From Pseudomonadales bacterium (GTDB taxonomy: Bacteria > Pseudomonadota > Gammaproteobacteria > Pseudomonadales > UBA7434), in contig JABDNS010000016.1 in the NCBI GenBank assembly GCA_013043705.1, positions 10,739 to 74,738 of the forward strand: 64,000 nt of DNA, written 5' to 3'. Shown piece by piece: positions 1-64,000 of the stretch (position 1 is its first letter; each line of letters opens with the position of its first letter). The position numbers and the translations under genes are program-made. A model generated the notes under the pieces. That model searched no databases. It saw nothing but the letters and a program-made list of their open reading frames with translations, and had not been told where the DNA came from.

Positions 1-567
1 AAAGCCTTCGGCGATTTTGATGTGCTGGTGTCGGGCGCTGCAGGCAATTTTCCAGCTACTGCAAAGGGGATGTCTACCAATGCATTCAAGACCGTCATCG
101 AAATCGATTTGTTGGGCACCTTCCACGTTATGAAAGGCGCGTATCCCTTTTTGAAAAAACCCGGCAGCAGCATTATTAATATTTCCGCACCGCAAGCATT
201 TCTGGCCATGCAGGCGCAATCGCACGTTTGTGCGGCCAAGGCCGGTGTGGATATGATTACCCGCACATTGGCGCTGGAATGGGGCCCTGAAGGCATTCGC
301 GTCAATTCCGTGGTGCCAGGGCCAATAGATGGCACAGAGGGCATGGCAAGGCTGGCGCCCAGCGAAGAAATGCGACAGTCTGCCGTCAACTCAGTGCCGC
401 TACAAAGAATGGGCTGGCCGGTTGATGTGGCCAATGTCTGCGCCTTTCTGGCCTCCCCACTGGCCAGCTATGTTAACGGCGTTATCCTGCCGGTCGATGG
501 TGGCTGGGCTACAGCGGGGGCGGGCAGCATGGCCATGGGCATGGAGGCCTTCGCCCGGCATAGTTAG
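1..567 (+). CDS. SDR-family oxidoreductase (2,4-dienoyl-CoA reductase-like); 5' end outside window
   Basis: Frame 1 is open from base 1 to the stop at 565-567. The translation carries SDR C-terminal half signatures ([34 protein letters not shown]). The Rossmann N-terminus is missing at the window edge. Confidence 0.8.
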
Positions 568-765
568 CGCGATCCTGCATTAGGGCGCTGTTTATTTCGC
601 CAAAACCGATCCGCGTCAAGCGCTAGCTTATGCCGTATAGACGTTTGCATTTGGGGCTGCGCGTATACAATTGGCCGCGTTTATCGCGCAGCTGCCGCGC
701 GCACCGCGGTTATGCTAATGCGTGGCGAACGCAACATTCGGCCTTCGCAATTCGGGAATAAAGTT

Positions 766-2016
766 ATGGCGAATAATAAAATGTTTTTTGGCTGGTACGT
801 AGTAGGCGGCACCTTCATTGCCCAGCTATTCGTGGTTGGCTTTTTTATGTATTCGGTTAGCCTGGTAGTGCCTTTTGTGCGCGAAGATTTTGGCGTATCA
901 CTTGAACAGGTTATGTATAGCCTGACGCTCGGAACCTTTTTTGGGTTGGTATTGATGCCAATCGCAGGCATATTGCTCGACAAGTTTTCGATTCGCTGGA
1001 TTATGACCGCAGGCACCTTAGTTTTCGCGGCAGGACTATGGCTACTGTCCAGGTGCACTACCATCACCCAGTTTATTATTATTTTTGGTTTTACCTATTC
1101 GATAAGCAACGCTCTGGCCAGCTCCGTAGCCAGCCAGACCGCTATCTCGCGCTGGTTCACCGTAAGCCGTGGCCGCGCATTGGGTATATCGGCGATTGGC
1201 ACCTCGATTGGTGGCATGTTAATACCGGCATTGGTTGCGTACTGGCTCAATAGCGGTGGCTGGCGCGTTGCGCTGGAAAATTTAACTTACGCAATCCTGC
1301 TGGTTGCGCTGCCAGTAGTTGTGCTTAGCGTGCGCGGTAAGCCGGCGGATATGGGCATGCAACCCGAGCCCGACCCTTCGCCGGTGGCGAGCGCGCCGCT
1401 TGATGCGAACCTTGGTCTTGGCGATATCCTGCGCAAGCCAGGGTTTTGGTACATTGGTGTGGCGCTGGGTTTGTTGTTTGCAGTCTACTCTTCCATGCTG
1501 GCCAACCTCACACCCTATGTTATTGACCTGGGTTCCAGTACCGAACGCGCATCGCAGTTAATTATGGTTTTGGCGGTAACGGGGCTGCTGGGCAAACTGC
1601 TGTTCGGTTATGCGGCTGACATCATTCCACTCAAAACCGGCCTAAGGTTGTCGATGTTGTTTGTCGCAATAGCCTTTCTCATAATGGCCAGCGAACCGGG
1701 CTTGGTGTGGTTGGTGCTTGCGGCGGCGCTACTTGGCTTGGCTACGGGCGGCATGTTGCCGACCTGGGGGGCGCTGATGGCGCGTGTGTTTGGGCTAGTC
1801 AGTTACGGGCGGGCGATGGGTTTAATGGGCCCGTTGATCACACTGTCGATAATGCCCAGTTTCGCGATCGTTGGCCGGCTTTACGACCAGACTGGCAGCT
1901 ACCAATCAAGCCTGCTGCTTTTCGCGGGGCTTATGCTGGTGTCCATGTGCATTTTAATACCGCTGAAAGTAGACGCCGGGCAATCGCCCGATGCGGCGAA
2001 AACCGGCGAAGCTTGA
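766..2016 (+). CDS. MFS transporter
   Basis: Polytopic hydrophobic ORF with about 12 predicted TM segments and an MFS-like loop (SRWFTVSRGRALG). The track ORF starts at 712. ATG 766 (MANNKMFFGWYVV) is the more plausible start. Confidence 0.8.
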   Translation: MANNKMFFGWYVVGGTFIAQLFVVGFFMYSVSLVVPFVREDFGVSLEQVMYSLTLGTFFGLVLMPIAGILLDKFSIRWIMTAGTLVFAAGLWLLSRCTTITQFIIIFGFTYSISNALASSVASQTAISRWFTVSRGRALGISAIGTSIGGMLIPALVAYWLNSGGWRVALENLTYAILLVALPVVVLSVRGKPADMGMQPEPDPSPVASAPLDANLGLGDILRKPGFWYIGVALGLLFAVYSSMLANLTPYVIDLGSSTERASQLIMVLAVTGLLGKLLFGYAADIIPLKTGLRLSMLFVAIAFLIMASEPGLVWLVLAAALLGLATGGMLPTWGALMARVFGLVSYGRAMGLMGPLITLSIMPSFAIVGRLYDQTGSYQSSLLLFAGLMLVSMCILIPLKVDAGQSPDAAKTGEA

Positions 2017-2036
2017 GATAAAGTCTTCGAGCGAAA

Positions 2037-2071
2037 GAATCACTCACGAAGTGAGTGGTGCCCAGGAGAGG
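2037..2071 (-). repeat. Duplicate of the tRNA-Leu 3' end plus its downstream flank (about 35 bp, 3 mismatches)
   Basis: gaatcactcacgaagtgagtggtgcccaggagagg at 2037-2071 matches gaatcacgaacgaagtgagtggtgcccaggagagg at 2162-2196. The second copy covers the last 16 nt of the tRNA plus 19 nt of flank. The first copy also contains a perfect hairpin, cactcac-gaa-gtgagtg. Confidence 0.8.
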
Positions 2072-2180
2072 GTGAGACCAGCGTAGGCGAAGCGCCGCTT
2101 CGCGCACAGTCGAACGCCGCCGATCTGTGATCGGTGGCCGGCAGTCCTGACTGTTTTTAGGGAATCACGAACGAAGTGAG

Positions 2181-2267
2181 TGGTGCCCAGGAGAGGACTT
2201 GAACCTCCACGCCCTTGCGAGCACTAGCACCTGAAGCTAGCGTGTCTACCAATTTCACCACCTGGGC
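2181..2267 (-). tRNA. tRNA-Leu (anticodon CAG), class II with long variable arm, CCA encoded
   Basis: The reverse complement reads GCCCAGGTGGTGAAATTGGTAGACACGCTAGCTTCAGGTGCTAGTGCTCGCAAGGGCGTGGAGGTTCAAGTCCTCTCCTGGGCACCA. It has a 7-bp acceptor stem, anticodon loop TTCAGGT, a GGTTCAAGTCC T-arm and a long extra arm. Confidence 0.92.
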
Positions 2268-2306
2268 AGCTTAGGCGGGAATCGCCGCAAAGCAGCGAGG
2301 CTGCGC

Positions 2307-2335
2307 ACTCTAATAGCACTTCCCGAGCATGTCAA
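2307..2335 (-). promoter_or_regulatory. Candidate sigma70 promoter for tRNA-Leu
   Basis: On the minus strand: TTGACA (2330-2335), a 17-nt spacer, then TAGAGT (2307-2312), about 40 nt upstream of the mature tRNA 5' end. Confidence 0.4.
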
Positions 2336-2413
2336 TTCTGCGCAATACCAACAGACCTAATGCCACCCGTTTGCCGGGCGGGAGCGTTATACTACCCCCT
2401 GCAATCGGCCAGG

Positions 2414-2455
2414 CTTAAGTAGGTCAGAATTAGCAGGTCACACTTAGTTGGTCAC
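2414..2455 (+). promoter_or_regulatory. Three tandem 14-bp units (consensus aNTTAGNNGGTCAC) upstream of rnr
   Basis: cttaagtaggtcag / aattagcaggtcac / acttagttggtcac lie head to tail and end 72 nt before the rnr start. Confidence 0.3.
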
Positions 2456-2527
2456 ACCGTTTCCGGGTGGCCGATCGCTTAATACTCAAACCACTCGCAT
2501 TTCACCTTTGCGCCTATCGGATACTCC

Positions 2528-4972
2528 GTGCCAAGAAAAAAACCCAAGTCTGCCAAGCGCAGCGATCCCCACGCCGCTCGCGAAGCGCGCGATTACGATA
2601 ACCCGATCGCCAGTCGGGAGCACATTATCGCGCAGCTTGCGGATAACGGGCCGCTGGATTTTCGCGGTCTGGTAAAGCAGCTTGCTATTAAGGGCGAAGA
2701 CAGCAGGCAGGCGCTGCGCAAGCGACTGCGTGCAATGCAACGCGACGGGCAGGTGCTGTGCAACCGCGCAGAAGAGTATGGTGTGGTTAACAAAATGGAC
2801 CTGTTGCGAGGCCGTGTTGAGGCACACCGCGACGGCTTTGGCTTTGTACTGCAAGAGCACGGCGGCGATATCTACCTCAGCGCCAACGAAATGCGCAGGC
2901 TATTTCATGGCGACGAAGTGCTGGTTAGTATTGCTGGCGAAAACCGTCGCGGCCAACTGGAGGGCAAGGTCGCCGAGATTATTGCGCGCGGTATTACGCG
3001 CGTGGTCGGCCGGCTTAAAAAAGAAGCCGGTGGCTATTTCGTGGTTCCGGATAATCCCCGCATAGCGCACGATATCCTGATCGACGCGGCCGACCGGCAA
3101 AAAGCCAGGCCCGGCGAGTATGTAACGGTTGAAATTCGCGACTATCCCGACTGGCACAATCGCGCCACCGGTATCGTGATCGAAGTGCTCGGCGAGCCGA
3201 TGGCGCCCGGGCTGGAAATCGATATAGCGATTCGCAGCCATGCGCTGCCCTATGAATTTCCAGACGCCGCGCTGGCCGAGGCCGAAAGGCTTGGCGATGC
3301 GCCAGAAGAAGCGGACAAAAAGCACAGGGTCGACTTGCGCAGGCTGCCGCTGGTCACCATCGATGGCGAAGACGCACGCGACTTTGACGACGCGGTGTAC
3401 TGTGAGCCGGGCCGGCGTGGATCATTCCGTTTATGGGTGGCGATAGCCGATGTGGCGCACTACGTGCCGGTGGATTCCTCACTCGACGCCGAGGGCTTTC
3501 AGCGCGGTAACTCGGTTTATTTTCCCGGCCGTGTGGTGCCGATGTTGCCCGAGCAAATTTCTAATGGTTTGTGCTCACTAAATCCGCAGGTCGACAGATT
3601 GTGTATGGTTGCCGAAATGCACATTAGCGCGTCTGGCGAATTAAAGAGTTATGAGTTTTACGAAGGGGTGATGCACTCGCACGCCAGGCTTACTTATACC
3701 GAGGTTGCCGAGGCGCTGGGACTTATCGACAGGCCGCCGCGCGCGGGTTTGATGCAACGCATCGAGCCGGTAATGCCGCACCTGGAAAATTTGCAGCGTC
3801 TTTTTCGTGTATTGCGCAAGCGGCGTAACAAGCGCGGTGCCATTGATTTCGATACGGTTGAGACGCAGATTGTTTTTGACGAGAAGCGCAAGATCGATGC
3901 GATCGTGCCGGTAGAACGTAACGACGCGCACAAGATCATCGAGGAGTGCATGCTGTGCGCCAATGTTGCCGCTGCGGGCTTATTGGATGCGAGTGGGCTG
4001 GATGCGCTGTACCGCGTTCACGAGGGTCCCAAGCCCGAAAAATTATTAAATTTGCGCAGCTATCTTGGCGAAATGGGGCTGTCGCTGGCCGGTGGTGATA
4101 AGCCTACGCCGCTGCACTATCAAAAGCTCATGCAGCAAATTGCAGACCGGCCCGACGCGCACCTTATCCAGGTGATGCTGCTGCGTTCGCTTAGCCAGGC
4201 CGTTTACGACCCGGAAAACAATGGTCACTTTGGCCTGGCCTACGATGCCTATGCGCACTTCACGTCGCCCATCCGGCGCTATCCGGATCTCTTGGTCCAC
4301 CGCGCAATAAAGCACCTGGTGCATAGCCGCAAGCGCTGCAAGCAGGTTAAGCGCGTTCGCGGCGGCGGCACCTGGCCACGCGAAGAAATTTATCCTTACG
4401 ACAAGTCTGCCATGTTGGCGCATGGCGCGCACTGTTCCATGACCGAGCGCCGCGCCGATGATGCCACCCGCGATGTTATGGCATTCCTCAAGTGCGAGTA
4501 CCTGCTCGAGCATATTGGCGGCGAGTTCGACGGCGTGGTGGCCGGGGTAACCGGCTTTGGCATGTTCGTAGAATTAACAGACCTTTACGTCGAAGGGCTG
4601 GTACACATTAGTTCGCTAGGCAGCGATTATTTCCACTTCGAGCCTGCCATGCAACGCCTTGTGGGCGAGCGCACGCGCAAAATTTACCAGTTGGGTGATT
4701 CGGTGCGGGTAAGTGTCGCTGCGGTGGATATGGAGCAGCGCAAGGTCGATTTGGCGTTGGCTGGTAGTAGCGCCGCTGGCGATAGCAAGCGCGGCGCTAA
4801 GCGAGCCCGAGGCGGTAAGCGTGGCGCCGGCGCTTCCAGGTCCGGCGCATCAAAACCTGGGTCGTCCAAGCCAGGAGCTAAAAAGACCAAGCGCAGCAGT
4901 AGTGGCAAAACGAAAGGCAAGCCAAAGGCAAAAAGCAAGCGCGGCGGGCGAGGCCCGAAAAAATCTCGCTAG
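2528..4972 (+). CDS. rnr: Ribonuclease R
   Basis: 814-aa ORF with RNB-domain motifs (IDGEDARDFDDAV; HFGLAYDAYAHFTSPIRRYPDL), a C-terminal S1 domain and a Lys/Gly/Ser-rich basic tail. Confidence 0.95.
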   Translation: MPRKKPKSAKRSDPHAAREARDYDNPIASREHIIAQLADNGPLDFRGLVKQLAIKGEDSRQALRKRLRAMQRDGQVLCNRAEEYGVVNKMDLLRGRVEAHRDGFGFVLQEHGGDIYLSANEMRRLFHGDEVLVSIAGENRRGQLEGKVAEIIARGITRVVGRLKKEAGGYFVVPDNPRIAHDILIDAADRQKARPGEYVTVEIRDYPDWHNRATGIVIEVLGEPMAPGLEIDIAIRSHALPYEFPDAALAEAERLGDAPEEADKKHRVDLRRLPLVTIDGEDARDFDDAVYCEPGRRGSFRLWVAIADVAHYVPVDSSLDAEGFQRGNSVYFPGRVVPMLPEQISNGLCSLNPQVDRLCMVAEMHISASGELKSYEFYEGVMHSHARLTYTEVAEALGLIDRPPRAGLMQRIEPVMPHLENLQRLFRVLRKRRNKRGAIDFDTVETQIVFDEKRKIDAIVPVERNDAHKIIEECMLCANVAAAGLLDASGLDALYRVHEGPKPEKLLNLRSYLGEMGLSLAGGDKPTPLHYQKLMQQIADRPDAHLIQVMLLRSLSQAVYDPENNGHFGLAYDAYAHFTSPIRRYPDLLVHRAIKHLVHSRKRCKQVKRVRGGGTWPREEIYPYDKSAMLAHGAHCSMTERRADDATRDVMAFLKCEYLLEHIGGEFDGVVAGVTGFGMFVELTDLYVEGLVHISSLGSDYFHFEPAMQRLVGERTRKIYQLGDSVRVSVAAVDMEQRKVDLALAGSSAAGDSKRGAKRARGGKRGAGASRSGASKPGSSKPGAKKTKRSSSGKTKGKPKAKSKRGGRGPKKSR

Positions 4973-5012
4973 CGCAAGTACGCTTGTGGCGCAGCCGCAC
5001 GAAAATCGGGGC

Positions 5013-5038
5013 AAAAAAACGCCAGCACGAGGCTGGCG
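5013..5038 (-). terminator. Rho-independent terminator, minus-strand sense
   Basis: The minus strand reads CGCCAGC-ctcgt-GCTGGCG followed by TTTTTTT. The plus strand has only attgaatttg after the hairpin. Confidence 0.6.
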
Positions 5039-5191
5039 ATTGAATTTGAGGTTAAAACACTAACTTAACAATGAGGCAAGGGCTCAGGTTAACCACCCTG
5101 TAGCTGGGGACCAGCTCTTTACCGAAGGGCGCTAACCGAAAACTTGTCTGCGATCGATCAGTGGCGCTTATGAAACCACAGAACATTTTTT

Positions 5192-5214
5192 AAAAAAACG
5201 GGACGCGGCGTCCC
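5192..5214 (-). terminator. Rho-independent terminator, minus-strand sense
   Basis: The minus strand reads GGGACG-ccg-CGTCCC followed by G TTTTTTT. No U-tract follows the hairpin on the plus strand. Confidence 0.55.
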
Positions 5215-5491
5215 CTTACCGCGGTTAAACGCGCATGCGCGGCATCTCAAGTGCTGTATCAAAGTCCATTGACCCATCGGCAGGTGTTAATTATTGGCAA
5301 AAATACTCATAAAATCAATGGCCTACAAACAAATGCTCGCAGTTTTAGGTGGCTGCGCAGGGTCTATCGGTGCTTTTTGGTAGATAAACGTGGGCACCCT
5401 GAGGCGACGATATGTTTTTTTATTAAGCAAAACCTGAACCCAATTTAATTAATTAGCCGCAGGCGAGTAAGCGCCACGGGCTCTCAGGCGC

Positions 5492-7015
5492 GTGAAATTT
5501 CCGGACATCCTTACTATGAATTTGGACTCTTTAAATTACAGAGCTAGCAGCCGACCCAGGTTGACGATTGCACCCACGAATAAAACAACAATTAAAACAG
5601 CGAATAGAAAATCGAAAGCCTTGTCGCTGGCATTACCGTTTGCATTGCTGCTTGGCTTTGTCTCATTGCCGGCAGAAGCCAGTGGCATGCAAACGCTGGA
5701 CCTGACCCGGCATTGGGTGGGTTACCTGTCGGTAGTGATTTTTTTCATCGCTTACCTGCTGGTCGCGATGGAGGAAAAAATCCATTTGCGAAAATCCAAG
5801 CCGGTGATGCTTGCGGCTGGTCTTATCTGGGTGGCTATCGCCGTTATCTACAGCCAGCACAATATCGATCACACGGTACACGAAGCGATAGAGGAAACCT
5901 TTATCGAGTACGCAAGACTGTTCTTTTTCTTGCTGGTCGCAATGACCTATATCAGCGCGCTGCTTGAGCGCGGTGTTTTTGAGGCGTTGCGAAACTGGCT
6001 GGTCACCCAGGGCTTTGGCTACAAATCGTTGTTTTGGATCACCGGGGCGCTAGCGTTTATTATTTCGCCGGTTGCCGATAACCTGACAACGGCCTTGATA
6101 ATGTGCGCGGTGGTGTTGGTGGTCGGCGCCGGCAACGACAAGTTCATTGCAATAGCGTGCATTAATATCGTTGTGGCGGCAAATGCCGGCGGTGCATTTA
6201 GCCCGTTTGGCGATATCACCACGTTAATGGTGTGGCAAAAGGGTGTTGTTGAATTCAGGGAGTTTTTTGCGCTATTTATACCGTCGCTGGTTAACTTTTT
6301 GCTGCCCGCTGCAATTATGTACCTTGCGATTCCAGAGGGCAGGCCAACAAGTGCGGGGCTAATGCAGAACCCGTTGAAAGTTGGTGGCATCGCCATTTTA
6401 ATATTGTTCTTCCTCACCATCGCTACGGCAGTGTCATTCCATAACTTTCTTCACATACCGCCTGTATTTGGCATGATGCTGGGCTTGGCCTATTTAAAGT
6501 TGTTTGGGTTTTACCTGCTCCGCAAGTCGCCGACCTGGTCTACCGAAGTAGAAAACCCGCCTGCATCGGAAGATGACCCTTACGATTTCGATGTATTTGC
6601 GCGCATTGCGCAAGCCGAGTGGGATACGCTGTTCTTTTTTTACGGTGTAATTATGGCCGTGGGCGGGCTAGGTTTTATTGGTTATCTCGAGTTGCTGTCG
6701 AGTTACATGTACGGCGAGCTTGGCGCATTAAATGCCAATATCCTAGTCGGCATACTATCGGCGTTCGTCGATAATATACCGGTAATGTTTGCCGTGTTAA
6801 CGATGCAGCCCGACATGCCACATGTGCAGTGGCTGCTTGTCACATTAACTGCTGGCGTAGGCGGAAGTTTGCTTTCTATTGGTTCTGCCGCAGGTGTCGC
6901 GCTAATGGGCCAGGCCAGGGGCAAATACACGTTCTTCACGCATTTACGCTGGACGCCGGTAATTGCATTGGGCTACTTTGCGAGTATCTACGTGCACCTG
7001 TTAATCAACGGCTAA
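5492..7015 (+). CDS. nhaD: NhaD-type Na+/H+ antiporter (ArsB/NhaD permease superfamily)
   Basis: Long polytopic membrane ORF that resembles NhaD family proteins by eye (FSPFGDITTLMVW, SAFVDNIPVMFA). The start is uncertain: GTG 5492 or ATG 5516. Confidence 0.8.
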   Translation: MKFPDILTMNLDSLNYRASSRPRLTIAPTNKTTIKTANRKSKALSLALPFALLLGFVSLPAEASGMQTLDLTRHWVGYLSVVIFFIAYLLVAMEEKIHLRKSKPVMLAAGLIWVAIAVIYSQHNIDHTVHEAIEETFIEYARLFFFLLVAMTYISALLERGVFEALRNWLVTQGFGYKSLFWITGALAFIISPVADNLTTALIMCAVVLVVGAGNDKFIAIACINIVVAANAGGAFSPFGDITTLMVWQKGVVEFREFFALFIPSLVNFLLPAAIMYLAIPEGRPTSAGLMQNPLKVGGIAILILFFLTIATAVSFHNFLHIPPVFGMMLGLAYLKLFGFYLLRKSPTWSTEVENPPASEDDPYDFDVFARIAQAEWDTLFFFYGVIMAVGGLGFIGYLELLSSYMYGELGALNANILVGILSAFVDNIPVMFAVLTMQPDMPHVQWLLVTLTAGVGGSLLSIGSAAGVALMGQARGKYTFFTHLRWTPVIALGYFASIYVHLLING

Positions 7016-7025
7016 TGCGTCGCAT

Positions 7026-7529
7026 TTAGGGCGCGTGCGCGGAGTCCCAGCGGCTGGAGCCCCACTGCCCGTCTCCGGAAGACACCGCAATAGTCAGTGA
7101 AGTGATACGCTGCTCAATCAGGAAATTGTCGGATTTGCGTAAGACTTGTAACAGGTAATACGAGAGTTCTTCTACCGTGGTATTGTGAATTGGCAGCAGC
7201 AGCGTGTCGCTGTGATTGAATTGCAGCGTCTCTTCGGCGAATGCCACGCTGTAGGTATCGGTGTTGCTTGTAATCTTTAAGTGTGGCGAATGTTCGGGCA
7301 GCAGCATATATTCATCCAGGGACTTGCACAGTTTGCGCAGCCGTGATTTTATCTGCTGGTAATCGAAGCACAGGCCGTTGTCATCAACCGGGGCGCAAAG
7401 TTCTGCTCGCACCCTGAAGTTGTGGCCGTGCAATCGCTCGCGCTCGGTGGCGCTAAACACGGTAAAATGCGCAGCGGAAAATTTCAGGTCTTGCTTGCTT
7501 ATCTCTATAGTCGTATAGCGAGTTGTCAT
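7026..7529 (-). CDS. 6-pyruvoyl-tetrahydropterin synthase / QueD-like protein (COG0720 family) lacking the catalytic Cys
   Basis: FSAAHF...ERLHGHNF matches the Zn-binding His triad of PTPS/QueD. No Cys precedes the HGH motif. Start taken at MTTRY (7529); the track ORF extends to 7553. Confidence 0.8.
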   Translation of the reverse strand: MTTRYTTIEISKQDLKFSAAHFTVFSATERERLHGHNFRVRAELCAPVDDNGLCFDYQQIKSRLRKLCKSLDEYMLLPEHSPHLKITSNTDTYSVAFAEETLQFNHSDTLLLPIHNTTVEELSYYLLQVLRKSDNFLIEQRITSLTIAVSSGDGQWGSSRWDSAHAP

Positions 7530-7596
7530 TGACGATGCCAAGGTAAGAACCATTGTTGCAATAGATTTTTAAATGAATGTTGTGACAAGTGATCGT

Positions 7597-7629
7597 TACT
7601 AACTGCTAACTAGTAACTACAGCAACTAC
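7597..7629 (+). promoter_or_regulatory. Periodic TAACT/AACT motif (4 copies, about 7-9 nt spacing) in a divergent promoter region
   Basis: tacTAACTgcTAACTagTAACTacagcAACTac lies between the PTPS-like gene (minus) and the SDR gene (plus). Confidence 0.3.
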
Positions 7630-7680
7630 CCACCTGCAAGTTATTGATTTGGGCCCTGCGTTCGGGAGCGTTAGAACATT

Positions 7681-8400
7681 ATGGCAAAAAACACCTTGTT
7701 AATCACCGGCGCCAGTCGCGGCATTGGGCTGGCAACCGCTAAGCGTTTCCAGCGTGCTGGCTATGGCGTGGTAAACCTGTCCAGAAGCCAGCCCGATTTG
7801 CCGGGCGTAGAGCATATAGCGCTGGATATTGCCGATGCGGAGGCGATCCAGGCCGCCGCCAAGCCGATTGCCAATGCTTTATCGCAGGTAGGCAACAGCG
7901 CGGGCAGTGTTGTGCTGGTGCACAACGCGGGCCTGTTGCAAAAGGATAGCGTGCGGGATTTACCGGCCAGCGAACTGCAGCGCGTTTTGCAAACCAATGT
8001 CATCGCGCCCGCCCAGATCAACCAGTTGGCGCTACCGTTTATGCAGCCGGGGTCTTCGATAATTTACGTTGGCTCCACCTTGTCGGAGAAGGGCGTGGCC
8101 AACACCTGTTCGTATGTTACTTCCAAGCACGCAGTGCTGGGCTTGATGCGCGCGAGTTGCCAGGACCTGGCGGGCTCGGGCATTCACACCGCCTGCGTAT
8201 GCCCCGGGTTTACCCATACCGAAATGCTTTCCAATCACGTGGGTAATGACCAGCGGGTGCTGGATGACATCGCTACCGGTATTGCCTATGGTCGGCTGAT
8301 TGAGCCGGAAGAAATTGCCGAAGCGATATTCTTTTCCGCGACCAACCCGGTGCTGAACGGCGCGGTACTGCACGCCAACCTTGGCCAAATAGAGTCGTAA
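7681..8400 (+). CDS. SDR-family oxidoreductase
   Basis: N-terminal TGASRGIG cofactor motif and a YxxxK active site (YVTSKHAV). 239 aa, classical SDR length. Confidence 0.88.
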   Translation: MAKNTLLITGASRGIGLATAKRFQRAGYGVVNLSRSQPDLPGVEHIALDIADAEAIQAAAKPIANALSQVGNSAGSVVLVHNAGLLQKDSVRDLPASELQRVLQTNVIAPAQINQLALPFMQPGSSIIYVGSTLSEKGVANTCSYVTSKHAVLGLMRASCQDLAGSGIHTACVCPGFTHTEMLSNHVGNDQRVLDDIATGIAYGRLIEPEEIAEAIFFSATNPVLNGAVLHANLGQIES

Positions 8401-8419
8401 CTATTGTTGGAATTAGCCG

Positions 8420-9697
8420 CTAGGCCTCGCGCAGCGAGTGACGCACTTTGTCGTCCAATGTGCGCAGCGTTACGCTGGTAAGATAAAACGTAACAATAAT
8501 TAGCGCCAGGGTTGCGCCTGCCACTGCGGTGGTAGCGGCGATACCAATGTACTGTGCCATCCACGCCAGCGGTACAACACCCAGCGGCGTAAAGCCGAAT
8601 GCCATCATCATTAGCGCCGATACCCGGCCGCGTTGGTTATTGTCCACCAGCAATTGCATCGTCGTGTTATTCAAGGTTTGCGCGGCCGACGCACAAAGGT
8701 TGGCGAGTAGCAGCGGGACAAGCGCCAAATAAAAGTTGCCGGTTATGCTAAAGGCCACCAGGAACAGGGTGGAGCCAATGCCATTGGCAACCATCAGTTT
8801 GCTGCGGTTGACGTTTTCGCCGCGCGCGGCAATCCAGAAGGAGCCGAGTACACCGCCAAGCCCTGATACTGCCATCAACACGCCCAGGCCGGTTTCGCCC
8901 ACTGCCCAGACATTATCGGCAAAAAGGATCAGCACATTCTGGAATGGAATCGCCAGCAGCATAGGCAAAAAGCCAAATAACAGGCAAACGATAATTTCGC
9001 GTTGGCCGCCGATATAGCGTAGTCCGGCAACCACATCCGCATACAGGCTGAGCCGCGACTCACTATTGGCCATTCTAGCCACCGGCTTGGGGCTAAGTTT
9101 GAGCATGGCCAGAAAGGCGGCAAACAGCAGTAACGTGGCAACAATGTAGGCACCGGTTGCGGCGTACACGCTAATCGCCCAGCCCATAAGCATCGGGCCG
9201 ATAACGCGGCTGATATTTACCACTGCCATGCTAAGGCCCATTGCGGCGCCGAGCCGTTTTTGGCCAACAATATCGAATACCACCGCTGTTCTGGCCGGCA
9301 TGATCACTGGAATCACAACGCCGCCGACAATTCCCGCAATAATCAGGTGCCAAAATTCAAGCTGTTGCGTGGCCAGCAATACCAGGATGCAGGATTCGCT
9401 GGCCAGCACGATAAGCTGGCCCCACTGGATAAGTTGGCGCCGCTCAATGCGATCGGTTAGCGCGCCGCCAATTAACGAGAAAAAAATCATTGGCACGGCG
9501 TAGGCCGCGTTGATCGCCGCCAGCGACATCTCGTTGCCGGTCATGTCCCAGGCAAGAAAGCTGCGCGTTAGCGTTTGGCCATGCATAACCAGGAAAAATG
9601 CAGCGTTACTGATTACCAGCCAGCGAAATTCGATATTTTGCAGGGCGGCAAACGTAGACGAGCGTTTTTTGCTGCTTGGCGGTAGCGTGGGAGGCAA
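8420..9697 (-). CDS. MFS transporter
   Basis: 425-aa polytopic ORF with the MFS signature loop GGALTDRIERRQL. Confidence 0.85.
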   Translation of the reverse strand: MPPTLPPSSKKRSSTFAALQNIEFRWLVISNAAFFLVMHGQTLTRSFLAWDMTGNEMSLAAINAAYAVPMIFFSLIGGALTDRIERRQLIQWGQLIVLASESCILVLLATQQLEFWHLIIAGIVGGVVIPVIMPARTAVVFDIVGQKRLGAAMGLSMAVVNISRVIGPMLMGWAISVYAATGAYIVATLLLFAAFLAMLKLSPKPVARMANSESRLSLYADVVAGLRYIGGQREIIVCLLFGFLPMLLAIPFQNVLILFADNVWAVGETGLGVLMAVSGLGGVLGSFWIAARGENVNRSKLMVANGIGSTLFLVAFSITGNFYLALVPLLLANLCASAAQTLNNTTMQLLVDNNQRGRVSALMMMAFGFTPLGVVPLAWMAQYIGIAATTAVAGATLALIIVTFYLTSVTLRTLDDKVRHSLREA

Positions 9698-9735
9698 GGT
9701 TTATGTCCGCAAACGTTAGTTCTGGCGAGGAGATT

Positions 9736-9766
9736 AAAGGCTTACATTTTCGCACGGTAAGCCTTT
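9736..9766 (-). terminator. 10-bp-stem hairpin downstream of yhhQ (non-canonical terminator candidate)
   Basis: aaaggcttac-attttcgcacg-gtaagccttt. There is no clear U-tract in the minus sense, so function is uncertain. Confidence 0.3.
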
Positions 9767-9819
9767 TAAATGCCCTGCAATATTGCAATCGTGTTTGTGT
9801 CAGCGCGCAAATGTCTCGG

Positions 9820-10575
9820 TCAGGCCATGTTTCGGGTATCGATTTGCAAGTAGCGGCTAAGCTTTGCGACCAACAAGTAAAACGGCAGGGTGTCGAGCAG
9901 CGCCACTACCATCTTGAAAGCGTAGTTGGATGCCATTAGCAGCAATAGCGTTGCCGGAGCCATTTCCCCGGCAACCAGCAGTGCACCGAAGGTGATACTA
10001 ACGACCATGAAAGAGTCGACAGCCTGGCTGATTAGCGTGCTGAAGTTGTTGCGCAGCCACAGGTGTTTACCGTGGGTTAGGCGTTTCCAGAAATGAAACA
10101 GCCGAACATCGGCGTACTGTGCAGCAACATAGGCCATCATCGATGCGAATACCGCGCCAGCAGTGCATTGGTAAAGTAGCTGGAACAGTTCAACGCTGCC
10201 GCTAATGGTTCGGCCGGTTGGTGTGCTCACCGCTTCTGCCAGTTGCAATACTTGCCAGGGTGGCACCGCTGCACCAGTAACCGACGGCACATGGCTACCC
10301 AGCCACATAAAAGCAAAAATAAAAATGTTCAAGCCAAGACCTACCGTTACCACAAAATTGGCGCGCGCACGGCCGTACAATTCGCATATCAAGTCGGTGC
10401 ACAGGAATGTAAGCGGGTACGGCAACACGCCTAGCGCGAGCTGCAGCGGCCCCAGTTGGATAAAACGGGTGATGCCAACCACATTGAGCAGTGTCATACA
10501 GCAGATAAAAAAAGCCGCCAGCACCAGGAAAACGCGTTCGCGGCGCTCTACCAGATCTGTTTCAGGATTCGCCAT
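9820..10575 (-). CDS. yhhQ: Queuosine-precursor transporter, YhhQ/VUT (DUF165) family
   Basis: Membrane ORF with the YPLTFLCTDLICELYG motif typical of YhhQ. Start set at MANPETDL (10575, 251 aa). The 332-aa track ORF carries a non-conserved-looking extension. Confidence 0.75.
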   Translation of the reverse strand: MANPETDLVERRERVFLVLAAFFICCMTLLNVVGITRFIQLGPLQLALGVLPYPLTFLCTDLICELYGRARANFVVTVGLGLNIFIFAFMWLGSHVPSVTGAAVPPWQVLQLAEAVSTPTGRTISGSVELFQLLYQCTAGAVFASMMAYVAAQYADVRLFHFWKRLTHGKHLWLRNNFSTLISQAVDSFMVVSITFGALLVAGEMAPATLLLLMASNYAFKMVVALLDTLPFYLLVAKLSRYLQIDTRNMA

Positions 10576-10654
10576 TTGGGCCTTGCTCCGGAAAATAGTG
10601 TTTAGCCAACAGCTGTTTGCGTTTATGCTCTCGCAGTGCCGCAGTTGTTGCAAG

Positions 10655-10676
10655 CAGGCAAAAATTTTTTTGCCTG
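10655..10676. promoter_or_regulatory. Perfect AT-centred palindrome between the divergent yhhQ and rlmB genes
   Basis: caggcaaaaa-tt-tttttgcctg, located 23 nt upstream of the rlmB ATG. Confidence 0.25.
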
Positions 10677-10698
10677 TGATTGTCCAAGTGGAAAAGCG

Positions 10699-11469
10699 AT
10701 GAGTAATGAAAACGCAGATTTTGTTTACGGTATCAATGCTGTTGAAGCAATACTCGAGCAGCGGGCGTCCAGTGTTGAAGCTTTGTATCTCGGTGGCAAG
10801 CGCGACGATAAGCGCCACAACAATTTGATTCGGGCAGCGCAGGCGAGCAACGTTAACATTAGTCGCGTCGATGCGCAGGCGTTTGAGCGTTTATTGGTAC
10901 AAGCCGGGCTTGATGCTGCCAGCGTGCACCAGCAGGTGCTGGCGCGTGTCCGGCCTGCCGAGGTGCAGGATGAGAACTTCCTGAAAACGCTGTTGAAACG
11001 GCTGGAGGTGCCGGCTTTGCTGCTTGTGCTCGACGGCGTTACCGATCCGCACAACCTTGGCGCCTGTATGCGCTCGGCAAACGCGGCTGGCGCGCAGGCG
11101 GTTGTGGTGCCGCGAGACAATGCTGTGCATTTAACCGCGGCGGTGCGCAAGGTCGCGAGTGGTGCGGCCGAGCTCACACCGTTGGTGGTAGTAAAGAACC
11201 TGGCCCGCTGTATCGAGTCGCTGCAGCAGGCCGGCGTGTGGGTAATGGGTGCGGCTGGCGGTACGGGCCAGAGTCTTTACCAGCTCGATCTTACCGTTCA
11301 CACGGCGCTAGTGCTGGGCGCCGAGGGTGCCGGGCTGCGCCGGCTAACACGCGAGCGCTGCGATGCGCTATTCGAAATTCCGATGGCGGGTGAAGTTGAG
11401 AGCCTCAATGTGTCGGTAGCGGCGGGAGTGAGCTTGTTCGAGGCTTTGCGGCAGCGGCGCTTTTTATGA
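10699..11469 (+). CDS. rlmB: 23S rRNA (guanosine-2'-O)-methyltransferase RlmB (SpoU/TrmH family)
   Basis: MSNENADFVYGINAVEAIL N-terminus and SpoU motifs (LDGVTDPHNLGACMRSA, LVLGAEGAGLRRLT, SLNVSVAAGV). Start at ATG 10699. Confidence 0.9.
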   Translation: MSNENADFVYGINAVEAILEQRASSVEALYLGGKRDDKRHNNLIRAAQASNVNISRVDAQAFERLLVQAGLDAASVHQQVLARVRPAEVQDENFLKTLLKRLEVPALLLVLDGVTDPHNLGACMRSANAAGAQAVVVPRDNAVHLTAAVRKVASGAAELTPLVVVKNLARCIESLQQAGVWVMGAAGGTGQSLYQLDLTVHTALVLGAEGAGLRRLTRERCDALFEIPMAGEVESLNVSVAAGVSLFEALRQRRFL

Positions 11470-11521
11470 GCCACGGGCGTTTTACAAGCCACAGGCGTTT
11501 TACAAGCCACAGGCGTTTAAG
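11468..11521 (+). repeat. 18-bp tandem repeat x3 (AAGCCACAGGCGTTTTAC)
   Basis: gagccacgggcgttttac / aagccacaggcgttttac / aagccacaggcgtttaag. It fills the whole convergent gap between the rlmB and rnt stop codons. Confidence 0.85.
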
Positions 11522-12158
11522 TGGCGGGTGGCTCAGGCGGTGGCCAGCCACCCAAATCCTTCCAGCGATTAACGATATAGCAAAACAGCTCGGCGGTTTT
11601 GCGGGTGTCGTAGGCGGCGCTATGCGCATCGTTGTTGTTAAATTCTATATTGGCCGCGTAGCAGGCCTTGGCCAGAACCGTTTGTCCGAGTGCCAAACCT
11701 GACAGCGTGGCAGTATCGAAGCTGGAGAAAGGGTGAAACGGATTGCGCTTAATATTGCAACGCGCGTTGGCTGCGTTGAGGAAACCCTGGTCGAAAGTTG
11801 CATTATGCGCAACCAGGATGGCGCGCTTGCAATCAGCCTCTTTCTTGGCCGCGCGAATACGTGTGTACAGGTCTTTTAGCGCTTCGGCTTCAGGCTGCGA
11901 CGGGCGCAACGGGTGGTAGGGGTCGATACCGGTAAACTCCAGCGCAGCCGGGTCGATATTGGCGCCTTCGAAGGGTGCTACGTGATAGCTGAACATATCG
12001 TCGTAGTAGAGCGAGCCGTCTTCGCGCATTTTTAGCGGAGCGGCTGAAATTTCCAGTAGTGCATCGGTCTGGGCATTGAAGCCGCCGGTTTCGAGGTCGA
12101 TCACCACCGGCAGGTAACCCCGGAAGCGATCTTTTAGCAGCTGCGCGGTATCGCTCAA
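11517..12158 (-). CDS. rnt: Ribonuclease T
   Basis: 213 aa with DEDDh exonuclease motifs ([29 protein letters not shown]). Located next to pyrC. Confidence 0.92.
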
Positions 12159-13210
12159 GATGCGCGCTCCAGCTGCCAGCTAATAGGTTCACCTGCCATT
12201 AGCGGCACTAGCTCGCATTCGCCCATGCTCAGCAACGATGGCACCACACCCGGTTTTTTGTGCAGTTGTACTTTGCCTTGGTTGCGCGGCAAGTTGTAGA
12301 AGTCAGCGCCGAAAAAACTGGCAAAGCCTTCCAGTGCGTGCAGCGCGCCTGCGCTCTCGAATGCCATTGCATAAAGTTCCAGCGCATTGTGCGCGGTATA
12401 GCAACCAGCACAGCCACAGGCATTTTCTTTTTTGTCTTTATCGTGCGGCGCCGAATCGGTACCGAGGAAAAAACGCGCGTCACCGGAGCTTGCCGCATCC
12501 AGCAACGCTTGTTGGTGGGTGGAGCGTTTTAACACTGGCAGGCAGTAGTAGTGCGGGCGCACCGCGCCCGCCAGCAAGTGGTTGCGATTAAATAGCAGGT
12601 GGTGTGCAGTAATTGTAGCCGCCGTGTGCTGGCTACAGTTGCTGACAAAATCAACCGCGTCGGCAGTTGTAATGTGTTCTAACACAATTTTCAAAGTTGG
12701 AAAGTCATTGCGTACTCGCTTTAATATGCGTTCGATGAAAACTGTTTCGCGGTCAAAAATATCAATCTCGGCGTCGGTGACTTCGCCGTGTATCGAAAGC
12801 ACAATGCCGTGTTTTTGCATGGCTTCAAGCGCCGGGTAGATTTTTTTGATATCGGTAACACCCGAGGCCGAATTGGTAGTTGCGCCGGCCGGGTACCATT
12901 TGAACGCGTGCACAAACGGCGATGCGGCGGCTTGCGCGACGCAATCTGCGTCCGTTTGGTCGGTGAGGTAGAGCACCATCAAGGGCTCAAAGTCGGCGCC
13001 CGCATCCAGTGCACCGAGAATGCGCTCGCGGTAGGCCGCGGCTGCGGCTACATTACAAACCGGCGGCAGCAAGTTGGGCATCACGATGGCGCGGGCGAAC
13101 TGCCGCGCGGCATCGTTGACCGTGCGCGCCAGCGCGTCGGCATCGCGCAAGTGTATGTGCCAGTCGTCGGGGCGTGTGAGCGTGAGGGTGTCGGTTGAAT
13201 TGGGCGACAT
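12155..13210 (-). CDS. pyrC: Dihydroorotase (class II)
   Basis: 351 aa with an N-terminal [11 protein letters not shown] metal-binding motif and homology along its length by eye. The start overlaps the rnt stop by 4 nt. Confidence 0.93.
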
Positions 13211-13331
13211 TGAGTATCCGGGATTTTCCGGCAGGCTAGTAGGTGTAGCGGGGCCGCGAGAATAACATTAGTGGCACCGTTGTGCTGCGCCAAGCGCTAA
13301 AGAATTCGCGGAAGCTGCCGATAAAGCCTCG

Positions 13332-14285
13332 ATGATGCCTGTTAATTTCTTCACATTATGCCTTCCGGTTTTGCGTGCCTTGCCGGTCGTGCCAGCATCT
13401 GCCCGGTTGCGTGGTGCGCTGTTGTTCGCGGCGGTTTCGCTAGTCGCTGAATCCGCGCTGGCTGCTATCAATTACCATGCGCGGATGGATGTGGCTAGCT
13501 GGCGCGCTGATTCGCAGGTGCTGGGCTGTCGGCTGGTCCAGGACATTCCGGATTTCGGCCGCGCGGTTTTTGAGCGTGAGGCAGGTGGTGAGTTGCGGTT
13601 TTTCCTGCACAGCCCGAAGCAGCCACTTGCGCCCGGCCAGGCCTCGCTGCGTGCCAAGGCGCCAGCTTGGCATCCGCAGTTGGAAGAGCTGGATTTAGGC
13701 GTGGTGGCGGTGCGCGATGGCGTGTTGCCGATACAAGTTGATGCGGCCATGGCAGCGCGCTTGCTGGCTGAACTCTACCAGGGCAGGGCGCCGGCATTCC
13801 TGCGCAGGTCCTGGTACGCAGACGAAATGCCGATAGAGGTGGGTCTTTCCCCGGCAACATTCCGGCTCGCACACCGCGAATACCAGCGCTGTTTGGGCCA
13901 GTTGGCGCCGGTTGGCTTCGCCAAGCTGGAGCGATCGCGCGTGCACTTCGCCAGCGATCGCGCTGAAATACTGCCCAAGACGGCCGCGTGGCTGGATATC
14001 GTGGCCGACTACCTGTTGCGCGCCGATGATGTCGAGCGGCTTTATATCGATGGTCACACCGACGATACCCACACCAGCACCTACAACGTGGAGCTTTCGC
14101 GAAAACGCGCCGAGGCGGTGGCTGGTTACCTTGCCACCAAAGGCGTATCGCGAAATCTCATCACGATTCGCTTTCACGGTGAGCGCTACCCGGTGAAGCC
14201 CAATACCAGCCTGGCGGGCAAAGCCTATAACCGCCGCGTAACCTTGCGCGTCGAGCGCGTCCCTTCGCAGATCGCCAAGCGCTAG
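13332..14285 (+). CDS. motY: Flagellar motor T-ring protein MotY (OmpA-like C-terminal domain)
   Basis: Signal peptide, then a MotY-like N-domain (GCRLVQDIPDFGRAVF) and an OmpA/peptidoglycan-binding C-domain (IDGHTDDT...NRRVTLRV). It sits between pyrC and argG, as I recall for Pseudomonas aeruginosa. Confidence 0.78.
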   Translation: MMPVNFFTLCLPVLRALPVVPASARLRGALLFAAVSLVAESALAAINYHARMDVASWRADSQVLGCRLVQDIPDFGRAVFEREAGGELRFFLHSPKQPLAPGQASLRAKAPAWHPQLEELDLGVVAVRDGVLPIQVDAAMAARLLAELYQGRAPAFLRRSWYADEMPIEVGLSPATFRLAHREYQRCLGQLAPVGFAKLERSRVHFASDRAEILPKTAAWLDIVADYLLRADDVERLYIDGHTDDTHTSTYNVELSRKRAEAVAGYLATKGVSRNLITIRFHGERYPVKPNTSLAGKAYNRRVTLRVERVPSQIAKR

Positions 14286-14361
14286 CGGTAATTTCTACTC
14301 TCGCGGTGCGGGCGCGGCGCTTTTTCGGTAAACTCGCCCCTTTTTTGCCGAGGGCAATACC

Positions 14362-15582
<1,221 letters not shown>

Positions 15583-15684
15583 ACCTTAATTTGGTTGCAA
15601 TTTGATCGCTGGTCAGGCCAGCGGTCGAATTGCTGCATCTTTTTTGCTCGTTACGCCGCCTTCTCCCTGCACAATCACTAAACT

Positions 15685-16716
15685 GTGTTTATTCCTTGCG
15701 TTTTTTGCGGTGGCCCTTTTTTGATACCAGCGAAGCTTACGTTAACGGTTTGTTCCGCGCGCGCCGTGCTGCTCGCGCTGCTTGTCGCGTTGGCGTCGAC
15801 GGCGCTGGCCGAAGATATTGCCTTGCCGCCTTGTGAAGATTGCGAGCCTTTGGCGGAGCGCTCTTTCGTAGATGTTTCCCACAGTTATGTTAGCGAGCGG
15901 TTCGATAGCCTGGCACGCTGGATTGATGGTTTTTTTGGCGAGCGTCGAGCGGATACAGAGGCGGCGAATTCCTTTGTGCGGTTTCGTGCAGAGCAGCAAA
16001 TGGCCGAGTCCGGCGCTGCGAATGCAAGGTTTCGAGTGCGCGGAAAAATCAGCTTGCCACTTTTAAACGAAAAGTTGAAGCTGGTTTTCTTCGATGAAGA
16101 AGATGCGCTGATAGCGGGGGAGTCACTAGAAGAAACCGAAACCGAACGCGAGAACGAAGGTGGTGTTGGTCTGCAGTACAATGTGGCTGATGGCAGCGAA
16201 TTCAGGGTGGACTACCGTGTCGGGCTGCGCTCTGGCGATCAAGTCCGCACCGGTGTCAGGCTGCGCTATTTGCTGGCGCTGGGTGAGCGAAGCCAGATGC
16301 GTTTAACTGAAGAGCTGTACTGGCAAGATACTCGCGGCTTCGGTAGCAAGACAGTGCTGGATATTGAGCGATTGCTAAACAGCAATCAATTGCTGCGCTG
16401 GAGCAATCGCTTCGATTTTTCTGAAAATACGGTGGGCGTGCCTTGGGCGAGCGTGTTGTCCTTCCGGCATGCATTCAAAGCCGATCATGCGGTTGCCTAC
16501 TACCTACGCGCTGCCGGTGACACGCGCCCGGCTTACCGAACCATGAATTATGGGCCGGGCATGCTGTACCGAATCAATATATGGAAAAAGTGGCTATTTT
16601 TCGAGTTTGAACCAACTTACCGCTGGACGCGCGAACCGGAAACCTTCAAGCACGAAGGGGTTGCGTCCGTTTTTTTTCGACTGGAGGTCATGTTTAGCGA
16701 AAAACATCGCTACTAG
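15685..16716 (+). CDS. Hypothetical secreted / outer-membrane protein
   Basis: Signal-like segment (LLALLVALASTALA-ED). The remainder has alternating amphipathic beta-strand-like character (FRVDYRVGL, RTGVRLRYLL, VFFRLEVMF). No family recognised, and the start is uncertain. Confidence 0.55.
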   Translation: MFIPCVFCGGPFLIPAKLTLTVCSARAVLLALLVALASTALAEDIALPPCEDCEPLAERSFVDVSHSYVSERFDSLARWIDGFFGERRADTEAANSFVRFRAEQQMAESGAANARFRVRGKISLPLLNEKLKLVFFDEEDALIAGESLEETETERENEGGVGLQYNVADGSEFRVDYRVGLRSGDQVRTGVRLRYLLALGERSQMRLTEELYWQDTRGFGSKTVLDIERLLNSNQLLRWSNRFDFSENTVGVPWASVLSFRHAFKADHAVAYYLRAAGDTRPAYRTMNYGPGMLYRINIWKKWLFFEFEPTYRWTREPETFKHEGVASVFFRLEVMFSEKHRY

Positions 16717-16777
16717 CCTAAAGCAGCCAAAGTGGCAGGCTGGATCTTGCATAGCAAGGTAGCGGATAGATTCTTTG

Positions 16778-18283
16778 CTACTTCCTGGGTGTGCGTAAAA
16801 ATACTAACCTGACAATCAGGCCAGGCTGGTTATCCTCGACAAAGATCGCACCCTTGTGCAGGTTGATCGCCGCGTGCACCATGCTAAGCCCCAGCCCGTT
16901 ACCCGGGTGCACGCCACGACTCTGTTCTTCCCGATAAAAACGCTGGAACATTTTTTTATAATTATCAGGGTTTACGCCAACGCCAGAGTCGATAATTTCA
17001 AGACTGCAATAGCGTTTTGAGCGGTAATCCAAGGTATTACTTTCGTCGCCTCGTTCTTGCGTAGACAGGGCTTGTAGAATTTCGACTCCACTTACCGAGC
17101 TGCCCGCGCGAAGCACTATGCTTATATCACCGCCAGTAGGCGTAAATTTGATGGCGTTATCCAGCAGGTTGGCTACGGCCTGGAATAGCAAATGGCGATC
17201 GCCAAGTATTTCAATGTTACCTTCTGCCTGCAAATTAATACCGATTTGTTTGTCGGCGGCAAGTGGCTCGTAAAGCTCTATGACATCTTGCAGCAATTTA
17301 GCCAAGTCCAGCGCTTCAAACTTAGTGCTGCGGTTTGCTGACTCGATACGCGCGATGCGCAGCAGCGCGTTAAAGGTGGCAAGTAGTTGGTCGGTTTCGG
17401 TAATTAATTCCTGCACTGATTCCGCTTCGCTATCGCCGAGCCGGTTTTTTACTGAAACCAGGTTGTTGCGATGCCTCGTTAGCGGTGTGCGCAGGTCGTG
17501 GGCAATATTGTCTGACACTCGTTTGACGTCGTCCATTAGCGAGGCGATGACGTCGAGCATGCGGTTCAGGTTTCTCGCCAGCTCCTCGGGTTCCGCGTTG
17601 GAGTTGCTGGTTGCGAAACGCTGGCTCAAGTCGCCGCGCATGATGCGGCGAATACCAATATTAAACTTTTCCAGGCGGGTTAGGCTAAGCAGCGAAAATA
17701 TCAACGCCAGGCCAAGGCAAAGCACTACCGAAACGGAAAAAAATAGCAAAATAACAAAGCGGATGTTTTCAATAAATACACGCAACAGACGCAAGTTGCG
17801 CGCCACCAATACGCGGTTGCCGTCGGGCAGCGCGGCTTCAACAGCCATTAGTTTTACAGTGTCAGCGTCACGTGCCAGCCGATCAATTTCAAACACCATG
17901 CGCCCGTTTTTTCTCTCTGCATTGTCCGGCCATGCAACAAGGTCGCCCGCAATTCGCTTACCAGCCTGGTCTGCCAGCAAGTAGTAAAAATTGGAAAGGT
18001 TGTATTCAATATTGTCGTGCGAAGTTGCCCGCTCAAAGCCATCTACGCCGCCCTGCGCATAGGCCTGCTGGATTCGCACAATTTCCAGCTGTAAGGATTG
18101 GCGAATCTCCAGGCTCGCTTGTACGGTCATGAAGGTAAACAGCGAGATAAAAATGATAAGCCCGATAAAAACAAGGATTAGCGCCGAGCTTAAGAAAAAC
18201 CGGAATGCATAGCTTTTAAGCGCAAGCTTGAGGGCTCGCAGTCGCGCTTCGAACCGGCTTCTTGTGTCGGCCAGGGCAGGCAT
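16778..18283 (-). CDS. Sensor histidine kinase (two TM segments, HAMP, HisKA, HATPase_c)
   Basis: H-box SDNIAHDLRTPLT, N-box LLDNAIKFT, and G-boxes DSGVGV and GNGLGLS. No response regulator lies adjacent. Confidence 0.88.
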   Translation of the reverse strand: MPALADTRSRFEARLRALKLALKSYAFRFFLSSALILVFIGLIIFISLFTFMTVQASLEIRQSLQLEIVRIQQAYAQGGVDGFERATSHDNIEYNLSNFYYLLADQAGKRIAGDLVAWPDNAERKNGRMVFEIDRLARDADTVKLMAVEAALPDGNRVLVARNLRLLRVFIENIRFVILLFFSVSVVLCLGLALIFSLLSLTRLEKFNIGIRRIMRGDLSQRFATSNSNAEPEELARNLNRMLDVIASLMDDVKRVSDNIAHDLRTPLTRHRNNLVSVKNRLGDSEAESVQELITETDQLLATFNALLRIARIESANRSTKFEALDLAKLLQDVIELYEPLAADKQIGINLQAEGNIEILGDRHLLFQAVANLLDNAIKFTPTGGDISIVLRAGSSVSGVEILQALSTQERGDESNTLDYRSKRYCSLEIIDSGVGVNPDNYKKMFQRFYREEQSRGVHPGNGLGLSMVHAAINLHKGAIFVEDNQPGLIVRLVFLRTPRK

Positions 18284-18413
18284 CGAATACAGTGCTCTAG
18301 TTGGTGGGATAATTGTGTTTTGAATAGCTGCGAACTCAATTGTATCGCGGCAGCGTTATGTTAAGGTAGCCTGATATTTTCGGGTCGCGAACTCGCGTTC
18401 ATCTTACAATATT

Positions 18414-19085
18414 ATGTCAGAAGTCATCATCCATCCCTCAGCCACCGTTGTATTGCTGCACGACGATGCCGATGGTATCAAAACCTTGTTGCTCAAGCGC
18501 AATGCCAAAGTCAGCTTTGGTGGCGGTGAATGGGTGTTTCCTGGCGGCAAGATTGAGGCCGCTGAGCTTGAAAAGCATGCCGACGATGCGGAGCGTGTTG
18601 CGGCGGTTCGCGAATGTAAGGAGGAGGCTGGCATCCTCTTGACCCCGGATGCACTGCAAAAATATTCGCACTGGGTTACACCCGATTTCATGCCCAAGCG
18701 TTTTTCTACCGGATTCTACCTGGCGCAGCTAGACAATCAGTTGCCTGTGTTGGTCGATAACAGCGAGATCGTTGACTATCGCTGGGTGTCGCCGGCGGAG
18801 GCCCTGGCACAGTATGCGCGCGGCGAGCTGCCAATGATGCCGCCGACCTTTGTGTCGCTGAATGACTTTGTGCGCTTCCAGGCGACCAGCGAACTGCTGC
18901 AGCATTGCCAGCGGCGAGATCCTTTGGTGTTCGAGCCGCGTATGCTGCGCCATAACGAACGAGTGTATTTGCTATACAGCGGCGATTGCGCCTACGAGTC
19001 GGCCGATGCCAGTACTGAAGGTAGAAGGCATCGCTTGTTAATGAGCGAGTCAGGCTATGAATATATTTGCGACCAGCCAATCTAG
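18414..19085 (+). CDS. NUDIX hydrolase
   Basis: Nudix box GGKIEAAELEKHADDAERVAAVRECKEEAGI (GX5EX7REUXEEXGU pattern). Confidence 0.85.
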   Translation: MSEVIIHPSATVVLLHDDADGIKTLLLKRNAKVSFGGGEWVFPGGKIEAAELEKHADDAERVAAVRECKEEAGILLTPDALQKYSHWVTPDFMPKRFSTGFYLAQLDNQLPVLVDNSEIVDYRWVSPAEALAQYARGELPMMPPTFVSLNDFVRFQATSELLQHCQRRDPLVFEPRMLRHNERVYLLYSGDCAYESADASTEGRRHRLLMSESGYEYICDQPI

Positions 19086-19169
19086 GCAGCAAACGCTGCG
19101 CCAACAACTTATGAAAATCAGTTTGCGAATGTATCTGCGTCTATCTCGCCCAGATGTCGGGCCAATCGC

Positions 19170-20237
19170 TTGAGTCTTTTTACCCTGCAAGCGGGCTCGC
19201 GCGCCTACCGGAAAATTCAGCGCGATGGTTTGCGTGCGGGCGACGTTGGCGCCGTATTCGGCGCCTCCGGCGCTGCCAAATGGCTTGCGATTAGTGGCCT
19301 GGATAAAGCGATTTTTGGTCGCTGGTTGGCAGCCAGCGAGCAGCAGATATTAACTTTTGGTACCTCGGTGGGTGCTTTCAAGCTTGCCGCGGCGGCGCAG
19401 CACAACCCGGTGGCAGCGCTCGACAGGTTGGCTGTAGCGTACATTGAGCAGCAGTACCCGGATGGCTTGACGCGCGAAGCTATTGCGCAGCAGCTCGACC
19501 TGATTCTTGATAAAACAATTCCCGATGCTGCCCGGCACGAGATCCTCGGCAATCCGCGCTACTTGTTCAGTTGTGCCGCAACAGCATGCCCCGGTTTGCT
19601 TGGTAGCGAGCAAGCGCCGCTACAGTGGCTAGGTATGGCGGGTACGGCGCTGCGCGAATTGTCTCCACAGCGGCTCCAGCTTCGTGCCAATTTGCGGCGG
19701 ATAATTTTTTGTTCCGAGCAGGCGCGTGTACTAATGCAGCCACAGGCGGGTAACTTCGTAGCGTTGTCAGAAGCCTCGCTAAAGCCGGCAATAATTGCAT
19801 CCGGTTCACTGCCTTTGTATATGCATGGCGTGCAGGGGCTGCACCCTCATACTTTGCGCGATGGCGGGCTGCTGGACTATCACCCGGTACCTTCCAACTT
19901 GCTCGCCGCACAACAGGGGTTGGTGCTCTACCCACATTTTTTCCCGCACCTGGTGGAGCGCTGGTTCGACAAGTTTTATCCGTGGCGAAAGGTCACCGCC
20001 GACCGCCTCGAGGATGTGGTGCTGATTTCACCTTCGCAGGCCTTTTGTGATTCGCTGGAGCTGGGCCGCGTGCCGGATCGCAGTGATTTCAAGCGCTACT
20101 ACAATCGCGATGCCGAGCGCATGCGGCTCTGGCGCGAAGTTACGGAGCGCAGCGATGAGATGGGTGAGCAATTTCTCGACGCTGTGCAGAGCGGCAATAT
20201 TGTCTCGTTACTGGAGCCACTGCCGCGCCAGGTGTAA
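19170..20237 (+). CDS. Patatin-like phospholipase family protein
   Basis: Gly-rich oxyanion motif (GASGAAKW), GxSxG nucleophile elbow (GTSVGA) and a catalytic Asp motif (RDGGLLDY), in the correct order and spacing. Confidence 0.7.
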   Translation: MSLFTLQAGSRAYRKIQRDGLRAGDVGAVFGASGAAKWLAISGLDKAIFGRWLAASEQQILTFGTSVGAFKLAAAAQHNPVAALDRLAVAYIEQQYPDGLTREAIAQQLDLILDKTIPDAARHEILGNPRYLFSCAATACPGLLGSEQAPLQWLGMAGTALRELSPQRLQLRANLRRIIFCSEQARVLMQPQAGNFVALSEASLKPAIIASGSLPLYMHGVQGLHPHTLRDGGLLDYHPVPSNLLAAQQGLVLYPHFFPHLVERWFDKFYPWRKVTADRLEDVVLISPSQAFCDSLELGRVPDRSDFKRYYNRDAERMRLWREVTERSDEMGEQFLDAVQSGNIVSLLEPLPRQV

Positions 20238-20513
20238 CGGCGCCTCAGCTGCGAAATACACTGAATATACCTGTGGAATGGTACTTTTGCGTGTAGTTCT
20301 CGTTGCAAGGCGTGTGCGCTTCGGTAGACTACTCGCGCCGCGGCAGGTGTCAGACAGCGCGAAGTCGGCGCGGCTTATTTTGTAAGTAGTGCTTGATGGC
20401 CGCCAGGGGGGATGACGCTCCGGCAAGGCTTTAAGCATTGAGATTTATCGTGATGTCCAAATGCGCCCAAGCGCAACTGGCAACTGTTAAAGCAACTGTT
20501 AGACAAGAGGAGA

Positions 20514-21011
20514 ATGCAAATGGCCGCCAAGAAAAAAGCCGCCAAGAAAACCGCAAGCAAGGCCCGTGGCAAGAAGTCCACTGCCAAAAAGAAAACCACT
20601 GCAAAAAGAAAATCGACTGCTAAAAAAGCCACGCGCAAGAAAGCCACACGTAAGAAGGCTGCACCCAAGCGCAAAGCAGCGAAGAAGAAGTCTACTGCTC
20701 GCAAGTCGAAGCGGATTTCGATCGACAGGATTTCAGGCAGTGCACGCAAGTTGATGCTGGCCAACCTCGGCCTGTACGGCAAAGTAATCGACGAGCTTGA
20801 GGCGCAGGCTGAGCGCGCGCGCGACGCGATTGAACGCGCCCGTCGCGAAGCACCGGACGTGAACAAGGACCTGGTGCGTCGAGGCGAAGTGGTGGTTAAA
20901 GATATTCGTGCGATCCTCAAGCGCGCTGATATGCCTACACCGCCCAAGCTTGACCAGCAGATCGAACGTCTTCGCAAGTCTATCGAGAACCTGCGCAAGC
21001 GCTTGCGCTAA
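20514..21011 (+). CDS. Phasin-family (PHA granule-associated) protein with an N-terminal histone-H1-like Lys/Ala-rich domain
   Basis: The N-terminal roughly 65 aa are AKK/KKA repeats. The C-terminal part (ARKLMLANLGLYGKVIDELE... coiled coil) resembles the PhaF/PhaI phasin motif. AGGAG lies 6 nt upstream of the ATG. Confidence 0.65.
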   Translation: MQMAAKKKAAKKTASKARGKKSTAKKKTTAKRKSTAKKATRKKATRKKAAPKRKAAKKKSTARKSKRISIDRISGSARKLMLANLGLYGKVIDELEAQAERARDAIERARREAPDVNKDLVRRGEVVVKDIRAILKRADMPTPPKLDQQIERLRKSIENLRKRLR

Positions 21012-21027
21012 CTGGCTTATGGTTTAA

Positions 21028-21061
21028 CCACCGCTCCACGCCGCTTGGCTTGGAGCGGTGG
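21028..21061 (+). terminator. 11-bp perfect-stem hairpin after the phasin gene (no U-tract)
   Basis: ccaccgctcca-cgccgcttggct-tggagcggtgg, starting 17 nt after the stop codon. Confidence 0.35.
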
Positions 21062-21210
21062 ATGAGCTGGCTATGTTGCTAGATCTCGTTGCTGGATTTT
21101 GCTGCTGGCACTTGTCTTTTTGGTCTAAATGCAAATAAGAATTAATTGCATTTAGCTCGTCTTTGCGGATAATTGGTTCTTCAAACTTTCGATTGGAGGC
21201 CAGCTGTTGC

Positions 21211-22269
21211 ATGTTTTTTCTCCCCCGTGCTTGCTTAGTAGCGCCATTAACTGCCGTACTTTTCTTTACTAGCCTGCTAGGCGGCTGCGCCGAGCGCGGC
21301 GCGGAAGTGGGCGGCGGCGAGACAAAAGCAGAGCGCCTGGTAGTCTATTCGTCACGCAATGAGCAGCTGCTAGCACCGGTGCTAGCGCGCTATGAGGCGC
21401 ATAGTGGCGTGAAGGTCGATTACGCTACCGACAAAGCGGGCGTACTGCTCGAGCGCATCAAGGCTGAAGGCGCGAATAGCCCGGCTGACGTGCTGATTAC
21501 CGTTGATGCCGGCACGCTGGGCTTCGCTGCTAGCCAAGGCCTATTCCAGCCGTTGGATTCATCTATCGTAGAGCAAGCTGTGCCCGTACATTTGCGCGAC
21601 CCCAAGGGCCGCTGGGCCGGGCTTAGTTTGCGCGCCCGAACCATTGTGTACAGCACCGACCGCGTTGCCAAACAAGACCTGTCTTCGTATGCCGCGCTAG
21701 CCGAACCCAGCTGGCAGGGCAGGCTTTGTCTTCGCACTTCTAAAAAAGTTTACAACCAGTCGCTGGTAGCAATGTTGATTAGTGAGCTGGGCGAGCAGCA
21801 GGCGGAGCGCGTTGTAAAGGGCTGGGTCGCCAACCTGGCTATTCCGCCGACGTCAAACGATACCAAGGTGATGGAGGCGATTGTTGCCGGACGTTGCGAC
21901 ATTGGCATTGTTAACACCTATTACTTCGGCCGGATGCAGAATGCGCAGGCCAATTTGCCGCTAGCGTTATTCTGGCCAGACCAGGCAGCGGGTCAGGGCG
22001 GCGTGCATGTTAACGTGGCCGGTGCGGGTATCTTGCAGCACGCACCGCGGGCTGCAGCCGCGCGCCGCTTTATCGAATGGCTGGTAAGCGACGAGGCGCA
22101 GGCAATTTTTGCCGGGGTTAACCAGGAATACCCGGTAACTTCCACAACCGAAGTTGACCAACAGGTAGCGAGCTGGGGAGTGTTTCGCGCGAGCCAGCAA
22201 CCGCTTGCGGATGCCTGGCTGTTACAACCCGCCGCGGTTAAGTTAATGGATCGCGTAGGCTACCGATGA
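21211..22269 (+). CDS. Fe(3+) ABC transporter substrate-binding lipoprotein (FbpA/AfuA-like)
   Basis: Lipobox LLGGC, followed by homology to periplasmic iron-binding proteins (VVYSSRNEQL..., ITVDAG, VNTYY). Followed by a cognate permease and ATPase. Confidence 0.85.
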   Translation: MFFLPRACLVAPLTAVLFFTSLLGGCAERGAEVGGGETKAERLVVYSSRNEQLLAPVLARYEAHSGVKVDYATDKAGVLLERIKAEGANSPADVLITVDAGTLGFAASQGLFQPLDSSIVEQAVPVHLRDPKGRWAGLSLRARTIVYSTDRVAKQDLSSYAALAEPSWQGRLCLRTSKKVYNQSLVAMLISELGEQQAERVVKGWVANLAIPPTSNDTKVMEAIVAGRCDIGIVNTYYFGRMQNAQANLPLALFWPDQAAGQGGVHVNVAGAGILQHAPRAAAARRFIEWLVSDEAQAIFAGVNQEYPVTSTTEVDQQVASWGVFRASQQPLADAWLLQPAAVKLMDRVGYR

Positions 22270-22303
22270 TACGGCTGATGCCGCGCCTTGGCTTGCGTTG
22301 CGC

Positions 22304-23965
22304 ATGACGCTGAATTGGCAAGGCCTGCGCTGGCAACTATTACTGCTGCTTATTGCGTCACCTGCGTTGATGACGTTAGCGAGTGTATTCGCATCTTTTT
22401 TCATGGGTGATGCCGACACCATGGCGCACCTGCGGCGCTATGTGCTACCCGACGCGATTCTCAATTCGCTGGCGCTGGTTGTTTGTGTATCGTTGCTAGC
22501 CGGGTTTCTTGGTGTCATGCTGGCCTGGCTTACAGCAGCCTGTGAATTTCCATTGCGACGCTTTTTTTCCTGGGCACTTTTTTTGCCAATGGCTGTGCCA
22601 GGCTACGTCATGGCGTTTGCCCTGGTGGGCATGTTTGAGTCCAATGGCAGTTTACATCGCAGCGTGTTGGCCAGTTGGCCCGAGCTGTCATGGTGGCCGG
22701 ATGTTTATGCTTTCCCGGTTGTAGTGCTGTGTCTATCGCTGGTGCTTTATCCCTATGTTTACTTGCTCGCGCGTAACGCCTTTCAAACCCGTGGGCAGCG
22801 TAGCCTTGAGGTAGGACAATCTTTGGGGCTAAGCGCAAGGCAGAGTTTTTTTCGCGTCGCGTTGCCAATGGCCAGGCCGTGGATTGCCGGCGGCATTTTA
22901 TTAGTCGCCATGGAAACGTTGGCTGATTTCGGCGCAGTTTCAGTGTTCAACTTCGATACGCTAACCACCACGATTTACAAAGCCTGGTTTTCACTATTTT
23001 CACTGCCCGCAGCGCTGCGCATTGCGGCTGCGTTGCTATTGTTTGTGTTGGTTTTGATAATGCTGGAGCGCTACACGCGCAGAATGCAGCGCTACGCTGA
23101 TAACAAGAGTAAAAGCCTGCTTGAGCGGCGACAAAAGTTAAGCCGCTTGCAGCAAGCGTTGGCACTGCTTGCATGTGGTGTTGTTTTACTATGTGCCTTC
23201 ATTTTGCCGGCATTGCAGCTGCTTGCATGGGCGATGCCCCAGCGTGCAGTTGAATTAACCCCGCGCTTCTGGTCGGCGCTAACCGGCACCGTGTGGTTGG
23301 CAACCATGGCGGCGTGCATTGTAACGGTGCTAGCGGTGCTGCTGGCGTTCGTGGCGCGCACCCGGCAGGGCAGGCTAGTGCCGGTGCTGGTGCGGCTTTG
23401 CACAATGGGTTATGCGCTGCCAGGCTCAGTATTAGCGGTGGGTGTTTTTGTACCGGTGGCTGCGTTTGCCGCGTGGCTTGCATCGCAAGGTTATCCCAGC
23501 AGCTGGTTACAAGGTAGTTTGTTGGTAATGATGCTAGGTTACAGCGTGCGCTTTATGGCCGTGGCCTACACACCGCTGGAGAACAATCTCTTGCGTGTTA
23601 CACCGTCCATTGATCTTGCCGCGCAGAGTTTGGGCGTTAGCGGCTGGCGCATGCTCAAGCGGGTGCATTTGCCAATGTTGCACAGCGGCTTGCTAACCGC
23701 ATTGGTGTTGGTATTCGTCGACGTGATGAAAGAGTTGCCGATAACCCTGATGACGCGCCCTTTTGGTTTCAACACCTTGGCGGTGCGCATTTTTGAATTT
23801 ACTTCCGAAGGCCAGTGGCAACGCGCCGCTATGCCCGCATTGGCAATTGTTGGTGCCGGTCTATTGCCGGTGTTCTTGTTAATTCGCGGCAGCGAGTCAA
23901 GCGTCTCTGCGCGCGCTGATGTCGTTCGCGCACCGCAGGCCACATTGATCTATGAGCAAAAATAA
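22304..23965 (+). CDS. Iron ABC transporter permease (duplicated FbpB-type)
   Basis: About 550-aa polytopic ORF with two permease halves (EAA-like loops SLEVGQSLGLS and IDLAAQSLGVS). Confidence 0.88.
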   Translation: MTLNWQGLRWQLLLLLIASPALMTLASVFASFFMGDADTMAHLRRYVLPDAILNSLALVVCVSLLAGFLGVMLAWLTAACEFPLRRFFSWALFLPMAVPGYVMAFALVGMFESNGSLHRSVLASWPELSWWPDVYAFPVVVLCLSLVLYPYVYLLARNAFQTRGQRSLEVGQSLGLSARQSFFRVALPMARPWIAGGILLVAMETLADFGAVSVFNFDTLTTTIYKAWFSLFSLPAALRIAAALLLFVLVLIMLERYTRRMQRYADNKSKSLLERRQKLSRLQQALALLACGVVLLCAFILPALQLLAWAMPQRAVELTPRFWSALTGTVWLATMAACIVTVLAVLLAFVARTRQGRLVPVLVRLCTMGYALPGSVLAVGVFVPVAAFAAWLASQGYPSSWLQGSLLVMMLGYSVRFMAVAYTPLENNLLRVTPSIDLAAQSLGVSGWRMLKRVHLPMLHSGLLTALVLVFVDVMKELPITLMTRPFGFNTLAVRIFEFTSEGQWQRAAMPALAIVGAGLLPVFLLIRGSESSVSARADVVRAPQATLIYEQK

Positions 23966-25067
23966 GTCGCAGCAGGCATTCGCTCCTGCGCCCGAAAACG
24001 AGCAGGATGATGCGTTTTTCCGTGCTTCGGGTATAGCGGTGGGCTACAACGGGCGGCCGGTACTCGCGGGTATCAACCTGGTTTTGGCACGTGGTGAAAT
24101 TGGTTGCCTGCTCGGCCCCAGCGGCTGCGGCAAGTCGACACTGCTGCGCAGCATCGCCGGGTTTGAAACGCCGCAGGATGGCGAGTTTTTTCTTGGTGAG
24201 CGCTGCCTTTACCGGCATGGCGCAGAACTGCCGCCCGAACAGCGCAACGTAGGTATGGTGTTCCAGGAGCATTCGCTGTTTCCGCACCTTGATGCCCTGC
24301 GTAATATTTTGTTTGGCCTGCACCGACTGCCCAGCGGTGAAGCGCGGGAGCGGGCGATGCACTGGCTGGCGCAAGTGGGCCTGGTGGGTCGAGAGCGCGC
24401 CATGCCGCACGAGCTTTCCGGTGGCGAACAGCAAAGAGTGGCGCTGGCCCGGGCGCTGGCACCCGAGCCCGCGTTGATGTTGCTCGATGAACCCTTCGCC
24501 AGCCTGGATCTGGATCTTCGTGAAAAACTTGGACGCGATGTGCGTGCGCTGTTCAAGGCCAACAACACCACCGCGTTGCTGGTTACACACGATCAGCAGG
24601 AGGCCTTTGCAATTGCTGATAAGGTCGGCGTGCTACAGCAGGGCGAGCTGGCGCAGTGGGATGAGGCGTACCGCATTTATCACCAGCCTCGCAACCAGAG
24701 TGTGGCAAACTTCGTAGGTAAAAGTCGTTTCTTGCGTGGCGAGGTAGTCGATGAGGCGCGCGTTAGAACCATCATTGGCAGTTTTGATATCGATAGCGCC
24801 TACCTGCGCCAATACAATTTTTCTGTGGGTGACAAGGTGCAGGTGCTGTTGCGCCCGGATGACGTTTTGCACGACGACCACAGCGTGCTGCAGGCAAGGG
24901 TGGTAGCGCGATTGTTTCGCGGTGCGCAGTTTCTTTATACGCTGGAAATGGAAAACGGCGAGCAGTTACTGGCGTTGGTGCCCAGTCATCACGATCACGC
25001 CATCGATGAGTCGATCGGCATACGGCTTGAAATCGATCACGTTGTTGTATTCCCCTCGCCAGACTGA
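23952..25067 (+). CDS. ABC transporter ATP-binding protein (FbpC/PotA-like)
   Basis: Walker A GPSGCGKST, signature LSGGEQQRVALARAL, Walker B MLLDEPFASLD, and a C-terminal TOBE-like domain. Overlaps the permease gene by 14 nt. Confidence 0.92.
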   Translation: MSKNKSQQAFAPAPENEQDDAFFRASGIAVGYNGRPVLAGINLVLARGEIGCLLGPSGCGKSTLLRSIAGFETPQDGEFFLGERCLYRHGAELPPEQRNVGMVFQEHSLFPHLDALRNILFGLHRLPSGEARERAMHWLAQVGLVGRERAMPHELSGGEQQRVALARALAPEPALMLLDEPFASLDLDLREKLGRDVRALFKANNTTALLVTHDQQEAFAIADKVGVLQQGELAQWDEAYRIYHQPRNQSVANFVGKSRFLRGEVVDEARVRTIIGSFDIDSAYLRQYNFSVGDKVQVLLRPDDVLHDDHSVLQARVVARLFRGAQFLYTLEMENGEQLLALVPSHHDHAIDESIGIRLEIDHVVVFPSPD

Positions 25068-25567
25068 ATGACGGGTTTTTTGAAAAATGCGCGAAAGAAA
25101 TAATAGATCGTACTCGCCAGGCCCCAAAGCAAGCCGACAACCACGCCGGCATCAAGAATGCCCCGCCACGGTTGTGGTATGTGCTGAAACAGGAAAATAA
25201 AAGTCAAGATTAGTAGCAGCAGTGAGTAGCTTACCAGCATACGGCGTACGGGTGCGTTGAAAAAATTCATGCAGTAGAGCGGCGCCAGCAAGCGCTCTAT
25301 GCTGGACCCCTGGTGGTACAAGTGCATCGCGCGATTCGCAAAGCGCGGTGAGAAGCCTTTCTGGAAGCCTTTGTAACCCTCGGAGTAGGCCATAAAAATA
25401 ATGAAGGCTGCAAGCAACAACCATTGCAGCGCGGAAAAATCATAGTTGGCTGCATCCAGGCTCACCGCCAGCAATTTGCGCACGGCCTGTAACATTAACA
25501 GGCTAAAGCCTGCCAGGGCCCACAGCGCGGCGATAGCGCCGGGAATGTTATTCTGCCTGCCTTGCAT
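25037..25567 (-). CDS. Hypothetical integral membrane protein (about 4 TM)
   Basis: 176-aa hydrophobic ORF whose start lies 10 nt downstream of the transglutaminase-like gene's stop codon. Its 3' end overlaps the convergent ABC ATPase gene by 31 nt. Confidence 0.55.
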   Translation of the reverse strand: MQGRQNNIPGAIAALWALAGFSLLMLQAVRKLLAVSLDAANYDFSALQWLLLAAFIIFMAYSEGYKGFQKGFSPRFANRAMHLYHQGSSIERLLAPLYCMNFFNAPVRRMLVSYSLLLLILTFIFLFQHIPQPWRGILDAGVVVGLLWGLASTIYYFFRAFFKKPVIQSGEGNTTT

Positions 25568-25577
25568 ACGCTATCCC

Positions 25578-26252
25578 TTAGCGAGAAGTCGGCTGCACAT
25601 CGTTGGCGAATTCGTTGGCGCTGCCACTGGCTGGGTGCTCTACCTGCTGGCCATAAAAGGCCAGTAGATCTGCCATTATTTGCTCACGCGGTACATCGTC
25701 GAATTCACCACGAAAATTCTTGTACTCCATGTGCTTGTTACCTGCCTTGTCGTAGGCGTGATAAATTGAATCGCTGCGTCCGTCGAACTCCAAAGGATGT
25801 ATACCGGCTTTTTCACACAGTTCAATATTGAACGCCGGGGTGGCCTTTACCCACTGATCTTCCAGGTAGAGCGCGGTATAGCCGTGCCATATAAACAAGT
25901 CGCTACCCATGCGTTCGCGAAGCTTTTCGCTGCTCAAGTGATTGACCACATCAGCAAATCCCACCTTTGCCGGTATGCCAATGCGGCGTACGCAAGCGGC
26001 CAGCAAAATGGCTTTTGGCACACACCAGCCCTCGCGTTTTTGCAGAATTGCGCTTGCAGTGAAGCCATCTGGCGATGGATCTATGTTGTAGGGGTTGTAG
26101 CGAACATCGTCGCGCACCGCATAGTAGAGCTTTACAGCATTATCTAAATCGCTGGCGCCGGCAATGCTATTAGCCGCCGCGTAGGCGGCGATGCCGGGGT
26201 GCTCGCTGTCGATATAGCTAGTTGGGCGCAGCGCGGCCTGCAAATCGTTCAT
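25578..26252 (-). CDS. Transglutaminase-like cysteine-protease-fold protein
   Basis: Core motif REGWCVPKAILLAACVRRIGIPA (catalytic Cys context), with downstream His/Asp candidates (FADVVNH...). The start is 4 nt after the thiolase stop. Confidence 0.78.
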   Translation of the reverse strand: MNDLQAALRPTSYIDSEHPGIAAYAAANSIAGASDLDNAVKLYYAVRDDVRYNPYNIDPSPDGFTASAILQKREGWCVPKAILLAACVRRIGIPAKVGFADVVNHLSSEKLRERMGSDLFIWHGYTALYLEDQWVKATPAFNIELCEKAGIHPLEFDGRSDSIYHAYDKAGNKHMEYKNFRGEFDDVPREQIMADLLAFYGQQVEHPASGSANEFANDVQPTSR

Positions 26253-26256
26253 GCTT

Positions 26257-27537
26257 TTATTTCTCGACGATCGCAGTTACGCCCTGGCCACCAGCCGCGC
26301 AGATTGAAACGAGCCCGCGACCGCCGCCATTCTGGTCGATCAGCTTGGCAAGGCTTGCCAGGATACGACCACCAGTGGCGGCGAAGGGGTGCCCGGTAGC
26401 GAGCGAGCTGCCGTTAACGTTGAGCTTGCTGAGATCAATTTCACCGAGTACATCGTCCAGGCCAAGCCTGTTTTTGCAGAAGTTTTCGTCGTTGAGCGCG
26501 GCCAGTGTGCATAGCACTTGCGAGGCAAAGGCCTCGTGAAATTCGTAGAAGTCAAAATTTTGTAGCGATAAAGAAGCTTTATTTAACAAGCGTGGCAGCG
26601 CGTAGGAGGGTGCCATCAGCAGGCCTTCTTTTTTATCGATGAAGTCTACCGCAGCCACCTCGCCAAGACGCAGGTATGCGAGCACTGGAATGTCGTTGGC
26701 AGCGGCCCATTCTTCACTGGCCAGTAAACACACCGACGCGCCGTCGGTTAAAGGCGTAGAGTTACCGGCGGTCAGGGTGCCGTTTTCGCGATCGAACACC
26801 GGTTTCAGGCGCGCGAGTTTTTCAATGCTGGTATCGGCGCGCAGGTTATTGTCGCGCTCGAGTTTTTTGAACGGCGTGAGCAGGTCATCGAAAAAACCTT
26901 GCTCGTAGGCACGCGCCAGGTTTTGGTGGCTGGCGGCAGCCAATTCATCTTGCGCCTCTCGGCTAATGCCCCATTCATCGGCTGTTATTTGCATGTGCTC
27001 GCCCATGGAGAGCCCGGTACGCGGTTCGCTATTTTTGGGTAGTGCGGGTGCAAGGTGCGAGGGGCGCAAACCTAAAAACGCCTTGGCGCGGTCGCCACCG
27101 GTTTTGGCAGCGTTTACATTCATCAGCACTTTACGCAGGCCATCGCTTACCGCGATGGGCGCATCGGAAGTGGTATCGACGCCACCGGCAATGCCCGCAT
27201 CAATTTGCCCCAAAGCAATTTTGTTGGCGACTAAAATCGCCGCTTCGAGGCCGGTGCCGCAGGCTTGCTGCACATCGTAGGCGCTGGTTTCGGGGGCGAG
27301 CTTGCTGCCCAGCACGCATTCACGGGTGAGGTTGAAGTCGCGGCTGTGTTTCATTACGGCGCCTGCAACCACTTCGCCAAGTAATTTACCCTCGAGGTTA
27401 TACCGCGAGACCAGCCCGTTTAACGCGGCGCTGAGCATTTGCTGGTTGCTGACGTTCAGGTAGTTGGTACCTGAGCGAGCAAACGGAATGCGGTTGCCGC
27501 CTAGGATCGCGACGCGTTTAATTTCGCCTGTAAGCAT
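26257..27537 (-). CDS. Acetyl-CoA C-acyltransferase (thiolase), FadA2-like
   Basis: Thiolase signatures: active-site Cys region (VQQACGTGLEA) and C-terminal NVNGSSLATGHPFAATG and CAAGGQG. Start set at MLTGEIKRVAILGG (27537). Confidence 0.9.
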   Translation of the reverse strand: MLTGEIKRVAILGGNRIPFARSGTNYLNVSNQQMLSAALNGLVSRYNLEGKLLGEVVAGAVMKHSRDFNLTRECVLGSKLAPETSAYDVQQACGTGLEAAILVANKIALGQIDAGIAGGVDTTSDAPIAVSDGLRKVLMNVNAAKTGGDRAKAFLGLRPSHLAPALPKNSEPRTGLSMGEHMQITADEWGISREAQDELAAASHQNLARAYEQGFFDDLLTPFKKLERDNNLRADTSIEKLARLKPVFDRENGTLTAGNSTPLTDGASVCLLASEEWAAANDIPVLAYLRLGEVAAVDFIDKKEGLLMAPSYALPRLLNKASLSLQNFDFYEFHEAFASQVLCTLAALNDENFCKNRLGLDDVLGEIDLSKLNVNGSSLATGHPFAATGGRILASLAKLIDQNGGGRGLVSICAAGGQGVTAIVEK

Positions 27538-27763
27538 GAGAGTACTCCGGACAGCTAGTGGAATAGAGAGAGAAGGGCTGGCGCTGCACAACCGTAAAAA
27601 GCGCCGCAAATTGTACGCCGAGTGGTCTGCTAGCGGCAATAAGGCATTGCCGCTTTGGTGCAATTCCGTAAACTAGCGCACTGTGCGAACGATTGGTGCC
27701 GGGTCTTGGCCCGGTATACCGTTCGATCATTCCTGTTTGTACCCAGTTTTGAGAGGTTGTTCA

Positions 27764-29164
27764 ATGTCCGATCGCTATGTAGATTTCGTCAATTCCGGTG
27801 TGGGCCAAAGCCTCGCGCGCTCTGTGGGTTTGCCCCAGCCGGTAAAGTTGCGTCGCTACGAGCACGGCATCGATTTTATCGACGGCGATTGCCTGGTTGG
27901 CGCAGCGCCGGGCGCCGAACACCTGGACGCACTGGCCAAGGTGCTGGCCAGCTCGCGCTCCAGCATTTATGTGAAATGCGACAACCCTGAAGTGAAAGGT
28001 CTGTTGCAGGTCGATGGTCTTGCCGCGCGCGATTACGACGTGGTGATGCCCGACAAAATACGTGCACTGGTGTTTGATGCCAGCGGTATTACCAACTCCA
28101 CGCAACTGCGCGAGCTATACAACTTTTTTCATCCGGTAGCGCGCAAGCTGCAAAGTTGTTCGCGTGTGCTGGTAATTGGCAGGCCGCCCGAAAATGCGGA
28201 TACGCCCGAACACCGTATCGCGCAGCGAGCACTGGAAGGTTTTACTCGCGCGCTCGGCAAGGAGCTGGGTAAGGGCACAACTGTGCAGCTGTGTTATGCG
28301 GTAAAGGGTGCAGGCGATGGTATTGCCTCCACGGTGCGATTCGTGTTGTCGTCGCGTTCGGCCTATGTCTCGGGCCAGGTTATTCGGGTGGGTAAGGCCA
28401 AGCTGGCTGCCAAGTTTGATTGGGACGAGCCATTGGCGGGCAAGGTGGCGCTGGTGACTGGTGCGGCGCGCGGCATTGGCGAATCTATTGCAGAAGTTTT
28501 GGCGCGCGAAGGCGCGCACGTAGTGTGCCTGGATATTCCACCCGCGGAAGACGACTTGAAAAAAGTGGCGGATAGAATTGGCGGTAGTTATATCACCGCC
28601 GATATCACGCATGCCGACACACCGCAGACGCTGGTAGATTATTTTGGCAGCGAACACAAAGGGCTGGATATCCTCGTACACAATGCTGGCGTTACACGCG
28701 ATAAAACCCTGGGAAAAATGAAACCCGAGTTTTGGGATATGGTGCTTGATATCAATTTGTCATCTGAGGAGCGTGTTAACAAAGCGCTGCTGGAGGCCGA
28801 AACGCTTAAAAGCGGGGCGCATATTATTTGCGTCTCTTCCATGGCCGGTATTGCCGGCACGCGCGGGCAAACCAATTATGCTTGCTCCAAGGCGGGTGTC
28901 ATCGGTATGGTTGATGCGATGGCGCCAATCCTGAAAAAACAGAAAATCACGATCAATGCGGTGGCGCCTGGTTTTATCGAAACCGCGATGACTGCTGCAA
29001 TGCCCTTCGGGCCACGCGAGGTGGGCAGGCGCTTGAACTCCATGTCACAAGGTGGACTGCCGGTGGATGTGGCTGAAACCATATGCTGGTTTGCCAGTCC
29101 TGCATCGGCAGGGGTTACCGGCAACGTAGTGCGCGTTTGTGGCCAGAGCTTGCTGGGTGCGTAG
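27764..29164 (+). CDS. High-molecular-weight 3-oxoacyl reductase (FabG4-like two-domain SDR)
   Basis: About 190-aa N-terminal non-catalytic domain, then a classical FabG domain (TGAARGIGESIA, NYACSKAG, NAVAPGFIET). Start at ATG 27764 (MSDRYVDF). Confidence 0.85.
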   Translation: MSDRYVDFVNSGVGQSLARSVGLPQPVKLRRYEHGIDFIDGDCLVGAAPGAEHLDALAKVLASSRSSIYVKCDNPEVKGLLQVDGLAARDYDVVMPDKIRALVFDASGITNSTQLRELYNFFHPVARKLQSCSRVLVIGRPPENADTPEHRIAQRALEGFTRALGKELGKGTTVQLCYAVKGAGDGIASTVRFVLSSRSAYVSGQVIRVGKAKLAAKFDWDEPLAGKVALVTGAARGIGESIAEVLAREGAHVVCLDIPPAEDDLKKVADRIGGSYITADITHADTPQTLVDYFGSEHKGLDILVHNAGVTRDKTLGKMKPEFWDMVLDINLSSEERVNKALLEAETLKSGAHIICVSSMAGIAGTRGQTNYACSKAGVIGMVDAMAPILKKQKITINAVAPGFIETAMTAAMPFGPREVGRRLNSMSQGGLPVDVAETICWFASPASAGVTGNVVRVCGQSLLGA

Positions 29165-29202
29165 GGCCATTCCAAAGCAATAGAATTTACGGAAACAAAT
29201 TA

Positions 29203-30153
29203 ATGACTAACAAAAGTGAAAACAACGCGGAGAGTTCCGTGCCTGAAAGCAGCACGCAAACCGGGCAAGGCAATGTTGAGGCTATGGATAAGCTGGTAAC
29301 GCTGAAAGAATTGCCTTCGATGGGTAGCTTGTTGCTGGGTATTGGTAAAACGTTGGTTAAGAAAGGCAAGGGTACGCGTTTGCCAGAAGCGACCTTTGCC
29401 TACAACAACCAGCGTATCGACCGCGAGCACTTGAATGCTTACCGTAAAATCTGCAAGTTTGAATCGACCGATGCTTTACCGCTTACCTACCTGCATGTAT
29501 TGGCATTTCGCATGCAACTGGCCATGTTGCTCGACGAAAGTTGCGATTTTCCGTTGCTAGGTTTGGTGCATATTCATAACGATATTACGCGTCACAAGGC
29601 GCTGCCAATGGATGCGCGTTACGATTTTAAATGTCGTTTTGAGCCAATTGCCAACCATCGCAAGGGCAAGTTGATAAGCACAGTGCTTGAAGCCTTTATA
29701 GATGAGGAACTGGTCTGGGAAGACCGCTCGATCAACCTGTGCCGCATGAAAAACGAAAATTTTGATAACGACGCAGCGCCAGCATTTGAGCCACTGCCGG
29801 TTGGCCGCAAGCCGGTTGCCAGCGTGGCCGAGCCCTGGAAACTACCCGCCGACCTGGGTCGCCGTTACGGCAAAATATCCGGCGACAGGAACCCTATCCA
29901 CACGCGCAAATTTACCGCCAGGATGCTTGGTTTCAAAAAACAGATTGCGCACGGCATGTGGAGCAAGGGCAGGGTATGCGCAGCAGTAGAGCCGCAAATG
30001 GGTGCAAAATTACGCGTGCGTTGTGACTTCAAACAACCGGTTTTTTTGCCCAGCAAAGTGCACTTTTATAGCGCCGATGAGAAAAAAGCCAAGCGCGCCG
30101 AAATCTGGAATCCGCAAGGCAACCGCGTTCACCTCGTCGCACGTTTCGATTAA
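29203..30153 (+). CDS. MaoC-like (R)-specific hydratase/dehydratase, double hot-dog (HtdX-like)
   Basis: MaoC hydratase motif region (SGDRNPIHT) in the C-terminal half. Follows the FabG4-like gene after 38 nt. Start at ATG 29203. Confidence 0.8.
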   Translation: MTNKSENNAESSVPESSTQTGQGNVEAMDKLVTLKELPSMGSLLLGIGKTLVKKGKGTRLPEATFAYNNQRIDREHLNAYRKICKFESTDALPLTYLHVLAFRMQLAMLLDESCDFPLLGLVHIHNDITRHKALPMDARYDFKCRFEPIANHRKGKLISTVLEAFIDEELVWEDRSINLCRMKNENFDNDAAPAFEPLPVGRKPVASVAEPWKLPADLGRRYGKISGDRNPIHTRKFTARMLGFKKQIAHGMWSKGRVCAAVEPQMGAKLRVRCDFKQPVFLPSKVHFYSADEKKAKRAEIWNPQGNRVHLVARFD

Positions 30154-30159
30154 AACCAC

Positions 30160-30177
30160 GGGGACAGTTTACTTTTT
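30160..30177 (+). repeat. REP singlet (GGGGACAGTTTACTTTTT)
   Basis: Direct copy of the left arm, 3 nt upstream of the hairpin at 30181. Confidence 0.85.
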
Positions 30178-30180
30178 CCA

Positions 30181-30237
30181 GGGGACAGTTTACTTTTACT
30201 GAGCGACGCAGTCGCTCAGTAAAAGTAAACTGTCCCC
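30181..30237. repeat. REP hairpin (REPIN-like), T-type arms, perfect 27-bp stem, loop gca
   Basis: ggggacagtttacttttactgagcgac-gca-gtcgctcagtaaaagtaaactgtcccc. Confidence 0.95.
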
Positions 30238-30262
30238 GAGGTTTTAAAAAAGGAGAGCTACC

Positions 30263-30841
30263 ATGGCAAGGATCGCCAGGCTGGTACTACCCGGCCACCC
30301 GCATCACATTACCCAGCGCGGTAATCGCCGCCAGACTACTTTTTTCAATGCAGCAGATTACCGCGCCTACATTGCGTTGGTAGCCCGCGGTGCAGAAGCC
30401 GCAGAAGTGGGGGTGCTCGCATATTGCCTGATGCCCAACCACGTACATTTCATTGTCGTGCCACAGCGCAAGAACAGTCTCGCGGCATTGTTTAGCGAAG
30501 CGCATCGTCGCTACACGCGCCGTATCAATGAGCGTGAGAAATGGTGTGGTCATCTGTGGCAGGCGCGCTTTCACTCGGCGGCACTGGACGAGCAGCACTT
30601 ACTGGCGGCAGCGCGCTATGTTGAGCTAAACCCGGTGCGTGCGACCATGTGCCAGCAGCCACAAGAATGGCCGTGGTCAAGCGCGCGAGCGCACTTGGCG
30701 GGGATCAATGATGCGCTGGTAGATGTGGCGCCGATGCTCGGACGCGTTAACAATTGGCGAGAATATCTTGGTGCGGAAGTGCCTGAACAGCATATTGAGG
30801 CGATAAGGCGCAATACTCGCAGTGGAAGGTCGTTTGTGTAG
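30263..30841 (+). CDS. REP-associated tyrosine transposase (RAYT; IS200/IS605-like Y1 transposase family)
   Basis: 192 aa. HUH motif in LMPNHVHFIVVP and catalytic-Tyr helix motif AARYVELNPVRA. AGGAG lies 8 nt upstream of the ATG. Flanked by REP hairpins. Confidence 0.9.
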   Translation: MARIARLVLPGHPHHITQRGNRRQTTFFNAADYRAYIALVARGAEAAEVGVLAYCLMPNHVHFIVVPQRKNSLAALFSEAHRRYTRRINEREKWCGHLWQARFHSAALDEQHLLAAARYVELNPVRATMCQQPQEWPWSSARAHLAGINDALVDVAPMLGRVNNWREYLGAEVPEQHIEAIRRNTRSGRSFV

Positions 30842-30847
30842 AGCATA

Positions 30848-30900
30848 GGGGACAGCTTACTTTTATAATCGCTCTGCGATTATAAAAGTAAGCTGTCCCC
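30848..30900. repeat. REP hairpin, C-type arms, perfect 25-bp stem, loop tct
   Basis: ggggacagcttacttttataatcgc-tct-gcgattataaaagtaagctgtcccc. Confidence 0.95.
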
Positions 30901-30923
30901 GTGGTTCTGCGGTTGTTTTGGGG

Positions 30924-31964
30924 TTACATTTGCGCGGTGGGTGTGCTGGCCGATAGCGCACGCTCTTCGTCGTCCATCTCGGCTTCAATGTCGGCGAACA
31001 GTGGCGTGCTTAGGTAACGTTCCCCCGTATCGGGCAACATGCAAAGAATGTTGCTGCCGTCCTCGGCTTTTTCTGCCACTTCCAATGCGCCAGCAAAAGT
31101 GCCGCCGGCGCTAATGCCTACAAAAATACCTTCCTGTTGCGCGAGTTCGCGCGAGCAATCTAGTGCCGCTTCGTTTTGAATGGTAAGAATGCGGTCGATA
31201 CCGCCGGCCTGGCGCGCATCGCTTAACAGCTTGGAGATAAAATCCGGCGTCCAGCCCTGCATGGGGTGCGGCTTGAATGCCGGGTGAGATTCAGCGGCGG
31301 AGCCATCTTCGTTTTGCTTTTGCACGACGCCGCTATCGAGCAGGTTGGCTTCGGCCGGTTCGCACACGACAATGCGCGTTTTGGGGCTTTGCTCGCGCAA
31401 TACTTTCGCAACACCTTTCAAGGTGCCGCCGGTGCCGTAACCGGTGACCCAGTAATCCAGTGGGTCGTCGGCAAAGGCTTGAATGATTTCCGGGCCAGTG
31501 GTGCGTGCATGCATCTCGGCGTTTGCCTCATTCTCGAATTGCCTTGCCAGGAACCAGCCATTTGCCTCGGCGAGTTCGCGTGCCTTGGCAACCATTCCGG
31601 TGCCTTTTAACGGTGCGGGTGTTAACACTACCCTAGCGCCGAGGAAGCGCATCAATTTTCGACGTTCAACGCTGAAGCTCTCGGCCATGGTTAACACCAA
31701 TGGGTAACCTTTTTGCGCGCAAACCATGGCAAGCCCAATGCCGGTATTACCGCTGGTGGCTTCTACGACGGTCTGGCCGGGTTCCAGCTCTCCACTTTTT
31801 TCGGCCGCTTCTATAACCCCTAGCGCCAGCCGGTCTTTTACCGAGCCCAGAGGATTGAAAGCCTCGATTTTCACGAACATATTCACGTGAGGGGGTGCTA
31901 GGCGGTTGATTCTCACCACCGGCGTGTTGCCGATGGTGTGCAAGATATTGGGAACGGGTTGCAT
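30924..31964 (-). CDS. cysK: Cysteine synthase family PLP enzyme (CysK/CysM-like, long form)
   Basis: PLP-lysine motif NPLGSVKDR, TSGNTGIGLA and the GISAGG phosphate loop. 346 aa, with an internal insertion and a C-terminal tail relative to the roughly 320-aa CysK. Confidence 0.85.
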   Translation of the reverse strand: MQPVPNILHTIGNTPVVRINRLAPPHVNMFVKIEAFNPLGSVKDRLALGVIEAAEKSGELEPGQTVVEATSGNTGIGLAMVCAQKGYPLVLTMAESFSVERRKLMRFLGARVVLTPAPLKGTGMVAKARELAEANGWFLARQFENEANAEMHARTTGPEIIQAFADDPLDYWVTGYGTGGTLKGVAKVLREQSPKTRIVVCEPAEANLLDSGVVQKQNEDGSAAESHPAFKPHPMQGWTPDFISKLLSDARQAGGIDRILTIQNEAALDCSRELAQQEGIFVGISAGGTFAGALEVAEKAEDGSNILCMLPDTGERYLSTPLFADIEAEMDDEERALSASTPTAQM

Positions 31965-31989
31965 GGTGATTGCCTCCGGTGAAAACCAC

Positions 31990-32007
31990 GGGGACAGTTT
32001 ACCTTTT
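31990..32007 (+). repeat. REP singlet (GGGGACAGTTTACCTTTT)
   Basis: Left-arm-like copy, 22 nt upstream of the hairpin at 32030. Confidence 0.8.
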
Positions 32008-32029
32008 TTGAAACCAGGGGGGAACCAAC

Positions 32030-32085
32030 GGGACAGCTTACTTTTGCTGTGCGGCAGAGCCGCTCAGGAAAAGTAAGCTGTCCCC
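32030..32085. repeat. REP hairpin, C-type arms, core with 2 mismatches, loop aga
   Basis: cgggacagcttacttttgctgtgcggc-aga-gccgctcaggaaaagtaagctgtcccc. It lies in the divergent cysK-like/ispG promoter region. Confidence 0.9.
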
Positions 32086-32119
32086 AAGCTGTGCTTAGGG
32101 TGTAAAATGCGCGCCCTGT

Positions 32120-33370
32120 ATGAGTATTTCTGAAGCTATTCCACCCGCCTCCAACAACGCACGCCACGCGGTCGACGTGGGCGGTGTTATCGTGGGTGGC
32201 GACGCGCCGGTGGTGGTGCAGTCGATGACCAACACTGACACCGCCGACATTGAGGGCACCACCGCGCAGATTATCGAGCTGGCCGATGCCGGCTCCGAGC
32301 TGGTGCGCATTACGGTAAACAATAACGAGGCCGCCGCGGCAGTGCCGCACATTGCCGAGCGCCTGCAGATTCGCAATGTGCGCGTGCCGATAGTGGGCGA
32401 CTTTCATTTTAACGGCCATAAACTTTTAGCCGAGCATCCGGCCTGTGCAGAAACGCTGGATAAATATCGCATTAATCCGGGCAACGTTGGTCGCGGCGCA
32501 AAAAAAGACAAACAGTTTGCCGAGATGATCGAGTTTGCCTGTCGCTACAACAAACCGGTTCGCATTGGTGTTAACTGGGGCAGCCTCGACCAGGCCTTGT
32601 TGGCTGAGCTTTTAGACGACAACGCAAAACTGCCCGAGCCATTGCCGCTAGACGAAATGATGCGTCGTGCGGTAATTCACTCTGCGCTGCAAAGCGCCGC
32701 GCAAGCCGAACAGCTGGGCTTGCCCGCGAACAAAATAATTATTTCCTGCAAGACTAGCAAAGTGCAAGACCTGGTTACCATTTACCAGCGCCTTGCCGAG
32801 CAGAGTCATTATGCCTTGCACCTTGGCCTTACCGAAGCGGGCATGGGTAGCAAGGGTATTGTTGCCTCCACTGCCGCGCTGTCGGTGTTATTACAGCAAG
32901 GCATTGGCGATACGATAAGAATTTCGCTTACACCTGAGCCCGGCGGTAGCCGCAGCAAGGAAGTGCAGGTGGCGCAAGAAATATTGCAGAGCATGGGCCT
33001 GCGCGCGTTCACGCCGATGGTCATAGCCTGCCCGGGCTGTGGCCGCACTACCAGCACCTACTTCCAGCAGTTGGCCGAAGACATCCAGGCTTATCTTCGC
33101 GAACAGATGCCGCACTGGCGCAACAGCCATCCGGGCGTGGAACATATGAACGTGGCGGTAATGGGCTGTGTAGTCAACGGCCCTGGCGAATCCAAGCACG
33201 CCAATATCGGCATTAGCTTGCCAGGTACGGGAGAGCGGCCAGTGGCGCCGGTGTATATCGATGGGCAGAAGGACGTAACGCTTAAAGGCGACGATATTGC
33301 CGGTGAATTCAAGGCGCTGGTGGATAGCTACGTCGAGCGCAACTACCCGGCTGCCCCGGCCCGCGCCTGA
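32120..33370 (+). CDS. ispG: 4-hydroxy-3-methylbut-2-en-1-yl diphosphate synthase (MEP pathway)
   Basis: [15 protein letters not shown]-terminal motif and [4Fe-4S] Cys ligands (ACPGCGRT ... [10 protein letters not shown]). Confidence 0.93.
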
Positions 33371-33522
33371 GCCCTGGCCGAGTGTGTTTCTGGCGCGCAT
33401 TGCAGTTTGTTTAAAAATTCGACGATTGCAGCCGCACCACCAAAAACCTATAATCGCGCACCTTTTTTTGTCAGGCCAGAAAGTCCTTTCTGGCTCAATC
33501 GTTCCCGAATCCGGAGATTTTA

Positions 33523-33951
33523 ATGGGCATCGAACGCACGCTATCTATTGTTAAACCCGACGCTGTAGGCAAAAACGTTATTGGCGAAATTTACTCGCGA
33601 TTCGAGAAGGCGGGGCTGAGTATTGCCGCAGCGCGTATGATGCATATGGATGCGGCGGTAGCGGGCGGCTTTTACGCCGAACATGAAGGCAGGCCGTTTT
33701 TTAATGATTTGATTGCGTTTATGACCTCCGGGCCGGTGATGGTGCAGGTGCTGGAAGGCGAGTCTGCGATTGCGCGCAACCGCGAAATAATGGGCGCTAC
33801 GAACCCTCAAGAAGCCGGTAAAGGCACGATTCGAGCTGACTTCGCCGAGTCGATAGATGCCAACGCTGTACACGGTTCGGATTCACCTGCATCGGCTGCG
33901 CGCGAAATCGCGTATTTCTTTGGCGACGATGAAATTTACTCACGCAAGTAG
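33523..33951 (+). CDS. ndk: Nucleoside diphosphate kinase
   Basis: [15 protein letters not shown] start and active-site NAVHGSDS. 142 aa. Confidence 0.96.
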
Positions 33952-34083
33952 GCGGGCCGGTGTTTACTGCTCGGCTGTTGCTCCGCTTGCCTGGTGCTGC
34001 TGTTGCAATTTGCTGAGTTGGGGAACCAATTTGGCTGGCCAACCCACTAAGCTATTCGTTTACTAACAATAACAGGCAACTTT

Positions 34084-35277
34084 ATGCCCACAACTGCAGT
34101 AAACAACAGGACCAACCTGTTAGGCAAAACCGAAGCGCAGTTGCGGGACTACTTTGTATCGCTCGGCGAAAAACCCTTTCGTGCCAAGCAGGTTTTAAAG
34201 TGGATTCACCAGGCCGGCATCAGCGACTTTGCTGCAATGACCGACCTGAGTGTGGCGCTGCGCGAAAAGCTTGCTAATGTTGCTGAAATATCTGCGCCCG
34301 ACATCGTAAGCCAGCGTGATTCCAAAGATGGCACTCGCAAATGGGTGCTGCGAGTAAGCGGCGGTAGCTGCGTTGAAACCGTTTATATTCCAGAGGCTGA
34401 CCGCGGCACGCTTTGCGTAAGCTCGCAAGTGGGCTGCTCGCTTGACTGCAGTTTTTGCGCCACCGGTAAACAGGGTTTTATGCGCGACCTGGGCGCGGCC
34501 GAAATCATTGGCCAGTTGTGGCTGGCCAAACATAGCTTCAATACCTATGACGCAAGCCGCGAACTAGCCGATGGTGAGCACGGCAAGATCACCAACGTGG
34601 TGATGATGGGTATGGGTGAGCCGCTACTCAATTTCGACAACGTGGTTAGCGCAATGAACCTGATGATGGATGATAACGCGCACGGTCTGTCGAAGCGGCG
34701 GGTAACCTTGAGCACATCCGGCGTTGTTCCGATGCTGGATAAGTTAAGCGAAGCGAGCGACTGTGCGCTGGCAGTTTCACTTCACGCGCCGAACGATGAA
34801 CTGCGCAATGAGCTCGTGCCTATCAACAAAAAATACCCGATTGCCATGCTAATGGATTCGGCCCAGCGTTATATGGATGCAGTGGGCGGCAACAAGCGCG
34901 TCATCACTATTGAATATACACTCATCGACCAGGTTAACGATTCGTTGCAGCTTGCGCAGCAGCTGGCGCAGCTACTCAAAAATGTGCCATGCAAAATTAA
35001 CCTGATCCCGTTTAATCCGTTTCCACTCTCCGATTACCGCCGCCCGAGTAACAATCGCATTCACGCCTTCCAGCGCGTGCTGCGCGAAGCCGGGCACATT
35101 GCGCATATCCGGACTACCCGTGGCGAGGATATCGACGCAGCGTGCGGGCAGTTAGCCGGTGAAGTGCTCGATCGAACAAGGCGCAGCGAGCGTTATCGCC
35201 AGGCGCAGGGCAACAGCGAAGGCGCCGGGCCGGCCGGCGCGGCGACAGCCGAACCACATATTTTTGCCAGGGGTTAG
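34084..35277 (+). CDS. rlmN: 23S rRNA/tRNA A2503/A37 C2-methyltransferase RlmN (radical SAM)
   Basis: Radical-SAM cluster motif [11 protein letters not shown]. Conserved neighbourhood after ndk. Confidence 0.93.
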
Positions 35278-35371
35278 TATGAATTTGCCGCACATTGCGC
35301 AGGTCTTCACCAGTTGCACACGCCTTGCGCAAGCCGTGGCCAAGCGGCTAAAGCCGCGTGGCGCGGTGCAA

Positions 35372-36178
35372 ATGAAAAAACTTGCCCCGCAGCGTCTGGC
35401 GCGCTTTATCGCGCTGTCGCTGCTGGTTATGATGCCAATGGCCTGTGTTACTACCAAAACAGGCGGTGTAGGTAATGCGGCAAGTACCGATGAAGCGGTT
35501 TCCGCACGCGTGGCTGCAGCTGTACAGTACCTGCAGAAGCGGGATTTCGAGTCGGCCAGGCGGCACCTGAAAAGCGCGCTGGAGCTGGATGGGAGATCCC
35601 CCGAGGCGCACGACGCGCTAGCCTACACCTTCCTCCTCAGCGGAGAGTTGGAGCTGGCAGCGGTACATTACAAGAACGCGGTTAACTACAGCAATGGCGG
35701 TTCGCGCTACCGGCTGAATTACGCGAACTATCTGTTCCAACAGGGCAATTTCGAGCAGGCAGAAAAGCATTTGCAAATTGTTGTTGATGATTCCCTCTAC
35801 GAAAAGCGCGTTGCAGCGCTGTATTTGTTGGGAATGACCCAACAGCAGCTGTTAAAAATTGAGCAAGCGCGCCGATCCTTTGAGCGAGCTCTCGTTTTAG
35901 ACCGAGCGGACCGCCGGGTTCTGCGAGAGTTGGCTATTATGAATTATGACGCGCGCGATTTCGAAGGCGCGTGGCAGTATTTCCAGCAGTATCGGCGCTA
36001 CACCAGCAAGCCCAGCGCCGAGATGTTATTGCTCGGCATTGAGCTGGCCAGACAGTTGAACGAGGCCGACGCCGAAGCAAGCTACGTGTTGGCACTGAAA
36101 AACATTTATCCGGATTCGCGCGAGTACCAGAGTTACAAGCGTGATCTAGAAGCCCGGCGCAAGCGCGCGAAGCAGTAA
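35372..36178 (+). CDS. pilW: Type IV pilus biogenesis/stability TPR lipoprotein PilW (PilF)
   Basis: Lipoprotein signal (LLVMMPMAC) followed by TPR repeats. Sits between rlmN and rodZ, as in Pseudomonas. Start chosen at MKKLAPQ (35372); the track ORF begins at 35159 inside rlmN. Confidence 0.75.
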   Translation: MKKLAPQRLARFIALSLLVMMPMACVTTKTGGVGNAASTDEAVSARVAAAVQYLQKRDFESARRHLKSALELDGRSPEAHDALAYTFLLSGELELAAVHYKNAVNYSNGGSRYRLNYANYLFQQGNFEQAEKHLQIVVDDSLYEKRVAALYLLGMTQQQLLKIEQARRSFERALVLDRADRRVLRELAIMNYDARDFEGAWQYFQQYRRYTSKPSAEMLLLGIELARQLNEADAEASYVLALKNIYPDSREYQSYKRDLEARRKRAKQ

Positions 36179-36223
36179 GCTGCTGCTGCGCGGCATCGGG
36201 CGAAAACGAGTAATCGAGAAACG

Positions 36224-37504
36224 ATGAAGGAAGAAATCATATCCTCTGTGCGGGTTACCCCGCGCGATTCGTCCACCCCGGCAAGCGCCAGGGTCGACGC
36301 GGACGAAAGCACACAGGACACAAGCATTGCTGGGAACAGCACTGCGCAGAACGGCACCGGCACTGGCTCCCAAGACCGCCTGGCAGGGTTGCCAATCAAC
36401 AAGCCTGCCTCGATGGGCGCGCTGCTGCGTGCATCGCGCGAGGCTCGCCAATTGAGCCTGCACGATGTGAGTGCGCAAACCCAAATTGCGCTGGAACATA
36501 TTGCTGCACTTGAGGCCGACAAAACCTTAGCGCTACCGCAGCCGTTCGTGCGTGGCTACGCAAAATCCTACGCTATGCTGCTGGGTATAGAGCCGGAATA
36601 CCTCGACAAACTCATGCCGCGTGCAACTTCCAACGCGGCTGCTGAAGCAACTACTGCGAAACCAACTACTGCGCAAGGTGCAACTGCGGCGCGCAAGGCG
36701 CAAGACGCAGATAGCGCGCCAGCTGCGCCTGGCTTGCATAAACAACGCGGCAAAAAATTTGGCTTTCGCAATGGTTCGAGCTGGTCGCAAGGATTGCTGG
36801 GCTCGCCCGACGGCCTGTTGCGTGCGGCAACAACTACAACCGTGCCATTGTTATTGATGTGCCTGGTGACCTTTGCCTACCATGCCATCGACAGTGAGTT
36901 CGATGCAGCGCGTGATGCCAATCTTGCGCGCAGCGCGCTAGGCCAAACTCCGGATGCACTGGGTACGCTGGCCCACGAGGCGGTCGCAGCGCCGAGTATT
37001 GCCGACAGTACGCGTTTAACCGTGGGTGCAGAGTCGGAGCCCGCTGCGCTGCAAGTAGTTGGCTCGCCAATAGCCAGCGTGCAGCTAGCTGATACGCCAG
37101 CAACTACGCCAGCAACTACGCCCGCAACTACGCCCGCAACTACGCCAACAACTACAGCCACAGCCATCGCGGCGGCCACCGAGGTGCCCAACGCCAATAT
37201 GCGCGATTTGCATGAGCCTGTAGGCCCGGGCGCGGCGAACATGATTTCCCAGCTGCAGGTGCCCGACAGGCTTGTGATAGACGTTTATGAAGACAGCTGG
37301 ATCGACATCCGCGATAGCCAGGGCAATCGACTGTATCGCAACCTGGCCCGCGCCGGCCGGCGCATCGATGTTAGCGGCAGCCTGCCGTTTTCGCTGCACG
37401 TGGGCAACGCGCCTGCGCTGGACATTGCGTTAAATGGCGAGCGTGTCCCCATCACCCGCTATCGTGCGGACAATAGCGCACGCTTGACGCTAGCCAGCAA
37501 CTAG
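36224..37504 (+). CDS. rodZ: Cytoskeleton protein RodZ-like (HTH + TM + Pro/Thr/Ala linker + C-terminal domain)
   Basis: HTH region LRASREARQLSLHDVSAQTQIALEHIAALE, a single TM (VPLLLMCLVTFAY) and a conserved C-terminal beta domain (WIDIRDSQGNRLY). The N-terminal start is uncertain. Confidence 0.75.
   Translation: MKEEIISSVRVTPRDSSTPASARVDADESTQDTSIAGNSTAQNGTGTGSQDRLAGLPINKPASMGALLRASREARQLSLHDVSAQTQIALEHIAALEADKTLALPQPFVRGYAKSYAMLLGIEPEYLDKLMPRATSNAAAEATTAKPTTAQGATAARKAQDADSAPAAPGLHKQRGKKFGFRNGSSWSQGLLGSPDGLLRAATTTTVPLLLMCLVTFAYHAIDSEFDAARDANLARSALGQTPDALGTLAHEAVAAPSIADSTRLTVGAESEPAALQVVGSPIASVQLADTPATTPATTPATTPATTPTTTATAIAAATEVPNANMRDLHEPVGPGAANMISQLQVPDRLVIDVYEDSWIDIRDSQGNRLYRNLARAGRRIDVSGSLPFSLHVGNAPALDIALNGERVPITRYRADNSARLTLASN
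37094..37153 (+). repeat. 12-bp tandem repeat x5 (ACGCCAGCAACT) encoding (TPAT)5 inside rodZ
   Basis: acgccagcaact x2, acgcccgcaact x2, acgccaacaact x1, head to tail and in frame. Confidence 0.9.
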
Positions 37505-37617
37505 CTGCTCGCCTACAATCCCGCCTCGCGGCTTGATCGCCGCATTTTTCACAGCGCCTTAGATGTGCGCTATACGTTCACTCTGCCAGTAGGGTACCAG
37601 CGCACGCCGGGCCGATC

Positions 37618-38904
37618 ATGACAGCTAATAAATTGAAAGCCGTTCGCGGCATGCACGACATCCTGCCCGTCAACAGCGGCAATTGGGCGCGCATGGAGGC
37701 CGTGATTGCTCGCGTATTTTCCAGTTATGCCTATCGCGAAATTCGCATGCCGATTGTGGAGCCTACTGCGTTGTTCAGCCGCTCGATTGGCGAAGTGACA
37801 GATATCATTGAAAAGGAAATGTACACTTTCGAAGATCGCAACGGCGAATCCATGTCGTTGCGACCCGAAGGCACCGCCGGTTGTGTCAGGGCCTGTATCG
37901 AGCACAGTTTACTCGATACGCCGAGAAAGCTTTGGTATGCGGGCCCGATGTTTCGCTATGAGCGGCCACAGAAAGGTCGGCAGCGACAGTTTCACCAGGT
38001 GGGAGCGGAGGCATTTGGTTGGCAAGGCGCGGAAATAGAGGCAGAGATGCTATTGCTTAACCAGCGCCTTTGGTGCGAGTTACAACTGGAAAATGGCATT
38101 CGGCTGCAACTGAATAATATTGGCTCGAGCGAATCGCGGAAAAAATTTCGCGCCGCACTGCTCGATTACCTGGAAAAGTATCGCGACGATTTGGACGCAG
38201 ATAGCCAGCGTCGCTTGCAAAGTAATCCGCTACGTATTCTGGATAGCAAGGACCGCGATACACAAAAAATATTGCATGACGCGCCCCTGCTAACAGATTT
38301 CGTCGATGACGAATCGCGACAAAAACACGACACATTGCTCGGCCTGTTACAAGATAGCGGTGTTAGCGTAGAGCAAAATTCGCGTTTGGTTCGTGGGCTT
38401 GATTATTACAACGACACGGTATTCGAGTGGGTGAGTGATGACCTGGGCGCCCAGGCCACCGTTTGTGGAGGCGGTCGTTACGACGGGCTGGTGGAGCAAC
38501 TTGGCGGCAAACCCGTGCCAGCAGTCGGCTTTGCGATGGGGCTGGAGCGGTTGTACATGCTTTTAGAGGGCCAGGGCTTCGCGTGTTTTCACGAGGACGA
38601 TGCGCCGGATGCTTATTTGCTGGTGGCCGACAGTGCCTACCAGCGTTACGCGCTGGATCTGGCTGAGCGCCTGCGCGCGGCACTGCCGGGTTTTGCTATC
38701 ATGCAGCACCTTGCCGCCGGCAGCCTGAAAAGCCAGTTCAAGCGAGCCGATAAAAGCGGTGCCCGCTTCGCGTTGATTGTGGGTGAGCAGGAAGTCGCCG
38801 ATAACAGTGTCTCGGTAAAAGACCTGCAAAGCGGCGAGCAGAGCAGCGTGTCGGTTGGCGATGGTATAGCTGCACTGCTGGTGCAGTTGAGTGCCGACAC
38901 CTAA
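37618..38904 (+). CDS. hisS: Histidine--tRNA ligase
   Basis: Class II aaRS motifs (MFRYERPQKGRQRQFHQ; GGGRYDGL). 428 aa. Confidence 0.95.
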   Translation: MTANKLKAVRGMHDILPVNSGNWARMEAVIARVFSSYAYREIRMPIVEPTALFSRSIGEVTDIIEKEMYTFEDRNGESMSLRPEGTAGCVRACIEHSLLDTPRKLWYAGPMFRYERPQKGRQRQFHQVGAEAFGWQGAEIEAEMLLLNQRLWCELQLENGIRLQLNNIGSSESRKKFRAALLDYLEKYRDDLDADSQRRLQSNPLRILDSKDRDTQKILHDAPLLTDFVDDESRQKHDTLLGLLQDSGVSVEQNSRLVRGLDYYNDTVFEWVSDDLGAQATVCGGGRYDGLVEQLGGKPVPAVGFAMGLERLYMLLEGQGFACFHEDDAPDAYLLVADSAYQRYALDLAERLRAALPGFAIMQHLAAGSLKSQFKRADKSGARFALIVGEQEVADNSVSVKDLQSGEQSSVSVGDGIAALLVQLSADT

Positions 38905-38988
38905 GCAAGCTATCAAGTCCAGCACTGAAGCTGTATGGCCAATGAATATACGAAATTCAATGTGTAACAAAATTGTGGAGACATTGCT

Positions 38989-39666
38989 TTGGACCCGATG
39001 AGAACAGAAGACGACCAGGTGCAGGCGCTAAAAAAGTGGTGGGACGAAAATGGCGTGTCCACTGTGCTTAGTGTCATTGTCGCGATTGCCGCAGTGCTGG
39101 GCTGGCGAGGATGGCAGTCGGCGCAGGAAGCCAAGGCCGAGGCTGCGGCCTTTTCCTACCAGGCCATGCAAACGGCGGTGGCGGCTGCCGCGCAAGCGCC
39201 GGACGATGACATCAAGATCGCCGAAGCAATGCATGCGGCAGATACCATCAAGCAGGAGTTTGCTAAAACCGGTTATGCGCAGTTCGCTGCATTGGCCAAG
39301 GCCAAGCAGGCCGTGCTCGATGAAGACTACGCAAGCGCTGAGACTGAGCTCCGCTGGGTCATCGACAAAACCCAATCAGCGCAACTTCGCGAGATTGCCA
39401 GGCTGCGATTGGCCCGGGTGTTACTGAGTGCGGGCAATACCGATGGCGCATTAGCCGCGCTTAACCAGGGCGCAGAAACGGGTGGCACCTCAGGCGATAT
39501 TTTTGCGGCCCAGAAAGCTGAGTTGGCCGGCGATATCCATATTGCACGCGGTGAATACCAGCTTGCGGTAGAGCAGTACGAGCGTGCCGGCAAGATTACC
39601 GGCGATGGGCCAACGCGCTTGCCGCTGGTGGCGATGAAGCTAGGCTACGCCAAGAGTCAGATCTAA
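38989..39666 (+). CDS. yfgM: YfgM-family membrane-anchored TPR-like protein
   Basis: N-terminal TM anchor (VSTVLSVIVAIAAVLGW) and an Ala-rich helical domain. Conserved position between hisS and bamB. The start is TTG 38989 or ATG 38998. Confidence 0.75.
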   Translation: MDPMRTEDDQVQALKKWWDENGVSTVLSVIVAIAAVLGWRGWQSAQEAKAEAAAFSYQAMQTAVAAAAQAPDDDIKIAEAMHAADTIKQEFAKTGYAQFAALAKAKQAVLDEDYASAETELRWVIDKTQSAQLREIARLRLARVLLSAGNTDGALAALNQGAETGGTSGDIFAAQKAELAGDIHIARGEYQLAVEQYERAGKITGDGPTRLPLVAMKLGYAKSQI

Positions 39667-40865
39667 TGGTAAATGTGTTCACTACTACGGGGCGCCATGC
39701 GGTGCCCCGTTTTTTGTCGATACCAGGCGTACTATGCGTGCTGCTATTATTAGTCGCGGGCTGTGCCTCCACGCCCGAAGAGCGAGAGCAAGCGGGTAAA
39801 GCGCTCAAACTTCCTGACTTCGAGCGCCGTGTGCGGCTTGATTCAAGTTGGCGCCGTGACATCGGCAAGGGCCAGGGTGGCTTTTACAATCGACTGGCGC
39901 CATCTACTGATGACGCCGGTATATGCGTGGCCAGCATTGAAGGCAAGCTTGGCTGCTATACCGGGCAGGGCAAAAAGAGCTGGCGTAAAAAACTCGGCCA
40001 CGCTTTGTCGGCGGGCGCCGGAATTGCCGCTGATTTGGTGCTTGTTGCCAGCAGTGACGGTGAAGTTATTGCGCTGTCGCGTGAAAACGGGGATGAGCGC
40101 TGGCGCCGCGACCTCGGCGGTGAAGTGCTCGCGCCGCCGCAGGGCGATGCAGGCGTTGTAGTGGTACAAACTGCGGATGGCAGGCTTACCGGCCTGGCAG
40201 CGACTGACGGCAAGAAATTGTGGCAGCACAAAAACGATGAGCCGATCCTGACCCTGCGCGGTACTGCAACCCCGGTTGTTGCCGATGGCATTGTTTACAC
40301 GGGCTTTGCATCGGGCAAGCTGGTTGCTATCGACCTGGAAACAGGTAGCTTGCAGTGGGACCAGCTGGTTGCGTTAGCCAGCGGTACTGCCGAAATAGAA
40401 AAGCTTGTTGATGTTGATGCTTCACCGCACGTTACCGAAGAGATCGTTTACGCAACAAGCTTTAACGGCAACCTGTTTGCATTTGCCCGCGCCAACGGCC
40501 GCGCGCTGTGGCGCTTTCCATCATCATCCTATCGTGAAGTTGATGAGGGATTTGGGCATGTATATATGGCTGATGAAAAAGGGCGAGTTTATTCAATCAA
40601 CGCGCGCGATGGCGAACAGCGTTGGGAGCAGTCGGCATTTGTCAATCGCGAATTAAGTTCGCCTGTTGTATTTAGTGGCTACCTCGTTATTGGCGATGAC
40701 GACGGCTACCTGCACGTGCTCTCGCAGATTGATGGCAGTGTTGTCGGTCGTGCGCGAATTGACGGCTCTGGCGTGCGTGCGCCGATGCGCGTAGTAGAAG
40801 ACCAACTCATTGTTTACAGCAATGCTGGCAAGCTCGCCGCGTACACCTTGCGCGCCGTCGATTAA
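39666..40865 (+). CDS. bamB: Outer membrane protein assembly factor BamB (PQQ-like beta-propeller lipoprotein)
   Basis: Lipobox LLVAGC, repeated propeller blades (G.L.A....G...W) and conserved synteny. Confidence 0.88.
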   Translation: MVNVFTTTGRHAVPRFLSIPGVLCVLLLLVAGCASTPEEREQAGKALKLPDFERRVRLDSSWRRDIGKGQGGFYNRLAPSTDDAGICVASIEGKLGCYTGQGKKSWRKKLGHALSAGAGIAADLVLVASSDGEVIALSRENGDERWRRDLGGEVLAPPQGDAGVVVVQTADGRLTGLAATDGKKLWQHKNDEPILTLRGTATPVVADGIVYTGFASGKLVAIDLETGSLQWDQLVALASGTAEIEKLVDVDASPHVTEEIVYATSFNGNLFAFARANGRALWRFPSSSYREVDEGFGHVYMADEKGRVYSINARDGEQRWEQSAFVNRELSSPVVFSGYLVIGDDDGYLHVLSQIDGSVVGRARIDGSGVRAPMRVVEDQLIVYSNAGKLAAYTLRAVD

Positions 40866-40871
40866 AACCTC

Positions 40872-40923
40872 GGGGACAGTTTACTTTTGCCAGGCGCTGC
40901 TGGACGAAAGTAAACTGTCCCCC
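40872..40923. repeat. REP hairpin, T-type arms, core ccag/ctgg with one bulge
   Basis: ggggacagtttacttttgccaggcgctgctggacgaaagtaaactgtccccc. It starts 6 nt after the bamB stop. Confidence 0.9.
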
Positions 40924-40951
40924 TAATTAAATTTCAATCAAAGAGCAATCA

Positions 40952-42385
40952 ATGCTTCCCGTAATAGCCCTGGTGGGTCGGCCCAACGTTGGCAAGTCGA
41001 CACTGTTTAACCGACTGACGCGTTCTCGCGACGCACTGGTGGCAGACTATTCCGGGCTAACCCGCGATCGCAAATATGGTGAGGCGCGCGTTGGCGAGCA
41101 ACGTTTTATCGTGATCGATACTGGTGGTCTTAGTGGCCTCGAGCAAGGTATCGATAGGGCAATGGCACAGCAGTCGCTGGCGGCCATCGAAGAGGCCGAC
41201 GAAGTTTTATTGTTGGTTGACGCACGCGCCGGTTTATTGCCCGCCGATGAAGCTATCGTGAAACAGATTCGCGCGCGCAATAAGCCGTTCCGCGTGGTCG
41301 CCAATAAGATGGATGGCGTTGACGAAAGTGCCGCCGCCGAGTTCTACCAGCTCGGTACTGCACAGGTGTTTCCGATCGCCGCTTCGCATGGCCGCGGCGT
41401 AACGCAGTTGCTTGAGGAGTTGCTGCCAGCACCCGACGACAAGGGCGAACCCGTCGGCAGTGAGGAAGACAATGCACGCTGGGCGTCTACCCGTATTGCG
41501 GTGGTGGGCAGGCCGAACGTTGGCAAGTCGACGCTGGTCAATCGTATGTTGGGCGAAGAGCGGGTTGTGGTTTTCGACCACCCGGGCACTACGCGCGACA
41601 GTATTTATATCGATTACGAACGCGAAGACAAGCAAGGCGTTAGCAAGCCCTATACATTAATCGATACCGCCGGGGTCAGGCGTCGCAAGAATGTAGCCGA
41701 AGCAGTAGAAAAGTTTTCTATTCTGAAAGCGCTGCAAGCGATCGCTGATGCCAACGTTACCGTGTTGTTGATTGATGCGCGGGAAGGCCTTGTCGACCAG
41801 GATTTGCACTTGCTTTCGCATGTGGTTGAAGCAGGTCGCGCGCTTGTGATTGCGGTAAATAAATGGGATGGCTTGTCGCAAGAACACAAAAATCGCCTGA
41901 AAAGTGAAATTGACCGGCGCATGGCGTTCAATGATTTTGCCGAGCTTCGATTTATTTCGGCATTGCATGGCACTGGCGTCGGCGAGTTGTACCGTTCGGT
42001 TGATGTGGCCTACGCTGCCGCTACGCAAAAATTGGCTACCAATGAGTTGACGCGGGTACTGGAAAAAGCGGTGTTCGACCATCCGCCACCCAGCGTTGGC
42101 GGCAGGCGCATCAAGTTACGCTATGCGCATGCTGGCGGGCAGAACCCGCCAATTATTGTTATCCACGGCAACCAGGCCAAGCAGGTGCCGCGCCACTACA
42201 CCCGCTACCTTGAAAAAACCTTTCGCCGCGCGTTCAAATTATTCGGCACGCCGGTGCGCATTGAGTTTCGCAGTGGAGACAATCCCTACGCGGGCCGCAA
42301 GAACAAGCTAACTCCGCGGCAAGTAAGCAAGCGACGTCGCTTGATGTCGCATGTAAAGAAAAAGAAAAATACCCGTGGTCGTTAA
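40952..42385 (+). CDS. der: Ribosome-associated GTPase Der (EngA), tandem GTPase domains
   Basis: Two G1 motifs (GRPNVGKST twice), a KH-like C-terminal domain and a basic tail. Confidence 0.95.
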
Positions 42386-42391
42386 GCGGCG

Positions 42392-43558
42392 CTAGCGATT
42401 CCTGCCCAACGCATCGTGGCTGCTAACCCAGTCACCGGCCAGTACCGCACTCATCAGCGACAGTTCACCCGCCAATACCGTTGCTGCAATAATTTCCGCC
42501 AGTTTGTACACCTTGCCAGGGCCATTGCAGCCCAATAGCGACAGGCACTCCTGTTGGGTAGGTAAACCGGTACCGCCACCGTGGGTGGCGACGATAAGCG
42601 ATGGCAGCGTAATTGAAAAATAATAATCGCCATTGTCGTGCAGGTCTACATAGACAATACCCGACGACGATTCTGCCACGTTGGCCGCATCTTGGCCGGT
42701 GGCAATAAAAGTAGCGGTAATACCATTAGCGGAGTGAGCGCCAGTATTTACCGAGCCCGCCATAAAACTGCCCACCTGTGAGATAAAGCGCGCTTTAAAA
42801 AGTGTTGCGCTGGAAACGCCCATCACTTGCTCGATAATGGCATTGGGAATAATCGCCTCGGCAATGACCCGTTTACCACGCGTGTGCAGGGTGTTGAGCT
42901 GCGAATGTTTTTTGTCGGTGTCCATCGATCCCGACAACATGTAGCGGCAACTGCCCTGGTATTTCGATTGCATCCATTCGCAGGCAGCCTGGGTAGCCTT
43001 ACCCACCATATTTTGCCCGGCGGCGTCGCCGGTTGTAAAATTAAAGCGCAGGTAGCGCATGCGCGCGGCGGCGTACTGTTCGATATCGCGTAACTTGCCT
43101 ACCGAAGTAGTAGTTTCTGCCTGCTGCTTTATCTGTTCGAAGTTGGCCTTAATCCACTCGCCAAAATCGCGCGCTGCCCTGGCGTTGTCAAAAATAAATA
43201 CCGGTGCGCGCTGCATTGCATCGTCTACCACCGATACTGTTGCGCCACCGGCCTGGTGCAGTAGTCGCATGCCACGATTGTAACTCGCCACCAGCGTGCC
43301 TTCACTGGTGGCCATGGGCACATAAAATTCGCCTTTGGCGTGCTCACCATTTACAAGCAGCGGGCCTGCCAAGCCAACTGGCACTTGCGCTACACCAATA
43401 AAATTTTCGATATTACCTGCGGTGAGCTCGGGCGTAAATGCGTAGTGGCTAAGGTGCTCAAACTTCACGCCGGTTGTTTCACTGGCAAACTGGCGGCGTT
43501 CGGCGGCCATGGCTTCGCTGTGGTCGTTGTGCTTATCTCTCGGGATTCGTTTGGTCAT
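42392..43558 (-). CDS. Hydroxymethylglutaryl-CoA reductase, class I type
   Basis: Class I signature blocks are present: ENFIGVAQVP, ATSEGTLVAS (catalytic Glu), TGDAAGQNM (Asp), DTDKK (Lys), ATHGGGTGLPTQQECL and VLAGELSLMSAVLAGDWVSSH (His). Start taken at MTKRIPRD (43558). Confidence 0.88.
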   Translation of the reverse strand: MTKRIPRDKHNDHSEAMAAERRQFASETTGVKFEHLSHYAFTPELTAGNIENFIGVAQVPVGLAGPLLVNGEHAKGEFYVPMATSEGTLVASYNRGMRLLHQAGGATVSVVDDAMQRAPVFIFDNARAARDFGEWIKANFEQIKQQAETTTSVGKLRDIEQYAAARMRYLRFNFTTGDAAGQNMVGKATQAACEWMQSKYQGSCRYMLSGSMDTDKKHSQLNTLHTRGKRVIAEAIIPNAIIEQVMGVSSATLFKARFISQVGSFMAGSVNTGAHSANGITATFIATGQDAANVAESSSGIVYVDLHDNGDYYFSITLPSLIVATHGGGTGLPTQQECLSLLGCNGPGKVYKLAEIIAATVLAGELSLMSAVLAGDWVSSHDALGRNR

Positions 43559-43690
43559 GGTATTTAGGCGTTTCAGTCCGGGCGCAGGTGATAGAGGTGA
43601 GCCGCCCTGCGCCGGATAGCGGGGCGCGCTCAACGCTGAGAAAGCTATGTTACGCTTTTATCGCACCGTTTTCTGCAGTGTTCTACGGTC

Positions 43691-44479
43691 TTAAAAGTCG
43701 ATTGGCTTGCCATCCCAGTCGATAAAAGAGAGTTTGCCATCGGCGCTGGTAGCGTCCATCAGGTCCAGCAGCCTGTCGGCAACAAAATCAGCGCTGAAAA
43801 GCTTTTCCTTGCGCACATTTTTCTGGAAGGGCCGTGAAAGCGGTGTGTCGGTGGTGCCCGGATGAAATGCGATCAGCTTGACGCCCGGTTTACGCCTGGC
43901 CAATTCCACGCTCGCCGTTTGCAGCAGCATATTCAGCGCAGCCTTGGATGCCCGGTAGCTGTACCAGCCGCCCAGCTGATTGTCGCTTATGCTGCCCACA
44001 CGCGCACTCAGCACGGCAATTTTGCATTCCTGCTTGTTATCCAACAGCGCAACCAGGCGCTGTATCCAGCGCAGCGGCAGCAGTGTATTCACCGCTATGC
44101 TGTCGAGAAAGTTTTCGCCCTGCAGGTCTTCCAGGCGTTTTTCCGGTAACAGCAAAGCGCGTTCCTGTTCGCTATTGTGCAGCACGCCGTTACAAATAAT
44201 TATTCGTGTGAGTGCTGCGGCCTGTTGTTCTAGTTGGGCCTGAATAGACTTGACCACCCCTTCGATCGCAGCGTCTTGGTAATCGCAGATGTACCAGGCC
44301 CTGCCGGTTTGGGTAGCACCAGATGCGCCAAAATCATCCGGTGCCTCGGAGCGGCTCACGGCGATAATCCCGCTGTTTGCGCTGGCGACGTTCGCGATAG
44401 GTGACAGTTCCCGGATCACCGCGGCCCCGATAGCGCTACTGGCGCCTATTATGAGCGTGGTTTGTTTCTTTTCAGTCAT
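43691..44479 (-). CDS. SDR-family oxidoreductase
   Basis: IIGASSAIG cofactor motif and YRASKAALN active site. Start at MTEKKQTT (44479). Confidence 0.82.
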   Translation of the reverse strand: MTEKKQTTLIIGASSAIGAAVIRELSPIANVASANSGIIAVSRSEAPDDFGASGATQTGRAWYICDYQDAAIEGVVKSIQAQLEQQAAALTRIIICNGVLHNSEQERALLLPEKRLEDLQGENFLDSIAVNTLLPLRWIQRLVALLDNKQECKIAVLSARVGSISDNQLGGWYSYRASKAALNMLLQTASVELARRKPGVKLIAFHPGTTDTPLSRPFQKNVRKEKLFSADFVADRLLDLMDATSADGKLSFIDWDGKPIDF

Positions 44480-44630
44480 AGTCAAGTTTACGCGTGAATG
44501 AGCGTCAGGGATCAACGCTCGCAATCCCGACGGTTGATCTTGAATCATCCGTCATTCGGGAAAACTGCGGTGTCCAGATTGGCACGGCTCAGGCTATCAT
44601 GCACGGCAAATCCACTTTACACAGCCAGCT

Positions 44631-45647
44631 ATGACCACACCTTCGAAAACACGCGTGCTTACCGGCATTACCACCACTGGCACGCCGCACTTGGGCAACT
44701 ATGTCGGTGCGATAAAGCCCGCCGTTGCGGCGAGCAAAGATCCAGCCGTCGACTCATTTTTGTTTCTTGCCGATTACCACGCACTGATCAAGAACCACGA
44801 CCCGGCGCAGGTGCATCAATCCAGCGTTGAAATTGCTGCAACCTGGCTGGCGCTGGGGCTGGACCCCGCGCAGGTAACCTTTTACCGGCAATCGGACGTG
44901 CCCGATATCACCGAGCTGACCTGGATCCTGACCTGCTGGACCGCCAAAGGCCTGATGAACCGCGCGCATGCCTACAAGGCGGCGGTGCAGACCAACGAGG
45001 AAGCAGGGGAGGACAACGACTTCGGTATTACGATGGGCTTGTTCAGCTACCCGGTGTTAATGGCGGCCGATATCCTGATGTTTAACGGCGGCAAGATTCC
45101 GGTGGGGCGCGACCAGGTGCAGCATGTGGAAATGGCGCGTGATATTGCGCAGCGCTTTAACCATCACTACGGCGAACACTTTTTATTGCCAGAGGCGGTG
45201 GTGGATGACAACGTCGCCGTTCTGCAGGGCCTTGACGGCCGCAAGATGAGCAAGAGTTATAACAATACAATTCCCTTATTTGAAGGCGACAAGAAGCTCA
45301 AGAAAGCGATCAATAAAATTAAAACCAATTTACTGGAACCTGGCGAACCCAAGGATCCGGATACCTCAACCGTGTTCCAGGTCTGGCAGGCCTTTGCAAC
45401 GGACGTACAGACCGCAACAATGCGAAAAGAATTTGCCAATGGCATTGCCTGGGGCGAGGCAAAAAAACAGTTGTTTGAATTGATTAATGCAGAGCTAACT
45501 GCACCGCGCGAGCGCTATAACGAACTGATGCAGCATCGCGACTATTTGGAAAAGACGCTGCAGCAAGGCGCCGAGAAGGCCAGGGCAGTGAGTTCGCCGT
45601 TGCTTGCCAAAGTGAAAGCCGCGGTTGGACTTAAGCCGATAGCTTAG
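44631..45647 (+). CDS. trpS: Tryptophan--tRNA ligase
   Basis: Class I HIGH-type motif (TGTPHLGNY) and KMSKS present verbatim. Confidence 0.95.
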
Positions 45648-45654
45648 GTGTTTT

Positions 45655-45711
45655 GGGGACAGTTTACTTTTTATAAATTGCGAAGCATTTTATAGAAAGT
45701 AAACTGTCCCC
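45655..45711. repeat. REP hairpin, T-type arms, 27-bp stem (1 mismatch, 1 G-U), loop gaa
   Basis: ggggacagtttactttttataaattgc-gaa-gcattttatagaaagtaaactgtcccc, between the convergent trpS and antiporter genes. Confidence 0.92.
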
Positions 45712-45717
45712 GTTTGG

Positions 45718-46887
45718 TCAATCCCGGCGCAGTTTGTCCGATACGGCAATAGGCGTAGGAAAGTTGAAAATAACGATATAGGTCGAAATCAAAAACGTCA
45801 GGATCGCAGTGGCCTGGATAAGATGCGAAGCCTCTTTGCCAATTAACAGCGTGCTGGTTGCCACGTAGGCAATTAGCAGTGAAAACTCGCTGTTCTGTCC
45901 CAGCCGGAATCCCACACTCCACGACAGCGCGCGTCGCTCGCGCGAAGCGCGCAGCAAACCGCGAAACGCCAGTGGTTTTACCGCAATCATTGCGGCGGTT
46001 AGCAGCAGTGTCGGCAGTAGTATATCGGCCAGCATGCTGGTGTCGAAGCGCGCGCCCAGCGCAAAGAAAAATAGCACCAGGAAAAAATCGCGCAGTGGCC
46101 TTAGGTTCAGCGCAATAAACTGCGAGATCGGGCTGGTGGCTAGCACAATTCCCGCGGTAAACGCTCCGATTTCAGCTGACAAACCGGCTAGCGCCGCCAA
46201 TTCAGCCATGCCCAGGCACCAGCCAAGCGCCAGCAAAAATATATACTCGTGAAAGCGGTCGAAGCGCGCTATTAGCGCTAGCAACACATAGCGTACAAAC
46301 AGCAGCGCGCCAACAGCCAGCAGCGGCAGTGCCAGCATTGCACGCAATAGCATGGCGTAATCAAATTGCCCACCACTGCCGCTGAGCAAAACAATCAATA
46401 CAAAAATTGCGATCAAATCCTGGATCAATAACAGGCCGACAATCAACTCGCCGGTATGTTTGTGGTGTAGTACAGTAGTTGGTAGCAGCTTGATGCTGAT
46501 AATGGTGCTGGAGAACATCATCGCAACACCAATGATAATGCACTCGTTGCTAGTGAAGCCAAAGCCGAAGGCGATCGCCGCGCCAATCGCAAAAAACAGC
46601 AATGAGCTGGCTATCGCAACCACGCTGGCCTGCTTGGCCACCGAGCGCAATGACTGCGGCTGCATATCGAGCCCCAGTAGAAATAGCAAAAAGATAATGC
46701 CGATATGGCCTACATCTTCAAGCAGGCCAACGTTGTTGATATAGCTTGCGCCATAGGGCCCTATCAATGCACCCAGCGCAATGTAGGCGATCAACATGGG
46801 CTGGCGCGTGTACAGCGCAGCAGTGGCCAGCACCGCCGCACCCGAGAAGATAAGGAAGAAGGAAAAGGTTAGCGAGCCGCCGTCCAT
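45718..46887 (-). CDS. Cation:proton antiporter (CPA2/Kef-type membrane domain only)
   Basis: 389-aa polytopic ORF with the Na_H_Exchanger-like pattern (GPYG..., EFSLLIA). No KTN/RCK domain. Confidence 0.82.
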   Translation of the reverse strand: MDGGSLTFSFFLIFSGAAVLATAALYTRQPMLIAYIALGALIGPYGASYINNVGLLEDVGHIGIIFLLFLLGLDMQPQSLRSVAKQASVVAIASSLLFFAIGAAIAFGFGFTSNECIIIGVAMMFSSTIISIKLLPTTVLHHKHTGELIVGLLLIQDLIAIFVLIVLLSGSGGQFDYAMLLRAMLALPLLAVGALLFVRYVLLALIARFDRFHEYIFLLALGWCLGMAELAALAGLSAEIGAFTAGIVLATSPISQFIALNLRPLRDFFLVLFFFALGARFDTSMLADILLPTLLLTAAMIAVKPLAFRGLLRASRERRALSWSVGFRLGQNSEFSLLIAYVATSTLLIGKEASHLIQATAILTFLISTYIVIFNFPTPIAVSDKLRRD

Positions 46888-46902
46888 TGAGCAAACGCAG
46901 GC

Positions 46903-47448
46903 TCAGGCGTGGCGCGACTTGATAACGGCTGTTGCCTCGTCACGCGCCGCCTGGTAGCTCAGGCTAAAGTCACGCAGGCCAGCAACGGCAACCTCGGCAT
47001 CGCGATCGCTGCGCACGGCGAAGCTATTGAAGCCGCAGCGCTTGTAGAAGTACATCTGGTCGCGCAGTACATCGCCAATCGCACGCAGCTCGCCCTTGAA
47101 TGCATAGCGCTCCCGAAGCTGGCGCGCATAGGAGTAGCCGCGGCCATCGGAAAACACCGGAAAATCAATAGCAATCAGTGGTAACTGGTTTATATCAAAC
47201 TCAACGCTTTCACTGTCATCATCCAGCGCATTGCCGAACAACAGCGCGGGCGCTTGCTTGCTACCCAGCCATACGGATACGTTGGCTTTACCCAGTAGTA
47301 CTTCGCGTTGCGGTTGCCATAGCGCGAGCGGCAGGATGAGTTGATCGCCTGCGGAGATGGCATCGGCGGGGTAATCCGCATCTGCATCGACCAGCGTCCA
47401 GCTGTCTTCCACGATGGTTTCGTCTTTAACCAGCTTTGGCATATACAC
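46903..47448 (-). CDS. DUF934-family protein (sulfite-reductase-associated)
   Basis: 181 aa with motif FPVFSDGRGYSYARQLR. Lies immediately downstream of, and overlaps, the cysI-type gene, the usual DUF934 context. Confidence 0.75.
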   Translation of the reverse strand: MYMPKLVKDETIVEDSWTLVDADADYPADAISAGDQLILPLALWQPQREVLLGKANVSVWLGSKQAPALLFGNALDDDSESVEFDINQLPLIAIDFPVFSDGRGYSYARQLRERYAFKGELRAIGDVLRDQMYFYKRCGFNSFAVRSDRDAEVAVAGLRDFSLSYQAARDEATAVIKSRHA

Positions 47449-49090
47449 GCTCCTTGAATGGGTCGATGCCTACGCGCTTGTAAGTATCGAGAAAATGCTC
47501 TTCGGCTTCGCGTAGTTCAACAAAGGTGTCGAGAATTTTTTCGATCACCGCAGGAATTTCATCTTGCGCGAAGGAGGGGCCAAGAATTTTTGCGATCGCC
47601 GCTTCGCGCCCCATATTGCCGCCCAGCGATACCTGGTAAAACTCCTGGCCTTTCTTATCCACGCCCAATATGCCAATCTGGCCAACGTGATGGTGGCCGC
47701 AGGCGTTCATGCATCCGGAAATATTCAGGTCGATGGGCCCAAGGTCGTATAGATAATCGATGTCGTCGAATTTGCGTTGAATCGCTTCGGCAATTGGAAT
47801 TGATTTGGCATTGGCCAGCGCGCAGTAGTCGCCACCGGGGCAGCAGATGGGGTCGGACAGATAACCAAGATTTGGCGTGGCCAGGCGCAGCCCGGTGAGG
47901 GCTTGCCAAAGTGCATACAGGTCCGATTTTTTAACATCGGCAAAAACAATATTCTGGTTATGGGTATTGCGCATTTCGCCAAAGCTGTACTCGTCGGCGA
48001 GGTCGGCGACCTGGTCCATTTGACTATCGCTAATATCTCCGGGTGAAATGCCTGTGGGCTTTAATGCAAGGTTGACTACCGCGTAGCCTGGCTGGCGGTG
48101 TGCGTGAATATTCTTATCCAGCCAGCGGCCGAACTCCGGGGATTCCATGCGCTGCGATGCCAGCTCACGATTGGCTGATGAGTCGTCGAGCTGTTCGTAA
48201 TCGGGCGCGACAAAGTGGCGTTTCACATAGTCAACCGCAGCGCTGTCGAGCGTATTTTCGCCACCGCGCAAGTAATCCCACTCTTTTTCTACTTTCTCTC
48301 GGAACGCCTCTACACCAAGCGCGCGAACCAAAATCTTGATTCGGGCTTTGAATTTATTCTCACGATTGCCGTGCATGTTGTATACGCGCAGAATAGCCTC
48401 GATATAGGTTAGCAAATGCTGCCACGGCAAGTCGGCGCGAATCAGCTGGGCTATAACCGGGGTGCGGCCAAGGCCGCCACCCGCGTAGATATCGAACTGG
48501 GTCTGGCCGCTGCTATCGTGCTTGAGCTCTACACCAATATCGTGAAACTGGAATGCGGCTCGATCATCTCGTGTGGCACATACGGCTATCTTGAATTTGC
48601 GCGGTAGCAGCGCGAACTCGGGATGGAAGGTGGACCACTGGCGCAACAGCTCGCACCAGGGGCGCGGGTCTTCGATCTCATCGGCCGCGACGCCCGCGTA
48701 TTGGTCGGTGGTGATGTTGCGAACGCAGTTGCCACTGGTTTGTATGGCGTGCATGTCCACTTGTGCAAGATCAGCGAGGATATCCGGTACGTCTTCAAGA
48801 TGCGGCCAGTTAAACTGGAAGTTCTGGCGGGTGGAAACATGCGCATAGCCCTTGTCGTAGTGCCTGGCAATATGCGCTAGCTGGCGCATTTGGGTGCTGT
48901 TGTAAAGCCCGTAGGGCACCGCTACGCGCAACATAGGCGCGAGCCGCTGGATGTACAGGCCATTTTGCAGGCGCAGCGGCAGGAACTCGTTATCGCTTAA
49001 TTCACCCGCCAGAAAGCGTTTTGTTTGGTCACGAAACTGCGTAACGCGCTCGCTGAGAATCTGTTTATCGGTGGCATCGTAGCGATACAT
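47426..49090 (-). CDS. cysI: Sulfite reductase hemoprotein (nitrite/sulfite reductase family, siroheme/[4Fe-4S])
   Basis: 554 aa with cluster/siroheme Cys motifs (SGNCVRNIT; CPGGDYCALA; ISGCMNACGHHH). Confidence 0.9.
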   Translation of the reverse strand: MYRYDATDKQILSERVTQFRDQTKRFLAGELSDNEFLPLRLQNGLYIQRLAPMLRVAVPYGLYNSTQMRQLAHIARHYDKGYAHVSTRQNFQFNWPHLEDVPDILADLAQVDMHAIQTSGNCVRNITTDQYAGVAADEIEDPRPWCELLRQWSTFHPEFALLPRKFKIAVCATRDDRAAFQFHDIGVELKHDSSGQTQFDIYAGGGLGRTPVIAQLIRADLPWQHLLTYIEAILRVYNMHGNRENKFKARIKILVRALGVEAFREKVEKEWDYLRGGENTLDSAAVDYVKRHFVAPDYEQLDDSSANRELASQRMESPEFGRWLDKNIHAHRQPGYAVVNLALKPTGISPGDISDSQMDQVADLADEYSFGEMRNTHNQNIVFADVKKSDLYALWQALTGLRLATPNLGYLSDPICCPGGDYCALANAKSIPIAEAIQRKFDDIDYLYDLGPIDLNISGCMNACGHHHVGQIGILGVDKKGQEFYQVSLGGNMGREAAIAKILGPSFAQDEIPAVIEKILDTFVELREAEEHFLDTYKRVGIDPFKERVYAKAG

Positions 49091-49406
49091 TTAACGGCAT
49101 TTCTCCAACTCGTAAATAGCAAGACACTTTAGCAAAAACCGTGCGTCTCGTCCTCGTCAATAGCGCCTCGAATAGGCGTTGCAAGCCCCAAAGACCTGAA
49201 AATTCCCGCCCGTCCAGCTGTCATATTGCCCCTGCTGGAGCATGGGCCAGCGCGCGCGCGTTGCTATAATTTGACAGTTGCAGAGCGATTTTGCTTTCAA
49301 GTTCGGCTGCCTTTTTTCGAATTTTCATCCGCAGTTTGGTACCTTGAGCCCTTATGCCCTCAGGTTTTTCCAGCCCTGAAGGCCATGTATGAGCAGGAGT
49401 TGTACA

Positions 49407-49538
49407 ATGAACGATCAAATCAAACCCGCCGGGATCCCACCCGAACAAGACAACGACAGCCGTGTCGATATGTGGTGTTCGGTAGCGCTTGTATTACTGG
49501 CGTGGAGTGTCGCGATTTTCTGGGTGAGCGGCCAGTAG
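49407..49538 (+). CDS. Candidate 43-aa small membrane protein (not in the ORF track)
   Basis: ATG preceded by AGGAG at a 7-nt spacing. Translation MNDQIKPAGIPPEQDNDSRVDMWCSVALVLLAWSVAIFWVSGQ has one TM helix. The stop lies 17 nt before an intrinsic terminator. Confidence 0.4.
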   Translation: MNDQIKPAGIPPEQDNDSRVDMWCSVALVLLAWSVAIFWVSGQ

Positions 49539-49555
49539 CACTCGCAAGCCAAGCA

Positions 49556-49579
49556 GAATGGAAAAGGCCGCCATGCGCG
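49556..49579 (+). terminator. Rho-independent terminator
   Basis: ggccgc-catgc-gcggcc followed by TTTTTTT. An A-run precedes the stem. Confidence 0.7.
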
Positions 49580-50037
49580 GCCTTTTTTTCGTTTTACAAA
49601 AAAAACGATTAATAAATAGTCAAATATGAATATAAATTCATTAAAATTATTTCATATATCTGCGGTTTGATTTAAAGTCTGGCTGCGGGCGGAAGTAGTC
49701 TTTTTGCGGAAGCCCCATGTTGTACCAGTACCCCCTATGAGCCCGCTGCTAACGCGATTGAGGTAACGCTGCGCTTCTACCTTGCCAGGGTGGCGAAGCG
49801 TGGCCATGAAATTTGTGCCGTCAGTTGTGCGTGTCGGCAGGCAGGCTGGTGGGGCGTGCTGGAAAAATGCAGGAGTTTTTGAAGTGGTTGTTTTGACCAC
49901 ATGTTTGACTCCGTGGTTGCTGTGCAGGTCGTCCGGAGATTGCCGGGCTTTGCCACTGCCGACTTGTGCAATGCCCAGCGTTGCTGGTGCGCAAGCTGCT
50001 TAACATCGCGCTTGCGAGCCTGCCGGTAACCATGTTT

Positions 50038-50074
50038 GCCCCAACCTAGTTGGGGCATTTTTTTTGCTTTTTTT
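50038..50074 (+). terminator. Strong rho-independent terminator, plus-strand sense, with no called upstream gene
   Basis: gccccaac-cta-gttggggc (8-bp stem) followed by aTTTTTTTTgcTTTTTTT. In the minus sense the hairpin is followed by aaacatgg. Confidence 0.75.
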
Positions 50075-50111
50075 GCGGCTACTGGTGGATTGCAGGATAG
50101 ATATTTATTGT

Positions 50112-50354
50112 TTAAGCGGCGGCGCTGGCCAGTACCATACGCACTATCCAGGCGACGCCGAACACAAATAGCACCGTAAAGATGATGCCCGAAGCAATAT
50201 AGATATAAACACCATTGCGCGAGTCAAAATCCTTCTGGCGATTGGCTTCACTTTGCACACCGAAGGCAGCTGCCACTGTGCTTTTGATAATTTGCCATGC
50301 ACGGTTATGCGGCGGAGCTGGTTCGTCCAGGTTTTTCTTTTCAGGGTGATTCAT
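50112..50354 (-). CDS. DUF2970-like small membrane protein
   Basis: 80 aa with a polar N-terminus and a single C-terminal TM helix (IYIASGIIFTVLFVFGVAWIV). Starts 35 nt downstream of the metH stop. Confidence 0.65.
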   Translation of the reverse strand: MNHPEKKNLDEPAPPHNRAWQIIKSTVAAAFGVQSEANRQKDFDSRNGVYIYIASGIIFTVLFVFGVAWIVRMVLASAAA

Positions 50355-50389
50355 TTTGCAATGCTTCCTGTCACTTATTTGGTAAATTG

Positions 50390-53300
50390 TTAGTCCAGTA
50401 TCGGGCGCAATAGTTTGGCCAGCGCATCAGGCGGCTGACCTTTTCGTGCGGCGATTGCCTCCAGCTGGTCCTGGCCAATTTTTCGAATACCGAAGTAGCA
50501 GCTGTCGGGATGGGAAAAATAGAGTCCGCTAACGGAAGCTGCCGGATGCATGGCAAAGTTTTCGGTTAATACAACGCCAAGCTTTTCATGCGCTTCCAGT
50601 ATTTTAAAAATTGATGCTTTTTCGCTGTGGTCCGGGCAAGCAGGGTAGCCCGGCGCAGGCCTGATACCTCGATACTTTTCTTTTACCATATCTTCGTTGC
50701 TTAGCTGCTCGTCCTCCGCGTAGCCCCAGTATTCGGTGCGCACGCGCATGTGCAAATGCTCGGCCAGGCTTTCCGCCAGGCGGTCGGCGAGGGCTTTCAT
50801 CATAATGCTGCTGTAGTCGTCACCTGCTTCGGCAAATGCTTCCGGGCTTTGCTTGCCTGGTGTCTGGTCGATCGAAACTACGAATGCACCCACGTAGTCC
50901 ACCACGTTGCTATTCAGCGGTGCAACGAAATCAGCCAACGACAAGTTCGGTTTGCCAGGCGTTAACTCGGTTTGCTGGCGCAACTGGTGTAGCTTGAGCA
51001 GCGGTTCGCTGCGGTGCTCATCGGCAAATAGCTGGATGTCATCGTCGTCGACCTGGTTGGCCGGCCAAAAACCGAATGCCGCCTTGGCGGTGAGCGACTG
51101 TTCATTAACAATTTGTTCTAGCATTGCCTGCGCGTCGTCGTAGAGTTGCTTGGCAGCTTCTCCCACCGATTTATCTTCAAAGATTTTCGGGTACTTGCCC
51201 ACTAGCCCCCAGGTAATAAAAAATGGTGTCCAGTCGATCGTGCCGATCAGCTTGTGCAGCGGGTAGTCGAGCAGCCATTGTGCGCCAAGCACGCGTGGCA
51301 CCGGCGCTTGATAGTTAAACCAGTCAAAATCGGGTTTGTTGGCAACCGCCTGTGCATAGCTAAGTAGCTTGCTGCGCGGCGTTTTATTCGCGTGGCGCTC
51401 ACGAATCTTTTCGTAAGTCGTTTTGGTTTCGTCGATAAAAGCCGTTTTTAGCTCGTCGCTTACCAATGTGCTGGCAACCGCAACGCTGCGCGAAGCGTCT
51501 GGTACGTACACCACCTGCTCATTGGCGTAGGCGGGTTCAATTTTTACCGCCGTATGCGCCTTTGATGTGGTTGCGCCACCAATGAGTAGCGGCACTTTAA
51601 AATCCTGGCGTTGCATTTCGCTGGCAACGTAAACCATTTCATCCAGTGAAGGTGTGATTAAGCCACTCAGCCCAATCATGTCGACGCTTTCTTCTCGCGC
51701 GGTTTGCAGGATTTTTTCAGCCGGCACCATTACACCAAGATCAATAACTTCGAAGTTGTTGCACTGTAATACTACGCCGACAATATTTTTACCGATATCG
51801 TGAACGTCGCCTTTCACCGTGGCCATCAGGATTTTGCCGTTGGTTTTTGAACCCTCCTGCTTTTCCTCTTCGATATAGGGTTGCAAATAGGCTACTGCCT
51901 GTTTCATTACGCGCGCGCTTTTTACCACTTGGGGTAAAAACATTTTGCCCTGGCCGAACAGGTCGCCAACCACGTTCATGCCATCCATCAACGGCCCTTC
52001 AATTACCTGGATGGGCCGGTCGAATTGCTGGCGCGCCTCTTCGGCATCTTCCACAATAAACGCATTGATGCCCTTCACCAATGCGTGCTCTAGCCGCTTG
52101 GTGACCGGCTCTTCGCGCCATTCAAGCGTCTCGACGGCTTTGCTGCTGCCGTCGCCTTTGTACTGGTCGGCAATATCCAGTAAGCGCTCGGTGGCATCGT
52201 CGCGACGGTTTAATATCACGTCCTCTACGCAGTCGCGCAATTCCACGGGAAGCTCGTCGTAGATGGCTAGCTGCCCGGCGTTGACAATGCCCATGTCCAT
52301 GCCGGCATTGATGGCGTGATACAAAAACACCGAGTGAATCGCTTCGCGCACCGGGTTGTTACCGCGGAATGAAAACGATACGTTACTTACGCCGCCCGAT
52401 ACTTTTGCATGTGGCAGGTTTTGTTTGATCCAGCGCGTGGCTTCAATAAAGTCTACCGCGTAGTTGTTGTGCTCTTCAATGCCCGTTGCTACGGCAAAAA
52501 TATTCGGGTCGAAGATGATATCTTGCGGCGCAAAGCCAGCCGTTTCGGTAAGTAGCTTGTAAGAGCGCGCACAGATGTCTGTTTTGCGTTGTGCTGTATC
52601 GGCCTGGCCATCTTCATCGAAGGCCATCACTACCACGGCGGCGCCGTAGCGCTTGCAAAGTTTCGCTTGTTCGAGAAAGGGCGCTTCGCCTTCTTTCAAG
52701 CTAATTGAATTGACAATACCTTTGCCCTGCACGCATTTCAGGCCCGTTTCAATCACCTCCCACTTCGATGAGTCGAGCATAATGGGTACGCGCGAAATCT
52801 CGGGTTCCGAGGCAATCAGGTTGAGGAAAGTGTGCATGGCGTTGTGCGCGTCCAGCATGCCTTCGTCCATGTTGATATCGATTACCTGCGCGCCGTTTTC
52901 CACTTGCTCACTCGCCACTTCGAGCGCGGTGTTGTAGTCGCCTTCCAGTACCAGTCGTTTGAATTTTGCCGAACCGGTGACGTTGCAGCGCTCGCCAATA
53001 TTCACGAACAGGCTGTCTTCGGCAATGGAAAATGGCTCCAGGCCGGATAGTCGCAGCGCATGGCGCGGAGCGGGCAGGGCGCGTGGCGCACCACTGCTGG
53101 CTGCCTTGGCGATCGCGCTAATGTGCTCGGGGGTAGTGCCACAACAGCCACCGAGTGCGTTCAGGAAACCGCGGCTGGCAAAGTCGGCCAGCTCCTGCTG
53201 CATGATTTCCGGCGTTTCATCGTACTCGCCAAAGGCATTCGGCAGGCCGGCATTAAAGTGACCACTGAAATAACAGTCGGCTGCGTTTGCCAGCTCTTCA

Positions 53301-54088
53301 ACGAAGGGCCTGATTTCGCTGAAGCGTCGCCCGCAGTTAACGCCAATAATCAGCGGCTCGGCGTGCGCTACCGAGTGCCAAAAAGCAGTGGGGGTTTGGC
53401 CCGACAACAGGCGCCCGCTAAGGTCGGGGAAGGTCACCGAAATCATCAACGGCAAGCGTTGGTCGGGGTTTGCATCAAAAAAGGCTTGCACCGCAAAGAT
53501 CGCCGCTTTGGCGTTCAGCGTGTCGAAAATGGTTTCGACCAGGATAAGGTCTACGTTGCCCTCGACCAATGCAGCGACGGCTTCGCTGTAGTCATCCACC
53601 AGGTCGTCAAAGTTGATATTGCGCGCAGCGGGGTCATTAACATCCGGAGAGATGGACGCGGTGCGCGGGGTAGGGCCAAGGACACCCGCCACGAAACGGG
53701 GCTTATCTGGCGTTTTGGCGCTGTACTCGTCGGCCACTTTGCGCGCCAGCCTGGCGCCGGCCAGGTTAATGTCGTGGGCAGCTTCTTGCAGGTCGTAGTC
53801 ACCCTGCGCAACGCGGGTGCCGTTGAAGGTATTGGTTTCGAGAATGTCGGCGCCAGCATCCAGGTAGGCGCGATGAATTTCTTCAATGACATCGGGACGG
53901 CTGATATTCAACAGGTCGTTGTTGCCTGCCAGGTTTTTGTGATGCGACTGGAAACGCTCGCCACGAAAGTCGTCCTCGGCGAGCTTATAGCCCTGGATCA
54001 TGGAGCCCATAGCGCCATCAATAACGAGAATGCGTTCCGCTAAAGCATCGCGCAGGCGCTGGGTAGTATTGGTGTTCGAAGCGGTCAT
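50390..54088 (-). CDS. metH: Cobalamin-dependent methionine synthase
   Basis: 1232 aa from [12 protein letters not shown]. Contains Hcy-binding, pterin-binding, B12-binding ([10 protein letters not shown] = DxHxxG) and AdoMet activation domains. The upstream 68 codons of the track ORF were rejected. Confidence 0.96.
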
Positions 54089-54390
54089 ACGGAGGTTTTT
54101 CGCAAAAAAAGTAGCGTCTGTACTTGAACAGCATCGCTGCAATGAGCTGGCCTGACAGTGTATCAAAGCAGTGGCTGAAACTCGCGGCAAATACGGGCTT
54201 TCATTTGGTACTTTTCGCGGCGGGCCTGGATGCTGGCAACGCCGCAGTTTGTTCTGCGAGTAAGGCGTGGTTTGTGATGTCAATGTCGCCAACTTTTCGA
54301 CTTATTTGTGGTCGAACTTTGTTGACGCTGGAGTCGAGATTTGCCGCTCAATTGCATAGAATAGGCGGATCGCCAAACAGGATACCCAAC

Positions 54391-55026
54391 ATGACCGACA
54401 CGCCCTCCATTTTTGCTGCCGCGGATACGCAAGCGCGCGAGTATGTTGAAATTGAATTGACCGACTCGGCCCAGGAATACCTGAAAGGACTGCTGGAATC
54501 GCAGGATGAAGATGTAATTGGTATTCGCGTGTTCATTAACGACCAGGGTACGCCGCGTGCCGAAACCTGCATTGCCTACTGCAGGCAAGAGGATGCCGGC
54601 GACGAAAGCCTGGTACGAGAATACGCGGGCTTTACCGCTTACTTCGATGCGGCAAGTTGGCCCTATCTCGATGCGGCCAAAATCGATTTCGCCGAAGACC
54701 GCATGGGCGGCCAGCTCACGATAAAGGCGCCCAACTCTAAGATGCCCCAGGTGCGGGCCGACAGTCCTCTGCAAGACCGAATTAACTATTTGCTTTACAC
54801 CGAGGTGAACCCCTCTCTGGCCTCGCACGGCGGGGAAGTTTCCTTGATGCTTATCGACGACGACAACTTTGCAGTGTTGCAGTTTGGCGGCGGATGCCAG
54901 GGCTGCGCGGCGGTGGATGCCACCTTAAAAGAGGGCGTGGAAAAAACCCTCAAGCAACACCTGCCCGACTTGGCCGGCGTCAAAGACATCACCGACCACA
55001 CCGACCGCAGCAACGCCTATTACTAA
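54391..55026 (+). CDS. nfuA: Fe/S biogenesis protein NfuA
   Basis: Degenerate A-type N-domain plus a Nfu C-domain with GGGCQGCAAVD (CxxC). Start at ATG 54391; the longer track ORF was rejected. Confidence 0.88.
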   Translation: MTDTPSIFAAADTQAREYVEIELTDSAQEYLKGLLESQDEDVIGIRVFINDQGTPRAETCIAYCRQEDAGDESLVREYAGFTAYFDAASWPYLDAAKIDFAEDRMGGQLTIKAPNSKMPQVRADSPLQDRINYLLYTEVNPSLASHGGEVSLMLIDDDNFAVLQFGGGCQGCAAVDATLKEGVEKTLKQHLPDLAGVKDITDHTDRSNAYY

Positions 55027-55027
55027 C

Positions 55028-55076
55028 GAGGACAGTTTACTTTTGCGCGTTAAGCGCGCAAAAGTAAACTGTCCCC
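55028..55076. repeat. REP hairpin, T-type arms (left arm gagg), core gcgcg/cgcgc
   Basis: gaggacagtttacttttgcgcgttaagcgcgcaaaagtaaactgtcccc. It begins 1 nt after the nfuA stop codon. Confidence 0.92.
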
Positions 55077-55097
55077 GAGATTGCGCCCGGTGTTGCC

Positions 55098-55736
55098 ATG
55101 CCTCTCCGCTACCTTGCCCTGATAGTTGCGGTGCTGCCCTTCATTGCGGCAAATTTGTGCTACCTGGTTTCGGCGTGGCAGGGACACGTCGAGTGGTGCA
55201 TTCCCTACCTGCATGGCTGTACGTCAATTAGCGCTGCTGCGCGTCATGGCAGCGCCTTTTACCTTTTCAAAATTTTGATGTTTCCGTCAATTGTGCTGAT
55301 GGTGATTTACTGGCGTGCGCACTGTCGCTGGCTGGCTGCTGCTGGAGATCCGGCGGCAGGCATCAGGCGTGCGATTATGCTCATGGGTGTTGTCGCGGCG
55401 CTGGGTCTTGCGCTTTATACCTCGGTTCTGGGGCTGGTTGGTGACCTTTACTTCTTGCAGCGCAGAATTGGTATCGTGCTGTATTTTGCCCTGACATTTT
55501 TGGCACAGCTGCTGCTGACCTACCGCTTGTCAACGCTGGTCTCGGCCGCGGCGAGGGCTGCCTATCACGCCAAATTCCTGCTTATTTGCCTGATGTGGGG
55601 TTTAGGCCTGTTGCACCTGGTTTTTGAGGTCACGCGGCCTGAATTCGATGCGATCGATGACATCATAGAATGGAATTTCGCGCTGCTGGCCACACTGTTT
55701 TATGCCAGTAGTTACTTTCTCTGGAAAAAGGAATAA
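55098..55736 (+). CDS. Hypothetical integral membrane protein (5-6 TM)
   Basis: 212-aa hydrophobic ORF. No family recognised. Confidence 0.55.
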   Translation: MPLRYLALIVAVLPFIAANLCYLVSAWQGHVEWCIPYLHGCTSISAAARHGSAFYLFKILMFPSIVLMVIYWRAHCRWLAAAGDPAAGIRRAIMLMGVVAALGLALYTSVLGLVGDLYFLQRRIGIVLYFALTFLAQLLLTYRLSTLVSAAARAAYHAKFLLICLMWGLGLLHLVFEVTRPEFDAIDDIIEWNFALLATLFYASSYFLWKKE

Positions 55737-55858
55737 CTTGCTGGAGACGATGGGCCGATGAACGAGTAGCGAGCGTTTTCGGCTGGCGCTTGCCTGTTCC
55801 GTAAGTACTGCGCCTTATGCAAGCCCGCATTGCAGGTATTTGATAGAATCGCGCGCCC

Positions 55859-58030
55859 ATGAAAGCACTTCCTCACCAGCCGGCGACGGCGCCACCCCTG
55901 TTTGGCTACCAGAAATACTGGGCCGAATGCTACGGCACCGCGCCATTTTTGCCGATGTCGCGCGCGGAAATGGACGAGTTGGGCTGGGACAGCTGCGACA
56001 TTATCATTGTTTCAGGCGACGCCTATGTCGATCACCCCAGCTTTGGCATGGCGGTTATCGGCCGTCTGCTGGAGGCGCAGGGTTTTCGCGTTGGCCTGAT
56101 TTGCCAGCCCGACTGGAAAAGTGAAGCGCCCTTTAAGGCGCTGGGTAAACCCAATTTATTCTACGGCGTAACCGGCGGCAACATGGACTCCATGATCAAC
56201 CGCTATACCGCCGACAAACGCATGCGCTCCGACGATGCCTACACTGCAGGCGGGCAGGGAGGTGCGCGCCCCGATCGCTGCGTAATCGTGTACAGCCAGC
56301 GATGCAAACAGGCGTTTCCGGATGTGCCGGTTGTCATCGGGGGAATTGAAGCGAGCTTGCGGCGTATTGCGCAGTACGACTACTGGTCGGACGAGGTGCG
56401 TCGTTCGGTATTGGTGGATGCCACCGCTGACGTTCTGTTATACGGCAATGCCGAGCGCGCGATCGTTGAAGTGGCGCATGCTTTCGCGCAGGGTAAGGAT
56501 AGCCAGGGCCTCGACGATATTCGCGGTGCCACCTTGATTCGGCAAGCTGTGCCAGAAGGCTGGACCGAGATCGATTCCAGCCGAATTGATTGGCCTAATA
56601 AAATTGATTCGCTGCCCAACCCGTATAACTATGGCAACCAGCAGACGAGTTGCGAATCAAAGGGAGCGTCGCCAGCACAGCCCGACACGCGGTTTTCAGC
56701 TTCAATGCAGGAAGGTTTGCATGCGGAGCCGGTAAGAATTATTCCGATGCCACTAGCTACACGCGAGCTAGCAGGTGCCGACCAAAACAAGATCTGTGTG
56801 CGATTGCCATCATTTGAAAAAGTCAGTAAAGACGCGGTGTTATACGCGCACGCCTCGCGCGTGCTGCACCAAGAGAGCAATCCGCACAATGCCAGGGCGT
56901 TGGTGCAAAAGCATGGCCATCGCGAAGTATGGGTAACCCGGCCGCCTATCCCGCTTTCTACCGAAGAGCTGGATGCTGTGTTCGAGCTACCCTACCAGCG
57001 TGTTCCGCATCCCGCCTATGGTGAGGCAAAAATTCCCGCCTACGAGATGATAAAAACCTCTGTCAACATCATGCGCGGCTGCTTTGGTGGTTGTACGTTT
57101 TGTTCGATCACAGAGCACGAGGGCAGGGTTATACAGAGCCGCTCCGAAGCATCGGTATTGCGCGAAGTAGAACAGATTCGCGACAAAGTGCCCGGTTTCA
57201 CGGGCGCGATAAGCGACCTCGGCGGCCCCACCGCCAATATGTACCAGCTTAATTGCAACGATGATGTGGTGCAGGCTAACTGTCGCAGGCTTTCCTGTGT
57301 GCACCCCACTATTTGTAAAAATCTGGAAACCGACCACGCGCCGACCACGCGTTTGTATCGCAAGGCCAGGGCGCTACCGGGCATTAAGCGCATCTTGATC
57401 GCCTCGGGTCTGCGCTACGACCTGGCCGTGCTGGACGAAGAATACGTGAAGGAATTGGTTACCCATCATGTCGGCGGCTATTTAAAGATAGCGCCGGAAC
57501 ACAGCGAAGATGCCACGCTTGCAAAAATGATGAAGCCCGGCATGGGCAGTTACTACGCGTTCAAAAAACTTTTCGATAAGTACTCGAAGCAGGCGGGCAA
57601 AAAGCAGTATTTAATACCTTATTTTATTGCAGCGCACCCGGGTTGTACCGACGAGGAAATGCTGGCGTTGGCGCTGTGGTTAAAACAGAATGATTTTCGG
57701 GTAGACCAGGTGCAAACTTTTTACCCCTCGCCGATGGCGCTTGCCACCGCCATGTACCACTCCGGGCGAAACCCGCTCAAAAAGCTGCGCTACAAACGGG
57801 GTGAAAAAGTTTTTGCCGCAAAGAGTATTGAACAGCGACGATTGCAGAAGGCATTCCTCCGCTATCATGATGAGAAAAACTGGGGGTATCTGCGCGAGTC
57901 ACTGATTCGCATGAATCGTCGCGACTTGATTGGCGATGGCGACAAGCAACTGGTGCCCGATGCCCATCGCAGCCCAGGACGTAGCCGTCGACCCAAACAA
58001 AAAGCCCGCGGTGGGCAATGGAGTAAATAA
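55859..58030 (+). CDS. ygiQ: YgiQ-family radical SAM protein (UPF0313)
   Basis: 723 aa with radical-SAM motif CFGGCTFCS, the conserved N-terminal [12 protein letters not shown]...[13 protein letters not shown] and a basic C-terminal tail. Confidence 0.88.
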
Positions 58031-58071
58031 GGGACAGCTTACTTTTCGCGTAGCGAAAAGTAAGCTGTCCC
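58031..58071. repeat. REP hairpin, C-type arms, 19-bp stem, loop gta
   Basis: gggacagcttacttttcgc-gta-gcgaaaagtaagctgtccc. It starts immediately after the ygiQ TAA. Confidence 0.92.
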
Positions 58072-58092
58072 TTTGTCTTTCCCTGGCTGTTT

Positions 58093-59073
58093 TTAAGGTA
58101 GCAAATGGGCGACGGCGTCGCGTTCTTCGCAAAGCTCTTTTTCGGTGGCTTTCATTTTTGCCTGGCTGAAGTCATTTATTTTCAGGCCTTGCACGATTTC
58201 CCAGTCGCCGTTTTTGCAAGTAACCGGGAACGAGTAGATCAGGCCTTTCTCGATGCCGTAGCTACCATCGCTGTAAACGCCCATCGAAACCCAATCATTT
58301 TTAGCTGAACCCAATGCCCAGTCGTGCATGTGGTCGATTGCAGCGTTCGCTGCAGAGGCCGCTGAGGACGCGCCGCGCGCTTTGATAATAGCGGCACCGC
58401 GCTGCTGCACAGTGGGAATGAAGTCGTTCTCGTACCAGCTTTGTTCGACCTTGCCCATTGCTTCGCCACCAGCCACTTTAGCCTGGTAGAGGTCCGGATA
58501 CTGGGTAGAGGAGTGGTTGCCCCAAATCGTCATTTGCGCCACGTCGGTAACCGCAACACCAGTTTTCTGCGCTAGCTGTGTAAGCGCGCGATTGTGATCA
58601 AGCCGGGTCATTGCGGTAAAGTTGCGCGGGTCAATTGAGGGTGCATTGCGCTGCGCAATCAAAGAATTGGTATTCGCCGGATTGCCGACTACAAGCACTT
58701 TAATATTTTTGTTCGCAGTCTTGTCGATTGCCTTGCCTTGGGCCGAAAAAATCGCCGCGTTGGCTTCAAGCAAATCTTTGCGTTCCATGCCGGGGCCGCG
58801 TGGGCGCGCGCCTACCAATAGCGCATAATCGCTATCTTTGAAGGCAACCTCGGCGTCGTCGGTGCAAACGATGCCCTGCAACAGCGGAAATGCACAATCA
58901 TCCAACTCCATTGCCACGCCTTTGAGCGCATCAAGTGCGGGGGTGATTTCAAGCAACTGCATAATTACGGGCTGGTCGTTGCCCAGCATCGCCCCGGAGG
59001 CAATGCGAAACAGTAGGCCGTAGCTGATCTGTCCGGCTGCGCCGGTAACTGTAACTCTAACCGCAGGCTTCAT
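58093..59073 (-). CDS. mdh: Malate dehydrogenase (LDH-like, 326-aa type)
   Basis: [20 protein letters not shown]-binding N-terminus, the substrate Arg region ([15 protein letters not shown]) and IWGNHS. Confidence 0.93.
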
Positions 59074-59448
59074 AGCGTTTTCCTAGGTCGGTTGATATAT
59101 CTCGGTATATGTTGGTAGAAGGGTGCGTACCTATTCAGGCTGTGGCACTTTAGGCTGTGGGCACCGCCCTGACGGCGCGGCGCGAGCAGCCTTAAAAACG
59201 GGCGCCATTGTACGCGCAGCGGGCGCGATTGGCTAGATTTGGCAGCTATCCATACGCCAACATCCAGGTGGATATTGCCGCCGGCACAATCGCAGCTGCT
59301 TTTATCTTCACTGGCGCGTAAAATAGCCGCGCTCGACTTTGTTGGCCGGCCCAGGTTGCACTGGCAGGTTGCCCGGCGGCTCGCACAGGTGCCCGGTCTA
59401 TAGCGCTGCGGCGCAAAAACACGCTTTTCATTACCGTATCCAAAAACG

Positions 59449-60387
59449 ATGGACGATCTACTCTCACAAAACCAGGCGGGGCTGGCCCGGCGCGCCCCTG
59501 CTTTGAACACTGAAGCTGCCAGCGCAAGCGCTACCGCTAGCCTGACAAAGTTGCCGGGGGCGACGCTGCCGCGCGCGCGCGCAGAGTTTAACAAGCTGCA
59601 AAAACGCCTGCGCCGCAATGTGGGCAAGGCCATCGAAGACTTCAATATGATCGAAGCCGGCGACCGGCTTATGGTTTGCCTCAGTGGCGGCAAGGACTCC
59701 TATGCCATGCTGGAAGTGTTGCGCAACTTGCAGAAAAGCGCGCCCATCGATTTTGAAATTATCGCCGTCAATCTCGACCAGAAGCAGCCCGGTTTCCCCG
59801 AACATATATTGCCGGATTACCTGGCTCGAGAGGGCGTGCCGTTTCATATCCTGGAAAAGGATACCTACAGCGTTGTTAAATCGATTATTCCGGAAGGTAA
59901 AACAACTTGTGGACTATGCTCGCGTTTGCGCCGCGGCAGCCTGTACGGTTTTGCCGAGGAGATCGGTGCAACAAAAATCGCGCTTGGCCATCACCGCGAC
60001 GACATCGTTGAAACCTTGTTCCTGAATATGTTTTACGGCGGCAAGCTCAAAGCCATGCCGCCAAAGTTACTTAGCGATGACAAACGCAATATTGTTATCC
60101 GCCCGATGGCTTATTGCAAAGAGGCCGATATCGCGCGCTTTGCCGAGCACAAGCAATTCCCGATCATCCCTTGCAACCTTTGTGGCTCGCAGCAAAACCT
60201 GCAGCGACAGGCGATAAAGAAAATGTTGGCCGATTGGGAGCGGCAGCAGCCAGGCCGGATCGAGAACATTTTTCGTGCCATTGCCAACGTAGCGCCCTCA
60301 CAGTTGGCCGATGGCCAGCTATTCGACTTCAATAATCTAGCTATTGATCGCTCACTGGGTGTTATTGATGCCATCAACATTAGCTAA
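59449..60387 (+). CDS. ttcA: tRNA 2-thiocytidine(32) synthetase TtcA
   Basis: PP-loop [22 protein letters not shown]-terminal motif and CxxC pairs (CGLCSRL, CNLCGS). Confidence 0.9.
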
Positions 60388-60849
60388 ATGCGAGCGCATG
60401 AAGTGATGCGCGACGTCCGGTTCTGGGAACAAAAAGCGCTTGAAGCAATGAGTGCAACCGAGTGGGAACAGCTTTGTGACCATTGTGGCCTGTGCTGCCT
60501 GGTGCGTATAGAGGATGCAGACAGCGGCGTTGTTTACGATACCAATGTTATTTGCAGGCATTATGATTGCGATAATGTGCGTTGTAATAATTATGCCGGG
60601 CGGGAATCGGTAGCGCATGGCTGCGAGGCACTAACGCCAGCAACCGTGCGCGAATACGACTGGCTGCCTAACTCCTGTGCCTACCGGGTTGTGATGCGTG
60701 GCGAGCCGCTGCCCGAGACCCATCCGCTAATGGGCGGCACTGTTGATTACAGTGTTGTTGCACAAACTTTTTTCGGAATAGGGTTGGTGCAGGATGCCGA
60801 TGATGTTGACCCGACCTGCCACCTGATTGCAACAGACGCTATCAGTTAA
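60388..60849 (+). CDS. ycgN: YcgN-family (UPF0260) cysteine-cluster protein
   Basis: FWEQKALEAMSATEWEQLCDHCGLCCL closely parallels the E. coli YcgN N-terminus. The ATG abuts the ttcA stop. Confidence 0.8.
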   Translation: MRAHEVMRDVRFWEQKALEAMSATEWEQLCDHCGLCCLVRIEDADSGVVYDTNVICRHYDCDNVRCNNYAGRESVAHGCEALTPATVREYDWLPNSCAYRVVMRGEPLPETHPLMGGTVDYSVVAQTFFGIGLVQDADDVDPTCHLIATDAIS

Positions 60850-60933
60850 CGCTGCAGCGTAAAGCGCTAGTAGTATCCTGGCGGCAGGCGTCTGGGCATG
60901 GCCATCAGTCGCTGCATGCCGATCAAATCAAAT

Positions 60934-62115
60934 TCACCGCGCGCGCACGCTTGATCCATCTTCAAGCCGTTCATCCGGATAAACTACCACCTGCTCACCT
61001 TCAGACAGTCCATCAATCACCTGAACCTCAAGACCATTGCGTTGGCCTGGTTCAAGTTCGCGCATTGACACGCGGCCACCCTCTATAACGAACGCAGACC
61101 ATTGCTGGCCGACCTTAAACACAGCGGCCTCTGGTATTGTTAGCACATCATCTTGCTGCCAAAGCAGAAATTGCGCTTCTACCCGATAGCCGTCGCCCAG
61201 CGCTTGCCATTGCTCGGGCGGCGAAAGAATGTCGACAATAATCCAGACTCGCTGTTCTTCTACGCCAAGTGCTGAAACCTTGGTAAATCCGACCGGTTCT
61301 ATGGTGCGGACTCTCGCTTCGAGGGTATCACCGCCCCAGCGCTTAAGTAATACGTCAGTACCAGGGTTGATGCGCACGGCATCGGCGCTGAGCGCGTCAA
61401 TTGCAACCTCCAGCGCCCGCGGTTCACCGAGCTCCAGCAACATAGAGCCGGCGGCAACAACACCTTCGCTTTCTTTGAATATTTTCAGGATCGCGCCACT
61501 TATCGGTGCTGCTAATGGTACGCGGTGATTGTTGTTAGCTTTTTGTCCCGAGTACTGCAGCATGGTTTTGGCTGCATCGACTTCGTAGCGCGCTACATCT
61601 ACTGTAAAACGCGCCGATTGCAGCACCGCCAACGCCCTGCGTTTTATCGATTCAGTCTCGCTCATTGCCTCGGCGGAAATGGCGCCCTTGTCGGCCAGCG
61701 GCTTCTTGCGATCGTATTCGGAGCGCGCGAAGTCAGCATCTGCTTTGGCAGCCGCAACTTGCTGCTCTGCTGAGCGAAGCGAAGCGCGTGCGGCGGACAC
61801 GCGCGCTTGCGCTTCTGCGCGACGGCGCGGGTCGAGCACATCGGAGGGAAGCGGCTCGAGCGTGGCAAGCACTTCGCCCGACGCTACTATCTTGCCGACA
61901 TCGTGGTCGATGCGATGCAGGTAGCCGGCCACCGGAGCCGAGACGATATAGCGATGCTTGACGCGCGTAACGCCCTCTTCATCTATAGTGACCCGCATCT
62001 GGGCGCGTTTGGCTACGGCGGATTCTACCAATACAGGCGCTGGCTTGAGCGACCAGTACAGTGCAGCCGCCAAGCCAAGCGCAATCCCGATGGGGATGAT
62101 TCTGTTTTTCTTCAA
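60934..62115 (-). CDS. Efflux transporter periplasmic adaptor (HlyD/MacA-type membrane fusion protein)
   Basis: N-terminal TM anchor, lipoyl/coiled-coil hairpin (Ala/Arg-rich heptads) and beta-barrel segments. The start is 5 nt after the upstream permease stop. Confidence 0.85.
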   Translation of the reverse strand: MKKNRIIPIGIALGLAAALYWSLKPAPVLVESAVAKRAQMRVTIDEEGVTRVKHRYIVSAPVAGYLHRIDHDVGKIVASGEVLATLEPLPSDVLDPRRRAEAQARVSAARASLRSAEQQVAAAKADADFARSEYDRKKPLADKGAISAEAMSETESIKRRALAVLQSARFTVDVARYEVDAAKTMLQYSGQKANNNHRVPLAAPISGAILKIFKESEGVVAAGSMLLELGEPRALEVAIDALSADAVRINPGTDVLLKRWGGDTLEARVRTIEPVGFTKVSALGVEEQRVWIIVDILSPPEQWQALGDGYRVEAQFLLWQQDDVLTIPEAAVFKVGQQWSAFVIEGGRVSMRELEPGQRNGLEVQVIDGLSEGEQVVVYPDERLEDGSSVRAR

Positions 62116-62120
62116 ATGAA

Positions 62121-64000
62121 TTACTCCCGGGTTTTCAATACGGCTACCAAATCCAGCCTGTAGACTTGCCGTAGAATGATCAGCCCTGACGCCACGGCAG
62201 ATAAAATGACAATAAACGCTGAAAAACCGTAGGTATAGGCTGTTAGTACCAGCGGCAACCTGTACAAGTCATTTTGTAGTCCGCTTGCCAGAATATCGCA
62301 GAGCAGGACGCCCAGCAAAAAGCCTGGAACCAAGCTTAACAGGGTTAGCAACGCGAGTTCACCGAGCAATGTGTAGGCGACTTCCGCACGCGTATAACCT
62401 AGCACGCGCAAGCTGGCCAGCTCCCTGGCGCGCTCGGCCATCGCTATTCGCATCGTGTTGTAAACCACGCCAAAGGCGATGATTGCGCCCAGCGCAGCGT
62501 TGATCGCGGTAAAGTAAATCACAACGCGCTCAAGCGTTTCGCTGAAGGCATCTATCAATGTTTGCCGTATATTAATTGAGCGCACAGCGGGAAAGGCTCG
62601 CAGCCTTCGGTATGTATCTTGCTGCGCGTTGGCTTCGAGTGTTAGTAGTGCTGTGTTAATGGCCGGGCCGGAATCCAGCATCCGGTTTAGTGAGCGCAGT
62701 GACATGTATACACCCGAACCGAGATATTCTGTACTCAGCGCGTCAATACGTGCGTGGCGGATTTGCCGACTTTCGCCGAGGAATTCTATCTCCAGTTTAT
62801 CGCCAACACTTGCGCCCAACTTTTCGGCAAGGTAGTCGGTGATTAAAATACCATTTGTTGGAATTGGCATAATTGCCAGCGACTCGTCGCGCAACTGGCG
62901 CAATTGCGAGTTGGAACTAAAAGCGATAATGACGCTGCGCTCTTGCCGATGCTCAAAGCGCAGTTTTACCGCCGCACTGCGCATTCCTTCTACGTAACTG
63001 ACGCCTGGTAAATTGTCGAGGCTATAAATCGCGTTGTAGGCCACCGCTTCGCTAAAGCCTATCGATAAATCTTCCTTTTGCGTGAGCTTGAACTGCACGT
63101 GCATCATTTTATCGATCGCCGCCTGCTGGAAATTTCCCACCATCATTACCGCAACAGCAGCGCTGATCCCCGCTATCGCCATCAGGCTTTTGAGGCGCTG
63201 GCGGTCGAGATTGCGCAATATCATCTTGCTAGTCTGGGAGAGTCGCGCCAGCCAGGGTATGCGCTCTGGCAAGGCTTTGCGAAACCGAGGGGGGGCTTTG
63301 GGGCGCATTGCCTCAGCCGGTGGCAGTGCGGCGGCAGCCAGCACCGGGCGCAAAGTGCCTGCGGCGCTGGCGGCAAAACACAGAGCGATTGCCAGCGCTA
63401 CCTGCAGGCGATTATTTGCGTAGGTAAGCGCAGGAAAATGATAGTACTCACCGAAAACAGCAGTCATCAGGTTGCCTAGCCCGCTTCCCAGAAGCAAGCC
63501 GAGTAGCGTCCCCAATAAAGTGATGAGCATCGTAAAGGATAAGTAATGTAGCCCGATTGTCCGGTTGCTATAGCCGAAAGCTTTCAAAATGGCGATGACT
63601 TCGCGCTGGTTTTCGATCAGCCTGCCAATTACTACATTGAGTAGAAACACCGAAACGCTGATAAATATGAGCGGAAACAGCAGTGCCATAGTGCGCAGCT
63701 GGTCAAATTCCTGGCTAAGAAATTCATTCGAGACTTGCCGTTCGCGGGTGTAAGCACCGCGGCCGCCGTAGGGCGCTAGCAGTTTATCCAGCTGGTCAAT
63801 GATCGCGCGTTCATTGGCACCACGGTTACTGGTCAACACCACACTATTGAAAGCGCCATCCATATCGTAGGCTACCGAAATGGCCGGATAGGGCATCCAT
63901 AGCACACCGTAGCGTTTATAGTCAGGCAGCAATGAGCCCGGAGCAATCTGGTAGACGTGCTCAGGAGATAGCGCCAAGCCGACAACTGTTAGGGTTTGCA
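62121..64000 (-). CDS. ABC transporter permease with FtsX-like domains (MacB/YbbP-type); 5' end outside window
   Basis: The frame stays open to the window edge. Repeated FtsX-type 4-TM modules are separated by a large periplasmic domain (LRVLGYTRAEV, ILKAFGYSNRTI). Confidence 0.85.
   Translation of the reverse strand, partial: QTLTVVGLALSPEHVYQIAPGSLLPDYKRYGVLWMPYPAISVAYDMDGAFNSVVLTSNRGANERAIIDQLDKLLAPYGGRGAYTRERQVSNEFLSQEFDQLRTMALLFPLIFISVSVFLLNVVIGRLIENQREVIAILKAFGYSNRTIGLHYLSFTMLITLLGTLLGLLLGSGLGNLMTAVFGEYYHFPALTYANNRLQVALAIALCFAASAAGTLRPVLAAAALPPAEAMRPKAPPRFRKALPERIPWLARLSQTSKMILRNLDRQRLKSLMAIAGISAAVAVMMVGNFQQAAIDKMMHVQFKLTQKEDLSIGFSEAVAYNAIYSLDNLPGVSYVEGMRSAAVKLRFEHRQERSVIIAFSSNSQLRQLRDESLAIMPIPTNGILITDYLAEKLGASVGDKLEIEFLGESRQIRHARIDALSTEYLGSGVYMSLRSLNRMLDSGPAINTALLTLEANAQQDTYRRLRAFPAVRSINIRQTLIDAFSETLERVVIYFTAINAALGAIIAFGVVYNTMRIAMAERARELASLRVLGYTRAEVAYTLLGELALLTLLSLVPGFLLGVLLCDILASGLQNDLYRLPLVLTAYTYGFSAFIVILSAVASGLIILRQVYRLDLVAVLKTRE

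Follow-up and report, generated by a model that had tools for sequence, protein, structure and literature searches.

Tyrosine transposases flanked by TIRs with the motif GGGGWSAS, and the dispersal of these TIRs as singles, dimers and clusters, were described by Di Nocera, De Gregorio & Rocco 2013 (PMC3733652). Such TIRYTs form subclass 2.1 of TnpA_Y1 in the scheme of Quentin et al. 2018 (PMC6006769). In REPINs conservation is lower in the spacer than in the REPs, and it is the length of the spacer and its capacity to form a hairpin that matter, with compensatory changes being common (Bertels & Rainey 2011, PMC3116915). A previous sequence-only reading of the DNA analysed here had taken the classical REPIN model to be one with similar spacers, which was mistaken, as a variable spacer was already stated in that paper. 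For TnpA_REP of E. coli, the lower stem of the REP is specific, and the upper stem and loop are needed as structure only (Corneloup et al. 2021, PMC8266576). Insertion into single-stranded DNA by Y1 transposases is established for IS608 (cited in PMC6006769). Hairpins are reported to arise, and to be preserved, through template switching (Mönttinen & Löytynoja 2022, PMC8794818).

The window, a stretch of 64,000 nt from a Pseudomonadales bacterium, carries a set of hairpins that show an element of a known kind with unusual clarity and do not make up a new kind. They are probably dispersed, non-autonomous copies of the terminal repeats of a RAYT, the cores of which are inherited, drift, and are made symmetric again by template switching together with selection for the hairpin.

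Hairpins and transposase gene of the window

Seven palindromes share the arm GGGGACAGYTTACTTTT, and the positions previously given for them (30181, 30848, 32030, 40872, 45655, 55028 and 58031) were all borne out. The arm pattern GGGACAGYTTACYTTT has 16 matches in the window (0.07 expected from shuffles), all within nt 30161–58071. Besides the palindromes there are two lone left arms (30160–30176 and 31990–32006), each preceded by AAAACCAC. The features are as follows (coordinates, strand, description).

30150..30176, plus strand, lone extended left arm TTAAAACCAC+GGGGACAGTTTACTTTT, likely the terminal repeat at the outer left end of the transposase unit
30181..30237, no strand, palindrome 1, T-type arms, core ACTGAGCGAC, loop GCA, 27 perfect pairs
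30263..30841, plus strand, RAYT / TIRYT-type Y1 HUH transposase gene (192 aa), lying between palindromes 1 and 2
30848..30906, no strand, palindrome 2, C-type arms, core ATAATCGC, loop TCT, 25 perfect pairs, then the tag GTGGTT
31981..32006, plus strand, the other lone left arm GAAAACCAC+GGGGACAGTTTACCTTT, within the spacer that separates a PALP-enzyme gene from the divergent ispG
32029..32085, no strand, palindrome 3, C-type arms, core GCTGTGCGGC / GCCGCTCAGG with two mismatches, loop AGA
40862..40922, no strand, palindrome 4, left tag GATTAAAACCTC, bulged stem, 6-nt loop
45655..45711, no strand, palindrome 5, core TATAAATTGC, apex GCGAAGC, T·T and T·G mismatches
55027..55077, no strand, palindrome 6, core GCGCG, 5-nt loop TTAAG, one arm mismatch
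58029..58073, no strand, palindrome 7, C-type arms, core CGC, loop GTA

The ORF at nt 30263–30841 matches Pfam Y1_Tnp (E 2e-12), NCBIfam NF047646 REP_Tyr_transpos (83.6 bits, cut-off 80) and PDB 4ER8 TnpA_REP (RYVELNPV aligned to DYIYINPV), and the catalytic HUH and Tyr motifs were found. These matches identify it as a RAYT gene, and its position between the first two hairpins bears out the REP-type assignment made earlier. An alignment with six homologues revealed that about 28 aa of their C-terminal tail are missing, and the protein may be inactive; palindrome 2 occupies the place of this tail and of the right terminal repeat. In four other genomes, each RAYT homologue (54–64% identity) is flanked by a single left arm on its upstream side and a single right arm on its downstream side, the latter at or over the RAYT stop codon in L040 (bin89), L045 (Halieaceae), L146 and L147-149. 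This arrangement identifies the arm as the terminal inverted repeat of the transposase, and by its motif (GGGGWSAS) it fits the published TIRYT/TIRtron class. A single arm, unlike classical REPs, is not self-complementary, and in the transposase unit itself the two arms are about 700 nt apart, two points that count against the reading given above. The MaoC-like gene upstream has its stop codon (30151–30153) inside the lone arm at 30150..30176; the 27 nt of this arm are 96% complementary to nt 30221–30247, and it pairs also with the right arm plus GTGGTT at 30884–30906. The extended tag AAAACCNC is one-sided in at least four of the seven copies, and palindrome 1 carries its tag (GAGGTTTTAA) on the right side only.

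Folded as single-stranded DNA, the seven elements gave −20.5 to −31.7 kcal/mol, far below their own shuffles (z −7.9 to −14.1), with values of −31.7 kcal/mol (z −13.8) for palindrome 1 and −28.0 kcal/mol (z −14.1) for palindrome 2. Identical outer stems of 16–17 bp had been reported; the arm is indeed shared, but is not strictly identical. At the Y position C replaces T in three copies (30848, 32030 and 58031), mirrored in both arms each time, and there is one right-arm mismatch each in 40872 and 45655 and one left-arm mismatch in 55028. The inner segments, described earlier as self-paired throughout, pair perfectly only in 30181, 30848 and 58031, while the other four are imperfect or have larger loops: the core of 32030 contains two mismatches, T·T and T·G occur in 45655, 40872 combines a bulge with a 6-nt loop, and the loop of 55028 is 5 nt unless a T·G pair is counted. 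A Watson-Crick-closed triloop is thus found in five of the seven copies rather than six.

All copies are extragenic, six starting no more than about 30 nt past a stop codon and five within 8 nt. The bamB stop codon (40863–40865) lies inside the left tag of palindrome 4, palindrome 5 sits between the convergent trpS and Na+/H+ exchanger genes, palindrome 6 starts 2 nt past the nfuA stop codon, and palindrome 7 is flanked by the convergent genes ygiQ and mdh.

Core similarity, mirrored copies and orthologous sites

The cores do not, as had been stated, differ completely. With both in the same orientation, the cores of 30181 and 32030 agree at 16 of 21 positions, with one compensated pair (A·T to G·C), and their arms show a mirrored change from T·A to C·G. 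The summed pairwise similarity of the cores is 115, compared with 93 ± 5 for palindrome-preserving shuffles, none of which (0/400) reached that value. A shared GC apex could account for part of the excess. An AT-rich outer core with a GC apex is common to 30848, 45655 and a sister-species copy (L143). As core subfamilies cross the arm types (30181 is T-type, 32030 C-type), recurrent mirrored changes or an exchange of arms between copies are required. Since the comparison in the window's lineage covers about 72 kb of sequence, the inheritance of cores leans there on one clear pair and weaker groupings. In other lineages the core TCGGGC is common to copies with loops GTT, CTC or AAA, and likewise xTCC-xAA-GGAx; cores are common to copies within a Hoeflea-like set and within a Ga0114932 set, and the long-interior forms of Mesorhizobium, Woeseiaceae and other genomes share interiors within a genome. 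Judged from these alignments, some cores are evidently homologous between copies, and the proposal that each was made afresh does not hold.

These arm pairs are found in both Alpha- and Gammaproteobacteria, where their interiors are particular to the lineage. Palindromic cores are in excess across the family, 83% of 36 distinct short copies from many taxa having z < −2 against interior shuffles. Triloops are the commonest loop type (19 of 35 single-hairpin copies), and are closed by 5'-C·G-3' in 17 of the 19 and by G·C in none. Among arm variants of all taxa, 4 deviations are mirrored and 22 one-sided, so mirroring is not pervasive.

One natural mirror-copy polymorphism was found. In the sister MAGs L121 and L122, palindrome 3 carries an extra mirrored right half of 37 nt after ...CCCCAAGC, consisting of GGCTCTGCCGCACAGC, the right arm and AAGC. 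The insertion matches the left arm, core, loop and 3 nt exactly in reverse complement, with the loop inverted; its junction has AGC microhomology, and the two mismatches present in the resident right half are 'repaired' by it. Metagenome loci include nested L-L-R-R and L-L-L-R-R-R arrays in which unique spacers, and a derived arm variant as well, are mirrored; a derived truncation is shared by the middle arms of L139 on both sides. Palindromy runs outward into unrelated flanks in L143 and L130. The mirrored insertion and the nested arrays show that fold-back (template-switch) copying happens at these elements. The earlier suggestion of fold-back is upheld to this extent, but not as the birth of every palindrome, given the shared cores; it is best seen as keeping the halves alike, and not as generating elements from an arm and unique sequence.

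The bamB-der site, which in the window holds palindrome 4, is occupied in a sister species (Der 87% identical) by a perfect palindrome of 67 nt; its arm is the same, its core differs and its loop is 3 nt long, and this occupied site would argue for long residence of the element.

Origin and maintenance of the symmetric cores

Each hairpin would consist of a left and a right repeat, head to head around a few bases, an element comparable to a REPIN or to a MITE formed from the transposase unit minus its gene. The 16–17-nt arms would be the lower stem, held constant because the transposase is proposed to read them as a folded single strand. The core would be the upper stem, required as structure alone and for that reason, in this proposal, free to change in sequence and length. 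Cores would pass on together with the arms and then drift fast, while the complementarity of their halves may be kept partly by selection favouring stable hairpins whose triloop is closed by C·G, and also by replication template switching inside the hairpin, by which one half is written onto the other. Since a template switch perfects an imperfect inverted repeat, paired changes would arise in one step; single changes would become compensated pairs, with occasional inverted or tandem duplications of half-elements. The enzyme presumably reads the lower stem only, template switching is presumably the main symmetrising force, and the elements would seem to be still mobile.

Alternatively, and in our view unlikely, each palindrome was born on site by snap-back: starting from a lone arm and the unique host sequence beside it, the new strand would fold back with a minimal 3-nt loop, copy core and arm, and return to the template. 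Cores would then be captured local DNA and unrelated between copies, which is contradicted by the core common to 30181 and 32030 and by those shared in other lineages. The L121/L122 insertion is exactly such a product, lone tagged arms exist, palindrome 2 replaces about 28 RAYT codons as if the right terminal repeat and neighbouring bases had been mirrored, and outward palindromy (L143, L130) also agrees with it; the one-sided tag does too, but is equally typical of classical tagged REPs. Weak hints are the recurrence of GCTGTGC 2 nt past the right arm of 32030, and the resemblance of the 45655 and 32030 cores to sequence 100–250 nt away (16/19 and 14/16, P 0.01 and 0.04), but the nearby matches are post hoc and marginal. 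Empty orthologous bamB-der spacers resemble neither core (P 0.13–0.9), contrary to the derivation of the core from pre-existing local sequence that had been suggested.

Selection may instead act alone, with ordinary point mutations and indels in the core, and only long-hairpin copies surviving or being recopied. The E. coli enzyme requires upper stem and loop merely as structure, and mismatches or bulges in four of the seven copies are expected of intermediates. C·G-closed triloops and loops of the GNA type (GCA, GAA, GTA) are apexes that are thermodynamically favoured in DNA minihairpins. Perfectly symmetric length changes of 3–11 bp are, however, hard to obtain by independent indels, and neither the 37-nt mirrored insertion nor the nested arrays with mirrored spacers and the palindromy beyond the arms are explained, so that an origin free of any special mutational process is quite improbable.

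Still less probable is nested insertion, in which the element's preferred target is the single-stranded apex of a hairpin already in place, such as a terminator or a further copy. The insertion of Y1 transposases into single-stranded DNA (IS608) makes such target choice conceivable, and it would yield the arrays L138, L139 and L141 as well as the palindromes extended outward (L130, L143). Left unexplained are the variable inner cores and the L121/L122 right half, with its inverted loop and a core that follows the left and not the resident right half, and the truncation shared by both middle arms of L139 also speaks against it.

Host hairpins apart from transposition (intrinsic terminators, mRNA-stabilising stem-loops or binding sites of dimeric proteins) are very improbable: the positions after stop codons, the terminator-like pattern that 58031 alone of the seven fits (on both strands) and three non-Watson-Crick positions that are T·G on the transcribed strand would agree with them, but six of seven lack a T-run, the hairpins have no match in Rfam, RAYT genes are flanked by the same arms in five genomes, and a secondary RNA role, which is possible, would leave the origin of the elements unexplained.

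Comparison with known systems

The preferred reading, that of dispersed terminal-repeat copies, places the elements closest to TIRtrons/TIRYTs, which correspond approximately to TnpA_Y1 subclass 2.1 (PMC6006769) and RAYT group 1 (Bertels et al. 2017, PMC5581495). As in that group, a RAYT-like Y1 transposase has one terminal inverted repeat per side, the distance to the gene being similar, the repeat starts with GGGGWSAS (here GGGGACAG), and copies are dispersed as singles, dimers and clusters. The C-terminal HTH domain of subclass 2.1 was not detected in the RAYT, and placement in the subclass is not sequence-based. The dimers differ in being near-perfect hairpins with hypervariable, self-complementary cores and triloops, of which the accessible parts of the published accounts give no such description, and Quentin et al. 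found no REP-like structures in subclass 2.1 (PMC6006769).

In common with the REPIN-RAYT system (PMC3116915), two inverted RAYT-flanking repeats surround a spacer and are predicted to fold into a hairpin as a single strand, the repeats are better conserved than the spacer and compensatory changes are frequent, a single-copy RAYT lies among housekeeping genes, and copies persist at orthologous sites. Unlike REPINs, the repeat unit is not itself palindromic, the spacer is 9–23 nt as against the 71-bp register of SBW25, and the cores vary in length and sequence, with no GTAG tag. The E. coli REP/REPtron (TnpA_REP, PDB 4ER8) has an enzyme of the same superfamily and the same division of labour along the stem as is proposed here, but the present elements have neither a 5' GT[AG]G tag nor a conserved stem bulge, their arms are longer and AT-rich, and the protein is distant (E 5e-05 over about 95 residues).

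Quasipalindrome and short template-switch mutations, in the accessible parts of their descriptions (PMC8794818; E. coli, PMC7202029), likewise involve an inverted copy of a neighbouring sequence, microhomology at the switch point and return via a repeated arm, but they are a general mutational process and not a family of elements. What is particular here is template switching on a transposase-linked repeat, where it may be more frequent through the long perfect arms.

The repeat and its transposase

The seven palindromes of the sequence-only reading, named here by their start positions (30181, 30848, 32030, 40872, 45655, 55028 and 58031), are all present where it had placed them, as confirmed by direct reading, by an arm count against shuffled sequence and by folding of the single strand. 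The arm, i.e. the conserved outer 16-17 nt on either side (L, left; R, right), reads GGGGACAGTTTACTTTT and has no internal complementarity. Within the 64-kb window GGGACAGYTTACYTTT has 16 matches, where dinucleotide-preserving shuffles predict 0.07, and all are confined to nt 30161-58071. Folded as single-stranded DNA, the seven elements give energies of -20.5 to -31.7 kcal/mol (z -7.9 to -14.1). Three of the seven are perfect hairpins; two positions in each of 32030 and 45655 depart from Watson-Crick pairing, 40872 is bulged with a loop of 6 nt, and 55028 has a loop of 5 nt, or a smaller one if a T·G pair is counted. A 3-nt loop, previously ascribed to six copies, is found in five of the seven when Watson-Crick closure is required. 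One arm position is changed from T to C in three copies, each time mirrored across both arms. Two additional left arms (30160-30176 and 31990-32006), each directly 3' of AAAACCAC, stand alone without a local pairing partner.

All seven copies are extragenic, and six begin no more than about 30 nt after a stop codon (five of these within 8 nt). The surrounding genes are of the housekeeping type (ispG, hisS, bamB, der, trpS, nfuA, ygiQ and mdh), and the Der protein of this lineage, an uncultured gammaproteobacterium, shares about 67% identity with its counterparts in Halieaceae, Microbulbifer and Litorivivens. No direct repeats that could represent a target-site duplication flank any of the seven. 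Copies of this lineage were counted within about 72 kb of sequence, and the approximately 13.6 kb read rightward of the last copy held no more. The unrelated MaoC-like gene and bamB share the 3' end ...TCGATTAA (nt 30145-30159 and 40857-40871); as this sequence is part of the extended arm TCGATTAAAACCNCGGGG, which is conserved, both genes seem to take their last codon(s) and stop from the repeat.

An ORF between the first two hairpins matches Pfam Y1_Tnp (E 2e-12), NCBIfam REP_Tyr_transpos (83.6 bits, cut-off 80) and the E. coli TnpA_REP structure (PDB 4ER8), to which its HUH and Tyr/Asn motifs align, and is thus a REP-associated tyrosine transposase (RAYT). The transposase unit comprises:

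30263-30841 (+), RAYT gene
30150-30176 and 30884-30906, outer arm pair of the transposase unit

The catalytic motifs are intact. The protein stops about 28 residues short of its homologues, after ...TRSGRSFV (compared with the homologues P0124, P0136 and P0209 and those of loci L040 and L045), and does not have their basic tail of about 30 aa (...GRPxGxxxFxxxLExxTxRxLxxxKxGxK). In the Pfam search Y1_Tnp was the one domain detected, with no match for the C-terminal HTH-like domain of TnpA_Y1 subclass 2.1. Palindrome 30848 stands where the tail of the homologues runs into the right terminal repeat (nt 30839-30906).

Searching the compared loci with the window transposase (tblastn), together with look-ups of homologues, gave four more RAYT loci at 54-64% identity: L040 (Gammaproteobacteria bin89), L045 (Halieaceae WSDMB12), L146 and L147-149. 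In each, a single left arm, (C)GGGGACAGTTTAC..., precedes the start codon by 60-100 nt and a single right arm lies over the stop codon or just past it; the arm is therefore the terminal inverted repeat (TIR) of the transposase unit. Every window arm contains GGGGACAG, which fits the TIR motif GGGG[AT][CG]A[CG]. In the deltaproteobacterium NaphS2 (L016, nt 3811-4040), an arm copy (GGGGACAGCTTACTTTT) lies exactly where a Y1 paralogue, 31% identical to the window RAYT, is truncated; an intact paralogue is at nt 7607-7993. This case was left unused as evidence because the 16-mer match may be due to chance.

Distribution and orthologous sites

A single-arm scan with one genome per species gave at least 119 loci. 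About half of the matches listed are single chance matches in unrelated phyla. Among the matches listed, paired L...R arms occur in Alphaproteobacteria (Mesorhizobium, Hoeflea, Aquibium and Kumtagia) and in Gammaproteobacteria (Halieaceae, Woeseiaceae and several MAGs). Their interiors fall into lineage-specific classes: interiors shared between the copies of a genome are longest in Mesorhizobium (about 52 nt), followed by MAG MFD03551 (43 nt), two gammaproteobacterial MAGs (40 nt) and Woeseiaceae (32 nt), and those of Hoeflea, bin89 and the window lineage are short. Scanning metagenomes with both arms detected 15 loci. The viral scan returned 29 single matches and just two Mesorhizobium-type pairs, with no sign of a phage vector; two IMG/VR contigs labelled viral (L174, nt 672-778; L185, nt 2951-3057) carry the Mesorhizobium-type long-interior element, and could represent either prophage or host DNA assigned to the wrong bin. 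MAG contigs often end in or just past these palindromes (L158 is an example), and a garbled right arm 30 nt from another contig end (L156, nt 9442-9534) was taken as an assembly artefact. Copy numbers in MAGs are underestimates, as the repeats evidently break short-read assemblies.

A sister species (GCA_049665845.1), in which Der and YgiQ are each 87% identical to those of the window, carries in its bamB-der spacer a perfect 67-nt palindrome, GGTAAT-GGGGACAGTTTACTT-AATTAATTGGC-TAC-GCCAATTAATT-AAGTAAACTGTCCCC-ATTACC. The arm is that of the window, the core is different, the loop is 3 nt and the palindromy extends six bases further outward. Two relatives at 76-78% Der identity have empty bamB-der spacers of 31 and 50 nt, with neither a hairpin nor significant similarity to either core. 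The proposal that a core derives from a pre-existing local hairpin found no support at orthologous sites, a comparison that the large divergence keeps from being decisive. The empty spacer of the 78%-identity relative (L144, nt 9970-10000) contains a 9-mer, ACTGAGCGA, identical to the 30181 core (ACTGAGCGAC); this is probably coincidence, since the 9-mer lines up with a motif conserved in front of der (window sequence CAAAGAGCAATCA). The rough post hoc odds are about 0.02. When the window cores were compared with their own ±300-nt flanks, two marginal matches were found (P 0.01 and 0.04) and judged not decisive. The 32030 core agrees with a stretch of ispG at a distance of 250 nt (nt 32336-32351) in 14 of 16 positions, and the 45655 core with one of the exchanger gene at about 100 nt (nt 45818-45837) in 16 of 19; GCTGTGC, the start of the left 32030 core, recurs 2 nt past that element's right arm (nt 32086-32098). 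Such marginal matches could hint at templating from nearby sequence.

In the sister species a second repeat family, GGGGTCAGTGTAAAAATTATTTTTTG..., fills the spacers after nfuA and after ygiQ and the ortholog of the 45655 site, i.e. the spacers orthologous to window 45655, 55028 and 58031. It has 30-nt arms, GGGGTCAGTGTAAAAATTATTTTTTG(A/C)ACA, and interiors of 50-70 nt (L143, nt 8050-8180; L150, nt 6590-6630, 9610-9765 and 10085-10130). Its arm reads GGGGTCAG, and because this also fits GGGG[AT][CG]A[CG] the family presumably belongs to another transposase paralogue. The sister nfuA site also holds decayed copies of the first family and a lone first-family right arm. Neither family was found in the nfuA or ygiQ spacers of a relative with 82% identical YgiQ. 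A tandem repeat, (AGATAAC)n, follows ygiQ in a relative (L151, nt 7990-8060). The occupancy of orthologous sites indicates that these spacers are long-term habitats, in which arms stay constant while cores and flanks turn over.

Core variation and mirror copying

The cores of the window had been described as differing completely, a description that does not survive their comparison. Those of 30181 and 32030 match at 16 of 21 positions in the same orientation, and differ by one compensated pair (A·T to G·C) and two uncompensated changes in 32030; their arms differ by a mirrored T·A to C·G change. The best pairwise core score, 11, is attained by 1.5% of palindrome-preserving shuffles, and the summed pairwise similarity is 115 versus 93 ± 5, a total reached by none of 400 shuffles. 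In 30848, 45655 and the sister-species copy alike, the outer core is AT-rich and the apex GC; the shared GC apex may contribute part of the excess. Elsewhere, the Hoeflea-like set has the core TCGGGC in common and varies in the loop alone (GTT, CTC, AAA), and the cores in one marine metagenome take the form xTCC-xAA-GGAx; other lineages therefore copy the core along with the arms.

Across 36 distinct short copies, counts over which overstate the effective sample because the copies partly share ancestry, 83% fold with z < -2 relative to shuffles of the interior, and 73% of interior bases are paired versus 41% in the shuffles. A triloop is present in 19 of the 35 copies that form a single hairpin, including window 30181, 30848, 32030, 45655 and 58031, L143 and L131-L140, among others. 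It is closed by 5'-C·G-3' in 17 of the 19 and by G·C in none, and the commonest is GAA. Several are G-N-A loops (GCA, GAA, GTA), and GCGAAGC occurs inside 45655. C·G-closed triloops and G-N-A loops form the most stable apexes of DNA minihairpins, and this combination points to a single-stranded DNA form.

Three MAGs with an identical transposase provide a direct view of how such stems change. In L120, palindrome 32030 has the window form; in L121 and L122, which belong to different assemblies, 37 extra nt follow ...GTCCCCAAGC and consist of GGCTCTGCCGCACAGC + AAAAGTAAGCTGTCCCC + AAGC. Read in reverse complement, this block equals left arm + core + loop + GCC exactly; its loop is inverted (TCT for AGA), and it pairs perfectly with the left half at both sites that are mismatched in the resident right half. 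There is an AGC microhomology at its entry, and the 17-nt arm provides homology for the return, as a short replication template switch would predict. It is just as possible that the window form came later, by deletion between two 21-nt direct repeats; even so, the mirrored block must have arisen by inverted copying. The metagenome loci L138 and L141 read L-GGC-L-TTCC-TAA-GGAA-R-GCC-R, and L139 is a triple nested array in which mirroring extends to the unique spacers (AGAAAAATTA/TAATTTTTCT and AAAAAA/TTTTTT) and to an arm with a derived truncation; these arrays show the same mirror process on a larger scale. Four other loci (L140, L028, L100 and L101) contain direct tandem duplications of half-elements. 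Fold-back copying, put forward earlier from the seven window copies, does therefore occur at elements of this kind. Template switching is an established route by which perfect stems are created and maintained (PMC8794818).

In the reading preferred here, the arms would form the lower stem and would be read by the transposase, given that they are conserved beside RAYTs just 54-64% identical and by analogy with the E. coli system. The core would be free in sequence and constrained to pair. Cores would be inherited together with the arms and then drift, while two forces would hold the halves in agreement: selection that favours a stable apex, and template switches inside the hairpin.

The strongest alternative is that each palindrome was made de novo from one arm and local sequence. 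In its favour are the tag AAAACCNC, which is one-sided in at least four copies, the loss of about 28 C-terminal RAYT codons exactly at palindrome 30848, and the two cores that marginally match nearby sequence; as a general origin it is unlikely, because cores are shared between copies. A specific version, slightly more doubtful again, has the REP-type hairpins of TIR-flanked tyrosine transposases born and remodelled by hairpin-primed mirror synthesis: a tagged arm and adjoining host bases would be folded back and copied, possibly from a transposase nick at the tag/GGGG boundary, giving a new substrate with a captured host apex. Selection alone leaves the mirrored insertion and the nested arrays unexplained. 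Nested insertion into hairpin loops could account for the arrays, but not for the L121/L122 block, whose loop is inverted. That the hairpins serve the host purely as terminators does not hold for six of the seven, only 58031 having the GC-rich stem and T-run of an intrinsic terminator. A secondary role of the hairpins in RNA is possible: three non-Watson-Crick positions (in 40872, 45655 and 55028) are T·G on the transcribed strand of the upstream gene, i.e. U·G wobble in RNA, which is compatible with stem-loops that act in RNA, a function that has been suggested for GTAG REPs.

The locus records in nature how stems that are both long and perfect are kept up. Mirror copying is directly visible in one strain polymorphism and in several nested arrays, and two homologous copies show compensated changes beside others not yet compensated. 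Hairpin-primed mirror synthesis, if true, would give de novo REP formation a concrete mechanism, and would explain how an enzyme that needs single-stranded hairpins works with 'terminal inverted repeats'.

Relation to known repeat classes

Two further classes were dismissed. A MITE of a DDE transposon was ruled out by the missing target-site duplication and by the linked enzyme, which is Y1 and not DDE. Integron attC sites likewise have conserved ends and a variable palindromic centre, but there is no integrase, there are no R/L boxes, and a RAYT is linked. An Rfam search of the window at the gathering threshold matched tRNA alone (nt 2184-2267, minus strand, 53.6 bits, far from the repeats), so no described RNA family applies to the hairpins.

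As in REPtrons with classical REPs, a RAYT gene adjoins the window copies, but their 5' GT[AG]G tag is missing: no GTAG or CTAC adjoins any of the seven, the flanks being AAAACCNC, TCCA, CATA and others. In architecture they resemble REPINs, in that two inverted copies of a RAYT-flanking repeat and a spacer fold as one hairpin, and the spacer varies more than the repeats while compensatory change preserves the hairpin, as described by Bertels and Rainey (2011; PMC3116915); the difference is that a single window unit is not an imperfect palindrome. Since variable REPIN spacers and template switching have both been described already, the window case is extreme and unusually legible rather than a new principle.

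Since tyrosine (HUH) transposases use single strands in folded form as their substrate, the RAYTs flanked by TIRs were a puzzle: the survey of Quentin et al. (2018; PMC6006769), which equates the TIRYT class with TnpA_Y1 subclass 2.1 and RAYT group 1, reports no REP-like hairpins found for it. Di Nocera et al. (2013; PMC3733652) named TIR-flanked RAYT-like genes 'TIRYT/TIRtrons', with the common TIR motif GGGGWSAS and TIRs dispersed as singles, dimers and clusters. The window repeat matches this class: one terminal inverted repeat stands on each side of the gene in place of GTAG REPs, the motif fits, and the hairpins are accordingly inverted dimers of the TIR. Here the left 'terminal repeat' pairs with the right one, and dimers that form hairpins are dispersed in genomes of two proteobacterial classes, which suggests that the substrate is a hairpin of left and right repeat, linking TIRtrons to REPtrons.
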